NCBI GenBank assembly: GCA_029856105.1
Contig: JAHQWH010000045.1
Location: 1-48,122 of the forward strand
Source of the DNA: Promethearchaeia archaeon
GTDB lineage: Archaea > Asgardarchaeota > Lokiarchaeia > Sigyniarchaeales > SOKP01
Reading direction: 5' to 3'
Length of the DNA stretch: 48,122 bases
Part shown: positions 1-48,122 of the stretch, piece after piece
Layout: each line of letters opens with the position of its first letter
Numbering within the stretch: position 1 is the first letter of the stretch
Position numbers and translations under genes: made by a program
The notes under the pieces: model-generated
Told to the model about the DNA's origin: nothing
Seen by the model: the letters and a program-made list of their open reading frames with translations, nothing else
The model's database searches: none

Positions 1-102
1 TAGGTGGTAAAGCCATAATAATTGCTAAAGGAAGATTATTGTAAATCCTACTTACTGGACAGTTAGGAATAAAAAAAAATAAAAGAGAAGTTAAGTATTA
101 AA

Positions 103-1491
103 TTATAAATTCAGTTCTTTTATTATCTTTTGATTCTCGGCAACTTTTTCCGGGGTTAAATCGTACCACTTCCAAAATACGAATGTACCAATCAAAATAC
201 ATATCATCGGCACTACAGCTAAATGTATGTGAATACCGAATTTCGCAGCATCACTATATGGATCAACAGCAAAGTTGGTAAAGACATGGGCTAATGTGAA
301 ACTTAGAGCTTGGAAAAAAATTGCTAAGCGTCCAAAAAATTGTTGAAATCCAGCATAAACGCCCTCTTGTCGTCTTTTGAGCACAACTATAGATTCGTCT
401 ACAACATCGGCTAATACAGGGGCAATCATAGCCCAATAACCACCAATTGATAAACCCCAAATTACCATAGCAATAATTATAATCAATAATTCTTCGAGAA
501 ATATTAAAGGTATTGTAAAAATGCACATTAATAAACCACAGTACACCATAATTTTTTTGTTATTGTTTGTCTTGTGAGCCGCCATGACCCAAAACGGCGT
601 TGAAATTATAGCACCTATAAGAAAACCGGCAAAAATTGGAGTGGTTGCTTTTTCGCCCACGCCTAATACATTATCTACTAAATACGGAACTGAAGCGGTC
701 ATTGATTGTACCAACGTACGATATAAGGTGTACGAAACAATAAAAGCAACAAAACTCCTTTGTTTCAAAGCAGCGCCCAATGATTTAAAAAACGGAGGTC
801 CTTTTTCTCGAGTTTCATATGTTTCTAAATACTGATCAACTGCGTCTTGATCGTCTCTTACGCCCGGGATTGCCAAACCTATAGCTATCAATCCAACGAT
901 AATAACAGCTCCCCCTTGAACTACGTAAGTTGAAGGGAATCCTTGTGTAAAAAAATAAGGAGGTAAAATCGCACCGAGAGCAACGCCTACAAGTCCTACG
1001 GGTATTTGTAACCCCGTAGCAGTTCTCCGTTCCTTAACTGAACGAAATTTATCGGGGAACAGAGCTGAAAAGTTTACCCAGAAGATTGAATTAAATGTAT
1101 CAAATAAACACGTTGTAAAAACTAGCCACAAAAACAGTATCCAAGCACCTGTTTCGGGATTTACCGGAGGTGGCGTAAAAATAAGTATATAACTGAAAAT
1201 AAAGGGAACTGCTCCCATTAGAATCCAAGGAAATCTACGCCCCCATTTTTTCGTAAACTTAAAGGGTCTGTTAGTTAAATAGCCAACGAGAGGGTCGTTA
1301 ATTGCGTTGTAAACAGCAAATATAAAGAATCCTAAACCTACTAACACCACATTTAAGCCAAGTTCTATCTCGTAAAAATAAAAAGCCCAAGTGCCAAATG
1401 CCATCGCTAAAAATTCGTTCATAAAGTTTCCGAAGCCATAAGAAGCCATGTTTTTTTTTGAATGTCTTACTTCACCTATTTCTTTTGACAA
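103..1491 (-). CDS. MFS transporter, GPH (Na+/melibiose symporter-like) family
   Basis: About 12 hydrophobic segments; motifs AINDPLVGYLT, WGRRFPWIL, RQEGVYAG typical of GPH/MFS_2; TTG start with GGTGA RBS. Confidence 0.9.
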   Translation of the reverse strand: MSKEIGEVRHSKKNMASYGFGNFMNEFLAMAFGTWAFYFYEIELGLNVVLVGLGFFIFAVYNAINDPLVGYLTNRPFKFTKKWGRRFPWILMGAVPFIFSYILIFTPPPVNPETGAWILFLWLVFTTCLFDTFNSIFWVNFSALFPDKFRSVKERRTATGLQIPVGLVGVALGAILPPYFFTQGFPSTYVVQGGAVIIVGLIAIGLAIPGVRDDQDAVDQYLETYETREKGPPFFKSLGAALKQRSFVAFIVSYTLYRTLVQSMTASVPYLVDNVLGVGEKATTPIFAGFLIGAIISTPFWVMAAHKTNNNKKIMVYCGLLMCIFTIPLIFLEELLIIIIAMVIWGLSIGGYWAMIAPVLADVVDESIVVLKRRQEGVYAGFQQFFGRLAIFFQALSFTLAHVFTNFAVDPYSDAAKFGIHIHLAVVPMICILIGTFVFWKWYDLTPEKVAENQKIIKELNL

Positions 1492-1658
1492 ATATAATCA
1501 CCTAATTTATTATTAAATTATTTTTGTTATTCTTAATATTCGTCAGTGTCCTTTTTAAAATTATAGCTTTATTTCGACTTTTTTTTATTTAATTTGATAA
1601 TTTTTAATTGAAATAATAGTTCAATAGCTATAATTCAAATAAAAAAGATTCCTGAAAT

Positions 1659-2447
1659 TTATTCGTATTTTAAAATGAATTCAGAAATCGGCTCAAAGTA
1701 TTCTTCCTTAAATGAAAGGATAGTATTATGCCCAGCACCCTCTATTAATATTAGTTTTTTGTCTATATTATCTGGAAGGGTTTTATATAACAATTCTGCC
1801 TCCGTGTAAGGGATAATCCAATCATTTTTTCCGTGAATGATTAGTGTAGGTTTTTTAAATTTTTTTACCCTCGTATCGTTTGAATATTCTTCTAACGAAT
1901 CAGAAGTTAAATACGGGCTACTTATTCGAAATAAATTCGTCATCATATTGTAAACGCTAGCGAATCCACTTTCAAATATTATTCCGCTTAAGTCATCAGG
2001 ATTGTGTGAGCCTATTTCTGCCGCACATATGCTTCCAAGAGACCTTCCTAGAATAAAGAGAGAATTTAATAATCCTTTTTGGTTCATCCATTCTCTAAAT
2101 GAAGTGTAAATCGGCATAGCATCAGATATTAAACTAGTATAATAAGGTTCGCCTGAGCTGAAACCATATCCGCGAAAATCAACGACAGCTAAATTCACGT
2201 TACTTTCAAAAAACACTGGAGCGATATATTGATAATCTAAAGCGATTTCGCCATTTCCATGAAATAATAAAATTGTTGGATAATTAACATCGTTTTTATA
2301 AAAAAATCCTCCAATTTCTACACCATTACCAATATTTAGCTTGAGAATATCTGTGTTTGGGTTTAAATCGTTAGGTATTGCTATTTTCCGAGGATAAAAA
2401 ACGATATTTGAAACTGCTGGACTATCTATTATTAATTTTATTTCCAT
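1659..2447 (-). CDS. alpha/beta-fold hydrolase (ABHD13/BEM46-like)
   Basis: LLFHGNGE, DFRGYGFS, nucleophile GRSLGS, IIHGKND, GAGHN. Confidence 0.9.
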   Translation of the reverse strand: MEIKLIIDSPAVSNIVFYPRKIAIPNDLNPNTDILKLNIGNGVEIGGFFYKNDVNYPTILLFHGNGEIALDYQYIAPVFFESNVNLAVVDFRGYGFSSGEPYYTSLISDAMPIYTSFREWMNQKGLLNSLFILGRSLGSICAAEIGSHNPDDLSGIIFESGFASVYNMMTNLFRISSPYLTSDSLEEYSNDTRVKKFKKPTLIIHGKNDWIIPYTEAELLYKTLPDNIDKKLILIEGAGHNTILSFKEEYFEPISEFILKYE

Positions 2448-2520
2448 TTTACATCTTTTTATTCGATTCTATTTAATATAAAGTAATTAATCCTTAATTT
2501 AGAAATCTCTTATTATAAAA

Positions 2521-3123
2521 TCAATCCAATTTAGTTTCACAAAATTCATAAAAATTTACAGTTTTTAAATTATCAACGCCACAGTTAGGACAAAAAAATT
2601 TTTGTAATAACCTTCTAAGGTCAGTTTCTTGGTATTGAGGATTTAGATGATATGATACTTCTTTGAAATATGGATGATGTAAAAATTGATATGGATGCAC
2701 AATTTGACTAGGATCTAATGGTTGAAAATTAGATTGTTGATATTCTGAAGATTGAAATTGCTGTGATAAGATTATCTCTCTCTCACTCTCTTTTTGAATT
2801 AGCCAAGCTTTATATTTAGGCGTAAATTTCTTTTTTTTTATTGACTTATAACCAGTTTCATAATCAAATCCTTCTTGTTTTTTAATTGTATTAAGAGAAT
2901 TATATCTTTTATTGATTTTTCGTTGTTGAATGACTATATAACCAATTATTACGCACCCTATAATTACTGAGGATATAAACCAATAATAATTAGCAATAAT
3001 AAATGTTATAGCAATCATTGCAATAACAAACACACTAATACAATAAAAGCATAAAGTTTTAGATTTTATACTGTACTTTATAAGACCCATCCACTCTTTA
3101 TTCTTAAATTTAATAAAAAGCAA
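2521..3123 (-). CDS. hypothetical membrane protein with degenerate C-terminal zinc-ribbon
   Basis: Two N-terminal TM helices, Gln-rich linker, C-terminal FCPNCG...FYEFCETKL. Confidence 0.6.
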   Translation of the reverse strand: MLFIKFKNKEWMGLIKYSIKSKTLCFYCISVFVIAMIAITFIIANYYWFISSVIIGCVIIGYIVIQQRKINKRYNSLNTIKKQEGFDYETGYKSIKKKKFTPKYKAWLIQKESEREIILSQQFQSSEYQQSNFQPLDPSQIVHPYQFLHHPYFKEVSYHLNPQYQETDLRRLLQKFFCPNCGVDNLKTVNFYEFCETKLD

Positions 3124-3275
3124 TTATATTTTGATTTAAAAATATCATTGTATTCTATTAAATTCTTCTGACAATTTTATAGAAAAACAATGCTTAAAAC
3201 TAATAAAAAAGCTTAATTATGTATTTTATTATTAATTAAACATATAAATTTTAAATAAAATACGAGTGAAAAGTT

Positions 3276-3947
3276 ATTTTAGATAATAGTGAGATCTTAT
3301 TCGACAAGCTCAATAGACAACCGCTAATTTTATGCGCGATATTAGTTCCACTTTTATCTATATTAATTCCTATTATCTTGTATTTTATAAACGATCCCTC
3401 TTTTAGCTTTGTCACGCATTACTTAAGTGATCTAGGTGCAGGACCTAATGGGGTTGGTTTAGTATTTAGCGTAGGAATGATATTAACTAGTATTGTCATG
3501 ATATTTTTCTTTCTACATTTAGGCACTTATTTGACTAATAAAAAGGGAAACAAATATATCATTCTATTTGCGTTGGTCTCAGGCTTAATTTCCTCGGTTG
3601 GAACATTCTTTGTGGGAATTTTTCCAATAAACATTTACTTAGACTTGCACAATTTTTCTGCGAGTTTTTTCTTTCTTGGAGGATTCTCTTACTGTCTATT
3701 TTTTGCGATCTCTGAACTAACTACTCCTGGAATTTCTAAATATCAAGCGTTATATGGATTTGTTGTTTGTTTCTTTTTCTTTATGTTTATTTTCTATAGC
3801 TCTATAAATTATTATAGCCCTGAACTCTGCGTGTTAGAATCTTATATCTCGGAATGGATACTATTTTTAGTGCTAACTTCATGGATTATTGAACATGAGA
3901 TACACATCTTGAGGGCTGAAAAAAAATATAACAGCCTTAGTTTATAA
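3276..3947 (+). CDS. DUF998-family membrane protein (start probably ATT at 3276 rather than TTG 3378)
   Basis: [12 protein letters not shown] and GIFP...H motifs; the frame stays open upstream of 3378 and encodes an extra TM helix, preceded by a GAGTGA RBS. Confidence 0.75.
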
Positions 3948-4697
3948 GGCTTTTCCTTGATTTGCTACGGCTTCCATCGCTTCTTTAATTTCTTCTGCAT
4001 CTCCCAAATAATAATGCTTTAAGGGTTTTAAGTCGTTGTCTAACTCGTAAATTAACGGGATTCCTGTTGGAATGTTTAATTTTAATATTTCCTCTTCAGA
4101 GACATTATCCAAATATTGGACAAGAGCGCGTAAACTATTTCCGTGTGCCGAAATCAGAACGCTTTTCCCTTTCTTAATTGTAGGGGCGATTGTTTCGTGC
4201 CAATATGGTAAGAATCGATCGACAGTATCTTTTAAACATTCTGTTAAAGGAATATCTTCAGAATTTAAGCCCTTATATTTTGGGTCGGTTCCAGGATATC
4301 TTGGATCCGATGATTTAAGAGCAGGTGGGGGAATATCATAACTTCTTCTCCAAATAAGGACTTGTTCTTCCCCAATTTCTTTCGCCATTTTTGCCTTGTA
4401 ATAACCTTGTAAAGCCCCATAATGCCGTTCATTCAATCTCCACGATCTGTAAACGGGTATCCACATTAAATCCATTACATCTAATACGATCCACAGAGTT
4501 CTTATACCGCGTTTCAGAACAGAAGTAAAAGCGAGATCGAATGTATATCCTTCTTCTTTTAACAATTGTCCCGCTTTCTTTGCTTCCTCAATACCTTTTT
4601 TTGAAAGATCAACATCCGTCCAACCAGTAAATCTATTCTCTTTGTTCCAGATGCTTTCTCCGTGGCGTAAAAGTACTAATTTCGTCATAATAATCAC
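3942..4697 (-). CDS. gpmA: 2,3-bisphosphoglycerate-dependent phosphoglycerate mutase
   Basis: [59 protein letters not shown]. Confidence 0.97.
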
Positions 4698-4806
4698 TTT
4701 TTTTAGAAATATTTTGAATATTTAAGTTATCTATACTATTTATAATTATAAATATTTACCAATTTACTCGTAATTTTAATATAAGAAGACTATACTTTTA
4801 GGTGTT

Positions 4807-5478
4807 TTGTTAGTGAATAAAAGAGGAATTTTAAAAGGAGCAAATCGTAAAGAAGCAACTTGGAAAAAAACTAAGCTTGGCGAACCGTTTAAAGAAGCTC
4901 TAGATCGGTTCAGAAACGATGTTTTAGATCGAAACGATTTTGATGCAACTTCTCTTTTGCAATTTGGATTATTTATGTCTATGGCCGTTATTAACATTTT
5001 AAAAGAAAGCGAAAAAAAGTTAGGGGAAGAAGGTCAAAAAGTAGTAATTGACGCATTAATTAAAACGGGTTATAGTATGGGCAACCAAATTTTAGAAAAT
5101 ATTAAATTACCAACTGAAATTTCTGACATTGAACTAATGAGTTTTTTAGCAACCATCATCAACACGCAAGCTTGGACTTCCATTGAGGACCCACATATCG
5201 ATAAAGAGGATCAATGCTCTTTCGATATAATTTGGTGTCCATTGCAGGATGTTTACAAAGCGTTCGATTGCAGAGTACAAAGATATTTAGTCCAAGGAAT
5301 AATGAATGCATTTAGAGATTCCGGTATTTTAAAATCCGATTATCAAATAGAATTCAAATCAACGATTCCTGCTGGAGCAAATACTTGCTATTTTGTTATT
5401 ACTAAGAAGAAACCAGATGAACAAGATAAATGGGAAGCCTATTCTAAGGATTTAGAGAAAAAGGCTTTAGAAAAATAA
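4807..5478 (+). CDS. V4R / L-2-amino-thiazoline-4-carboxylic acid hydrolase-like protein
   Basis: Cys pattern WCP...DCR...IPAGANTCYF. Confidence 0.55.
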   Translation: MLVNKRGILKGANRKEATWKKTKLGEPFKEALDRFRNDVLDRNDFDATSLLQFGLFMSMAVINILKESEKKLGEEGQKVVIDALIKTGYSMGNQILENIKLPTEISDIELMSFLATIINTQAWTSIEDPHIDKEDQCSFDIIWCPLQDVYKAFDCRVQRYLVQGIMNAFRDSGILKSDYQIEFKSTIPAGANTCYFVITKKKPDEQDKWEAYSKDLEKKALEK

Positions 5479-5592
5479 TAGTCTAAAAAATATTTAAATA
5501 TCAAAAAAATCAAATAATTTATAGTTTAAACTTATATAACAAAAAAAAGTATTAAGAATTATCAAACTAAAAAATAACTAGCATAAACTCGA

Positions 5593-6324
5593 TTGAAACG
5601 ATATATAAAATTATTGATTAAAATGAAAAATAATAGAATCTATTGGTTGAGCGCCTTATGTTTTTTAATATTTTTCATTAATTTTCCTATAAACTCGTTT
5701 GGTAACACAGTATTAGGCGAATCTGTGTTTCCTGCCGAAATAAACGACAGATTCATCTGGGATTCTGTAAATGCTACCGAATCGTGGTATACTGAAGTTG
5801 ATTATATTCGATTCACTGCTACAAATATTTATAATGAGACTAATAACGATAAAAATTATCTATTCGTAAATTATACGCTTGAATATTATCATAGAATTTC
5901 TTGGGTGCCAGAACACATTAACTCGTTTTATATGGCTTATAATAAAACTTTAGACTTTTTAAATTGGTCAGTAGAAGGGTTTCAACATGGAGATCTATTC
6001 TTGTTTCCAACTCCCGTTAACTATTCCTTAATTGGAGAGGCAATAGAAATAGCCGGATCTCTTAACTATTCAATTTCGGGAGAAAAGCTCATTTTAGACT
6101 ACGGAAACACCACTACTATTGAATTAACTATAGATCCTTCTGGAATTTCTACGATAATAGAAAGAATTACGAACGGTACCACAATATATCGTTGGGAACT
6201 AAATACAGATGAAATTATTATTAAGGTTCCTTTTGGAAATTATTATTTAATCGTTATGATAATTAGCGTAATTTCTCTCGTAATCGTAAAAAAAAAAAAG
6301 TTATCGATGGCTTTCAAACATTAA
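5593..6324 (+). CDS. secreted protein with C-terminal membrane anchor (start may be ATG 5623)
   Basis: N-terminal signal-like helix, many N-x-S/T sequons, VPFG + TM + poly-Lys tail. Confidence 0.7.
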   Translation: MKRYIKLLIKMKNNRIYWLSALCFLIFFINFPINSFGNTVLGESVFPAEINDRFIWDSVNATESWYTEVDYIRFTATNIYNETNNDKNYLFVNYTLEYYHRISWVPEHINSFYMAYNKTLDFLNWSVEGFQHGDLFLFPTPVNYSLIGEAIEIAGSLNYSISGEKLILDYGNTTTIELTIDPSGISTIIERITNGTTIYRWELNTDEIIIKVPFGNYYLIVMIISVISLVIVKKKKLSMAFKH

Positions 6325-6348
6325 TTTTTTATTTTGATTTATTTATCC

Positions 6349-7242
6349 TTAAGTACTTTCTATATCCCCTTTATATATATCAAATGGAACTCTTTCATTT
6401 GTGTCGACCATCCTTCTAAAAAATATTTTTTTGCTTTCCTCAATTGCTTTCTGGGTTGGCTGGTATTTTCTCGCGGGTTGACCAATGTATATGTAGTTAG
6501 GTTCTAATATTTGTCCTATGTGCGTTACTGCCCAGATTCCTAGAGTTGTTGCTTTTCCTACAATAGTTCCTGGTGCTACAATTGAATGCCCTCCTAAAAC
6601 AACATGGTCACCAATAATAACCTTTTTGATTAAAAGATGGTCGTTATTATCAATTCTAACGATCATACTAGACATAATAACCGCGCCTTGACCAACCATT
6701 ATGTTGTCCCCTAATTCAATAAATTCTGTATCCAACCACCCGTCAAAAAGAGTACTTTTAAAATCGGTACGAACGCCTAATAATTTAAAAGCAAGATTGG
6801 TAGCCCAAGGGAAGCAGAAATTATTCCAAATCCAAAATACAAACTTTTTAACAACAATTCGTAAACAAAAGTAGTAATAGTCTTTATTGCTTTTATCAAT
6901 TTTAAATAAACCTTCGCGTGGTTTGTGTAATAACTTCAACATAATCAAAAATATTTTTCCTAGTACAAGACTAATTAGCAAATACGCGCCCCACCACGCT
7001 AAAACATCAACAAAGATTATAAAAAGCCTCCAATGTAAATAGCTCGAATCCATAGCAATTGGAAAGAATGTTAAGATCATGACTAATGGCATAAGAATGG
7101 ATAATATATGTAAAATTATAAAAATTAAGGATGCAACAGGACACCAATGAAATGTATTTGTTGTTATAGGATATGACGCGATCGCAATTGACTCATCTTC
7201 TTTTTCTGATAAGTCGCGTTCTTTATTCTCCAGAATAATCAC
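6349..7242 (-). CDS. membrane protein with left-handed beta-helix (acyltransferase-like) domain
   Basis: Two TM helices followed by hexapeptide repeats (IELGDNIMVGQGAVI, IIGDHVVLGGHSIV) and YIGQPA. Confidence 0.8.
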   Translation of the reverse strand: MIILENKERDLSEKEDESIAIASYPITTNTFHWCPVASLIFIILHILSILMPLVMILTFFPIAMDSSYLHWRLFIIFVDVLAWWGAYLLISLVLGKIFLIMLKLLHKPREGLFKIDKSNKDYYYFCLRIVVKKFVFWIWNNFCFPWATNLAFKLLGVRTDFKSTLFDGWLDTEFIELGDNIMVGQGAVIMSSMIVRIDNNDHLLIKKVIIGDHVVLGGHSIVAPGTIVGKATTLGIWAVTHIGQILEPNYIYIGQPARKYQPTQKAIEESKKIFFRRMVDTNERVPFDIYKGDIEST

Positions 7243-8836
7243 CTCCTAAATAATCGATAATCTCTTCTTTTTTCATCCGTTTAGCTGGAAACCCATGGTA
7301 TATGCCATCGCCATCTAATTTATCATATTTAATCGTAGTACAACCAGGTAGAAATGTAGAACCCTCTCCAACTTCGGTACCGGGTAATCCTCCTGTTATA
7401 GAATTAAGTATAGATTTATCACCTATCTCTACTCCAACAAATATTAAGTTTTCCGCTCCATACACCCCATCAACTAAATGATTTGTAATATGCGATGAAG
7501 TACCTAAATAACAATTATCACCTAAATTTATGTGACTGTGGATAAAAGTCTCTTCTAACACCGTGCCCTTTCCAATTTTGTTAGATTTTATAAAATTCAA
7601 TTCCCAATTAACTAACCACGGGAATGGAGAACGTGAGAACGCAAAAACAGGGTATTTCATGAGGAATGACCTAAAATGATAATAATCAAGAGTAGTTGAT
7701 GACTCATCTAGATTTCTATCGAAAACGCCTTGAGAAGGACCTCTTTTATCTGCTAATTTATAGAACCATCTTGTAAATAATGCTACGAAAAATAAATGTA
7801 ATAAATAGCAAGATATAATTATTAATGGAGTTAAAAAGAATAGGCCATAGTTATATGGATTTAAAAAAATCTCGATATTAAAGGGTTGAGACAACAGACT
7901 CGGCGCTAAAAATCCAAACAAGAACAAATAAAAAATAAATCCAGGCAACAAAAAAGAAAATCCTATTATGATCGTGCCAGATATAATATAAAATTGAAAC
8001 GGAACTGATAAACTTGTTCCTTGTGCTGTTAAAAATGCTTCAGTTTGCGTGATAGATGTATCTTTTTCAAAAATGCTTTTTCCAATTACTTCTTTATTAG
8101 TAATAGCGCGAGTTTCTAACACTTTTTTAACAGGTTTACCGCGGTATATGGAATTACTATCTAAATGCTGATTTATTTTGGTTATAGAATTTGAATCAAG
8201 GATAGTGTTTGGTTCGATAATAGTGCCTGGTAATATAAGAGAATGGGCTCCGATAATTACATCGTCCTTTATAACTACTCGTTTAAAAATCAATCTATCT
8301 TTTACAATCAAATTCGACATAATCACAGTTCCTTGGCCAATTCTAACATTCTTCCCAAGCGTTATAAACTCGCAATCAACCCAACCATCGTGTAAAGCGT
8401 TTTTAAAACTAGTTTTTACCCCAAATATTTTATATGCTAACATTTCAAAAAAAGGAAGAGATAACTGTCTTGATAACCATATAGGCCACTTCTTTATTAC
8501 GGCTCTTAAACTCCAATAACAAAAATCTTTGTCATCTTTATTAAAATAAAATACGCCTTCTTGAGGTGGATGTATTAAATTAGTAATTAAAAGAAATATT
8601 TTTGATACTAGAATAGAACTGATGATTAAAATGAAAACTCCTACAAAGAAAATTAACGGAAAGAAAACATAAAATATTGTCCCCATCAGATAAAAATTAT
8701 TCCAATAAATCCAAAACCAAAAAATAAGTGGCTGAGAGCTCAGAACCATTATTAATAAGTAAATGACTATGTAATACTTTTTAGCTAGCGTATTTGTAGT
8801 TCTGGGGCCTTCTCTTAAAGAAGCTGGTATAGAAAT
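7223..8836 (-). CDS. membrane protein with two TM + left-handed beta-helix modules (start probably ATT 8836; first ATG 8749)
   Basis: Two repeats of TM pair + hexapeptide domain ending YRGKPV and YHGFPA; overlaps the paralogous downstream gene. Confidence 0.8.
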   Translation of the reverse strand: MSIPASLREGPRTTNTLAKKYYIVIYLLIMVLSSQPLIFWFWIYWNNFYLMGTIFYVFFPLIFFVGVFILIISSILVSKIFLLITNLIHPPQEGVFYFNKDDKDFCYWSLRAVIKKWPIWLSRQLSLPFFEMLAYKIFGVKTSFKNALHDGWVDCEFITLGKNVRIGQGTVIMSNLIVKDRLIFKRVVIKDDVIIGAHSLILPGTIIEPNTILDSNSITKINQHLDSNSIYRGKPVKKVLETRAITNKEVIGKSIFEKDTSITQTEAFLTAQGTSLSVPFQFYIISGTIIIGFSFLLPGFIFYLFLFGFLAPSLLSQPFNIEIFLNPYNYGLFFLTPLIIISCYLLHLFFVALFTRWFYKLADKRGPSQGVFDRNLDESSTTLDYYHFRSFLMKYPVFAFSRSPFPWLVNWELNFIKSNKIGKGTVLEETFIHSHINLGDNCYLGTSSHITNHLVDGVYGAENLIFVGVEIGDKSILNSITGGLPGTEVGEGSTFLPGCTTIKYDKLDGDGIYHGFPAKRMKKEEIIDYLGGDYSGE

Positions 8837-9026
8837 TTTTTATCCACTCTACTTTATCCACAACTATGGTGATATTATAATATAGTAAGAAATTATCATT
8901 TAAAACCATAGTATAACATATTATTTTAAATTTTCTCACCAAATTTCCTAAAGTTTTAGATATATTAAAAACTAAATCCAGTATTATTATTTCAATTTTA
9001 TATCGAAGAAAAAAGGATGAAATAGG

Positions 9027-10556
9027 TTGAGTGAAGAGTTTTTTTGGTGGACAGACCCACAAAAGGCGATTTATAAAGATGTTAGAGAGTTTGTAGAGGA
9101 AAATTTTGAAGAGGCAGAGAAATATTTCTGGAATACAAAATTTCCATGGCCGTTAGTTAAGAAAGTTGCTGATAAAGGTTATTTTGGAGTCGGAGTTCCA
9201 AAAGAATACGGTGGTTTAGAATTAGGTGCTACGGGAAGTTGTATCGTTGCAGAACAATTAGGCAGACTTTACGCTGTAGGTCATGTATTCACCGTAAGTA
9301 TTTTGGCTGGGTTGGAACAAATATTAAGGTTTGGTACTGAAGAGCAAAAACGAGCTTGGCTTCCCAAAATTGCGAGTGGTGAAGAATTGGGAGCTGTTTG
9401 CATTACAGAACCTTTTGCGGGATCTGACGCTGCTAATGTTTTTACTTCCGCTATTAAGGATGGAGACGAGTGGATATTAAACGGCAAAAAACGATTTATC
9501 ACTGGAGCAGGAGTCTCTGATAGATATTTTATTTACGCAAAAACAAGCGATGATCCAACTATACGGAAACAGTACGGCCATATAACCTCGTTTATGGTTG
9601 AGAAAGGTAGACCTGGATTTACTTTAGAAAAAATAAACCCCTTGATTGGATTTGATAACGTTCCAAACGGATATATCGATTTTGATCACGTTAGAATTCC
9701 TGACATTAATCGTATTGGTGCAGTTGGAAACGGTTGGAACGTGATGATGGCAGGTTTAAACTTCGAGCGACTAATTGGCGCTGCTGTTTTTGGTGGATTG
9801 TTTGAAGATGTAATAAATTTATTATTTCACTTTACTAAAAGACGAGTTCAATTTAGAAGAACAACTAATCAATTTCCAGGGATTCAGAACGAAATTGCTG
9901 AGATTATAAAGATATCAAAAGTATCGAGATTGTTTTCTTATCACTGCGCTAAGCTATTAGACGAGGGAAAGGAACCAATGGTAGAAGCGTCTATAGCAAA
10001 AATGATTAACACGGAAGCTGCGAGAGACATTGGACTTAAAGCCATTCAACTATTGGGAGGAGATGGCCTTACCAAGTTTTTACCTACTGAAAGAATCCTA
10101 CGCGAAGCTAAAATTGGAGAGATTGTTGCTGGAACTAACGAAGTTCAAAAAATGATTATATATAGGTTTTCTGCTATGCTCCCTATATATAATAAATCCA
10201 TGAGAATGAGGTGGAACGAGGAAATTAATGCCCCGATAATTTCGAACAAAGAATCTACATTCAAAGGAAACGAAGTAAACGAGGAAAACGTATTAAAAGT
10301 TATTTCTCACGATTATAAAATAAATCCAGGATTATACATGACTCCAGACGATGTACGAGAGGATATAGGAGGGGGGCGCTCAGAATTGAGAAAGATTTTT
10401 GAAAACCTAGAAAAACAGGGATTAATCGTCATTCATCGCGATCGTTCGGGAAAAGTAGCATTAGTTAAATCCACTTACGAAGGATTACAATTGGCCTTTC
10501 CAAAAGAGTATTACAAATGGTTTCCAGCGTGGTACGATAACGCCGATAAATTTTAA
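9027..10556 (+). CDS. acyl-CoA dehydrogenase with C-terminal extension
   Basis: VPKEYGG, ITEPFAGSD, LNGKKRFIT, RRVQF, QLLGGDG, EIVAGTNEVQK. Confidence 0.93.
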   Translation: MSEEFFWWTDPQKAIYKDVREFVEENFEEAEKYFWNTKFPWPLVKKVADKGYFGVGVPKEYGGLELGATGSCIVAEQLGRLYAVGHVFTVSILAGLEQILRFGTEEQKRAWLPKIASGEELGAVCITEPFAGSDAANVFTSAIKDGDEWILNGKKRFITGAGVSDRYFIYAKTSDDPTIRKQYGHITSFMVEKGRPGFTLEKINPLIGFDNVPNGYIDFDHVRIPDINRIGAVGNGWNVMMAGLNFERLIGAAVFGGLFEDVINLLFHFTKRRVQFRRTTNQFPGIQNEIAEIIKISKVSRLFSYHCAKLLDEGKEPMVEASIAKMINTEAARDIGLKAIQLLGGDGLTKFLPTERILREAKIGEIVAGTNEVQKMIIYRFSAMLPIYNKSMRMRWNEEINAPIISNKESTFKGNEVNEENVLKVISHDYKINPGLYMTPDDVREDIGGGRSELRKIFENLEKQGLIVIHRDRSGKVALVKSTYEGLQLAFPKEYYKWFPAWYDNADKF

Positions 10557-10586
10557 ATATATTCCTTATTTTTCTTTTTTAATTAA

Positions 10587-10937
10587 TTAATCTTTAATTT
10601 CAAAATCCTTAATTAAATCAACCTTGTTTTTGAGGTTTATAGTAATAGCTACTAGTTTTGTTTCTTCGTCTTCTATAAATTCAGGATCCAGCATTACAAA
10701 ATAAAAGATGTTTCCTTTCGTTTCAAAGCCCATTTCCATTTCACCACATTCTTCCGGTAGGATCTTTAAAATTTCATCGGACGCATGCTTTTTCAATTCT
10801 TCAAATATTGAATTTTCGAGTTTTGATTGCTCTTTGCGAATTTCTTTTATTGTCGAAAAATCAAATTGACCCATGGATGCTCCAGCTTTATTATTTAACG
10901 CGTTCCATTCCTTAAACAGTTCGCTTAAACTTGACAT
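10587..10937 (-). CDS. hypothetical protein
   Basis: 116-aa ORF with typical composition, followed by a T-tract. Confidence 0.7.
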   Translation of the reverse strand: MSSLSELFKEWNALNNKAGASMGQFDFSTIKEIRKEQSKLENSIFEELKKHASDEILKILPEECGEMEMGFETKGNIFYFVMLDPEFIEDEETKLVAITINLKNKVDLIKDFEIKD

Positions 10938-11078
10938 AGTAAGAATAAGTCTCAGATTTAAAATAAATATTTTTATTATCCTAAAAATAATAATAAAAAA
11001 TAAAATTAAGAAAAAATACTTTAAGAATAGGTTTTAAATTCTTATTACAAACTCAATAAAATCAGGTTATTTTCAAAA

Positions 11079-12020
11079 ATGAAAATAAATAAATCTATTT
11101 TTAGAGCGAGAAATATTGCTCATACTTATTCTATCGTGGCAAGAGATCCTAAAACTGGGGAGATGGGAGTTGGCGTCCAGAGTCACTATTTCTCGGTTGG
11201 GAGCATAGTTTCATGGGGCGAATCAGGAGTTGGAGTTGTGGCTACTCAATCGCTCGTAAATGCTTCATTTGGTTTACATGGCCTAGAGCTTTTAAAGCAA
11301 GGAAGATCGCCAAAAGAGGCTTTAGAATCTTTAATATCTGAAGATGAAGGTAGAGATGTAAGACAAGTAGCAATCTTAGACGCTCAAGGTAGAGTTGCGG
11401 CTCATACGGGATCGAAATGTATTATTCACGCAGGTCACATTGAAGGTGACAATTTTTCAGTTCAAGCTAATATGATGCTTACCAATAAAGTCTGGTTAAC
11501 AATGGCTAAAAGTTTTGAATCAAATGTGAATTTGCCCTTAGCTGAAAGAATCATAAAAACAATGGTAGCGGCAGAAACTGTAGGAGGTGATATCAGAGGA
11601 AAACAATCTGCAGCGATTTTAATTGTTGGCGGTAAAGAAGCCAAAAATAAGTGGGAAGATAAAATCATAGATTTAAGAGTCGAAGATCACGAGCAACCCG
11701 TAAAAGAACTCTCAAGATTGTTAAAGCTTCATAGGGCTTACAAACACATGGATAAGGGAGACTTAGCCATAGAACACAACGACATGGAGGAAGCACTCAA
11801 GGAATATGATTCGGCACTAAATTTATTTCCTGAAAACTTAGAAATGAAATTTTGGACCGCCGTATCCTTAGCAAATAATCAAAAATTAAAAGAAGCGTCA
11901 GAGCTATTTAAAACTATTTTTATAAAAGATAACAATTGGCGTTTGCTAACAGAAAGGTTGCCCGAAAGCGGACTATTAAATCTAACTAAAAAAGAGTTGA
12001 AAGACATCTTATCTTTATAA
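11079..12020 (+). CDS. DUF1028 (Ntn-hydrolase-like) protein with C-terminal TPR
   Basis: HTYSIVARDP, GVGVVATQS, GGDIRGKQSAA, DLRVEDH; TPR-like helices at the C-terminus. Confidence 0.9.
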   Translation: MKINKSIFRARNIAHTYSIVARDPKTGEMGVGVQSHYFSVGSIVSWGESGVGVVATQSLVNASFGLHGLELLKQGRSPKEALESLISEDEGRDVRQVAILDAQGRVAAHTGSKCIIHAGHIEGDNFSVQANMMLTNKVWLTMAKSFESNVNLPLAERIIKTMVAAETVGGDIRGKQSAAILIVGGKEAKNKWEDKIIDLRVEDHEQPVKELSRLLKLHRAYKHMDKGDLAIEHNDMEEALKEYDSALNLFPENLEMKFWTAVSLANNQKLKEASELFKTIFIKDNNWRLLTERLPESGLLNLTKKELKDILSL

Positions 12021-12038
12021 TTAAAGGATAAACTACTT

Positions 12039-12560
12039 CTAAATTTGGAATTGATTGTAATAATCGTTTTTATGTATCAAAAAAAACATTGATTTTTTTT
12101 TAAGATTAGTTTCTTTGCGTAAAACATTGCCCATATATTTCATTCCCGACCTTTCAGCAACTTTCCAGCCTCGTGTGTTTCCTTGATCTATATACGCTAC
12201 TATTTTATCTAGTTTAAGCTCTGAAAAAGCGTATTCGAAAATCTTTCTAAGAGATTCTATAGCGTAGCCATTTCCCCAATACTCAGGCTGCAAAAAATAA
12301 TAACATTCCATAGGCATTTTGTCTTCTAAGGTAATTAAACCACAAAAACCTAAAAAATCTCCATTACTTTTAAGTATTAAAGCATAAGAAATTGCTTCTT
12401 CTTGACTTTGATAAGAATCAATAATAATTTTAAACAATCGGTTGAATTTAATAGAGTTCACATCTTTCATAAAACTAACTATGTTATCAAAATCTTCTTG
12501 AGTAAATTGTCTTATCATTAATCTTTTAGTTTCTAAAGTGCTCGGAGTTATAACCGACAA
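12039..12560 (-). CDS. GNAT family N-acetyltransferase (RimJ/RimL-like)
   Basis: LETKRLMIR, YWGNGYAIE, N..GWKVAERSGM. Confidence 0.9.
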   Translation of the reverse strand: MSVITPSTLETKRLMIRQFTQEDFDNIVSFMKDVNSIKFNRLFKIIIDSYQSQEEAISYALILKSNGDFLGFCGLITLEDKMPMECYYFLQPEYWGNGYAIESLRKIFEYAFSELKLDKIVAYIDQGNTRGWKVAERSGMKYMGNVLRKETNLKKKSMFFLIHKNDYYNQFQI

Positions 12561-12628
12561 GAGTTATTAATTATATGGCACTTTTTAATTAATACTTAAT
12601 GCTTGGTCAGAAGTAATTAGTATAACTG

Positions 12629-12865
12629 TTATTCATTAGATTCTAGTTCTTCAGAACCAAAAATATCCAAGAGTTTTCCAGCAAATTTTTTTAACAAACT
12701 TGCTTTCGCTATGGCTATTCCTTTTTTAGAATCGCCGAATATAAGAACTTGATCCCCTGGATTTATGTTGAAATGTTTTCGGGCTTCAATAGGAATTACG
12801 ATTTGTCCTCTTTCGCCAACCTTTACAGAACCATAAAAGTATTTTCCTTTAGTAACTTCAGTCAT
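12629..12865 (-). CDS. AbrB/MazE/SpoVT family DNA-binding protein
   Basis: VKVGERGQIVIP.EARK.FNI.PGD. Confidence 0.92.
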   Translation of the reverse strand: MTEVTKGKYFYGSVKVGERGQIVIPIEARKHFNINPGDQVLIFGDSKKGIAIAKASLLKKFAGKLLDIFGSEELESNE

Positions 12866-12932
12866 GATATCTCAAAATCTAGTTAAATTGGAACTTATAA
12901 TTATTAAAAATTATTCATAAGATTTAAATATT

Positions 12933-12973
12933 TATGAATAATATGATAAGTATGAAATATATGATATTAATGA
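12933..12973. promoter_or_regulatory. putative operator: five (T/A)ATGA units at 9-bp period between divergent AbrB and methyltransferase genes
   Basis: TATGA at 12933, 12942, 12951, 12960 and AATGA at 12969, directly beside the TATA-like TTTAAATA. Confidence 0.55.
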
Positions 12974-12994
12974 ATAAAATATTAGGGATTCATA

Positions 12995-13762
12995 ATGAAT
13001 GAAGAAAAGCCAAAATACGGATGGTATGTCAAGAATTTAATTTTAACTTTTATTTTAGTAGGGTTATTTGGTTTAACTGCTTTTATTATAGGATTAATCC
13101 TTCTAGGAATGCTCGGAGTAATTCTAAGTATCATAGGTATAGCCTTGATGGTACTATTTTTATGGCCGGGAATAGGATTGGCAACAATGAACATTATCTT
13201 AGGTAAAGACGATTCTGAAGTTCGGGGCATGGATATATTAACTAAAATCCAATCTCCGAGGGTATTAGACATAGGATGCGGAACGGGTAGAACGGCAATA
13301 AAAATAGCTAAATCTCTACCAAAAGGAGGTCAACTTAACGGTATAGATATATATAATGTTAATGCAATATCGGGTAATTCTCTCGCTACGGTTAATCGAA
13401 ATGCGGAATTAGAAGGAGTAAGTGATAAAAGTACATTTCAATTCGGTTCTGCAACGGAAATACCTTTTGAAGACAATGAATTTCATATCGTAAACTTATC
13501 TTCAGTACTTCACGAGGTACACGATTATGAGGATAAAGAAAGGGCAATGAAAGAGATTCACCGGGTGTTAAAACCAAAAGGCATTTTATTTGTAGGTGAA
13601 TGGAATCGATATTCTTGGCAATTAATATTATACTCTGGGATATGCTGCATCGTGTTTAAAAGAAAAAAGTTTTGGGATGATTTAATTAGGAAGCAAGGGT
13701 TCACGATACTCAATTACGAAAATCTTGTGGGATATGGATTGTTCACTGCTCAAAAAAAATAA
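12995..13762 (+). CDS. membrane-anchored class I SAM-dependent methyltransferase
   Basis: Two N-terminal TMs; VLDIGCGTG, IPFEDNEF, EIHRVLKPKG. Confidence 0.9.
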   Translation: MNEEKPKYGWYVKNLILTFILVGLFGLTAFIIGLILLGMLGVILSIIGIALMVLFLWPGIGLATMNIILGKDDSEVRGMDILTKIQSPRVLDIGCGTGRTAIKIAKSLPKGGQLNGIDIYNVNAISGNSLATVNRNAELEGVSDKSTFQFGSATEIPFEDNEFHIVNLSSVLHEVHDYEDKERAMKEIHRVLKPKGILFVGEWNRYSWQLILYSGICCIVFKRKKFWDDLIRKQGFTILNYENLVGYGLFTAQKK

Positions 13763-13801
13763 TTTCTATTATTTTTTCTTTTTATTGTTCAATATTCCTG
13801 A

Positions 13802-14185
13802 TTAGTCAATTAAAAGCTTTAATCCTTGCACGAGTTGTTTCGGAGTAATACCATATAAGAAGGCTAAATGGAGCGTCTTAACGTCGTTTTCAATATTAGC
13901 AACGTCCTTATTTAGAGCTTTGTATTCTTCTGCAATCTCTTTTAACTTCGAATATGAAGTTTCTTTGGAATCACTTAATAATCCAAAATTCCCCCCGAAC
14001 GCAGTAAACATATTATGAATTAATTCCATTTCTTTATCAGAAAACGATCTTGAGCAATCTTCACAAACTATTCTAAAGGACATTCCAATCTTTTTAATCT
14101 TAAAATTAGATTGGGATTTATTTTGGCAAAGAACGCATCTAACAGAGCTAAGTTTTTTCTTATCTCTTACAACAGGCGTTATCAT
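13802..14185 (-). CDS. zinc-finger protein, paralogue of 32445-32822
   Basis: CxxC...CxxC, FSDKEMELIHNMFTAFGGNFG, GITP shared with the paralogue. Confidence 0.7.
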   Translation of the reverse strand: MITPVVRDKKKLSSVRCVLCQNKSQSNFKIKKIGMSFRIVCEDCSRSFSDKEMELIHNMFTAFGGNFGLLSDSKETSYSKLKEIAEEYKALNKDVANIENDVKTLHLAFLYGITPKQLVQGLKLLID

Positions 14186-14312
14186 AAAATTGAGATTAAT
14201 CTTGCATATTTAAACAAAAATTTTAAGCAAAAAATTTCAATAGATAAGCAAGATACAAAAATATTTAAACCTTTACTTTTTTGTCAAAAGACTTGTCTAT
14301 TAATCTAAGGAT

Positions 14313-15467
14313 CTACAGGATTGTTTCTAAATCATCTAATTTTTTTAAGAGCCAACTTTTAAACTCTTGAAAGTTTTCTACTGAAGGTATTGGTTCTATA
14401 GTAACTTTTACGCTCTCACTCTTGATATTTATAGTAGGGTTAATCGGTTTATGCAGAGTAGTATTAGCATGTTTGTTTTCTTCCTTGACATCGGGTAAAT
14501 AAGCAATTGGGATTTTTAACTTGTCGAAAATTATTTGGAAATCTAAAAGATCGTTCTCGTTAGTTTGAGTCTTAGTATCTATCATTTGAACCCATTTAGA
14601 CACGAAATCGGGGGGGATTCCTTTTTCCCAGTGGTGGTTCCGCAAATAATTATACAGTTTTTTAGGGTAGAAAAGCTGTTCTACATCCAAATTAGCGGGA
14701 TTTACTTTATCAAAGCGATAATTGTGAAGTAATTGTATGAATTCTTTCCCGATTTTCCTGTTAGTTTTCAAAATAAACTCGTATTCGAAAGAAAAATCTT
14801 TTAGCGGTTTAGAAGACTTTTTTTTGGGCATTTTTTTTGGTCTTTCGAATTTGGGTATTTGGATCTTAAAATATGAACTAGTAAAAGTTAAAATCTTGTC
14901 CCAGAAAATCTGATCGTAATCGCGCATAAGTTTGGGAAGATTATCCGCGTTATTCTTATTATTTAAATCTACGAAGATTTTTGTTGCTACGCTTTTAATT
15001 TTAAGAATTTCATCTAATAATATTTGCTCGTTTTGAGAAGTTTGGATTAGATGTTGCTCAAAAGACAAATTCACTCTTTCCGGCGCGTAATTGAGAAAAG
15101 AATTGTTCTTTTTGTTGTAAAAAATAAATTTATGGCCATTTGCTAAATGCTCTACATTCTCGTGCGTGTTGATTACACAGTGGATGTTAGGGGCTTCCAA
15201 TAAGATTTTAATATCTTCAATTTTTGCATTCAATATATAATAAAATGTAGGTTGCTGAGAATAGGAGCTACTATCTTCAAACTCAATGATCTCGCGAAGG
15301 TTATGTAACACAGTAGAATCTAAATCAACTACTTCGTACCCTACAGTAAAGCAATCTATCGAATGAATGTGTTTCAAATCGACGTAAGGATATATTACCA
15401 AGTTTTTTTGCTGAAAGAATAAAATGTTTAAAAATTCTGGTGATATGAAATCGTATATAGTATCCAT
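14313..15467 (-). CDS. hypothetical protein, third gene of the mglB-mglA operon
   Basis: 384-aa ORF with GGAG RBS, 30 nt downstream of the mglA-like gene. Confidence 0.75.
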   Translation of the reverse strand: MDTIYDFISPEFLNILFFQQKNLVIYPYVDLKHIHSIDCFTVGYEVVDLDSTVLHNLREIIEFEDSSSYSQQPTFYYILNAKIEDIKILLEAPNIHCVINTHENVEHLANGHKFIFYNKKNNSFLNYAPERVNLSFEQHLIQTSQNEQILLDEILKIKSVATKIFVDLNNKNNADNLPKLMRDYDQIFWDKILTFTSSYFKIQIPKFERPKKMPKKKSSKPLKDFSFEYEFILKTNRKIGKEFIQLLHNYRFDKVNPANLDVEQLFYPKKLYNYLRNHHWEKGIPPDFVSKWVQMIDTKTQTNENDLLDFQIIFDKLKIPIAYLPDVKEENKHANTTLHKPINPTINIKSESVKVTIEPIPSVENFQEFKSWLLKKLDDLETIL

Positions 15468-15497
15468 AATTCGTCTAATTCTCCTAAATTGTTGAAT

Positions 15498-16151
15498 TTA
15501 TATCCTAAAATAGTTGAAAATTACTTGGATCATTAAGTCTTTAAAACATCTCCGAACACTATCTCCTTTTAAAGCTACAGTTGGGTACACTACTGGCGCT
15601 CCATCATCAAATTCATCGGATTGTGGGAGTCCTAACTCCGCTTTAAAAGCCTTTAGAGAAATGGCATTCTCCAAATCTCTCTTATTTAGTTGTATTACAT
15701 ATGGAATCCCCTTACCGTGAGTGAAACTACTTAGTTCTCGAAAGCTTCGCTTGTTTTGTTCCATCTTTTCGGGGTCGGAATCAGCTACGAACACTACGCC
15801 GTCAGCACCATCCAATACGTATTCTCGCGTAGATAAAAAACGTTCTTGTCCTGTTGCCGTAACGATTTGCGCAATAATGTTGAATTTGATCTCTTTAAGA
15901 TTAAAATAAAAAGTAAGTCGTATTGAATCTTGCCATAAAGTTCTGCCATCAGTCGTTTCTATGGAATATCCCGCATTTAATTTAACTCCATCGAACTTTT
16001 CTCGCAGCCTAAAATAATTGGTTGTCTTACCTGACTCCCCAGGACCCCAATACACAATTTTGAACTGAAGCACTTCTTTTAACGCGTTAAAACCCGATTC
16101 ACTATTGATTACTGCTTTTTTTTTCTCATCTTTCTTGGAATCTACAATCAT
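15498..16151 (-). CDS. mglA: MglA-family small GTPase
   Basis: KIVYWGPGESGKTTN, GRTLWQD, TATGQ, DGVVFVADS, NKRD. Confidence 0.88.
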   Translation of the reverse strand: MIVDSKKDEKKKAVINSESGFNALKEVLQFKIVYWGPGESGKTTNYFRLREKFDGVKLNAGYSIETTDGRTLWQDSIRLTFYFNLKEIKFNIIAQIVTATGQERFLSTREYVLDGADGVVFVADSDPEKMEQNKRSFRELSSFTHGKGIPYVIQLNKRDLENAISLKAFKAELGLPQSDEFDDGAPVVYPTVALKGDSVRRCFKDLMIQVIFNYFRI

Positions 16152-16177
16152 ATTTCACGCTACTCCTCTAATTGTAA

Positions 16178-16711
16178 TTAAGCTGATTGAAATACTTTCT
16201 TTTTTAATTCTCTAAGGTATTCTTTCAACTCATGTTCGCTCATTTGAAGTTTGGTCATAATTGTTTGATTTTTAGTGATAGCTTCTTTAATTTTATGCGA
16301 GAATTTTCTCATTTGCAAAATAAGTACGCCAATATTTACCATATTATCAACTAATAAAACCACGAGGATCTCTCGTTTTCCTTTTTTATGAAGTATTACA
16401 TCTCCAATTGATTTAACGTAAAGCTGCAAATCTTTATATATAAGCGTCGCTCTTATTAACGAATCTGTTTCAAAAAAGTCTTGCGCTTGGCGAGCAACAC
16501 CGAATAACGCAGCGCCGATTGAGCTTAAATCCCAATAATTTAACTTACGATCGAATCTAGAGTCGATTGCTATGATTTTTGCATCTTGATCAATTGCAAT
16601 AAGCCCATATATGTATCCTCTTCTAGTTAACATTCCGTAACTATAACGGATTTCGTCTAAAACAATTGTTATTTCGTTTTCATACAAAGCTTTAGGAACA
16701 AATAAAGTCAT
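16178..16711 (-). CDS. MglB-like roadblock/LC7 protein
   Basis: LIAIDQDAKII, LSSIGAALFGVA, VNIGVL roadblock pattern; immediately upstream of mglA. Confidence 0.75.
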   Translation of the reverse strand: MTLFVPKALYENEITIVLDEIRYSYGMLTRRGYIYGLIAIDQDAKIIAIDSRFDRKLNYWDLSSIGAALFGVARQAQDFFETDSLIRATLIYKDLQLYVKSIGDVILHKKGKREILVVLLVDNMVNIGVLILQMRKFSHKIKEAITKNQTIMTKLQMSEHELKEYLRELKKKVFQSA

Positions 16712-16821
16712 TTTCTTCTAACACCTAATTATTTATTGATAGAAAAGAAATAGTCTAGGACAATATAAAGGAAAAAATCTAAAAAATAATTATTGGGTTT
16801 AAAAACATAATTTCCGATTAT

Positions 16822-17664
16822 TTGGTAACACTTACGATTATTATTATGATCGAATCGAAGAAAAAAGAATCAGAATCGTTTGAACATATAAAAATAAAGG
16901 ATTTTTTTTACGATAACCTCCCACTTAATAACAATGTAAAAAAGATTAAACTAGAATATCCGATTGGCAATCGAATAGCCGATGTATATTGCAAGCTAGA
17001 GAATGGAAAAGATGTGGTAGTTGAAATTCAGCATTCAATGATTCTTTCCAAAGATTTACTCCAACGCACTAGAGAGTATAACGATCATAATTGCTATGTT
17101 TTATGGGTTTTTAACGGGAGTTCTTTTGAGAGATTACCTGAGATCGAAGATAAAATACGGATTTTAGGTTTTGAAAGAAGTTCTCATTTATTGTATCGCG
17201 GGCGCGTGTATTATATCAACATGACAAAAACAGGAGTCCATAGCTCCGTGTATCCTCTACATTTTGCTAATTATTATGAAGGTAAAATTTCTGATTACGG
17301 ATTTCGCTATTATAAAAAGTCCAAAACCAAAAAAAGCGTGGTTCCAAGCGATATTCCGTCTCTTAAGCTAAAATTATTTAAAAACAAGGGATATAAATTA
17401 GCAGGATTTCACGACGATAATGTTCGAAAGACTTGTACCGAGATTCTAAGCCAATTCTTAATAGATTACGAGAATGTTGAAGATAAAGTTAAAAAAGTTA
17501 AAAAAATGAAGTCTCATCAAAAAAAATTATTCATAATCATCGCTATGTTCGGGCGACAATTTGGATTATATTTGCTCTTTGACGCGTTAAGACGCCTTAA
17601 AGTGGTCGGCAAAGAAGACTTTCATTACATGAAAGTAAGCTATATTTATTTGATGAAATCATAA
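16822..17664 (+). CDS. CoiA-like PD-(D/E)XK nuclease
   Basis: ES..H..IK, LEY.IG.RIADV, VEIQHS, QRT.EY...YVLWVF match the CoiA nuclease pattern. Confidence 0.75.
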   Translation: MVTLTIIIMIESKKKESESFEHIKIKDFFYDNLPLNNNVKKIKLEYPIGNRIADVYCKLENGKDVVVEIQHSMILSKDLLQRTREYNDHNCYVLWVFNGSSFERLPEIEDKIRILGFERSSHLLYRGRVYYINMTKTGVHSSVYPLHFANYYEGKISDYGFRYYKKSKTKKSVVPSDIPSLKLKLFKNKGYKLAGFHDDNVRKTCTEILSQFLIDYENVEDKVKKVKKMKSHQKKLFIIIAMFGRQFGLYLLFDALRRLKVVGKEDFHYMKVSYIYLMKS

Positions 17665-17983
17665 AATTGAAATAAAGGCTAATTGCCAAATATAATACTA
17701 TTTATATTAAAAAATCTTTTCCCTCAATTCATAGGACAAAAAGGAAAAGAAATTAACTTTATTTCTGAATTTGCCTTTTCCATTAACTAACATGGAAAAA
17801 ATATAAAACGGGTTAAATGTTTAGAAAAGATTTAAATATAAAAATTATTATATCTAGATTTGTATTATTTTTTTACAAAAAAGGCGTATTTAAGAAAAAC
17901 ATTACGGCAGTGAAAGATTAATAAGAATAATACAAATTTAACAAAATTGGTTAAAAATATTAAAGAGTTTTAATTAGGATAAC

Positions 17984-18496
17984 ATGCTTGACGCAATTTT
18001 TAAGATCGTTATTTTCGGTGATGCAGGTTGTGGAAAAACAACATTAACAAAAAGATTTAAGACAGATTTATTCATATCAGATTCTCAGATGACTATCGGA
18101 GTTGATTTTGAAACTAAAATCTTTGATGTTGATGGAAAAAAGGTAAAGTTAATGATCTGGGATTTCGGTGGCGAGGAGAGATTTCGATTCATCTTACCTA
18201 AATATATAATTGGTGCTATGGGAGGGATATTAATGTATGATGTTACAAATTATCCCTCTCTTGCTCACATTGACAATTGGTTATCCATTATAAATGGTAG
18301 AAAGGAACAAATTCCACTTCTTTTACTTGGCGGTAAAGCGGATTTAGATAAAATTAGAGAAATTTCTTTTAAAGACGGAAAAAAAATTGCTAAAGTAAAG
18401 GGATTTAGCGGTTTTACGGAATGCTCTAGCAAGACGGGTGAAAACGTAGAAAAATCGTTTGAAAATTTAACAAGAATAATGTTAAGTAGATTTTAA
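17984..18496 (+). CDS. Rab-like small GTPase
   Basis: GDAGCGKT, TIGVDF, WDFGGEERF, GKAD, SSK; no C-terminal prenylation motif. Confidence 0.93.
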   Translation: MLDAIFKIVIFGDAGCGKTTLTKRFKTDLFISDSQMTIGVDFETKIFDVDGKKVKLMIWDFGGEERFRFILPKYIIGAMGGILMYDVTNYPSLAHIDNWLSIINGRKEQIPLLLLGGKADLDKIREISFKDGKKIAKVKGFSGFTECSSKTGENVEKSFENLTRIMLSRF

Positions 18497-18596
18497 CTTA
18501 AATCTGCTTTTATTAATATAATAAGCTATTTTATTTGTAGATGTAAATAAATTTTAAAATTGATATAAAATTTCATTTTTGTTTTAATAAAATTTT

Positions 18597-19277
18597 TCAA
18601 TGCTTGTTTTTAAACACGTAACAATCCAGAACTAATAGAAAAGCTATAATTGAGTAGTACAAAATCCATTCGATTATAGGGATTGCAATGGCGCAATTTA
18701 AGACGAATAAAGCGAGTGGAACTATCAACCCGAATGCGCCCAACTTTTTCAAAGCGCACTTATGAGATAAAACTATGTTTAGCGAGAAAAAGAAGATAGA
18801 AACGACTATACCGCTAAAAGCGAAAAAAGCAGAAATTCCGTGGTATATTTGTCTAGGACCGGCTCGATCCAAGCTAAAAAATCCTACGAAAACTAGCCCA
18901 AGGTTGCCAACAACGCCTGAAACTAACCCAATTTTCGCAAATAACAGCGAATGCTTCGAGTTTTTGTACCGAACTTTTAGTTTTATGCTAAAACTAACGG
19001 TGACCGGCACACTGATTAAACCTGCGAACACGCAAAAAGTGTCGTGCAACCACGAAAAAGGAAATACGGCTTCGCGCCCGAGGTCGCTGATGTAGTGGGT
19101 GAAAACGCTGTAACCGAAAAAATAAGCTGTTATTATGCTAGTAAAAAGGCAAAACGCGTAAAAAAAGCTTCCGTACAACAAAATCTTGTTTAGACGCTCG
19201 ATTATTCTCTCTTTTGAACGCTTTTTTGTTCCTAACTCGAAATTTATGTCAGATTTTAATCTTTGCTCGGTTATCAC
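18597..19277 (-). CDS. DUF998-family membrane protein
   Basis: YSVFTHYISDLG, VGFF...YHG, multiple TMs. Confidence 0.75.
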   Translation of the reverse strand: MITEQRLKSDINFELGTKKRSKERIIERLNKILLYGSFFYAFCLFTSIITAYFFGYSVFTHYISDLGREAVFPFSWLHDTFCVFAGLISVPVTVSFSIKLKVRYKNSKHSLLFAKIGLVSGVVGNLGLVFVGFFSLDRAGPRQIYHGISAFFAFSGIVVSIFFFSLNIVLSHKCALKKLGAFGLIVPLALFVLNCAIAIPIIEWILYYSIIAFLLVLDCYVFKNKH

Positions 19278-19379
19278 GCTATCTAACCCATTAATTTGAA
19301 AAAAAATATCTATTCGATAAAACTAATCTCGATTATATAAATAAAAAAATTAAAGCGAACCTTTTGATAGGATATTTAC

Positions 19380-20309
19380 CTATAAAATTTTTAAGGTAGA
19401 ATTTTTAGTAAAGACCAACTCTTTTTCAGAAGTATAGGAGTTTTCCTTGACGGTCAAATTGGTTATGGAAACGCAATCACCTTCGCTTACCAACTTCAAG
19501 CACTCGATCGCTTCCATACCCCAGATTTTCACGCGTATCACGAAAGACTCGATGTCTAAAAGTAAAGCAAGTAAAAATGATTTATCGCCCGATTTTAACT
19601 CTAACTCTTTAAAATATTCTATTTTAACCTGCCCTTTTACCGAACTGACAAACTTGTTTTGAAGGATAAATTCTTTTAAGCTTTCTCTTGGAACCGTTTT
19701 GTAACTTTTCTCATGGGTTTGGTCGATATTTACTGACTCGAGCTTGTCTTTCGCTCTTTGGCTAAGGTCTTTAGGGGAAAGAACTAACTTTCCTTTCCTT
19801 CCGAGGTGAACTTCGAGGTTCTCGCTTTTCCCAGCTTTCGAATAACCCCCTATTAGGCGAATGAGCTCGTTTACCCGAAAGAATTCGGTTTTCGCCGCCT
19901 TCGCGTGGTCGTCCCATAAGACGATTTTAACCGTTTTGGTTGAGTCGGCCAACAAGAAGGAAAAAACTGCGCCCGTAGAACCGTCTTTTCTCGCAAAGTC
20001 TCGGGTCCGGAAAACCTTAATTATTTTACCTAACAACACTATGTTGGTCATACCCTCTTTAACTTCCGATATATCGATTGTGAAATCGTCGTAATCAATC
20101 TCTTCTTCAATCTCTTTATACGATTGCTCATTATTATCGGACGATTGAAGATAGATACCGTTTTCTTTAGCGATTATAAATAAAATACCTTGTTTTGACA
20201 TAAATCCGCCAAATTCTTTCGCTTTACTTTGAACCTGTCTCTCTAATTCTTCTTCTGAGAACCCAGATTCTAATAATTTTTGATACAAATCGTCTATAGA
20301 AGCGCTCAT
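19380..20309 (-). CDS. replication protein A-like ssDNA-binding protein (N-terminal helical domain + two OB folds)
   Basis: KEFGGFMS..G.LFIIAKE.G; RDFARKDGS.G.V, LADST.TVKIVLW; second OB fold RVKIWG. Confidence 0.88.
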   Translation of the reverse strand: MSASIDDLYQKLLESGFSEEELERQVQSKAKEFGGFMSKQGILFIIAKENGIYLQSSDNNEQSYKEIEEEIDYDDFTIDISEVKEGMTNIVLLGKIIKVFRTRDFARKDGSTGAVFSFLLADSTKTVKIVLWDDHAKAAKTEFFRVNELIRLIGGYSKAGKSENLEVHLGRKGKLVLSPKDLSQRAKDKLESVNIDQTHEKSYKTVPRESLKEFILQNKFVSSVKGQVKIEYFKELELKSGDKSFLLALLLDIESFVIRVKIWGMEAIECLKLVSEGDCVSITNLTVKENSYTSEKELVFTKNSTLKIL

Positions 20310-20445
20310 TTTCCTACTTATTCCTACTTTAACTAATTATACAATTTAGTATAAATTCAAATTAGAGTTTTAATTATTTAAACAAAAAAATTAAAATCAA
20401 GTTGTAAATGAATTTCTTAAAAGAAAAGAATAATTTGATAATTAT

Positions 20446-20925
20446 ATGCCCATAATAGATTCTTCATCCGAAAAAAGTGAAATTATTGAAGCGCTAAACG
20501 ATTTACTCTTAAAATATAGAGAGCTAACCGAAAATGGCGTTGTTTTCAAACTTAAAAAGGAAAAAAGCCCTTTAGAACTTCTTGGCGTATTAGATTTTTT
20601 AAAAGACAAAATTCAGAGATGGGGAAACGATAGTATATTTACCTATTGTGCTAATTTATTTGAAGACTTTAACGTCATAACTATTGGAACAGAAAACATT
20701 GAAAAAGCAAAAGAACTAATAATTTCTGTTTTTCTTTCCGACCTTATTAAGAATGAAGATGAGGGCGGATTTGAGGTCATTTTTAAAAACGTAAACACGT
20801 TTAACGAGTTTGAAGAATGGCTGAAAAATGAAATCTCAAAAGGCATATCAAATGGATACCCTCCAGATCCAGAAGCAACAAAAGAATTAAAAAAACACTT
20901 AGAGAATATCTTAAAGGAAATTTAA
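20446..20925 (+). CDS. hypothetical protein
   Basis: 159-aa ORF. Confidence 0.7.
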   Translation: MPIIDSSSEKSEIIEALNDLLLKYRELTENGVVFKLKKEKSPLELLGVLDFLKDKIQRWGNDSIFTYCANLFEDFNVITIGTENIEKAKELIISVFLSDLIKNEDEGGFEVIFKNVNTFNEFEEWLKNEISKGISNGYPPDPEATKELKKHLENILKEI

Positions 20926-21049
20926 AAACAAAATTGAATAAAAATTTAATGCAAATTAACTCGACATAATTCACATCTCAACAACCAAAATCGCAATATA
21001 AAAATTACTAATTGTAGATAGTCTTTACAATTAATATGTTGAGGGCAAT

Positions 21050-21259
21050 ATGATCGATATGGAAAAACCGGCATCTTATTACGATTGGGAAAACAATTTT
21101 AAGAAGTCTTCCAATAAACGCAAAAACGAGCCAAAAGAAGCGAGGGTCGTTAATTCAATCGGGCTTCCAGATGATTTTTTTAAAAATTATCTAAAAATGT
21201 GGAAGTATAATTATCTTTTTAAAGACAAATTCGATCCCCATAGTCATCGCATCCTCTAA
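21050..21259 (+). CDS. small hypothetical protein
   Basis: GAGGG RBS, 69-aa ORF, T-tract downstream. Confidence 0.55.
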   Translation: MIDMEKPASYYDWENNFKKSSNKRKNEPKEARVVNSIGLPDDFFKNYLKMWKYNYLFKDKFDPHSHRIL

Positions 21260-21355
21260 CCAATTTTTTTGTCTCTAAAAGTAGTATGAGTATAACAGTT
21301 TTTTAATTCGTTATGATGAAGTAAAAGCGTAAAGATTCGTTATTAAATTTAATAA

Positions 21356-21625
21356 TCAATCTTCATCCTCTACGATAACCGCAGTTCCATTGTAATTCAG
21401 ATTTTCATCTCTAATTTCAAATCGAACGCCGTTAATTGCATTAGCTCCTAGCTTATGAGTAATTTTTTTCAATTTATCTGGAGCCTTAACTCTAAATTGT
21501 GCATTTTTTAGGAGGCTCTTAGAATTACATTTGGTTTTCACTTTGCCTAATGTTTTAGTAATCTTTTTTCCTGGAACATCATTAGTATCACTAATTAATA
21601 CATCTTCCCAGGCTTTTTTTCCCAT
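21356..21625 (-). CDS. YbjQ/heavy-metal-binding domain protein
   Basis: ISDTNDVPGKKITKTLG, LGANAINGVRF, GTAV. Confidence 0.8.
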   Translation of the reverse strand: MGKKAWEDVLISDTNDVPGKKITKTLGKVKTKCNSKSLLKNAQFRVKAPDKLKKITHKLGANAINGVRFEIRDENLNYNGTAVIVEDED

Positions 21626-21843
21626 ATTAATAACCCTTCTACTGTAATTATTGCTAAATTAAGATTTAATATTATTTAAACATTTTTGTCAAAAAGAGCA
21701 GTTCAAATAAAAAAAATAATAAAAAATCATATGATACTACGCAGAAGTCATTTTGATATTATACTAATTTTAATTTAAATTATCGTTTCATTCGCTATAG
21801 CTTATAGTTATTAATAATTTAAGATTGAAGAGATCTCAAACTT

Positions 21844-22242
21844 ATGTCAGAATTTTTACTCGATTTTTTTGTTCTCGCGGAAGGAGGAAAAGTGATCTTT
21901 AGCCATTACTCTCTGTTAAAATGCGATGAACAACTGCTAGGTGCGTATTTTCACGCGATAAATGCGATTTATAAGATTTGTTTTCAGAGAGACTTACAGA
22001 AAGTATCAATGAATCAATATCGTTTGCATTTTAAGAAGATAGAACCATTTTTCTTTATTGGCATGTCATCAATTGACATTAAACATAAATTAGCTAACAA
22101 TAATTTTGAACATTTAGCCCACCTATTTTACGATAAGTTCCAGCACAATTTACCGCAATATTGGCAAAGCGACGTAAAACTATTCCATAGCTTTAGTTCT
22201 GAAGTGGATAAAAAGTTAAAAGAAATATACATAGAAGGATAA
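21844..22242 (+). CDS. longin/roadblock-like domain protein
   Basis: FFVLAEGGKVIFSH, DEQLLGAYFHAI, W..DV..F..F pattern of Asgard longin-like proteins. Confidence 0.65.
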   Translation: MSEFLLDFFVLAEGGKVIFSHYSLLKCDEQLLGAYFHAINAIYKICFQRDLQKVSMNQYRLHFKKIEPFFFIGMSSIDIKHKLANNNFEHLAHLFYDKFQHNLPQYWQSDVKLFHSFSSEVDKKLKEIYIEG

Positions 22243-22275
22243 AATAGGCTGCAATTGGATTTATCGATTTTTTAA

Positions 22276-22881
22276 TTACAAGTTTCCGGATTTATTTATC
22301 TTTAATTTATTCCGAGCCATGTGAAAGGCGTAGGCGGAGCAAGAGCACATGGCTCTTAAATTTTTTTGGAGTATATAATTATTGTTGGCTAAATTTGGAT
22401 CGTTACGATCGGTTACAAAGATAATCAAGGCAAGCTGAGTTGGAACGTGAGGCCAAAAAAATCTGCGACCTAATAAGACATGTAGAAGCTCTAAATTCTT
22501 TTTTGCTCTCTGATAATCGAATACGGGGGCAATTTTATAAGCCTTGTGAAGGTATACTCTTACTTTTCGATAAAGACGCTTTCTTTCGGGAGTCCACGCG
22601 ATGTAACCAGAACGTAACATTTCGTTAAAAGCTTTAGCTTCTTTTAAAAATCTGCTCATAACATCTAAAACGAGAATCTCAGGCACATGCGTCTGTTTCG
22701 CAATATTTTTAACGAGGAAGTGACTCAGCTCTATAACGCTTTTATCGCCGTTAGTTAAGCTCTCGCACCTAAAAAAGTGATCTAATACTCTTTTTTTAAT
22801 TAAAAAACGCTTAGATAATTCGCTTAGCACATCTAAATTTTTCACCAAAAATACCGATTCACTCGTATTTCCAGCCATCAT
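22276..22881 (-). CDS. hypothetical protein, C-terminal half resembles a TFIIB cyclin repeat
   Basis: QLALIIFVT...ILQKNLRAMCSCSAYAFHMARNKL resembles the TFB AAAAIYIA...TQKEIA..GVSE.TIR..YKEL pattern. Confidence 0.5.
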   Translation of the reverse strand: MMAGNTSESVFLVKNLDVLSELSKRFLIKKRVLDHFFRCESLTNGDKSVIELSHFLVKNIAKQTHVPEILVLDVMSRFLKEAKAFNEMLRSGYIAWTPERKRLYRKVRVYLHKAYKIAPVFDYQRAKKNLELLHVLLGRRFFWPHVPTQLALIIFVTDRNDPNLANNNYILQKNLRAMCSCSAYAFHMARNKLKINKSGNL

Positions 22882-23008
22882 TTATTCCATTATTTATTCA
22901 ATGTCGTAGACTTTAAAATCGTTAAAAAAAATTAAATGTTTAAACCGTTGCTTGTTTATAAAGAAAAAGAAAAAATAAGAAAAATTAGGGCTTAAAAATT
23001 AGTAATAT

Positions 23009-23515
23009 TTATTTATACTTTTTAGACGCTTTATTTTTTTGTTCTAGTAAGTACTCGCGCTGAGCGTCCTTTACATAAGCCTTCCAATCTTTTTCCTTCA
23101 TGCGAATAAGGCCTATTAACTCGTCTAAGTCTTGGTCGCTCTCGTTTAGCCCTTTATCAGAAATAGAATAACTCTTTTTGCCACGCTCATCGAAATCCAC
23201 GAGTACATTTTCTTTTAAGATTAATTCATCGAGATCTTCGTATAATTTCTGATGATCTATACCTTCTTTTAACTTGTTTGGATGTAATAGAGACACTTTA
23301 GCTCGCCCGTTGGTCCGTATGTAATTAACGAGATCTATAGTGTAAGTAAAGCCTTTCTCTAGAGCCGCTCCCATGAGGTTAAAATACTTCAGTTCGCAAA
23401 ACAGACACAAAAAAAGATTGTTGTTCTTTTTGAGCTTCTCGTACCTTTCCTTCTCTAGCGGAAAATTGCTTTTACACTCGTCGCAAGTACCCATGACATA
23501 CGGCAATTTAGACAC
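23009..23515 (-). CDS. zinc-finger protein with possible winged helix
   Basis: CDEC...CLFC, then helix and YSISDKG wing-like motif. Confidence 0.55.
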   Translation of the reverse strand: MSKLPYVMGTCDECKSNFPLEKERYEKLKKNNNLFLCLFCELKYFNLMGAALEKGFTYTIDLVNYIRTNGRAKVSLLHPNKLKEGIDHQKLYEDLDELILKENVLVDFDERGKKSYSISDKGLNESDQDLDELIGLIRMKEKDWKAYVKDAQREYLLEQKNKASKKYK

Positions 23516-23591
23516 TTATTTTTATTGTTATTTTTATCCTTATACTTAAATTTTCCTAAGAATTAATCGCATATAAAAATTTTCTAAACGA

Positions 23592-24686
23592 CTAAGATAG
23601 TTGGTCTAAAGTTTTTTGTACGGTTTGTGGGCTTATTTTCTGCTTTTCGAAATAGTCTCGGCACTTGTCGAAATTCGCAAATAGCTTGGCTAAATTTTTT
23701 TGTACCCTCTCCCTATTTAAATAGTGTTCTTCACACAATAAAGAAAGAGTTCGTTGCTCGTTGGGAAAATTCCAATTTAAACTAGGGTACTGAATAATAA
23801 CTTCGGGTAGCAAAAATATTTTTCTAACTTTCGCAATCAGTTCTTGAGTAAGGGAAGAAAAATCGTAGTTTTTTTTCTCCTTTAAAATTACATTTTCCAA
23901 ATTTTTGTGGTTTTTAACGAACTTATAGGCGTGATTCGGTCCAATTTTTCTAATCCCCGGAAAATAATCGTTTCCAATAAGGATTCCTATGTCGACGAGT
24001 TGGAACTGGTCGATTCCTAATCGCTTTAAATTATCTTTCAGATCGATTACCACAGGCACGACCTTTTGGTACTTCCACCTTCCTTGCACTTTCCGTCTCA
24101 GCGATTTCGAAAAGTTTTGTATCTGGTGCGGGCATCCGAAGAGAAGTGAATCGAAATCTTGGGAGTTGGAATAATGGGCGAGCCTATCTTTGACCAATTG
24201 AGCGCATTGAGATTCTGCCGAAGCGGGAGAACTTATGCAAGGTATTCCTAAAGCACCTAAGAGCTGTTTCGATTCTTTGATGATATTAGGCCATAGATAT
24301 TCTCTGGACATCGCGATTTTTTTTGCGCTTTCCCTGTTTCCAGAACGAATCATCGATCGATACCAATTTTGCGTGAAAATGAAGTCGTTAAGTCGGTCTT
24401 TCGTTTTTAACTTCTTGAGCTCTGAGTCGAGTCCGTCGAAGCAAAAAATCGGGAAAATTTTCTTGGAAAAGTAAAAGTTAATCCTGTACAACAAACCATA
24501 GAGGTGAGATATCGGTCTTTGAGTTCGATCTAAGATTAGTCCCGCGCGAGAACCGTCTGGGTTTTTTCGGGCGAAGTTAAATAGGCTCATAATCACATTC
24601 GGGGCGTCTATTGCCATAATTTTACCCGCTAACTCGGAAAATTCGATTTTATTTCGGGCAATGAGCTCTTGTAGTTTAACTCCCAT
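23592..24686 (-). CDS. fen: flap endonuclease 1 (FEN1/XPG) family paralogue
   Basis: MGV, AIDA, SHLYGLLYR, FDG, SQDFDSLLFG, GNDY.PG...IGP, C-terminal QKTLD PIP-like motif. Confidence 0.9.
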   Translation of the reverse strand: MGVKLQELIARNKIEFSELAGKIMAIDAPNVIMSLFNFARKNPDGSRAGLILDRTQRPISHLYGLLYRINFYFSKKIFPIFCFDGLDSELKKLKTKDRLNDFIFTQNWYRSMIRSGNRESAKKIAMSREYLWPNIIKESKQLLGALGIPCISSPASAESQCAQLVKDRLAHYSNSQDFDSLLFGCPHQIQNFSKSLRRKVQGRWKYQKVVPVVIDLKDNLKRLGIDQFQLVDIGILIGNDYFPGIRKIGPNHAYKFVKNHKNLENVILKEKKNYDFSSLTQELIAKVRKIFLLPEVIIQYPSLNWNFPNEQRTLSLLCEEHYLNRERVQKNLAKLFANFDKCRDYFEKQKISPQTVQKTLDQLS

Positions 24687-24729
24687 GAAATCTGAAAATC
24701 TTTTAGATTAATAAAGAAAAAAAAATTAA

Positions 24730-25845
24730 TTATTGTTTTCTCGTCTTTTTGCGTCTAAGTATCAGTAAAGTTGCTACACCTATCACTACCCCTCCACTAA
24801 TAACCGAAATTAAAATAATCAGCTCGATTGGAATTCCTCCACCATCTTGAGCTAAAATTGGACATGTCATTAATGGAAAGTTATCCATACTTCCAGCAGT
24901 ACCCGTTATGTTGTAAGGAATATCTCCTATACCATCATTATTAGCGTCTTTACCCGTAAAATCATCCCAGTAATTCCCTTTACCATCAAAATCCCACGCA
25001 TTATTAATACCATCATCTGTTGCTTGATTAACATTATCTATAAAACAATTGGCGTATACAGTATTATTAGTTGGATCTCCTCCAAAAATAGCCAAACCAT
25101 AAGTATTATTTGAGATATAATTTCCTTTTATAGTATTATTATCAGCTGTAAATTGTATTGCAATACCATAAGAATTTAGATGCTCAATATTATCTTCTAT
25201 TTTATTAAAAGTAGTAGACTTAGATCCTCCTCTTATGTATATACCAGCCACCATATTGTTAGATGCGAAATTATCTGAGATGGTGTTATAATTAGAATCC
25301 TCATCAAGATATATACCGTAAGCGCAATAAGACGCGGTATTGTTCATAATACTGTTGTAACTACTATTAAATAACCTAATCTGAGATCCAGATACCCATT
25401 CTTGTTGTGGAAGATTCATATTCTCAGTAATATAGCCCTTTGTCGTATTATATAACCCAATACCAGCATTAGAATAACTGAAGTTAAAAAGACAATTCTC
25501 AATTCGGAAGTGTTTTCTAGAATTTAAAATTGATAAGCCATTTGATAAATTATTGTTAAAGAAATGATCCTTAATTATATATGGGTCATTGTTAGTACCA
25601 GAACCGGTACAAATGCCTTGATCCTTAGCCCATGTCCAATTATGAGGACTTCCGGGCAAATCATTGATTTCGATAGGACTTGTATAGGTAGTTGATGAGC
25701 GTAAAAAGATAGAGTCTACTTTTTGCATTTCAGAAATCTCAGTGATTTTAAGATTAGCGGTAATTATTGGCAATAAAGAGAAAAGGATTCCTAAAGAGAT
25801 TAAAACTATTAATATTGATGCCTTTTTTTTTAGTTTTGATTTCAT
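24730..25845 (-). CDS. cell-surface right-handed beta-helix (NosD/CASH) protein with C-terminal TM anchor
   Basis: Signal helix, CTGSGT..DPYII, GIxL..SxxNTI repeats, GNYWDD, GGIPIE + TM + basic tail. Confidence 0.88.
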   Translation of the reverse strand: MKSKLKKKASILIVLISLGILFSLLPIITANLKITEISEMQKVDSIFLRSSTTYTSPIEINDLPGSPHNWTWAKDQGICTGSGTNNDPYIIKDHFFNNNLSNGLSILNSRKHFRIENCLFNFSYSNAGIGLYNTTKGYITENMNLPQQEWVSGSQIRLFNSSYNSIMNNTASYCAYGIYLDEDSNYNTISDNFASNNMVAGIYIRGGSKSTTFNKIEDNIEHLNSYGIAIQFTADNNTIKGNYISNNTYGLAIFGGDPTNNTVYANCFIDNVNQATDDGINNAWDFDGKGNYWDDFTGKDANNDGIGDIPYNITGTAGSMDNFPLMTCPILAQDGGGIPIELIILISVISGGVVIGVATLLILRRKKTRKQ

Positions 25846-26005
25846 GTTGTTTTCGCTACATTAGTATAAATATAAGTAACATTTAGAAGCTGTTTCCTAA
25901 TAAAGATGATCCAAGTAATTACCACCAAACTAACGAAACTACCACTAAAAAAGTGAAATTAGATTAAAAAAATTAGTAAAGAAAAAAAAAAGATGGGTTA
26001 AGTTT

Positions 26006-26119
26006 TTAGAAAAACGGTAAAAACATAATTTTGTTTACAGTTAACGCTAAAGCCAATAAAAAAGAAATCGATATAGAACTGACCGAAAAGAGCGTTATCT
26101 TCCATTTGTCGCTTATCAC
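26006..26119 (-). CDS. 37-aa hydrophobic peptide (MISDKWKITLFSVSSISISFLLALALTVNKIMFLPFF)
   Basis: GAGGT RBS, GTG start, T-rich/TATA motif upstream, T-tract downstream; below the ORF-track cutoff. Confidence 0.55.
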   Translation of the reverse strand: MISDKWKITLFSVSSISISFLLALALTVNKIMFLPFF

Positions 26120-26264
26120 ATTGTTTTAACCTCTTATTTCGAAGTGGTTAGAACTAAGTTTAATTAATTTTATTTAAATGAAAAAAATGCTCTCGAAATT
26201 TTTGTTTATAAACAAATAAAGTATTATCAAAATTAAAACAAAAAAGTACGAGTGATATAATATT

Positions 26265-26633
26265 TTGAAGAATAAAGGAGACGGGATAATAATTTACCAT
26301 CAGAAAAGAAGAAGCCCAAATAAAGTGTTTTTAGCTTTTCTCGGAATTTTAGTATTTATAGCGTTTTACGTCCCTTTTTTTGGTTCGAACCTTCAATATC
26401 AGACAGGTACTGTTTTTAAGTACATATTCAATATGATCGGTAATCTATTTTTGATATTAGGGGGTGCAAGTCTAATTATAAACATTTTAAAGGTATTTGG
26501 TAAACGGATAAGCATAGGTGGATTTACAATAAGCATTCTACTTTTATGGATTGGCGCCTTTCTTACAGGGACTTCTTTTACGATTATGGGATTTCTTATC
26601 GGAGGAAATAGACCGCCGATAGGATATCATTAA
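26265..26633 (+). CDS. small membrane protein (about 3 TM)
   Basis: GAGTGA RBS, hydrophobic segments. Confidence 0.7.
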   Translation: MKNKGDGIIIYHQKRRSPNKVFLAFLGILVFIAFYVPFFGSNLQYQTGTVFKYIFNMIGNLFLILGGASLIINILKVFGKRISIGGFTISILLLWIGAFLTGTSFTIMGFLIGGNRPPIGYH

Positions 26634-26729
26634 ATTATTTTTTTAAAATCTTAAAGTAAATTAAAAACTCTTGTAACAGATAACAACCAAATAATTAGAA
26701 TAAGAAATTATTTTTTTTTCTGTCAACCT

Positions 26730-26954
26730 TTATCTAAAAATCCTAAAGTACTTAAATCCAGTAGAAAGGCCACAAACACCTAAAAGAACAAAGGAGGCGA
26801 CAATTACTCCAAACATTTTATATCGAATTCGTGGCCCGCCCCATATAATAAAAATTAAGCCTAATATTAGACCTAATAAAGCCAAAATAGAGCCGACCGC
26901 GATTAAAAATTCGACTCCTTCTAAAACGCTTTCAAAATAATCAAACATGACCAT
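26730..26954 (-). CDS. small 2-TM membrane protein
   Basis: Two hydrophobic helices; TATA about 25 nt upstream (leaderless). Confidence 0.7.
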   Translation of the reverse strand: MVMFDYFESVLEGVEFLIAVGSILALLGLILGLIFIIWGGPRIRYKMFGVIVASFVLLGVCGLSTGFKYFRIFR

Positions 26955-27009
26955 AATGAACTTATTTTAAAACGAGTTTATTTAAAAGAAAAATTGAAAA
27001 ATTAAATTG

Positions 27010-27150
27010 CTATGGAAGGTCCATCAAGTAATGAGGATATGGGTGCCCGCCTCTTCTTACCTGCGAGTCCTTTTTTTTTATCCGTCTTTTCTTTCTTTTA
27101 AGGAAGAAAAAGAACCTACTTCTCTTTAAACAACGCAAATTGTTTTTCAT
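27010..27150 (-). CDS. 46-aa highly basic peptide (MKNNLRCLKRSRFFFFLKRKKRRIKKKDSQVRRGGHPYPHYLMDLP)
   Basis: AGGGG RBS + ATG, TATA-like upstream; below the ORF-track cutoff. Confidence 0.45.
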   Translation of the reverse strand: MKNNLRCLKRSRFFFFLKRKKRRIKKKDSQVRRGGHPYPHYLMDLP

Positions 27151-27180
27151 TTTAACCCCTTAAATTAAATAATATTTAAA

Positions 27181-27372
27181 AAAAGAAAGGTTAGAATTAA
27201 TAATCCTAACCAATCTTAAAAAACTTTGTTAAGGCGAGTTATAATAAGAAGACTTTTCCATTTAAAAGAAACGGCTTACCTTAATTTCTGATTTTTTGTC
27301 GGAAATTCTTATTTACTTCAAATATGTAAAGAGTAAATCGAATTTAAAAATTAATTTAGGCGTTTTAAATTG
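27181..27372 (+). repeat. about 190-bp imperfect direct repeat, copy 1
   Basis: Colinear with 27959-28150 at offset 778, e.g. AATCCTAACCAATCTTAAAAAACTTTGTTAAGGCGAGTTAT identical. Confidence 0.92.
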
Positions 27373-27477
27373 CTTAATAGTCGTAAGTGTTTTAGGTTAT
27401 TCCCTTCCGTCTTTCCAACATCATTTAAAAAAGAAAAGAATTAGGAAAAGAAGCATTACCTTCTGAATTTAAGATTA

Positions 27478-27726
27478 TTATTTACCTGATTTAGCTAAGT
27501 AGTAACCCGGTAATATACAGATTACAAATGGAATCCCAAACACAATTCCAAACAAAATCATATATGATGAATTAAATAAATTCCCAATTTGATCACGATC
27601 AAAATCATGAGAAATTATTCCAATTACAGCGTAAGCAATAAAAGCAATTATAGCTATCCCTATTATAAGTAATACAACTCCAACTATAGTAGCTGGCTTT
27701 ACTCCCTGCGATTTCATAATATTCAC
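27478..27726 (-). CDS. small 2-TM membrane protein between the direct repeats
   Basis: 82 aa, two hydrophobic helices, CpG-poor. Confidence 0.7.
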   Translation of the reverse strand: MNIMKSQGVKPATIVGVVLLIIGIAIIAFIAYAVIGIISHDFDRDQIGNLFNSSYMILFGIVFGIPFVICILPGYYLAKSGK

Positions 27727-27958
27727 GAAGTTTATACTTTTATTTTAATTAATTATTTGTAAAATTAGTATATAAATCCTTTCGTATTATTTGGGGGCAA
27801 ACGGGTTGTATTTACTGGTAAAATCCCATTTTCACTATTTCAATTTTAAAATAGAATAAAATTTTAACATTCAAAATATTTGTTTAAAGTGTGAAAATCA
27901 CAATTTTAATATTAATGAAGATAAAATTAGACTAAAGCTAAAGCTAAATCCTATAAAA

Positions 27959-28150
27959 AAAAGAAAAGTTAGAATTAAAAATCCTAACCAATCTTAAAAA
28001 ACTTTGTTAAGGCGAGTTATGACAAGAAAACTTTTCCATTTAAAAGAAACGTCTTATTTTAATTTCTGATTTTTTGTCGGAAATTTATTTTTTCTTTAAA
28101 TATGAAAAAGCGTAAATTGAATTAAAAATTAGTTAAGGCGTTTCAAATTG
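27959..28150 (+). repeat. about 190-bp imperfect direct repeat, copy 2 (promoter/5'UTR of the Zn-ribbon gene)
   Basis: Colinear with 27181-27372; ends at the TTG start of 28148. Confidence 0.92.
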
Positions 28151-28465
28151 AAAAAACTAGAAGAGATAGGCACCTGTCCAAGTTGCGAATGCTCTCTAAT
28201 CGTTTTTAAGACGAATAATTACAAACGGTTCGTTAAGTGCGATGTGTGCGGACTCTCGTACGCGTTGCCTAAAAGAGGTAAAATAAGCAATTCGGCTCTG
28301 GAATGTCCAAAAAGCAAGTTCCCACTACTTATTATCGAAAGGGCTGACCAAAAAGCGTATTTCTGGTCAGACCAACCGTGTTTTACCTGCATTGATTTCG
28401 ACAGGTGTCCCGTCGTTAAGGAATTAATCTTGGAGTTCAAAGAATTGGAGGTGTACGGCTATTAA
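28148..28465 (+). CDS. topoisomerase C4-type zinc-ribbon protein
   Basis: IGTCPSC...L.V.KT...KRFVKC..C..SY.LP..G......ECP pattern of type IA topoisomerase Zn ribbons, plus an extra Cys cluster. Confidence 0.7.
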   Translation: MKKLEEIGTCPSCECSLIVFKTNNYKRFVKCDVCGLSYALPKRGKISNSALECPKSKFPLLIIERADQKAYFWSDQPCFTCIDFDRCPVVKELILEFKELEVYGY

Positions 28466-29495
28466 GTCGCATACAAAAGCGATTTTTTTTGGTTTTTTGG
28501 TCGTATCAGGATTAACTATTGGGTTGTTAACTAATAAATATCGAATTAACATGAATGGCAACGAAAACATCGGATTAGCACTTATAGACGCACCTAATGC
28601 GAGCTCTGAAGATTTACTCGTTGACAAGGTGTTCACTTTTCTCGCTCCGAACGACATTCAACAGTTCGACGACCTATACTTATACGAAGAGCTCAATTAT
28701 TATGTATTAATAGAAATCGTAACGCCACATAATTGCGAGATCAACGTTACGGTGGTAGATCCCGATTCAGACATTTATGAAATTTTTAAAACCGAAATAA
28801 ACATATCGCAAGGCGACCAGTGGTTCGAAGTCCCTTTTGGGACGGCGATTTCAGGGAATTATACTTTCTTAATCTCGGTTATTGCCGAGCTGAACTTAAA
28901 CTTATATTTTAAAATCTTTTTCGATAGGGAAGACAAATGCCTGTACGACATCATGTCCCCTGAATATATCGCCAAACTGAAGCTGTATCAAGTTAATAAA
29001 TTTTACGATGGGACGGAAGTAGAGCACAGTATTATGTTAAAAACTGACGTGTCTTACAAGTTCCATATAGGAAGGGTATCAGCTATTGGTGGAGAACCAA
29101 TTAGTCGAGAAGTCGAAGTGTATTACTATCTTACAGATCCTGACGATATTGAATTTACGATATACGCTAACCAGACCATGAAAAGCGTTGGAGAGGTTTT
29201 GCACTTTAATTTCGGTACCGCGATTGGCGGGGTTTACACCGTCAAAATCAAGATTTATTGCAAGGTCGACGTGGTAAATGTAGCTTACGCGATAGCAGAA
29301 GATTATTCGATAAGCACCGGTATAAACGGAACCGAGCCAGATCCCGAACCAACAAATGGAACTATTCAAGGCTATTTTTACATACCGATAGAATGGACTC
29401 TCGGGTTTGTCCTCAGCGCGGGACTCGTAGTTGGAGCTTTGGTAGTTATGGGAAGCGTTCGTAAGAAAAAAAGCTCAGTGTCGTTAAGAAATTAA
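28455..29495 (+). CDS. cell-surface beta-sandwich protein with N-terminal signal and C-terminal TM (start probably ACG 28455 or ATT 28461)
   Basis: Internal duplication (DPD.DI...FGTAI.G.YT twice), Pro linker, TM + KKK; open frame upstream of TTG 28497 supplies the basic n-region after a GGAGGTG RBS. Confidence 0.75.
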   Translation, partial: TAIKSHTKAIFFGFLVVSGLTIGLLTNKYRINMNGNENIGLALIDAPNASSEDLLVDKVFTFLAPNDIQQFDDLYLYEELNYYVLIEIVTPHNCEINVTVVDPDSDIYEIFKTEINISQGDQWFEVPFGTAISGNYTFLISVIAELNLNLYFKIFFDREDKCLYDIMSPEYIAKLKLYQVNKFYDGTEVEHSIMLKTDVSYKFHIGRVSAIGGEPISREVEVYYYLTDPDDIEFTIYANQTMKSVGEVLHFNFGTAIGGVYTVKIKIYCKVDVVNVAYAIAEDYSISTGINGTEPDPEPTNGTIQGYFYIPIEWTLGFVLSAGLVVGALVVMGSVRKKKSSVSLRN

Positions 29496-29565
29496 AGTAT
29501 AGATTGCAGGAGGAGAAAATGACATGGGAAAATGTTATATTAATCTAATTTACATCTTCTTTTTT

Positions 29566-30033
29566 TTATTCAGAAGTTCCTAAATCTTCAGAAACAAGAC
29601 CAAGTTTATCGACCCATTTACGGATTGTTATCATACTTACACGTTGCTCATTCGCGATATCTTGAAGAGATATCCCTAAATCATAATATTGATGCTTTAA
29701 CCAACTTGGATTCATATAATCTTGCTTTTCTTCAAATCTCTTTTTTTCTTCTATATGCCCTCTAAATTTTTTAGGCGATATTATTAGAGCTTTTATTAGA
29801 CCCCAAGTTAATATAATGATTCCAATAATTATCAAAACAATACCACATAATAAAATAATTTCAATTTGTAAATATAAAATTCCATAAGAATAAAATAAAA
29901 GGATTAATACGATACCTGCTGGATTAGATATAATCATCACACCAACGCTTATAAAAAGTATACCAAAAATAATTACACCAACGATATCAATAACGATACC
30001 AAGTAAAGAGTTACTTTTATCAATTTCACTCAC
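29566..30033 (-). CDS. membrane-tethered helix-turn-helix protein
   Basis: N-terminal TMs; WLKHQYYDLGISLQDIANEQRVSMITIRKW HTH. Confidence 0.7.
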   Translation of the reverse strand: MSEIDKSNSLLGIVIDIVGVIIFGILFISVGVMIISNPAGIVLILLFYSYGILYLQIEIILLCGIVLIIIGIIILTWGLIKALIISPKKFRGHIEEKKRFEEKQDYMNPSWLKHQYYDLGISLQDIANEQRVSMITIRKWVDKLGLVSEDLGTSE

Positions 30034-30203
30034 TTCTTATTTTCACCTTTTCTAAGAAATATCTCTCTATAGTTATATTATATATTTATTTCTTTTACTT
30101 TAATAAAGACTTTGCTTTAAATAATTTATAAATTCATAAATTCTAAAGTAATTAGAGTAAAAAAAAATAAGCCTTAAGAAAAAAAATAAATAATTATTAA
30201 TTT

Positions 30204-31473
30204 TTAAGCGCTCAACAAGGTCTTTGCGTTGGTTTGCCATTCAATGACCATTTTAGAAGAGACTCCGTTAATTTCAGAAGCCACTTTTTCGGGGTCGGAA
30301 CTTACCAACTCTTTTACAGAGCCTACTCCAACCTTTATTAAGTTCTTTGCGGTGCCAGCTCCAATTCCTTTAACATCGATAAGTGAATGCTTACCATTCT
30401 GATCATCGGAAATTTCGCTCTTTTCGTCGTTACTCTCTTCTTCTTCGTACAACGTTTCAACTTCGAAATCTAAGCCTTGAGCTTCGGAGACCTCTCCCTT
30501 TTCCGTATCGGCAATCCCTACGCTCGTGATAAAGAACTCTGCTTCCTCTGGTGGCAAATCTGGTGCGTCAACTATTATCGCTCTGCGTTTTAGCGAATTA
30601 TTCGAAGAGAATCCTTTTGTCTTAAACATAACTCGGAAGTGGCAGCCATGAGCTACTATTTAGAAGCGACTGACGAAACATCTCGTCGCTATTTCCGCCT
30701 ATGGCGTCGTTTCCTGAGAACATTCCCATCATCTTAGTTGAAACCTGATTGGTAAGAAGAACTGCACAGTTGTAAGTCTCTGCAACCCGGGAAAGAGCGT
30801 GTATCATGTTATTTAAAAAGCTTTGTCGGCGAGCTAACATGCCAATACCCACATATTCAGCCCTCAAAAGCGCCATCAAACTGTCTACTACAATTAGACG
30901 CACATTTCGAGTTTTGCATAATGTTTCTGCTTTTTGAATCATTTGCGATTGGTGATCCGACGAATATATTCTAGCGTGATAGATTTGCGATAGAACCTTT
31001 TTCGGTTCGAGTCCAAATCTTTTAGCGATTCTTTTGACTTTTTCCTTAGAGAAAGTGTTCTCGGTGTCGATGTAGGCTACAGTCGAACCTAAACCTCCTT
31101 GTTTTTTAGGAAGCTGGATCGTAACGGCAATAGTATGAGCCAAATTAGTTTTCCCGCTTTTAAACGGTCCATACACTTCGGTCAATTTACCCGTTTGGAA
31201 TCCACCACCTAAAATTCTATTCAGTTCGGAAGAGCCAGTTGTAATATATTCAGTATTCTCATAGATCTCCTCGGCTGGTATGAACTCAGTCATACCCAAA
31301 GCGTTTCGCGCGTTCCAAATCAGTTTCTTGGCGGTCTTATCTCCTAACCCGTCTATCTCAGATATGATGTTATGTGGTGACATTGCTAAAGCTTCCGCCG
31401 TGCTAATACCGCTTTCTTGCATGAGTTTTATCTGTCGTGCGTTGATCCCTTTTACTAAATCTAAATCAGACGT
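30204..31473 (-). CDS. radA: RadA/Rad51-family recombinase with extra C-terminal HhH domain; join(31473..30691, 30659..30204), 412 aa if started at ACG 31473
   Basis: N-terminal HhH, ITTGS.ELN.ILGGG, Walker A GPFKSGKT, YIDTENTF, LIVVDS, LRAEY.G...LA.RQ, TNQV; after removing 31 nt: AIGGNIVAHGCHFRV...VDAPDLP.EEAEF.IT..GI.D. Confidence 0.9.
30660..30690 (-). other. candidate 31-nt bulge-helix-bulge (archaeal-type) pre-mRNA intron in radA
   Basis: GGAA/UUCU 4-bp helix, bulges AU^A and AA^A, intron stem GCGAC/GUCGC, exon stem GCCAU/AUGGC; the cuts restore frame and motif. Confidence 0.82.
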
Positions 31474-31528
31474 TTTTTTCTATCAACTCCATGTTGTAAT
31501 TTGAATTAAATCAGATTAGCCACAGTTA

Positions 31529-31544
31529 TTAATAAAGAAAAAAA
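31529..31544 (-). promoter_or_regulatory. T-rich element + TATA box of radA (TTTTTTTCTTTATTAA)
   Basis: Same motif upstream of the FEN1 paralogue (24708-24725); lies in a divergent intergenic region, so not a terminator. Confidence 0.6.
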
Positions 31545-31683
31545 TAAGGTGTAAAAATCAAAAATTACCCCCAATGCCTAGAATTAACTTTAAATAGTTG
31601 ATATTATTATGTCATCTTGAAATTTTTTGTCAAAAATGTCAAAAGAATTTTCAATAATTTCAATAAGAGAGGTAAAATGATAA

Positions 31684-31989
31684 ATGGTTAACTTTTTAAC
31701 AATAATTACTTTTCCTGGAGAAAAGTCAGAAGAAATTGGAAAACTCTTACCTAAATTGCCTAAGTTACCAGACTTTGTCAAACCCCCCCAAATTTTTACG
31801 ACGATTTCAAACGATAATGGAGAAGTTAAAGCTTATGGACTTTATGAAGTGGAAGACAACAAATCTCATGAAGGTTATGTCGCAATTGCAAAGCGTATGA
31901 CAGGTTACTTTGAAGCTGAAGGTGTAAAGTATAAAATAGAAAAATTGATGAGTATAAAGGAATCCTTATCTCTACTTGGCCTTGGGTAA
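31684..31989 (+). CDS. hypothetical protein
   Basis: 101-aa ORF with GAGGT RBS. Confidence 0.7.
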   Translation: MVNFLTIITFPGEKSEEIGKLLPKLPKLPDFVKPPQIFTTISNDNGEVKAYGLYEVEDNKSHEGYVAIAKRMTGYFEAEGVKYKIEKLMSIKESLSLLGLG

Positions 31990-32115
31990 ATATAGCAATA
32001 TTCATATTCAATAAGCAAATTAAATCTTTTTTTTTTATTTACTACACTTTCATTTTCTTTCCAAATTTGCTCACGACAAAATTGAAATTGGAAAATAAAA
32101 ATAGTGTTAGGCTCT

Positions 32116-32238
32116 TTATAATTTCCCGCGTTGCTCAATATCTCGACATACTTCTACTAAATGCTCAAATAGAACTTCCCTGGTCCATTTAGATAAATCT
32201 ATGTCAATTTTTTTGAGTTTTTCTGCTAATTTTTTCAT
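32116..32238 (-). pseudogene. ribbon-helix-helix-like remnant (MKKLAEKLKKIDIDLSKWTREVLFEHL...)
   Basis: Helix pair resembles CopG/VapB RHH; a strand-like IVRRSITL lies just upstream in a different frame. Confidence 0.35.
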
Positions 32239-32444
32239 AGGGTAATCGATCTTCTAACGATGTGTTTATACTCGTAATATAAAAAATAATCTTTAAAGAA
32301 TTAATTCAAAAATCGCTTGTTTGTATCAAAGTCATGGAACAACTGATAATAAGAATATTTATAAGAAATATCAAAAACGACGAGCTATGCTAAAATTCTT
32401 TCAATTTTAATAATTTTTAAATTAATTTCCTAAATATTAAGCGT

Positions 32445-32822
32445 TCACAGTTCTTGCTCAGAAAAAGCTGATAATTCTTTTAAAAACTCTTGCGGGGTAA
32501 TGCCGTGAGTTAAAACCTTATGCCACATTCTAATGTTTTGCGAATGAAAATTCACCTTTCCTTTATCTAAATTTTTGGCAAATTCAAGAATGGTATCCTC
32601 TATGGAGAATTTGGACCTATCTCGGGCCCCAAAGAATTCCCCAAACGCGAAGAATATGTTTATGATCATCTCGATGTCCTCGTCTGAGAATCGCTGCCTA
32701 CACAGATTACAAATAATGCCGAGCTTTAAGCGGGATTGATAGAATCTATGGCGATCTTTTATGTCGGCTCGACAGATCGAACATTTTATTTCGTTCGTGA
32801 TAGTGGTATTTGGCGCATTCAT
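32445..32822 (-). CDS. zinc-finger protein, paralogue of 13802-14185
   Basis: CSIC...CNLC, FSDEDIEMIINIFFAFGEFFG, HGITP. Confidence 0.7.
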   Translation of the reverse strand: MNAPNTTITNEIKCSICRADIKDRHRFYQSRLKLGIICNLCRQRFSDEDIEMIINIFFAFGEFFGARDRSKFSIEDTILEFAKNLDKGKVNFHSQNIRMWHKVLTHGITPQEFLKELSAFSEQEL

Positions 32823-32915
32823 CGTAAATTATATTCTTCACCAATGTATTTAAAGGAAAAGGAAAATTGGTGCATTAAAATTTTGCCTTTATATAATTGG
32901 AAACGCTAACCCTTA

Positions 32916-33626
32916 TTACAAATTTACGATTCCAGATTCTCCAATTTCGTAGACAAATTTCGTAGAGGTACCTTTCGAACTAACTTCCATCTGTTTTAAA
33001 CCCGTCCCTATGGCTTTCGATAAGTTGACATTTATCGAGTCAATTCTATCGTATAACTTGCTAAAAAAAGGTTTTGTCTTGCCTGAGCTAGGATGGAAAG
33101 AAACTTCGTGGATCAATATTAGAATTATTTTCTCTCTTAGGCAACGCATTATCAATGGAAACAACTGAAAGTTGAAAAACTCGTCCATAATAGCGCCCCG
33201 TCTTTTAAAATTCGAGTTAGAAGCGAGGAAATAGCGCAAATAATGGGAAATATTGTCGATAACGATAATCTTTACGTTATTTGGAAAAATCATGGTCATT
33301 AATCGCCTGAAGTAAGCCGATTGTTCTTGGTAGTTCGAAAAAGATTTTATTCCAGGGGCTACAAAAATGTTTTTCAGAACGTAATTGATTATATCAGGAT
33401 AACTTTCATAAAGCGATCTTAACCTTTTTTTAGGAAATTGTTCGCTGGCTTGTATCCAGATGCTTTGGTCTTGATAAGGTTTTTCGAGCGTCATAAGGGA
33501 GCTAACAAATTGCAGAGCCAAGGTAGTTTTTCCCGTACCAGATTTACCAGCGATCGATATAAGACCATTGCTCTTAGATAAATCAAAAATATGAGAAATA
33601 ATCGCCGATTTTTCGAGCTCAATCAC
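32916..33626 (-). CDS. RadB-like RecA-fold ATPase (RadA paralogue lacking the N-terminal domain)
   Basis: GKSGTGKTTLALQ, E.F..KRL, IIVIDNIS, ILIHEV. Confidence 0.78.
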   Translation of the reverse strand: MIELEKSAIISHIFDLSKSNGLISIAGKSGTGKTTLALQFVSSLMTLEKPYQDQSIWIQASEQFPKKRLRSLYESYPDIINYVLKNIFVAPGIKSFSNYQEQSAYFRRLMTMIFPNNVKIIVIDNISHYLRYFLASNSNFKRRGAIMDEFFNFQLFPLIMRCLREKIILILIHEVSFHPSSGKTKPFFSKLYDRIDSINVNLSKAIGTGLKQMEVSSKGTSTKFVYEIGESGIVNL

Positions 33627-33655
33627 GATTTAATCACCATCTAAGATTTTTACTT

Positions 33656-34006
33656 TTAATCGCTATTCAATAAGTCTAAAACTTCTCTCTGAGTTTTATC
33701 TATCTCTTCTCGACGCTTCTGGCTCTCCTCGGATATTTCCCTCGAAGCGCTCGAGCCTTGGGGATTGTTAGAAAGTAGTTGTTGGAGCATAATTAGTGCC
33801 ATTAAATCGTCGAAGTTTCTATCTTGCGAAGTTTGATTTCCGCCAATGAAAGCCCTTAGTAGACCGTTCCCGTTGCCACTTTTTCTCGCTTTGTAGAACA
33901 AATAGAAGAACAGTCCTACACCGATAATAACTAAGGTGTAAACTGGTTCTCTTTGGTAAAACATCAACATTGCGACTACGACCGCCACTAAACAAAACCC
34001 TTTCAC
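33656..34006 (-). CDS. small membrane protein with C-terminal coiled coil
   Basis: Two TMs; GTG start directly after the upstream stop. Confidence 0.7.
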   Translation of the reverse strand: MKGFCLVAVVVAMLMFYQREPVYTLVIIGVGLFFYLFYKARKSGNGNGLLRAFIGGNQTSQDRNFDDLMALIMLQQLLSNNPQGSSASREISEESQKRREEIDKTQREVLDLLNSD

Positions 34007-34768
34007 TTACCATTGCGCCTCTTTTTCTTGTAATTTCCTTGGAGCGAACATTTTAAACCTTCTTTTTCGAGTTAGTAACCTTATGCTCGGAAATCTATAC
34101 CCTCTTAAAGCCTTGAAGCTGCTGACGAATATCGAAACAACGATTTTCAAAACGAAATAGCCCAATACAACGAAAAAGAAGTATTCGATGTAGTATAGAA
34201 CTTCGAACGGTAAGTATATAAAATAGAGGTCTACGAAAAACCATACGATAGTTCCTGACGCGACGACTAAAGCTATCTGATAAAAAGAATAACTCGGGTC
34301 CTTTCTAAAAGTTTTGCCGATAACTTTCATGTCTTGCCCCGAAGGTTCGGAACCGATAAAAAGCGAAACGCAGAAAACGGTGGCGACTACATCTACCCAT
34401 GGATCAGTATCTAAATTGAAAATGATGTCTAAGCAGAAGAGAAAAAGGAAGGTCGACACGAACAACGGGGCTACGCTGATAAAAAAGGTTTGTAATAATG
34501 AATTTCGCTCGAATTCAGGTAAGTCGACCGAACCGTGAGGAGCGACCCTCCCTTTATCTTCGCTGCGATATTTAACTTTTATTTTGCCGGTTTTGACGCC
34601 AAACATAACACAGAAAACGTAGTGGGCCACTTCGTGGACAAAAATCCCAACGAAGGCTAATAAATGCAGAAAAGCTTTGAAACCCGGTGTGTGAGCGCGT
34701 CTATACCAAGATTGAATTGTGATAGAAACGACTAGCATAAAGAACAACCAAAAAAATAAGTCCAGCAT
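34007..34768 (-). CDS. membrane zinc metalloprotease, M50/DUF3267-like
   Basis: VHEVAH (HExxH) in a TM, SVAPL, PSGQD. Confidence 0.78.
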   Translation of the reverse strand: MLDLFFWLFFMLVVSITIQSWYRRAHTPGFKAFLHLLAFVGIFVHEVAHYVFCVMFGVKTGKIKVKYRSEDKGRVAPHGSVDLPEFERNSLLQTFFISVAPLFVSTFLFLFCLDIIFNLDTDPWVDVVATVFCVSLFIGSEPSGQDMKVIGKTFRKDPSYSFYQIALVVASGTIVWFFVDLYFIYLPFEVLYYIEYFFFVVLGYFVLKIVVSIFVSSFKALRGYRFPSIRLLTRKRRFKMFAPRKLQEKEAQW

Positions 34769-34860
34769 AAATTCAAAAAATAATGAGAATTTATAAAGAA
34801 AAAATTAGATTTATGGGAATTGTAAATAATTATCAAACAAAAAACTTCATTAAATCAGGT

Positions 34861-35580
34861 TTAATTGTTCTTAATATTTTCTAACTTCCTAGCTTCTTTT
34901 CGACAGTAAGCAATATATTTTTTGGCGTTATTGCCTAATTCATTAGTCAAGATTTCTGGAATCTGATTACTATAGAGAACTAAACTTTGTAGATTATCGA
35001 GGGATTCCAAACCCTTGATCTCGGTAATCTGATTATTATTAAGATTTAAACGTTGTAGACTATCGAGGGATTTCAAACCCTTGATCTCGCTAATTTGATT
35101 TCTATTAAGATCTAACTCTTGTAGATTAACGAGGGATTCCAAACCCTTAATCTCGGCAATCCGATTAAAACTAAGACTTAAATCTTGTAGATCAGCGAGG
35201 GATTCCAAACCCTTGATCTCGGTAATCTGATTAAGAGAAAGATATAACTCTTTTAGATTAGCGAGGGATTCCAAACCCTTGATCTCGGTAATCTGATTCC
35301 CACCAAGATTTAAATGTTTTAGATTAGCGAGGGATTCCAAGCCCTTAATCTCGGTAATCTGATTCCCACCAAGATCTAAACCTCGTAAATTATCGAGGGA
35401 TTCCAAACCCTTGATCTCGGTAATCTGATTCCCACCAAGATCTAAAACTTTTAGATTAGCGAGGGATTCCAAACCCTTAATGTCGGAAATGTCTTTAATA
35501 TTCATCTTTGAAAGATCCAAAATTATATCTTTCTCTACTTCAATCTTCTCTCCGTGTACTATAACAAATTGCAACCCCAT
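34861..35580 (-). CDS. leucine-rich repeat protein (SDS22-like 22-aa LRR)
   Basis: Tandem LESL.NL..L.L..NQITEIKG repeats. Confidence 0.95.
   Translation of the reverse strand: MGLQFVIVHGEKIEVEKDIILDLSKMNIKDISDIKGLESLANLKVLDLGGNQITEIKGLESLDNLRGLDLGGNQITEIKGLESLANLKHLNLGGNQITEIKGLESLANLKELYLSLNQITEIKGLESLADLQDLSLSFNRIAEIKGLESLVNLQELDLNRNQISEIKGLKSLDSLQRLNLNNNQITEIKGLESLDNLQSLVLYSNQIPEILTNELGNNAKKYIAYCRKEARKLENIKNN
34975..35485. repeat. 66-bp tandem repeat encoding LRR units (8 copies of the GAGGGATT core)
   Basis: Core at 34999, 35065, 35131, 35197, 35263, 35329, 35395, 35461. Confidence 0.92.
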
Positions 35581-35867
35581 TTTTTTTGTCTCCTCTTTTA
35601 ATTCATGTCATGAGTTTTATATTGTTCGCTGCGAATTTATAACTTGTTATTATTGTAATAGGACGCGAAATAATAAAAAGTTAAAAGAAAAAAAAGAGAA
35701 GTAATAAACGATATTAAATTAATCGAAGACTTAGAAAAAAGACTTGAAGTTAGAGAATTAAAAATAGGAGGAATTATACATAGTGGTGTAAGAGCGGAAA
35801 GTAATATCAAAATTGTTCTCTAAGAAAATGAATTTCTTCTCTTGTAGATTTCTTTAATAAATCAGAA

Positions 35868-36098
35868 CTAATCGCTTTTTTTGAAGGCACGAATAAAGGC
35901 TAGCTTTTCTTTAACCGTTAAAATATTCGAAGGATCGTCGATAGTTAACAGGTCTTCTTCGTCAAATCGCTCTCCGCACTCTGTGCATTCGAGTTCGGCT
36001 CCAGACTCCCACGTAAACCTAATCATCTTCTTAGACTTACATCGCGGGCAACTAAATTTTTCGAACCGAAAATCTTCACCTTTCTCCAAACGCTCCAA
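35868..36098 (-). CDS. small zinc-ribbon protein
   Basis: CPRC...CTEC. Confidence 0.7.
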   Translation of the reverse strand: MERLEKGEDFRFEKFSCPRCKSKKMIRFTWESGAELECTECGERFDEEDLLTIDDPSNILTVKEKLAFIRAFKKSD

Positions 36099-36776
36099 CT
36101 CTTTTTTTCGAATTTCCTTTAATTATTAATCTTATTTTAATTATTTAATTTCTTTGACTTTTATATAAAAAAATGATAGAAAGTATAAGGTTTTAGTAGA
36201 AATGACCTGATTTTTTCTAGCAAAACTTCTTTTAGTTCCATTAAGACACTATCAGAAAGATTTAAAGAAAAATACAATTTTTAAGAGGTGTTTAAAAAGA
36301 AATTTATCGATAAGATAAGTGTAAGAATAAATATGATATTCATTTAATTCACTACAACGGGAGACTTAGGAAAAGTCGAAGAAAAATAATCCAATTTTAA
36401 TGATTTATAAAATAATCTTTCAATTCGATTGGATTTTAATTCTATTAAGATTATTATCATAATCAATTTAAAATATCAATATTAAATTAATTGGAGCATT
36501 CAAATTTTTTTAATTTCTCAATTTAATCTGTAAATTTGACAATCGTGAAAAAGTGATTTTCTTATTTTTATGATAGAATTGCAAAATTGTGTTTTTCATA
36601 AAAAAACTTAATTTTAATCTTCTAAATATGGAATCTTTCTATAGAAATAAATGAATTTCAGGAGATTTAATTCCATTTTCGCTTCAAATTTCATTATTTA
36701 CGCTTTTATACGCTTTCTTTTTGAACTTTTTACCAAATTGCAAATCTTAATATAGCATACTGGTGATCTTCATTGT

Positions 36777-38075
36777 TTGAAAAAAAAAATTAAAAAAAAG
36801 TTAGTGATTAAAAAAAAAATGGCAACCCACGAATTAGTAAAAATCGATTCGCTAGAAGTCGACTCCGCTCAAAACCCTTTGGAGCGCTGCGATATTTGCG
36901 GTTCTTGCGATATTGTCGAAACTCGCGAGGGCTACACCTGTCGTGACTGTGGTATCGTTCTGGAAGTTCAGAAATTAGAGTACCACAGACCGTATGACGC
37001 CGACATCGTTCAATACGCCGTTTTAGGTAAAACACAAATGGGGTACAAAAGCGAAAGGCGCGCAACAAAAAATTCCGTTAGGCTCGAAGGGTTAAACAAG
37101 TTAGACTCTCAATGTACGAGCGAAGAAAACGTTGTAATTTCGGCAAAGATTTTGATAAAAAGCATTTTAACAAACCTTGACTTTCCTCTGAACGACTTTG
37201 TTAGCATTTTAGAAACCTTCAAAAAGATTCGAGCTCAATTAGGAAAAGGCACGAAATACAGGAGCACCGAAATGTTAATCCCTTGCGTGATTTATTTTTA
37301 TTACAAGCATAACAATACGCCCATAAGCGAAAAAGAATTATTAGAAGTTTCGAAAATTTCTAAAAAAGATTTCAACGAGTTCAAGATTCCTATGGCAAGC
37401 TTATGGCCGCAATACAAAGAAAGAGACCGCAAGGAATACATAATCCAAAGAATTTTAGAAATTACCGAGCACTTTGATTTGGGAATGCCGTTTTATTACC
37501 AGTCTTACAAGATTTTATCTCGGTTTTACGAGAAAATTAAAAACACGAAGGACGACGTAATAGTGGGTCTCGTGACCTCCATCACTCTTCTCTGTTCTCA
37601 AGCCGAGGGAGTGAGCGTCTCAGCTCTTTGCGAGAGGTTAGGGATCAAAATGTCGACGATCCACAGGCAAGTGGAGAGGAGAATTATAGAGAGATTTAGA
37701 GTTCCAGGTTTTAGAAGTTTAGTAAAATCCGCTGGTTTGTTAAAGAAAGTTATGACTAAATTAGGAGTGCTCGACTCTACTTTTATCGATGTAGACGGAG
37801 AATCAGTCAATTACGAAGATTCCCTCGTTGATGGCGCCGACATCATCCAAGTAGTCTTAGGGAACGCGACCCATGTGTTTAACCACTTAAACGAGAGCAA
37901 TGATTTTTACCTATTCTTAAAAGACATTCATGGGTACTTATTTGCGACCATCATTCAGAATCATAACAATTACATTGATAACGATAGAAAAGTAGAAAAT
38001 TGTGAAAACAAAAGATTTGTTAAGCTAGAATTGTGGAGGTATTACAACCCCACGGGGCCCCCTTTGACTTGTTAG
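36777..38075 (+). CDS. divergent transcription initiation factor IIB (TFB) paralogue
   Basis: Zn ribbon CDICGS..IV....YTCRDCGIVL, two cyclin-like repeats (YRSTEMLIPCVIY; VSALCERLGIKMSTI), long C-terminal extension. Confidence 0.8.
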   Translation: MKKKIKKKLVIKKKMATHELVKIDSLEVDSAQNPLERCDICGSCDIVETREGYTCRDCGIVLEVQKLEYHRPYDADIVQYAVLGKTQMGYKSERRATKNSVRLEGLNKLDSQCTSEENVVISAKILIKSILTNLDFPLNDFVSILETFKKIRAQLGKGTKYRSTEMLIPCVIYFYYKHNNTPISEKELLEVSKISKKDFNEFKIPMASLWPQYKERDRKEYIIQRILEITEHFDLGMPFYYQSYKILSRFYEKIKNTKDDVIVGLVTSITLLCSQAEGVSVSALCERLGIKMSTIHRQVERRIIERFRVPGFRSLVKSAGLLKKVMTKLGVLDSTFIDVDGESVNYEDSLVDGADIIQVVLGNATHVFNHLNESNDFYLFLKDIHGYLFATIIQNHNNYIDNDRKVENCENKRFVKLELWRYYNPTGPPLTC

Positions 38076-38226
38076 CGCTGCTTTCATACTTCTTTTATTC
38101 TAATCTTCTTTCTATTTATCTTTCTGCTTATTCTTTAGTAATACATCTCTCTTTTTTCTTCTCGGAAAATTTTAGAATTACGATTGAGAGCTAATAATTA
38201 GAAATTAGAAAAAATCGAAAAAATAA

Positions 38227-39315
38227 TTATTGTTTTCTCTTCCTTACATGTTTAATTAACAATATGGTTACTATGCCTAATATTGCTACTCCACTAATAA
38301 TCAAAATTAAAAAAATTATTCCACAATCGTTATTTTCGAAAATATTCTCATTACACTCGACTTCTTCTATGCATTCATTGTTTCCTAAGAAAGTATTTCC
38401 TATGACGGTGTTATAATCACTATACCACAAAAATATCCCATACTCGTTGTTATTTGCAGTGTTTCCCGAGATGGTGTTAAAATCACTCCAAAGTAAAGAA
38501 ATCCCAGAATTATCATTGTTATATGCAGTGTTTCCCGAAACGGTGTTATAATTACTAAAAGTTAAATACATCCCATACTCGTTGTTATTTGCGATGTTTC
38601 CCAAAACGGTGTTACGATCACCCGAAGCTATAATTATCCCATTCTCGTTGTTATTTGCGATGTTTCCCGAAATGGCGTTAAAAACGCTCACATGTAACAA
38701 TATCCCATGATAATTATAATTTACGTGGTTTCCCGAAATGGTGTTATAATCACTCCTATCTAAATATATACCACGAAAGTTGTTATTTACATCGTTTCCC
38801 GAGATAGTATTATTATCACTATAAAATAAACCCATCCCACTACTATTAGATGAACAATTGTTATCAATTAAGAATCCATTATCCGTGTTATTCAATAGAA
38901 TTCCCGCATTATATGCTCCTTCCGAATTGAAGACAGTGCAATTTTCAATCCTAAAGTATGCAGTGGAATTTTCAATCAAGATGCAACTTCCAGTATTATT
39001 AGTATCTATTACCAAATCTTCTATGACATAAGGGTCGGAATAAGTGCCATCCCCCGTACAAATTCCCGCACTCTTAGCAACAGTCCAATTATTATCAATA
39101 TGAATTTTACCCGAAACTGCTGAGATTTTTGGATTTTTATTATCAAAATTAATATCATCGCTATATTCCAAACTTTTGATGCTACTGCCCGTAACAAAAC
39201 CAAGATTGACGGTAATTATTGGTGATAAAGCGAAAATGATTCCTAAAGCGATTAAAATAATAATTTTTGATTTTGCATTTGATTTCATTTTATTTACTTT
39301 TCTCAGCATTTTCAT
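38227..39315 (-). CDS. cell-surface right-handed beta-helix (NosD/CASH) protein, paralogue of 24730-25845
   Basis: CTGDGT.SDPYVIE, 22-aa GI.L..SD.NTISGN repeats with about 66-bp DNA period, TM + RKRKQ tail. Confidence 0.9.
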   Translation of the reverse strand: MKMLRKVNKMKSNAKSKIIILIALGIIFALSPIITVNLGFVTGSSIKSLEYSDDINFDNKNPKISAVSGKIHIDNNWTVAKSAGICTGDGTYSDPYVIEDLVIDTNNTGSCILIENSTAYFRIENCTVFNSEGAYNAGILLNNTDNGFLIDNNCSSNSSGMGLFYSDNNTISGNDVNNNFRGIYLDRSDYNTISGNHVNYNYHGILLHVSVFNAISGNIANNNENGIIIASGDRNTVLGNIANNNEYGMYLTFSNYNTVSGNTAYNNDNSGISLLWSDFNTISGNTANNNEYGIFLWYSDYNTVIGNTFLGNNECIEEVECNENIFENNDCGIIFLILIISGVAILGIVTILLIKHVRKRKQ

Positions 39316-39525
39316 TTACCCTCTTTTTTATTTATAATGATCAAATTTCTATCATAGAATAAGGAATATAAATGTTATGCTGAAATTAACCAGTAATTTC
39401 TTACTTCTATTGGTATTTACATCTACATACTTATATACGCTTCAATTTTAACCCTTTTTTTTTCCTTTATAAGGTTACGATTAATTTAGTCTTAAAGCTT
39501 TTAAAATATATTCACATGAAATATT

Positions 39526-42456
39526 ATGCAATCGAAAAAAACTATAGTAATTGGAATTGTATCAATATTATTTTTAGCTTGTTTTTTGATTTTTGACAGC
39601 AATAGCAAGTCTCAAGTTGCCTTGGATATCGTATCATATGTCAATTTCGATACTCCAAAATCTTCCGATGTGACAAATCTTGAAATTATCGAATCTATAT
39701 TCGACTCTAAAAACGATGATTATATTACCTACGGTTATTATTCTCAACTTTACTCCGATTCGCTTCAAGCAACTTATTACGCGCTTTCAGTTTTAGACGC
39801 CATCGGAAAATTAGATGAAATTGATCAAGGAGAAGTTTCTAATTATGTAATGTCGTTTTACAACTCAAGCTCTCACCAGTTCGTAGATTCAAGCGCGAAA
39901 AGATATATGTCTTCTATAATACCAAACTTATATATGCCGCTAACTACTTTGTTAGAGGTTAATTGCTACGCGGTGCTATCTTTAGACATTTTAAACGGCC
40001 TGCAATTCATCGATACTGGTGAAACGATCGATTTTATTTGGGATTGCTACCACCCTGACCTACATGGATTTATAGGTCAGCCGTACGATGCTTCGTTAGA
40101 CGAAGGTTTTAAAATACCCACTGCGGACGATACATATTATGCTGTAATAACACTCGATCTTCTTATACCTGACTGGAACAGCTACTCCCAAGAAAGGAGC
40201 GACATCGTGAGCTTTATAGATGGGTTACAATCAATAGGCTCCCACGCAGGCTTCTATAACGATAACGAACCATTATTTGATTCTTTGTTAGAGATAGAAC
40301 CGAATCAATTCGCGTCTTTTTACGCCATCAAAACTTTAGAAACCTTTGGAAGTAGCTATATCAATGTTATTGACATGGATAGGTTTCAGCAAGATCTAAA
40401 CGACCTTTATTACCCCGACGATTTCTACTTCGATATATCTTCGGTCAATTGGTTCACTAATTATACTAATATAGTCGCAACTGCCATAAATTTAGAACTG
40501 TCAGACATGATGGATTTTACAGGTATTAACAGAAGCGAAGTAATAAGTTTCATAATTAATAATAGGAACGCTTTGGGCGGTTGGGACGCTTCGACTACGA
40601 TCAAGTACCATGAATTAATAGACACTTTTCAAATCGTTAGGTCGCTTGCAAACACGGGAGCGCTCTCGGAATTAACTCTAAGCGAGAAAAACGAGATCGC
40701 CTCTTTTATCCGGCTATTTTCCCAGTATAACGGGTACTCGTTGCTTTCGGAAGATTACACGTCAGTAGAGCTTATTCACTCGATAATTTCTTCTTACGAT
40801 TATTTCGATAAAATCGCGGACTTAGACATACAAGGGTTGTACGACCAGTTAAAAGGAAGCGCGCTGTATATGTGGGAGAAAGACTTTTTTTTCGCTTGTA
40901 CTAAGCGGGAAGCAAATGTCCCAAGCTTCCGTTCCAAACCGCTCGATTATTACACTTTGGGATATCACAAACACCTCCAAGAAATAAACGCGTTCTTCTC
41001 CCATAAAGAGACTTACTTGATTCTTAGTTCGCTACAGAAAATTTTCAAACTTAACGATTTTGCCTCCTCCCACGATCTTAATTCCGTATTGCAAGATATA
41101 ATCGATTCGCAATTTTTAGATTCTGAATACCAAGAAAATTTTGGAGCTTTTCTTTTCTATGATCTGGAGCAGATTTCGGAATGGAAGAATAGGTTGATTT
41201 ACTTGCAGTACTCTTTTTACGCGACTAAAGTTATGGAACTTATTGCTGATTATTTAGGGTTAGGACCTATTACGAATTTAGGCTTCGATAAATCGGGTTT
41301 GGCGACTTACATCGTTAGAAACGTTGTAGAATCTCCAACAGAACTTTTTTTTGATGTCGAATATTCTAACTCAATCGAGATCGCTTTAGAAAACACTTAT
41401 TACGCGATTTACATCTTGAAAGCAATTGACGAGTACAATTTGGATAGTACGAAAATAGAAAACTTCGTTTTTAACCACCTTAATTACTCAAACGTAAAAA
41501 ATCTCTATTACAGCTACAAGATATCGGAAATTTTAGACTTACAGGTCAATTTTGACGTGGAACAATCGCACTCTCTAATACAATCGATTTATTCTAACTC
41601 TCACAACGAGTTTTTTGAGTCTACGGAAAGAAACGCGCTGGAGCAAGATATTTTCGCGTGGGTCTGCGAAATGGCTAAAAACGATCAAGTAAGAGTTAAC
41701 ACCCAATACTCTAACTCCATCCAATTGGGAGAAAATAACTTAATTTCTGTTGAGCTGTGCAACCTAATTTTGTCCGATTTCGGCCAATACACGACGGTTA
41801 AACTAGAAAGCGAGCAACTCGGAACCATTTTATTAGATAAAATGACAAATCACACATATCAAAAAGAGATACACGTTCCTATCGACCCTCAGAATTACCC
41901 TCTAATCGAAGGAGAATTGTGCGTGTACGACGGTAGCCTTAAAGTTGCGCAATTCCCAATCTCTTTTCAAACTACTTTTGATACGATTTATAGCATTTCC
42001 ACTTCAAAAACAGAATCACGGATCGAAATAACAGTTCTCGCGTCCTTACGGTTTGTCTCCGGAGAACAACCAGTGTACGATGGATTTATGAGCGCCGAAG
42101 CGTATAGAGACGGTACTTACATTGATACTATATTTTTCGCTTCGGAAGACGATTTGAAAAGCACTACATTTACTTTCGTCTATCGACCTTCTTACTCCGG
42201 AAATTATCGTTTTGCAATATATATGGAAGATCCCTACCATTCGAGTTCGCAATTTGTGAGCGATATTACTTACATTTATAATGATTTAGATCCAATTCAT
42301 GGAGACGATCCTATTCCAAGTTACGAAAGCGACATAAACTTAACAATTCCATTGGCAGTGGTTATTCTTACTGTAGGATCGGGGGGGTTTGCTAGTTCTT
42401 TAATAAAATCTAAGAAAAAAATTAAAGGCAAGCTAAATAAATTTAAATCTAAATAA
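39526..42456 (+). CDS. large cell-surface protein with prenyltransferase/squalene-cyclase-like alpha-alpha repeats and C-terminal beta domains
   Basis: Signal helix; repeated TYYA...L..L and GGW/GGF-like motifs; C-terminal TM + basic tail. Confidence 0.75.
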   Translation: MQSKKTIVIGIVSILFLACFLIFDSNSKSQVALDIVSYVNFDTPKSSDVTNLEIIESIFDSKNDDYITYGYYSQLYSDSLQATYYALSVLDAIGKLDEIDQGEVSNYVMSFYNSSSHQFVDSSAKRYMSSIIPNLYMPLTTLLEVNCYAVLSLDILNGLQFIDTGETIDFIWDCYHPDLHGFIGQPYDASLDEGFKIPTADDTYYAVITLDLLIPDWNSYSQERSDIVSFIDGLQSIGSHAGFYNDNEPLFDSLLEIEPNQFASFYAIKTLETFGSSYINVIDMDRFQQDLNDLYYPDDFYFDISSVNWFTNYTNIVATAINLELSDMMDFTGINRSEVISFIINNRNALGGWDASTTIKYHELIDTFQIVRSLANTGALSELTLSEKNEIASFIRLFSQYNGYSLLSEDYTSVELIHSIISSYDYFDKIADLDIQGLYDQLKGSALYMWEKDFFFACTKREANVPSFRSKPLDYYTLGYHKHLQEINAFFSHKETYLILSSLQKIFKLNDFASSHDLNSVLQDIIDSQFLDSEYQENFGAFLFYDLEQISEWKNRLIYLQYSFYATKVMELIADYLGLGPITNLGFDKSGLATYIVRNVVESPTELFFDVEYSNSIEIALENTYYAIYILKAIDEYNLDSTKIENFVFNHLNYSNVKNLYYSYKISEILDLQVNFDVEQSHSLIQSIYSNSHNEFFESTERNALEQDIFAWVCEMAKNDQVRVNTQYSNSIQLGENNLISVELCNLILSDFGQYTTVKLESEQLGTILLDKMTNHTYQKEIHVPIDPQNYPLIEGELCVYDGSLKVAQFPISFQTTFDTIYSISTSKTESRIEITVLASLRFVSGEQPVYDGFMSAEAYRDGTYIDTIFFASEDDLKSTTFTFVYRPSYSGNYRFAIYMEDPYHSSSQFVSDITYIYNDLDPIHGDDPIPSYESDINLTIPLAVVILTVGSGGFASSLIKSKKKIKGKLNKFKSK

Positions 42457-42623
42457 AATCGTACTTATTTTTTCTCTTTTTTTAATTATTATTATATTTG
42501 TTATTAGTGAAGGCTAATCTAATATGGTTTTAGAACTTGTTAAATTTTGGGTGGATATAAAATTCAGTGATAAATATTGAAGTTAAGTTATGTTTATATC
42601 CATATTAAATTATATTATTATTT

Positions 42624-43007
42624 ATGGAAAAAGCAGATAAATATTCTCTTGTTCTTCTATTAATTTTAATCGTTTATTTAAGTTCTAGTTTTATTTTCAA
42701 CACATTTGTTAAAGATCCAGAATTGGCTGATTCCTTTGCAATCTTCGCACTTATAATTTGTCTGACATGTGTTTTTAGTTTTGTTGGATATCTAATTATA
42801 AAAAAGAAAAAGTACACGAGAAATCAAAGAATTTTCTTATTACTTTTTTTATTAATTATTGGTTTTATTGATTTTATTCTTTTTATTATTGTTATGATTT
42901 CAGGTATAATGATTTACGGCTTCATATTAGGAATTTACAATTCCATATCTCTTGGCACGTTTGTTATAATTATAGTTATTATTGAATCAAAAAGTTCAAA
43001 AATATGA
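42624..43007 (+). CDS. 4-TM membrane protein
   Basis: Hydrophobic helices, CpG-poor. Confidence 0.7.
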   Translation: MEKADKYSLVLLLILIVYLSSSFIFNTFVKDPELADSFAIFALIICLTCVFSFVGYLIIKKKKYTRNQRIFLLLFLLIIGFIDFILFIIVMISGIMIYGFILGIYNSISLGTFVIIIVIIESKSSKI

Positions 43008-43093
43008 TTTTTATTAATAATTAAACTCCATCGCTATTATTTGTAAACGCCCTAAATTTTTCCTTTTTATTCTCTCGATAAATTTATGTAGTA

Positions 43094-43669
43094 ATGACTC
43101 AGAACGCAAAAATTAAGCAGTTAAATCAGATCTTATCAGCGTTGGAGAAGTTCGAAGTCCGAAAAGATAGCCTTTTTAGTCTCGATAAGTTAGCAGACTA
43201 CCTCGATCTATCTACGAGCGAATTAGATGCATTTTTAGAGATAATTTTTCGCTTCCAAAAGTTATTTGATTGTGTTTTCGAAGGTTCCTTTCTCTGTAAA
43301 AAGTGGAAAAACGATAAAAATTACTTAATTTTAAAACCAAAATCAGAAGTTAAAGATGGTAGCGTTCTCGAACTAAAAGAAATAGAAATCGATCGAGACC
43401 AAATTAAATTGTTAAGCGACATAGTCTACTTTTTTCGACGCGTAAAAATAGGGAAAGGGTTTGATCTGAAAAAAAATGGCACTGAGCTTTCGAGAAAGGT
43501 AAAAAAGCTAAAGAAGGCTCACCCGTACTTTTTCGAGAGTAAAGGGAACGATCTCGTGTACCCTTCAAAATTGGCGATAGAAGCGGGTAACTTAATCTTG
43601 TCTTACGATAGAAGCAAAAAGTCGGTTTCCAAAATACAAATAGGAGAATACTTCGTAAAAATCGTTTAG
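43094..43669 (+). CDS. hypothetical protein, possible winged-helix DNA-binding
   Basis: FSLDKLADYLDLS.SEL HTH-like; first gene of the hef operon. Confidence 0.6.
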   Translation: MTQNAKIKQLNQILSALEKFEVRKDSLFSLDKLADYLDLSTSELDAFLEIIFRFQKLFDCVFEGSFLCKKWKNDKNYLILKPKSEVKDGSVLELKEIEIDRDQIKLLSDIVYFFRRVKIGKGFDLKKNGTELSRKVKKLKKAHPYFFESKGNDLVYPSKLAIEAGNLILSYDRSKKSVSKIQIGEYFVKIV

Positions 43670-43685
43670 AAGGAGTTCGAGGTTA

Positions 43686-45860
43686 GTGATTGAATTAGAA
43701 GAAAGAAAAAGTAATAAAAATTCGAAAATTAAATACTTGCGAGAAAAGCAGATCGAACATAGGGAGTACCAACTAAAGATAGCCCAAGCGTGTGCGTCTA
43801 AAAACTCACTGGTAGTGCTTCCAACCGGTCTAGGAAAAACCATCATCGGGGTCTATGTTGCCGCAAAAATATTAGAAAATTTTCCCCCAAAAACAAAAGT
43901 TATTGTATTAGCCCCTACGCGACCCTTAATTAACCAACACTACGATTCTTTTAGAAGTTTAATGACGATTCCAGAAGAACAATTCGTCGTTTTAACGGGC
44001 AAAATTCCTCCTGAAAAAAGAGTAGATTTTTTTCGCGAAAACCAAATCGTTTTTTACACTCCACAAACGTTGAGAAACGATCTCGCTAATAGGAAATACA
44101 CTTTAGAAAGCGTTTGCTTAATAGTCTTCGACGAGGCTCATCATGCTTCTGGCGATTACGCTTACACTTTAATAGCGGACGAGTACATGGACCAAAACCC
44201 GGACGGTACTATTTTGGGGTTGACCGCTAGCCCTGGAGCGACTAAAGAAAAAATCAAAGCTCTATGCAAAAACTTACACGTTCCTCTGGAAAACATACAC
44301 ACGCGCACGAGAAAAGACGGCGATGTAAAGACTTATTTAAAACCGATGGATGTTTATAAAATCGGCGTTAATCTTACCGAATTAATGGAAAACATTTATT
44401 TATCGATTCAAAGCCTTTTAGAAGAGAGGTTGCAGTATCTTTCGCAATTAGGATTTTTGAGCGTCAAGGCTGACAGTTTATACGCTAAAGTTATCCGTAA
44501 GGATTTATTAAAGCTCAACGCCGAATTGGTGAAGTTAGTTCAAAGAGATGGCGATAAAACCGGAGTTTATAGTGCTCTATCGGTGAACGCTCAAGGACTA
44601 ATTCTTTTTCACATGCTCGAATTAATCGAACAACAAGGTTTAGATGTTTTGTTAATCTACCTAACGAAGGTAAAGCAGGACGCTCGTAAAAAGAATAGCT
44701 CGAAAGCGGTAAAAATACTAGCTTCAGATCATAGAATAAATCAAATCTTTATTGAACTTAAAAAAAACGAAGATTATTATCCTGAAAGATTGATTCACCC
44801 AAAATTTTACGTATTAGAAAAATTGTTGGTTCAAGAGTTCGAAAATAACCCGCCCTCGAGGGTTTTAGTATTCGTAAAGCTTCGAGACTCGGTAAAAAAC
44901 ATAACAAATAAACTTAAAGTAAACGGAAAAAACTTAATAAAACCCGCTCGATTCGTGGGGCAATCAACCAAATCTAAAGACGACAAAGGACTCTCTCAGA
45001 AAAAACAACTCGAAATATTAGACCAATTCAAACAAGGAAATTATAACGTTTTAATCTCAACTAACGTTGGAGAAGAAGGCCTCGACATAGCGGAGTGCGA
45101 TTTAGTGGTTTTTTATGACGTAGTAGCTTCAGAGATTAGGTTCATCCAGAGAAAAGGAAGAACGGCGCGACATAGGGAAGGGAAAGTAATTATCCTTTAT
45201 TGTAAGGACACGCACGATGAGATTTACATGCATATCGCTCTGAACAAGCTAAAGAAAATGAACTTTAACCTCAAAAGCGGGAAGCAATTAAAAACCACAT
45301 ATAATAATTCTCAAGCTCCTGGAGAAACTATAACTAACGCGAGATTAATAACGGAAGTACCCCTTGAAGACGTGAAAAAGATAAACGGCAATCAGAAACA
45401 AGGCAATTTGCAATCGTACATTCAAAAAACTCCAAGTGCGAAAAAAGAAAAACCTTTGACTGCTGAAATTAAAATAAGTCGATCTTTTTCCGTTAAATTT
45501 GGGATAAGGAAAAAGCTCCAACGCGACCAAATCCCTTTCGAAGTAGTTAAGTCAATAATTCACTTAAATTTGCTTGATCGAGTAATAATCCAAGTAATAG
45601 ATCCCCACCAATTCGTAGAGGATGTGCTTTTAAAAAAAATTACTTTATTAAGCAAAAAATACCACTTAATAGTTTCGATTTTCGATTTCGTCAATTTTAA
45701 TGAAGAATTTCGGGAAGAAGAAAGGTTGATTAAACAAAAAGTTATTAAATGGGGGCAGACGAACGATCTTCAAGCGATATCAATCGACAATCCCGAAGAA
45801 TTGTATTTTATCGTTAAAAACATATATTTACACGCTAAAAAAAAAATTGAAAGTGGATAA
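43686..45860 (+). CDS. hef: Hef/FANCM/Mph1-family SF2 helicase with degenerate C-terminal nuclease-like domain
   Basis: REYQ, LPTGLGKT, APTRPL, DEAHHA, GLTASPG, RFVGQ, EEGLDI, QRKGRTAR. Confidence 0.92.
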   Translation: MIELEERKSNKNSKIKYLREKQIEHREYQLKIAQACASKNSLVVLPTGLGKTIIGVYVAAKILENFPPKTKVIVLAPTRPLINQHYDSFRSLMTIPEEQFVVLTGKIPPEKRVDFFRENQIVFYTPQTLRNDLANRKYTLESVCLIVFDEAHHASGDYAYTLIADEYMDQNPDGTILGLTASPGATKEKIKALCKNLHVPLENIHTRTRKDGDVKTYLKPMDVYKIGVNLTELMENIYLSIQSLLEERLQYLSQLGFLSVKADSLYAKVIRKDLLKLNAELVKLVQRDGDKTGVYSALSVNAQGLILFHMLELIEQQGLDVLLIYLTKVKQDARKKNSSKAVKILASDHRINQIFIELKKNEDYYPERLIHPKFYVLEKLLVQEFENNPPSRVLVFVKLRDSVKNITNKLKVNGKNLIKPARFVGQSTKSKDDKGLSQKKQLEILDQFKQGNYNVLISTNVGEEGLDIAECDLVVFYDVVASEIRFIQRKGRTARHREGKVIILYCKDTHDEIYMHIALNKLKKMNFNLKSGKQLKTTYNNSQAPGETITNARLITEVPLEDVKKINGNQKQGNLQSYIQKTPSAKKEKPLTAEIKISRSFSVKFGIRKKLQRDQIPFEVVKSIIHLNLLDRVIIQVIDPHQFVEDVLLKKITLLSKKYHLIVSIFDFVNFNEEFREEERLIKQKVIKWGQTNDLQAISIDNPEELYFIVKNIYLHAKKKIESG

Positions 45861-46431
45861 AATGGAAGAAAATGCTTTTAAGAAAGACGAAACGCCTTAT
45901 TTAGTGTTTGTTTGTAAAAAATGTCATCAGTATTCTTACGTTAAAACCACTCAAAAAACCAAGAAATGCTTGCGCTGCGGCCGCACCCACCAAGTAAAAG
46001 ACCTGTTAAGGCTAGGTGAGATAGTTAATGGCATGACCGAAGCTGTAAATACTGTGAAAAAAAAGCAAACCGAACTAGCGATTCCAGAGTTCAGGTCGGA
46101 GGGCGATTTCGTTGTTGCTACAAACAAATTCTCAACTCGAACTCCTATTAAAAAAAGTAAGAATAAAGTTCTATCGAATAAAGATAGCAATAAGATTATA
46201 GATTTTAAAGAACAGTTTATCGAGATTCTGCTCGAACTCTCGAAGTTGTACGGTAAATTTCCTAAATACATGCTCGAGATCATGGCAGAAAATTACGAAA
46301 TTCCAGCTTTGGAATTAAAATTACTTATCAAAAGTTTTAAGAAACAAGGTATTTTAACCGAGCTAAAAAACGAGAACTTTTATTATCAACTATATATAAA
46401 GCATATCTCAAATTTTCACACTAAGGATTAA
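45847..46431 (+). CDS. DUF1922-like zinc ribbon fused to a winged-helix-like domain
   Basis: YLVFVCKKC...QKTKKCLRCG; C-terminal LIKSFKKQGIL.......YYQL. Confidence 0.65.
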   Translation: MKVDKMEENAFKKDETPYLVFVCKKCHQYSYVKTTQKTKKCLRCGRTHQVKDLLRLGEIVNGMTEAVNTVKKKQTELAIPEFRSEGDFVVATNKFSTRTPIKKSKNKVLSNKDSNKIIDFKEQFIEILLELSKLYGKFPKYMLEIMAENYEIPALELKLLIKSFKKQGILTELKNENFYYQLYIKHISNFHTKD

Positions 46432-46471
46432 TAACTAAAGCTATCAAAACAATTTTTTTTTGTGATTTTTC

Positions 46472-46723
46472 TCATTTGGTTCTTTTTCTAAAAACTCGCA
46501 TTGCGTTGGCAAATTCTTGTTTCATTACACTTTTGTATAGCGGATCGTGCGCTTCGAAAGGTATATTCTCGCTACCAGAATATAAGTCGGGAGTGTTCGT
46601 GTTTTTTTCAATCTTGGAAAAAGGGACTATGATTTTCGAGAGAATGATTTCGATGTTGTCATACTCTTGGACTTCTACAATCACCGGCTCTTGTTTATTT
46701 TTTTTATCTGCTTCTAAACTCAT
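46472..46723 (-). CDS. small hypothetical protein
   Basis: 83-aa ORF with T-rich/TATA motif upstream. Confidence 0.6.
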   Translation of the reverse strand: MSLEADKKNKQEPVIVEVQEYDNIEIILSKIIVPFSKIEKNTNTPDLYSGSENIPFEAHDPLYKSVMKQEFANAMRVFRKRTK

Positions 46724-46970
46724 TTTACTCGCTTTTAAGATTTTACTACCAAGAAACAGCGATCTTATATAAAAAAAAATTATCTTTTTTTTTCTATTCT
46801 ACCAAAAAATCGAGATTAAGGGGGCTTATCCCCCCTCTTAATGCACTCTACTTATATTAATACATTTCTACGCACAAGAACACATGGTTTAGATAAACGA
46901 TAAGTATTATAAATTACATAAAATATTGGTTAATCAAACACAATATAGTAAAAATTTGTAGGTAATCTTT

Positions 46971-47201
46971 ATGAGAAAAAAGACTATAGGAATAATTTTA
47001 ATAATTATTGGATTTTACTTATCGGTTTTTAATACGATTATGTCGATTCTATTGAATAGGGTACCGAATAGCGGAAGTCCAAGCGACGAATTGAGGAATT
47101 GGTGGATAAATTTTGGATTGTCAACATTAATAATTGCCGGAGTAGGTGTATTTTTAATTATAGTAGGTTGTTATTATTTGATAAAAAAAAGATTAGACTA
47201 A
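46971..47201 (+). CDS. small 2-TM membrane protein
   Basis: AGGT RBS, two hydrophobic helices. Confidence 0.65.
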   Translation: MRKKTIGIILIIIGFYLSVFNTIMSILLNRVPNSGSPSDELRNWWINFGLSTLIIAGVGVFLIIVGCYYLIKKRLD

Positions 47202-47285
47202 CTCAACTTTGATTACGAGATAGACTCTCCTTTTCCATATCAAGAAAAGAACCACTCTTTATATCTTAATATATTATATGAAAAA

Positions 47286-47573
47286 TTATATATCAGTAAA
47301 ATCTTTGTTGACATCTTTCAAGTAAAGCTTCATAAAGTACCGTTGGCGCTTTAAATAATCTTTTACTTGACTCGAATTCATATCCGGATTGCTTTTAATC
47401 ATTTTTTGGATGAATTGTAGAACTTCAAAGTTCTGCTCTTTTGTATTTTCAAACTCTATAATTTTATAATTATCTTGGTCGTCGCTTGATTCTTTAAAGA
47501 CTAAAAAATCTTTCATCCTCACTTTTTTTTTGAAGTTGAGGTCAAATGGATCTTTTTCGGTCTTAGAGTCCAT
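47286..47573 (-). CDS. hypothetical protein downstream of the Hel308-like gene
   Basis: 95-aa ORF starting 4 nt after the helicase stop. Confidence 0.65.
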   Translation of the reverse strand: MDSKTEKDPFDLNFKKKVRMKDFLVFKESSDDQDNYKIIEFENTKEQNFEVLQFIQKMIKSNPDMNSSQVKDYLKRQRYFMKLYLKDVNKDFTDI

Positions 47574-47577
47574 TTTT

Positions 47578-48122
47578 TTATCCGTTTTTTCCTATAATTT
47601 TTTTACACATGTTGATCCCTAACCCCGTTTTTCGATTTAATATGTAGGGATTTTCTTTCTTAACTTGGGTTGCCGTATGGTAACCGGCGTTATAAAATAT
47701 GCGCGCCCGGATCCTAGCTACATTGTTTAATCTTACAACCAGATCGAAAAGTTCTTCTCTGATCCCGTAATGCATCCTAATTTTGAGGGTTTCCGCCATC
47801 TCAGCAATGTTTATTAGTTTATCTTGTAAATCAAAGTCGGATTCGCTTAGGTGCATCGCGATAATCCCTATAAACGTAATAATTCTTTCAAGGTTATCCC
47901 GAACGGAGTACAAGTCGCCTGCCATAATTTTGTGTCTTTCTAAAATTTCATCGAGTGGTTCCTCGTCGCACCACTCTAACACGGGTTGGAGAAACTTGTA
48001 GTTCCTTGTTCTCCCTTCTGCTTTTAATACTTCATAGGCTGCTTTTACAACGTCTTGAAAAGATTCTATCTCGACTTGTTCTAACTTGTATCTTATCAAC
48101 ACTCCAGAGATGGGATACAAGT
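47578..48122 (-). CDS. Hel308/Ski2-like DEAD/DEAH helicase, C-terminal part (truncated by the window edge)
   Basis: L.EW.DE..L.EI..RH.I..GD; RMHYGIREEL.DL..L.NVAR.RAR..YNAGY (domain 5 RAR motif). Confidence 0.85.
   Translation of the reverse strand, partial: LYPISGVLIRYKLEQVEIESFQDVVKAAYEVLKAEGRTRNYKFLQPVLEWCDEEPLDEILERHKIMAGDLYSVRDNLERIITFIGIIAMHLSESDFDLQDKLINIAEMAETLKIRMHYGIREELFDLVVRLNNVARIRARIFYNAGYHTATQVKKENPYILNRKTGLGINMCKKIIGKNG

Follow-up and report, generated by a model that had tools for sequence, protein, structure and literature searches.

Among described archaeal systems, those closest to the locus analysed here are Ced of the Sulfolobales and Desulfurococcales and Ted of the Thermoproteales (PMC9905601, PMC11823120, PMC6101591), which similarly have a chromosomal membrane-anchored VirB4/HerA-fold protein. 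The likeness to these systems and the TFB3 regulon extends to small two-helix membrane proteins and an alternative TFB, and that to the TFB3 regulon also to co-regulation with HerA-operon-type repair genes. In the Asgard block, however, the ATPase-fold protein has four TM helices and lacks Walker A and B, no CedA/VirB6-like channel was recognised, and private RadA, RadB-like, RPA, FEN, Hef and Hel308 proteins are encoded inside the block, while the block TFB is full-length with a helix-turn-helix (HTH), unlike TFB3, which is truncated and lacks it. As neither a channel nor an active motor was found, we did not class the block as Ced. The fusexin (fsx1) mobile elements of haloarchaea (PMC9259645) likewise carry VirB4/HerA-type genes on an island proposed for cell-cell gene exchange; compared to these, no fusexin or XerC/D-type integrase was found here, and inheritance of the block follows taxonomy whereas theirs conflicts with it.

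The window (the whole stretch of DNA analysed; 48,122 nt, contig C45) holds a real gene cluster that extends past its end onto contig C235. The C235 part comprises the remainder of Hel308 (its first 372 aa, at the contig end), three membrane proteins and a 1255-aa VirB4/HerA-fold protein; the two contigs do not overlap and were joined because Hel308 is split across both and because of the gene order in relatives. Pfam and NCBIfam matches placed the genes named in the earlier note where it had located them. The features are as follows.

13802..14185, minus strand: Zn-finger protein at the left end of the block, paralogue of that at 32445-32822; shared promoter
14313..16711, minus: operon of roadblock (16178-16711), small GTPase (15498-16151) and 384-aa protein; core; promoter at about 16777
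16822..18496, plus: CoiA-like nuclease and Rab GTPase; variable passengers, no shared promoter
18597..19277, minus: 6-TM membrane protein; shared promoter; 5 loci only, all within the genus
19380..20309, minus: short RPA paralogue (Pfam), 309 aa; core in the family; shared promoter
22276..22881, minus: conserved 201-aa protein; shared promoter; dN/dS 0.11
23592..24686, minus: FEN1 paralogue (XPG/FEN match); shared promoter
24730..25845, minus: NosD-type beta-helix surface protein; variable insert
26265..26633, plus: conserved 3-TM protein, 122 aa; shared promoter
26730..26954, minus: two-helix membrane protein of 74 aa and candidate pilin of the CedA1/VirB2 type; promoter of its own at about 26994
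28148-28465, plus: stand-alone topoisomerase-I-type Zn ribbon, heading the unit 28148..29495
Within 28148..29495, plus: 332-aa C-terminally anchored surface protein, after the Zn ribbon; core
30204..31473, minus: RadA paralogue (Rad51 match 30622-31422); promoter at about 31544
30660..30690, minus: candidate bulge-helix-bulge (BHB) intron, 31 nt; removal at the predicted EndA cuts mends the frame
32445..32822, minus: Zn-finger protein; shared promoter 32 nt ahead of the start
32916..34768, minus: operon of M50-like protease, 2-TM protein and RadB-like ATPase; promoter at about 34805
33656-34006, minus: 2-TM protein, middle gene of that operon
34861-35580: LRR protein; variable insert
36777..38075, plus: TFB paralogue (TFIIB by profile only, E 7e-6) with Zn ribbon and C-terminal HTH
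38227-39315: second NosD-type protein; variable insert
39526..42456, plus: 976-aa surface protein, prenyltransferase-type alpha-alpha toroid; core; shared promoter
43094..46431, plus: operon of 191-aa protein, Hef paralogue and DUF1922 Zn ribbon; promoter at about 43056
47286..48122, minus: 95-aa conserved protein and C-terminal 180 aa of Hel308, which the contig end cuts
C235:1451-5218: VirB4/HerA-fold membrane protein, 1255 aa; 4 TM

Roughly 20 window genes keep the same order in 21 Lokiarchaeia genomes (neighbourhood comparison with family f13 and f16 genomes left out), so that the synteny raised as a question in the earlier note is conserved; the counts for the 6-TM protein and the GTPase are inflated, since clustering merged them with a GNAT family and Rab, respectively. 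Purifying selection acts on the core block genes (dN/dS 0.02-0.31). The VirB4/HerA-fold protein (below, the pseudo-ATPase), Hel308, the RadA paralogue, the RadB-like protein and FEN1 are also co-located in distant Asgard families, and the same five-gene grouping occurs in a cultured archaeon (G049, taken as Ca. Lokiarchaeum ossiferum B35, PMC9834061), in which the block lies at about 5.616-5.645 Mb and has neither a recognisable TFB nor a recognisable pilin candidate. Overall, the core of the block is pan-Asgard, whereas the pilin candidate and the clade of the block TFB hardly occur outside one family, which counts against the reading favoured below.

Several genes in the window are passengers, namely CoiA, Rab, longin (6 of 21 genomes), the NosD proteins (6), LRR (4) and a number of small ORFs, each present in 1-2 genomes. 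CoiA (CoiA_nuc match at 16822-17664), previously read as a competence marker, did not hold up in that role: it is a variable insert without the promoter, occurs in 6 of the 21 genomes at varying positions and has a second copy on C48. Rab likewise has neither the shared promoter nor a fixed position. The small GTPase matched Arf/Ras families and its roadblock neighbour had no Pfam match. This unit has a second copy on C35; with the order roadblock, GTPase, third large protein, it is probably the Asgard Roadblock/GTPase/DENN operon of Liu et al. (bioRxiv 10.1101/2020.10.19.343400), a paper whose main text is without RadA, HerA, VirB4 or TFB and makes no link to recombination; a Myxococcus-type MglAB polarity switch, as had been proposed, is unsupported.

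The proposal of a second, divergent and co-inherited recombination toolkit was borne out, with the canonical copies of radA, fen, rpa, hef and tfb located at other places in the genome; the exception is Hel308, whose block copy is the only one found. The canonical RPA has 574 aa (contig C34), and the block FEN1 is 36% identical to the canonical copy on C191 and carries, as in most of the family, a SASAES-type motif where the usual EGE motif would have its first Glu. The RadB-like ATPase (32916-33626) has an intact Walker A, and no C-terminal nuclease motif was recognisable in the block Hef (helicase match by Pfam/NCBIfam, 43686-45860). Three RadA paralogues were found in this genome. That of the block has 412 aa after intron removal, with Walker A GPFKSGKT, an extra C-terminal HhH and a probable ACG start at 31473. 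In a quick-search tree with long branches, without eukaryotic sequences and with five rows left out (including the block RadA of G277), block RadAs form one clade that splits by family, a statement that does not extend to their monophyly across classes. According to the available portions of PMC12722695, Asgard genomes similarly carry RadA paralogues in two clades; those portions give no gene context, unlike here. They also place Rad51/Dmc1 in a separate eukaryotic clade; the split between Rad51 and Dmc1 is later than Asgard RadA, and the meiosis-like programme suggested earlier is therefore an analogy only.

A 31-nt insert (30690-30660, minus strand) splits the RadA reading frame in two; it can be folded into BHB geometry whose cuts restore the frame. 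Across seven distinct 31-nt inserts, 93% of cells were paired and five pairs had changed on both sides, with an invariant central helix; the genome encodes two EndA paralogues, and an Rfam search of the window gave no match. A target-site duplication was rejected as the origin of the insert because taking out the 33 nt that separate the flanking repeats does not mend the frame, while removing the 31-nt BHB insert restores it. The radA transcript is a probable spliced recombinase mRNA, predicted from sequence. It resembles the cbf5 intron of Crenarchaeota (PMC2738675), also a short, frame-breaking BHB insert in a coding gene and patchy among relatives, but the host gene here is the recombinase of an Asgard archaeon.

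A T-rich element followed by a TATA promoter stands at the heads of the conserved units. Using a model trained on other genomes without this one, 16 of 53 block ORFs scored at least 12 bits compared to 58 of 3353 other ORFs, which supports a promoter shared within the block; a purine-rich pattern showed the reverse distribution (3/53 versus 455/3353). The strongest site, at 28087, precedes the Zn ribbon/surface-protein unit, and the TFB paralogue and the variable inserts lack the promoter. Outside the block, the site was found upstream of the topoisomerase gene in 12 of 22 family genomes, as well as ahead of a herA-mre11-rad50-type operon on C161, and upstream of none of six canonical radA genes. 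That G074, where the block was not found, still has the site ahead of its topoisomerase gene counts against the reading favoured below. The recognition helix of the block TFB reads MSTIxxQV instead of the TExTIRxR type of the three canonical TFBs, and this alteration together with linkage makes it probably the activator of the shared promoter.

The earlier note had pointed to the flank as a place to look for VirB4/HerA, and C235 indeed encodes a membrane protein of that fold, for which Foldseek returned HerA (E 8e-12), VirB4 (9.5e-9) and TrwB (4.8e-8) and feature search a CedB-named cluster among the neighbours (0.90). No significant match came from sequence searches of Pfam, PDB and PHROGs, and its placement comes from fold and feature searches only. 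Both Walker motifs are missing (NGxNSSRE and iPHlD stand instead), GK[ST] being absent from 34 of 35 alignment rows and out of register in the remaining one; no motor is therefore shown. Its profile matched in 224 of 400 Asgard genomes, the weakest matches probably being ordinary HerA. The 74-aa protein, conserved in 85 of 134 genomes of the family, was proposed as a pilin before the structure search, in which Foldseek ranked the A. pernix CedA1 pilus (8DFU) first, albeit weakly (E 2.3, 73 columns, 23% identity). Using VIA, this match (Z 6.8, rmsd 5.2, 69 aligned, 22% identity) ranked 19 of 48,161, level with generic hairpins and not significant. No significant pilin family match was obtained from Pfam, NCBIfam, PDB sequences or the T4SS_pilin model, nor did a larger profile pick up any clear homologue at distant Asgard loci. 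The M50B-like membrane protease (34007-34768) is a weak match (E 0.003) with a conserved HExxH, and the 122-aa 3-TM protein had no informative PDB match. TM prediction recognised no conserved 6-7-TM VirB6/CedA-like channel in the block, whose conserved membrane proteins have 2-5 predicted TM segments; the sole 6-TM protein is narrowly distributed. Surface-type proteins are present, numbering four instead of the two counted earlier: two core proteins (28497 and 39526, the latter with hydrophobic segments at both termini) and two NosD inserts.

We tentatively favour a conditionally expressed, chromosomal and mostly vertically inherited regulon similar to TFB3/Ced, in which a second recombination toolkit is tied to a membrane complex, most probably for intercellular DNA. 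A signal would probably induce the TFB paralogue, which would then turn on the T-rich promoters in the manner of an alternative sigma factor, a step suggested by the different promoter of TFB itself and its altered recognition helix. With the case evenly balanced, the surface proteins may form, together with the small membrane proteins and the inactive VirB4-like protein, a membrane platform on which an HhH-membrane protein holds DNA. Strand invasion and resolution would quite probably be performed by RPA, the RadB-like protein, RadA, Hel308, Hef, FEN and the Zn ribbon, perhaps partnered by the host type IA topoisomerase, often under the same promoter, with splicing and the non-AUG start as possible further gates on RadA output. 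That the substrate is DNA from another cell is a tentative proposal. It is rather unlikely that the block proteins themselves are the DNA conduit. ComEC (PF03772; control matched in 10 of 14) was not found in this 92%-complete genome, nor was HAP2/fusexin (PF10699), which matched no control genome either. Unlikely, too, is an ancient inducible Asgard mating programme, in which TFB would switch on a CedA1-like pilin, adhesins and an inactive-VirB4 platform, chromosomal DNA would pass through this platform between cells and be recombined by the private RadA set, and tRNA-type splicing would gate RadA.

A credible alternative is that the same regulon acts on the cell's own DNA, as a stress or developmental programme that anchors chromosomes to the membrane so as to repair or segregate them or to allow gene conversion, the VirB4-like protein serving as scaffold only. 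The failure to find an active motor or channel fits this well, as do the HhH-membrane protein beside a full repair toolkit, the promoter common to the topoisomerase and the herA-mre11-rad50-type operon, and a block Hel308 that is the genome's only one. However, it leaves the conserved surface proteins, the membrane protease and the weak pilin-like match unexplained, and the block was not found in three genomes of 95-99% completeness (G141, G072 and G074) and is therefore dispensable for routine repair.

It is unlikely that the block is an integrated element of conjugative or plasmid-like type, active or long domesticated, with its own DNA-processing and transcription genes. In its favour, the block has the most atypical composition among 58 windows (tetranucleotide, CpG), is lost as a unit, contains a VirB4-like gene and many inserted passengers, and is present three times in G008 and twice in several other assemblies. 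Yet these extra copies are mostly in bins with 6-9% contamination, and GC3 and CpG, higher in core genes than in neighbours in 23 and 21 of 24 loci, track each host, as would be expected of a long-resident, rarely transcribed block. The RadA tree agrees with family taxonomy, left-flank genes are common to G002, G008 and G015, and the block is divided between distant sites in G095 and G076. Hallmarks of a virus or plasmid, which the earlier note had weighed against its own proposal, were not found: the genome search gave no integrase and the window no tRNA, the left end showed no att-like repeat (the right boundary lies outside the assembled contigs), and none of ten unknown proteins had a PHROG match.

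A membrane-associated anti-virus or anti-plasmid defence system is very unlikely: HerA-fold proteins work in defence complexes and the block shows patchy loss, but its conserved order, pan-Asgard retention and recombinase-centred content are unlike defence islands, and a search by eye showed no toxic effector that is conserved. That housekeeping or decaying paralogues came together by chance, to which the single-copy Hel308 and a Hef and FEN without some catalytic features might point, is effectively refuted by synteny, selection and the common promoter.

Asgard archaea are the closest microbial relatives of complex cells, and how they exchange genes is still an open problem in explaining the origin of sex. 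Type IV pili are uncommon among them (PMC13705601), and our literature search found no paper on a DNA-transfer system in this group. The block may have a role in DNA exchange between cells and supplies handles on it, namely a promoter that is defined and candidates for the activator and the pilin. Even if it serves repair only, it would be a membrane-tied, alternative-TFB recombination regulon with a probable spliced recombinase mRNA, undescribed in the literature searched.

The cluster is real, conserved and co-regulated, and it is undescribed in the literature searched, where no paper on it was found; its roadblock-GTPase operon has probably already been described (bioRxiv 10.1101/2020.10.19.343400). 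The window is a complete contig (C45) of assembly G000 (3.66 Mb, 32% GC, 92% complete), which belongs to Lokiarchaeia judging by the names of its homologues, and the genes that the earlier note named are present in it. The note had read them as a second toolkit, and canonical counterparts were indeed found elsewhere in the genome for RadA (two copies, on contigs C35 and C96, both with the usual GE[YF]RTGKT loop), FEN1 (C191), RPA (a long form on C34), Hef (two copies outside the block, C74 and C194) and TFB (three outside the block). Hel308 is the exception among the block's recombination genes, with no second copy found in this 92% complete genome. The features discussed below are as follows.

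14313-16711 (-), GTPase operon
26730-26954 (-), 74-aa protein
28148-29495 (+), Zn ribbon and 332-aa surface protein
30204-31473 (-), block RadA, with a 31-nt insert at 30660-30690
34007-34768 (-), M50, a putative M50-like membrane protease with HExxH
36777-38075 (+), block TFB
C235:1451-5218, on another contig of this genome, 1255-aa membrane protein

Synteny in relatives, proposed as a check, proved to be conserved, as about 20 window genes recur across 21 genomes with their order largely kept: Hel308, 95-aa, DUF1922, Hef, 191-aa, 976-aa surface protein, TFB, M50, 116-aa, RadB-like, Zn finger, RadA, 332-aa surface protein, Zn ribbon, 74-aa, 122-aa, FEN, 201-aa, RPA, roadblock, GTPase and 384-aa. 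Every core gene having a usable comparison gave a dN/dS of 0.02-0.31. CoiA, Rab, longin, NosD proteins and LRR are variable among relatives; CoiA, previously counted as part of the system, is thus a passenger, present in some relatives and absent in others. The LRR insert is a tandem array of 66-nt repeats (34885-35544). A 153-nt segment 5' of the Zn-ribbon gene is duplicated (27178-27330 and 27956-28108; 91% identity, 778 nt apart), enclosing an 82-aa 2-TM ORF, and is possibly an insertion scar. Partial second sets occur in G000 on C191:2-8859 (a TFB paralogue, M50, and 677-aa and 1790-aa acidic proteins) and C35:31082-35097 (a roadblock-GTPase-407-aa operon and an RPA-like gene), both with the promoter described below and high CpG. 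Also carrying the block promoter, genes for a ThiF protein and for two proteins of GNAT fold accompany the block in many genomes (L069:252-1112; G000 C182; C161:104127-108828).

Past Hel308, relatives carry five further genes, and the same five lie in this genome on C235, which terminates within Hel308 (first 372 aa): a 622-aa HhH and 2-TM protein, 252-aa and 284-aa membrane proteins, and two further proteins of 1255 aa and 111 aa. In the 1255-aa protein there are four TM helices, and a domain of it, modelled with a pLDDT of 82, gave structural matches to HerA, VirB4 and TrwB. The search of flanking sequence for VirB4 or HerA that the earlier note advised thus yielded a membrane protein of that fold, but Walker A and Walker B are both degenerate across its family, and we therefore regard it as a pseudo-ATPase. 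It was found in 102 of the 134 genomes of the host family and, by profile search, in 224 of 400 Asgard genomes, with strong hits in a dozen or more families. In distant families it adjoins Hel308, a divergent RadA, FEN, a large surface-type protein and usually a RadB-like ATPase (G277, G312, G372, G387, G310, G255, G046), and in G049 it occurs together with Hel308, RadB-like, RadA, the GTPase operon, M50, Zn ribbon and Hef. The block of G312, G310, G372 and G387 (L168-L179) includes a 2-TM surface protein of about 2600 aa. Three genomes (95-99% complete) gave no match to the pseudo-ATPase, block RadA, block TFB or Hel308, and the module therefore appears to have been lost as one unit.

Co-regulation was assessed with a promoter model trained on other genomes only (consensus TTTTTYCTTTAWAT; cut-off 12 bits). 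Sites at or above the cut-off lie 5' of 16 of the 53 block ORFs, all 16 being heads of conserved units, versus 58 of 3353 other genes; none lies at positions 1-13700 of the window. In this promoter the TATA box is joined by a T-rich run at the position of the purine-rich BRE normal in archaeal promoters. Neither here nor in 18 of 20 relatives does the block TFB itself have such a site; its recognition helix, although conserved, is unlike the canonical TFB helix. Judged from sequence, these features suggest an alternative initiation factor with its regulon, the TFB presumably binding the site. The site also lies 5' of a type IA topoisomerase in 12 of 22 family genomes (related, hence not independent). 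In this genome, the one for which these genes were checked, it further precedes the long RPA, an XPF-like gene and an operon of the herA-mre11-rad50 type. In that operon (G000 C161:30236-36659), which has the block promoter in front of it, herA keeps its Walker A, and NurA-like, Mre11-like and Rad50-like genes come after it.

In a quick tree, the block RadAs of the order formed one clade (support 100), splitting by family and falling outside the canonical RadA group. Behind the codons for G-G-N, the 31-nt insert, a candidate intron, forms a 4-bp helix flanked by two 3-nt bulges, and predicted cuts between bases 2 and 3 of each bulge give a 412-aa RadA. The insert is absent from most relatives; in the six genomes that yielded seven distinct versions of it, its length, its position and the central helix are constant, and five base pairs show compensated changes. 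The exon downstream of it remains under selection (dN/dS 0.12 between two intron-bearing genomes). Of three divergent block copies in G008 (9% contamination; C20, C12, C49), two carry the putative radA intron and the third lacks it. The start position of radA is ACG here (31473-31471, -) and ACG, ATT, ATA or ATG in relatives (L002-L012, L104-L121), following a GGAGTTGAT-type site, often directly downstream of in-frame stops; a non-ATG start is possibly a translational damper.

A VirB2/CedA1-type pilin was proposed from the anatomy of the 74-aa protein before structure searches. Its ORF has its own promoter site and a dN/dS of 0.1-0.2, and homologues occur in 85 of 134 family genomes. Foldseek placed the A. 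pernix CedA1 pilus at rank 1 (E 2.3, TM 0.62, end to end), and VIA placed it at rank 19 among tied hairpins, its 22% identity being the highest in the top 50. On these models the 74-aa protein is a putative pilin, a lead and not a finding. In G046, from another order, small 2-TM proteins lie inside the block, two in tandem (L135:2188-2535, 18048-18308, 18321-18557); their anatomy is like that of the pilin candidate, with no significant match.

As to purpose, we tentatively consider DNA exchange the likeliest, and the possibility that the block serves membrane-tethered self-repair follows closely. We rate it probable that the block is a regulon, and unlikely that its proteins themselves form a conduit for DNA. 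An integrated virus, which the earlier note had named as refuting its reading, or an ICE is kept alive as an explanation by the composition and multiple copies of the block, but no virus or ICE mark was found. Tyrosine recombinases (PF00589) were not found in the whole G000 genome, an absence that is, to our knowledge, unusual for an archaeon and may reflect assembly incompleteness. As for composition, GC3 and CpG of core genes exceed those of neighbours in nearly every genome while tracking the host baseline, which we read as long residence and rare transcription, with foreign origin or biased conversion as alternatives.

In Sulfolobales an alternative TFB (TFB3) activates Ced import together with Ups pili and the HerA operon (PMC9905601, PMC11823120, PMC6101591). 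Ced requires an active ATPase, whereas the VirB4/HerA-fold protein of the block is Walker-degenerate and does not qualify as one, so that the block is not counted as a Ced system; the HerA of C161 is a candidate for its active partner. Of the other Ced components, the pilin has a weakly matching candidate in the 74-aa protein, and no CedA/VirB6-like channel was recognised among the conserved membrane proteins, which have 2-5 predicted TM helices. By analogy, it is this regulon of Sulfolobales that the block would most resemble in its working.

What the first reader, a model, noticed from the sequence alone, without database searches (positions are those of the whole stretch)
36777..38075. Divergent TFB paralogue embedded in the cluster as a possible sigma-like master regulator
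Seen: Zn ribbon and two cyclin-like repeats, but no canonical B-reader (GPEWR), an altered BRE-recognition helix (LGIKMSTIHRQV versus the usual GVTEVTIRNRY), and a roughly 100-aa C-terminal extension. It is preceded by the longest intergenic region in the window (about 680 bp). Its own promoter looks canonical (GCAAATCTTAATATA), not T-rich. Established: Sulfolobales TFB3 activates the ups/ced DNA-exchange genes after DNA damage. Inference: an independent Asgard equivalent at the top of a cascade.
Basis: partly seen in the sequence, partly recalled or inferred. Interest (0 to 1): 0.7.

Follow-up and report, generated by a model that had tools for sequence, protein, structure and literature searches.

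The report
Island-borne rewired TFB transcription factor
This gene encodes a real but strongly remodelled copy of the archaeal basal transcription factor TFB; it sits inside an optional DNA-recombination gene island of Loki-type Asgard archaea whose genes share a rare T-rich promoter, so it probably works like a private sigma factor, but binding and expression remain untested.

Summary
ORF 36819-38075 (+) encodes a 418-aa protein with a Cys4 zinc ribbon, two TFIIB-type cyclin folds (P. woesei TFB core 1d3u_B, Z 18.0, rmsd 2.7 A over 197 of 201 residues), a changed B-reader, a rewritten BRE-recognition helix and a C-terminal extension of about 100 aa.

The family is confined to one Lokiarchaeial family (97 of 134 genomes) and, weakly, its sister. 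Copy number varies and some copies are pseudogenes. It lies in a conserved island of spare recombination genes.

In this genome, 8 of 15 island TATA sites carry a T-run plus C/G exactly where TFB reads DNA, against 11 of 1345 elsewhere. The TFB gene itself never carries it.

New points here:
- The family matches the TFIIB-like protein of Lokiarchaeal virus WyrdV1 (E 3.7e-15) far better than that protein matches cellular TFBs.
- The most constant neighbours are a site-2-protease-like membrane protein and a giant surface protein.
- The C-terminal domain is optional.

Factor-to-motif reading is inferred, not shown. One genome with a broken copy keeps intact motif promoters. The scan has already reported this island and TFB in other genomes. 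I found no paper on it.

The parts
36819..38075 (+). CDS of the divergent TFB paralogue (418 aa plus stop). The longest ORF starts at TTG 36777, but ATG 36819 is the conserved start.
36879..36968 (+). Zinc ribbon, residues 21-50. CxxC...CxxC with C24, C27, C41 and C44 invariant.
   Evidence: (Brf1 match covers 19-177)
36969..37118 (+). B-reader/B-linker-like region, residues 51-100. It has RPY in place of WRAF and TQMG in place of STMI; P58, T72, G75 and E79 are nearly invariant.
37119..37418 (+). First cyclin fold, residues about 101-200.
37419..37748 (+). Second cyclin fold, residues about 201-310, including the helix-turn-helix.
37641..37682 (+). BRE-recognition helix GIKMSTIHRQVERR, residues 275-288. 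The canonical invariant T, E, R and R are replaced by K/R, M, Q/H/N and Q.
37773..38072 (+). C-terminal extension, residues 319-418. About four predicted beta strands at low confidence; the end motif is (K/T)GPP with P414 and P415 at 90% or more. The domain is missing in some family members.
36740..36774 (+). The gene's own promoter-like element GCAAATCTTAATATA plus the conserved block GCATACTGGTGATCTTCATT. It is not of the T-rich class.
36099..36818 (.). Long AT-rich intergenic region upstream of the gene. The equivalent divergent region is 240-670 nt in other genomes.
34791..34804 (-). T-rich promoter (TTTTTTCTTTATAA) ending 22 nt before the ATG of the S2P-like gene. It is conserved at this position in six other genomes.
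39455..39472 (+). T-rich promoter (TTTTTTTTTCCTTTATAA) of the 976-aa surface-protein gene.
32847..32863 (-). T-rich promoter of the Zn-finger gene 32445-32822.
28088..28102 (+). T-rich promoter of the Zn-ribbon gene 28148-28465.
26979..26993 (-). T-rich promoter of the 74-aa gene 26730-26954.
16763..16777 (-). T-rich promoter of the operon 16178-16711 / small GTPase / 384-aa protein.
14208..14220 (-). T-rich promoter of the Zn-finger gene 13802-14185, at the leftmost edge of the island.
34007..34768 (-). Membrane protein with invariant HExxH and PSxxD motifs, site-2-protease-like. It is divergently adjacent to the TFB gene in 20 of 29 loci; in this window an LRR gene and a Zn-ribbon gene are inserted between them.
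32916..33970 (-). Rest of that operon: a 104-aa single-pass membrane protein (33656-33970) and a KaiC/RecA-like ATPase (32916-33626).
39526..42456 (+). 976-aa surface protein with signal/anchor segments and alpha/alpha-toroid repeats. It lies directly downstream of the TFB gene in 16 of 29 loci; here a NosD-like gene is inserted between.
13802..48122 (.). The conserved island as far as the window shows it. It holds a small GTPase, an OB-fold protein, an XPG/FEN nuclease, a CoiA-like nuclease, a RadA paralogue, a DEAD helicase and the end of a Hel308-like helicase. The left flank 1-13762 holds ordinary metabolic genes.

Best explanation
The gene encodes a complete TFB-family initiation factor: zinc ribbon, reader/linker, two cyclin folds and a terminal helix-turn-helix. 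It belongs to an accessory, sometimes multi-copy gene island found in one family of Lokiarchaeia.

Proposed mechanism:
1. The gene is transcribed from an ordinary promoter by the housekeeping machinery.
2. The protein binds TBP on the island's promoters.
3. Its rewritten recognition helix has Gln/His/Asn and Gln where every canonical TFB has Arg. It reads the T-run plus C/G element that directly abuts the TATA box, which is the BRE position.
4. It recruits RNA polymerase through the retained zinc ribbon and reader/linker.

This would switch on the island's spare recombination enzymes and its membrane and surface proteins, as an alternative sigma factor does in bacteria.

Shown here: the fold, the helix substitutions, the island, the promoter class and its confinement to island genes, and the linkage between gene and island.

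Inferred: that this protein, and not another factor, reads the motif; that it supports initiation; and when it is made.
For: Fold and homology:
- 1d3u_B Z 18.0, rmsd 2.7 A, 197 of 201 residues; Foldseek top hits are all TFIIB/TFB.
- Family profile against PDB gives TFIIB at E 5.5e-8 and Brf1/Brf2 at about 1e-4.
- hhalign to the genome's own six TFBs: prob 99%, E 2.5e-18.

Helix:
- The canonical TFBs here have invariant T288, E289, T291, R293 and R295.
- The family has I-(R/K)-M-S-T-I-(Q/H/N)-x-Q-V-K.
- The helix-turn-helix and the zinc ribbon are the best conserved segments (mean top-residue frequency 0.59 each, against 0.26 for the C-terminal part).

Promoter class:
- 10 matches against 0.94 expected in the window, all within 14.2-39.5 kb.
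- Genome-wide, 8 of 15 island TATA sites carry it against 11 of 1345 elsewhere (odds ratio 139, p 1.6e-12).
- Several of the others lie beside second-copy island genes on C35, C191 and C16.
- T is 95% or more at four positions of the BRE region, where general promoters are A-biased.
- Orthologous promoters keep the motif across genomes, often ending 22 nt before the ATG.

Linkage and distribution:
- The gene's own promoter lacks the motif in 10 of 10 loci.
- About 38 genomes carry the gene and an island marker on one contig, 4-24 kb apart.
- Across 135 genomes: both 77, TFB only 21, marker only 14, neither 23.
- The motif follows the gene where the recombination genes are absent (G261, G189, G183, G170 C6).
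- No TBP gene lies in the island.
Against: - There is no binding, expression or start-site data.
- In G177 (95% complete) the only family copy has a 1-nt frameshift and three TAG stops, yet intact genes nearby keep perfect motifs.
- In G239, which has neither the gene nor the marker at the thresholds used, a homologue of a non-island motif-bearing gene keeps TTTTTTGCTTTATAA upstream. It sits at a contig end.
- About 11 motif-type promoters in this genome lie outside recognisable island genes.
- The genome has six other TFB paralogues, and the island has several small Zn-ribbon proteins.
- Related genomes are not independent, so the 2x2 association is overstated.
Confidence: 0.55

Rival explanations
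1. The T-rich element is read by something else: one of the six canonical TFB paralogues, a small island Zn-ribbon protein, or simply TBP and DNA shape. The divergent TFB would then have another role, for example as a competitor or repressor that occupies TBP or RNA polymerase, or as a co-factor without sequence reading.
For: - G177 has a broken copy beside intact motif promoters.
- G239 keeps a motif on one gene without a detectable copy.
- There are motif promoters outside the island.
- The island encodes several Zn-ribbon or Zn-finger proteins: 13802, 28148, 32445, 35868 and 45862.
- The genome has six canonical TFB genes.
Against: - All six canonical TFBs keep the standard T-E-x-T-x-R-x-R helix.
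- The motif sits exactly at the BRE position, and the only TFB with a changed BRE helix is the island's own.
- That helix is the most conserved part of the family.
Confidence: 0.2
2. The gene is the transcription factor of a mobile or virus-derived element. The island would be a domesticated or still mobile element that brought its own TFB to redirect the host polymerase, as Asgard viruses and mobile elements are reported to do. The recombination genes would serve the element and not the cell.
For: - The WyrdV1 TFIIB-like protein matches this family at E 3.7e-15 over 223 columns, but the cellular TFB profile only at E 0.065.
- TFB genes are reported in WyrdV1 and several Asgard mobile elements (10.1101/2021.07.29.453957).
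- Distribution is patchy, with 0 to 4 or more copies, pseudogenes and fragments.
- The flanks differ between genomes.
- A second diverged copy set exists in this genome.
Against: - No integrase, capsid or replication-initiator gene, and no terminal repeat, was seen in the part of the island in the window.
- No relative was found on IMG/VR viral contigs with the single-protein scan.
- WyrdV1 lacks the strict motif.
- This reading also does not exclude the sigma-like mechanism.
Confidence: 0.15
3. It is a lineage-wide housekeeping factor, a Brf1-, Rrn7- or Orc6-like cyclin-fold protein serving a specialised polymerase task or replication, and it sits next to the cluster by accident.
For: - Zinc ribbon plus two cyclin folds plus a C-terminal extension is also the Brf1/Rrn7 layout.
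- JGI labels two members with the combined COG name for Brf1/TFIIB.
- There is a weak Orc6 profile hit at E 0.08.
Against: - It is absent from 37 of 134 genomes of its own family, including six that are 95-99% complete, and from about 250 other Asgard genomes.
- Copies are variable and some are broken.
- The C-terminal domain is optional and the least conserved part.
- Brf1 and Brf2 score below TFIIB/TFB.
- It is tightly linked to the island in about 38 genomes.
Confidence: 0.04

Closest known systems
Canonical archaeal TFB / eukaryotic TFIIB (P. woesei TFB core with TBP and BRE-TATA DNA, PDB 1D3U and 1AIS)
   Same: Zinc ribbon, reader/linker, two cyclin folds and a terminal helix-turn-helix in the same order. 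Z 18.0, rmsd 2.7 A over 197 of 201 residues. hhalign E 2.5e-18 to this genome's own TFBs.
   Different: - Only about 16% identity; the Pfam TFIIB model does not score it.
- The B-reader differs, with RPY in place of WRAF.
- The recognition helix has Gln/His and Gln where the canonical Arg residues stand.
- There is an extra, optional C-terminal domain.
- It is accessory, not universal.
TFIIB-like protein of Lokiarchaeota virus WyrdV1 (MZ666939.1, QYW08131.1; Medvedeva et al., bioRxiv 10.1101/2021.07.29.453957)
   Same: It belongs to the same divergent clade by profile comparison (E 3.7e-15, 22% identity, 223 columns), against E 0.065 to cellular TFBs. It shares the PY motif and the LGIxxST helix.
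   Different: The viral protein has 240 aa, with no zinc ribbon and no C-terminal domain. Its genome has no strict T-run/C/TTTA promoters. It is not part of a recombination island.
Sulfolobales TFB3 and the Ups/Ced DNA-damage programme (PMC6101594, PMC6101591)
   Same: A TFB paralogue tied to genes for DNA handling and recombination.
   Different: TFB3 is a truncated paralogue that acts as an activator. That it lacks the cyclin core and works alongside TFB1 is my recollection, not checked here. No private BRE is described for it. Here the full DNA-binding core is kept and its reading helix is changed. No damage induction, pili or Ced homologues were shown here.
Promoter-selective TFB paralogues: S. 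acidocaldarius TFB2 (bioRxiv 10.64898/2026.09.06.749720) and haloarchaeal TFB families (Turkarslan et al. 2011, cited in that preprint)
   Same: Full-length TFB paralogues that direct the polymerase to a subset of promoters, comparable in role to sigma factors.
   Different: For TFB2, the TATA boxes of target promoters are near-identical and the BREs similar, differing mainly in spacing. Here the BRE-position element is qualitatively different (a T-run) and the helix is rewritten. The regulon is a physically linked accessory island.
Bacterial alternative sigma factors controlled by site-2 proteases (SpoIVFB with pro-sigma K; RseP, RseA and sigma E). Named from established knowledge, not tested here.
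   Same: An alternative initiation factor with its own promoter class is encoded next to an HExxH intramembrane metalloprotease-like protein and a single-pass membrane protein.
   Different: The protein families are unrelated to sigma factors. No cleavage site, tether or anti-factor interaction has been shown. The resemblance is in gene neighbourhood only.

Membership tests
TFB/TFIIB family | N-terminal Cys4 zinc ribbon | tested here: met
   CxxC-x13-CxxC. C24, C27, C41 and C44 are invariant in 48 members. The ribbon aligns with the TFB ribbon in hhalign and with Brf1 residues 3-152. Pfam Zn_Ribbon_TF scores only E 0.04 on the single sequence.
TFB/TFIIB family | Two tandem cyclin folds forming the core domain | tested here: met
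   AF2 pLDDT above 90 for residues 100-320. 1d3u_B Z 18.0, rmsd 2.7 A, 197 of 201 residues. Foldseek TM 0.79 on the target. The Pfam TFIIB repeat model itself does not reach threshold.
TFB/TFIIB family | B-reader and B-linker between the ribbon and the core | tested here: inconclusive
   The region is present and conserved (P58, T72, G75, E79). It aligns RPY with WRAF and TQMG with STMI. There is no GPEWR, the model is of low confidence there (pLDDT 45-67), and function cannot be judged from sequence.
TFB/TFIIB family | C-terminal helix-turn-helix that reads the BRE, with the canonical T-E-x-T-x-R-x-R helix | tested here: not met
   The helix-turn-helix is present and aligned. Its residues are (K/R)-M-S-T-I-(Q/H/N)-x-Q, whereas the six canonical TFBs of this genome keep T, E, T, R and R invariant. 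The fold feature is met; the canonical sequence signature is not.
TFB/TFIIB family | Binds TBP-DNA and recruits RNA polymerase to start transcription | not testable with these tools
   This needs EMSA, in vitro transcription or ChIP.
Brf1 / Rrn7-TAF1B type TFIIB-related factors | A C-terminal extension homologous to the Brf1 blocks or the Rrn7 C-terminal domain, and universal presence in the lineage | tested here: not met
   The profile and fold matches to Brf1 and Brf2 cover only the ribbon and cyclin folds and rank below TFIIB. The extension is optional and poorly conserved. The gene is absent from many complete genomes. The fold of the extension itself could not be modelled.
Peptidase M50 / site-2 protease clan (for the neighbour 34007-34768) | HExxH in a membrane helix plus a second motif supplying an Asp ligand in another membrane segment | tested here: inconclusive
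   HExxH and PSxxD are invariant in 10 homologues, including the sister family and a paralogue. Pfam DUF3267, M50B and M50 score at E 0.002-0.01, below their cut-offs. No structure was predicted.

The most novel reading that the evidence does not exclude
The conserved core of the locus may be a membrane-to-promoter signalling unit. It consists of a site-2-protease-like intramembrane metalloprotease, a single-pass membrane protein, an ATPase, this rewired TFB and a giant surface protein.

In this reading the alternative TFB is held or matured at the membrane. It is released by regulated intramembrane proteolysis and then turns on a private promoter class.

That would be an archaeal counterpart, built from eukaryote-type basal transcription parts, of the bacterial S2P / anti-sigma / sigma circuits. 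It may share ancestry with the TFBs that Asgard viruses carry.
Probability: 0.15. Interest if true: 0.85.

Novelty: new variant of a known kind. Interest (0 to 1): 0.62.

Why it matters
Whether archaeal TFB paralogues give real promoter specificity through the BRE, as sigma factors do through the -35 and -10 elements, is still debated. Studied cases show only subtle promoter differences.

- one TFB clade with both key arginines of the reading helix replaced;
- a qualitatively different element at the BRE position;
- both confined to the same accessory island.

The prediction can be tested directly with recombinant protein, TBP and two short DNAs.

The kinship with a viral TFB-like protein also bears on how viruses and mobile elements redirect a eukaryote-like transcription machine.

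The site-2-protease neighbour suggests a possible control route.

Tried and rejected
- Single-sequence Pfam and NCBIfam scans do not recognise the cyclin repeats. A single-sequence PDB search gave only E 0.1-0.4.
- My first reading, a lineage-wide Brf-like housekeeping factor, was dropped after the distribution and synteny results.
- The C-terminal domain folded alone with 29 sequences gave pLDDT 55, unusable for a fold search.
- The IMG/VR scan failed with the alignment and found no relative with the single protein.
- Rfam found nothing in the long upstream region. Repeats there are low-complexity only.
- Raw genome-wide pattern counts are dominated by background: 33-93 hits, of which 2-7 are in the window. 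They cannot serve as a cross-genome test, so that test was not run.
- A tRNA-promoter baseline failed because aragorn found only 7 tRNAs. I used TATA sites 19-24 nt before ATG codons instead.
- Sister-family loci were too fragmentary for a helix-motif covariation test. Only G143 shows a variant helix (LEITASTVYSH) alongside a variant motif (T-run, GC, TTTTATAA).
- Apparent pseudogenes in G153 turned out to be intact cores that merely lack the C-terminal domain.
- Literature searches found no paper on this family.
Full report
**What is there**

The window is contig C45 of a 3.66-Mb, 238-contig Lokiarchaeial metagenome-assembled genome, about 92% complete. An open frame runs 36777-38075 on the + strand.

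Among same-genus loci the stretch between the TTG at 36777 and the ATG at 36819 changes length by non-multiples of three. The ATG and the residues after it are conserved. The protein is therefore 418 aa from 36819.

On the single sequence, Pfam and NCBIfam give only sub-threshold hits to the TFIIB zinc ribbon and to generic helix-turn-helix models. They give none to the TFIIB cyclin repeat. The same Pfam model finds six canonical TFB genes elsewhere in the genome and skips this one.

**Is it a TFB?**

Yes, by profile and by fold.
- The protein belongs to a large family: 366 word-indexed hits and 352 representatives at 50% identity.
- A 48-member alignment shows four invariant cysteines of a zinc ribbon.
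- The family profile hits the first cyclin repeat of TFIIB at E 5.5e-8. It hits Brf1 and Brf2 at about 1e-4, with the Brf1 match spanning the ribbon as well as the first repeat.
- Profile-profile comparison with the six canonical TFBs of this genome gives 99% probability and E 2.5e-18 over 261 columns, from the ribbon to the last helix.
- The AlphaFold2 model has pLDDT above 90 from residue 100 to 320.
- Its best structural matches are all TFIIB/TFB. The P. woesei TFB core in its TBP-BRE-TATA complex (1d3u_B) scores Z 18.0, rmsd 2.7 A, 197 of 201 residues. Brf2 and the cyclins score lower.

**What is changed**

In the hhalign alignment, EYHRPYDAD stands where canonical proteins have PEWRAF or ERRAYT. 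TQMG stands where they have STMI. A reader/linker therefore exists but is not canonical. Four of the six ordinary paralogues here also lack an exact GPEWR.

The last helix reads GIKMSTIHRQVER where the canonical TFBs read GVTEATIRNRYKE. In the six canonical genes T, E, T, R and R of that helix are invariant. In the family the corresponding positions are K/R, M, T, Q/H/N (62% Q) and Q (81%).

That helix-turn-helix and the zinc ribbon are the best conserved segments of the family. The C-terminal 100 residues are the worst.

The extension is predicted as a few beta strands at low confidence, both in the whole protein and alone. It ends in a conserved (K)GPP. It is dispensable. Two copies in G153 stop right after the post-HTH helix, many representatives align only to residues 23-320, and the viral relative ends at the helix.

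**Where the family occurs**

In 400 Asgard genomes the family profile (E 1e-20 or better) is found as follows:

| Group | Genomes with a match |
|---|---|
| This genome's taxonomic family | 97 of 134 |
| Sister family (weak matches) | 7 of 14 |
| All other families | 0 of about 250 |

Within the family it is missing from six genomes of 95-99% completeness. It is present in up to four or more copies in others, and sometimes broken. This genome has the full copy plus a 43%-identical fragment at the start of contig C191. This is the pattern of an accessory gene, not a basal factor.

**The island**

I ran tblastn of the window's proteins against 40-kb regions around the gene in ten genomes. Six regions of the same family (one of them only partly) and one of the sister family share a block that in the window runs from 13802 to the window's end. 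It contains:
- two small Zn-finger paralogues;
- an operon of a 177-aa protein, a small GTPase and a 384-aa protein;
- an OB-fold protein;
- an XPG/FEN nuclease;
- a RadA paralogue;
- a KaiC-like ATPase;
- a membrane protein;
- the TFB;
- a 976-aa surface protein;
- a DEAD helicase;
- a Hel308-like helicase.

A CoiA-like nuclease gene (16846-17664) also lies in this stretch. It has a homologue in only one of the ten regions, an orphan-copy locus.

The left flank holds ordinary metabolic genes and no integrase.

A marker from the island (16178-16711) is found in 91 of 135 genomes. The table against the TFB is: both 77, TFB only 21, marker only 14, neither 23.

About 38 genomes carry both on one contig, 4-24 kb apart. 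In the single-contig genome G189 they lie 470 kb apart.

All 14 marker-only cases have the marker within about 10 kb of the contig end on the side where the TFB would lie. I fetched seven of these contigs, and six confirm that the contig stops short. None of them shows an island without the gene.

**The promoter class**

Upstream of the first genes of the island's transcription units lies A-TTTTT(T)-C/G(1-2)-TTTA(A/T)A(A/T)A.
- The window has 10 matches to TTTTYSTTTAWAW against 0.94 expected from shuffles (largest 4). All lie between 14.2 and 39.5 kb.
- Genome-wide there are 1360 TATA-like sites 15-70 nt upstream of ORFs of 80 aa or more. Only 19 have the T-run plus C/G directly upstream: 8 of 15 in the island and 11 of 1345 elsewhere (odds ratio 139, p 1.6e-12).
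- Several of the others lie beside second-copy island genes on C35, C191 and C16.
- In 114 instances from the window and 11 related regions, T is 95-100% at four positions just upstream of the C/G. An A is enriched 26 nt downstream, consistent with a start site.
- General promoters in this genome are slightly A-rich at those positions.
- Orthologous promoters keep the element in other genomes, often ending exactly 22 nt before the ATG.
- The TFB gene never carries it (0 of 10 loci). Its own upstream block, GCAAATCTTAATATA followed by GCATACTGGTGATCTTCATT, is conserved within the genus.
- There are two TBP genes in the genome and neither is in the island.

**How it probably works**

The element occupies the place where the TFB helix-turn-helix contacts DNA in the 1D3U complex; that placement is established knowledge for that structure. 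The only TFB in the genome whose reading helix is changed is the one encoded among these promoters. That helix is under the strongest conservation in the family.

Replacing the two arginines by glutamine or histidine fits a switch from G-containing or purine-rich sites to A:T pairs. This rests on a general rule of protein-DNA recognition and is inference only.

I therefore favour a private initiation factor for the island, made from an ordinary promoter. My confidence is about 0.55.

**Against this reading**
- No binding or RNA data exist for the locus.
- G177 has only a broken copy (a 1-nt frameshift and three TAG stops) next to intact genes with perfect motifs.
- G239, without a detectable copy, keeps a similar motif on one gene at a contig end.
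- Some motif promoters lie outside recognisable island genes.

First, the only hit in the phage collection is the TFIIB-like protein of Lokiarchaeota virus WyrdV1. By profile comparison it belongs with this family (E 3.7e-15) and not with cellular TFBs (E 0.065). The virus lacks the strict motif. The paper on Asgard viruses reports TFB genes in WyrdV1 and several mobile elements. Exchange between the island and viruses or mobile elements is therefore plausible.

Second, the most constant neighbours are not the recombination genes. In 29 loci a membrane protein with invariant HExxH and PSxxD motifs lies divergently next to the gene in 20. It has weak Pfam hits to M50, M50B and DUF3267. The 976-aa surface protein follows the gene in 16. 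In G189 these three stand alone.

The protease-like gene heads an operon with a single-pass membrane protein and an ATPase. This resembles bacterial site-2-protease control of sigma factors, but only by gene neighbourhood. The truncated G153 copy still sits beside this operon, so the C-terminal domain is not required for the association.

**Standing**

The scan has already described this island and its TFB in other genomes. My tests on this window agree with those notes. They add the viral kinship, the optional C-terminal domain and the G177 counter-example.

I found no paper on the family.

I file it as a new variant of a known kind, namely promoter-selective TFB paralogues.

Noticed in passing
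window 36152-36232 (-), promoter 36260-36272 (-): Inside the long upstream region, a full T-rich motif (TTTTTCTTTAAAT) is followed about 20 nt later by an ATG. That ATG opens a 26-codon ORF (MELKEVLLEKIRSFLLKPYTFYHFFI). It could be a leaderless micro-gene or a decoy promoter.
   Followed up: no
window 30204-31422 (-): The RadA paralogue is split into two overlapping ORFs here (266 and 141 aa). Its homologues in G203, G228, G249 and G267 are single ORFs of 382-417 aa. This fits the intron or frameshift that another note on this window proposes.
   Followed up: partly
G000 contigs C191:5-1406, C35:30763-35815, C16:3455-8576: The same genome holds a second, diverged set of island genes spread over other contigs, again with T-rich promoters. 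It comprises a TFB fragment (43% identity), an S2P-like paralogue, the GTPase operon (74-88% identity) and a surface-protein paralogue (41%).
   Followed up: partly
G177:C64 about 44182-45358 (locus L090/L091): The only family copy in this 95%-complete genome has a 1-nt insertion and three in-frame stops. All three are TAG, and one replaces the conserved Gln of the reading helix. It could be recent decay, an assembly error or TAG read-through.
   Followed up: partly
G153:C58 about 39362-40465 (locus L086/L087): This family copy is markedly more G+C-rich in its coding sequence than the others and lacks the C-terminal domain. That suggests a copy that has lived in a different genomic background.
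   Followed up: no
L078 (WyrdV1) upstream of genes at 1112, 2194 and 2591: Three viral genes share a repeated upstream block, ATTTTGTTTTTTAAGGTATTAGGCACTTAGCCTAATCG. It begins with a T-run, G, T-run element loosely like the island motif.
   Followed up: no
window 17984-18496 (+): A Ras-family small GTPase gene (Pfam Ras, E 7e-44) has 30 or more paralogues scattered over the genome. It sits inside the island but is not part of the conserved block.
   Followed up: no
window 16846-17664 (+): The gene has a CoiA-like nuclease domain (a competence-protein family; E 8e-11). Of the ten related regions compared, only one orphan-copy locus has a homologue.
   Followed up: no
window 36760-36774 (+): The block CTGGTGATCTTCATT between the gene's TATA-like box and the predicted start site is conserved in same-genus loci. 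It could be an operator, and it contains a GGTGATC Shine-Dalgarno-like string that has no conserved start codon after it.
   Followed up: partly
G000 C227:13373-14500 (-): A 375-aa Cys-rich protein gene with a T-rich promoter lies directly downstream of a canonical TFB paralogue. Its homologue is not found in four of five island-less genomes, so it may belong to the same accessory set.
   Followed up: partly
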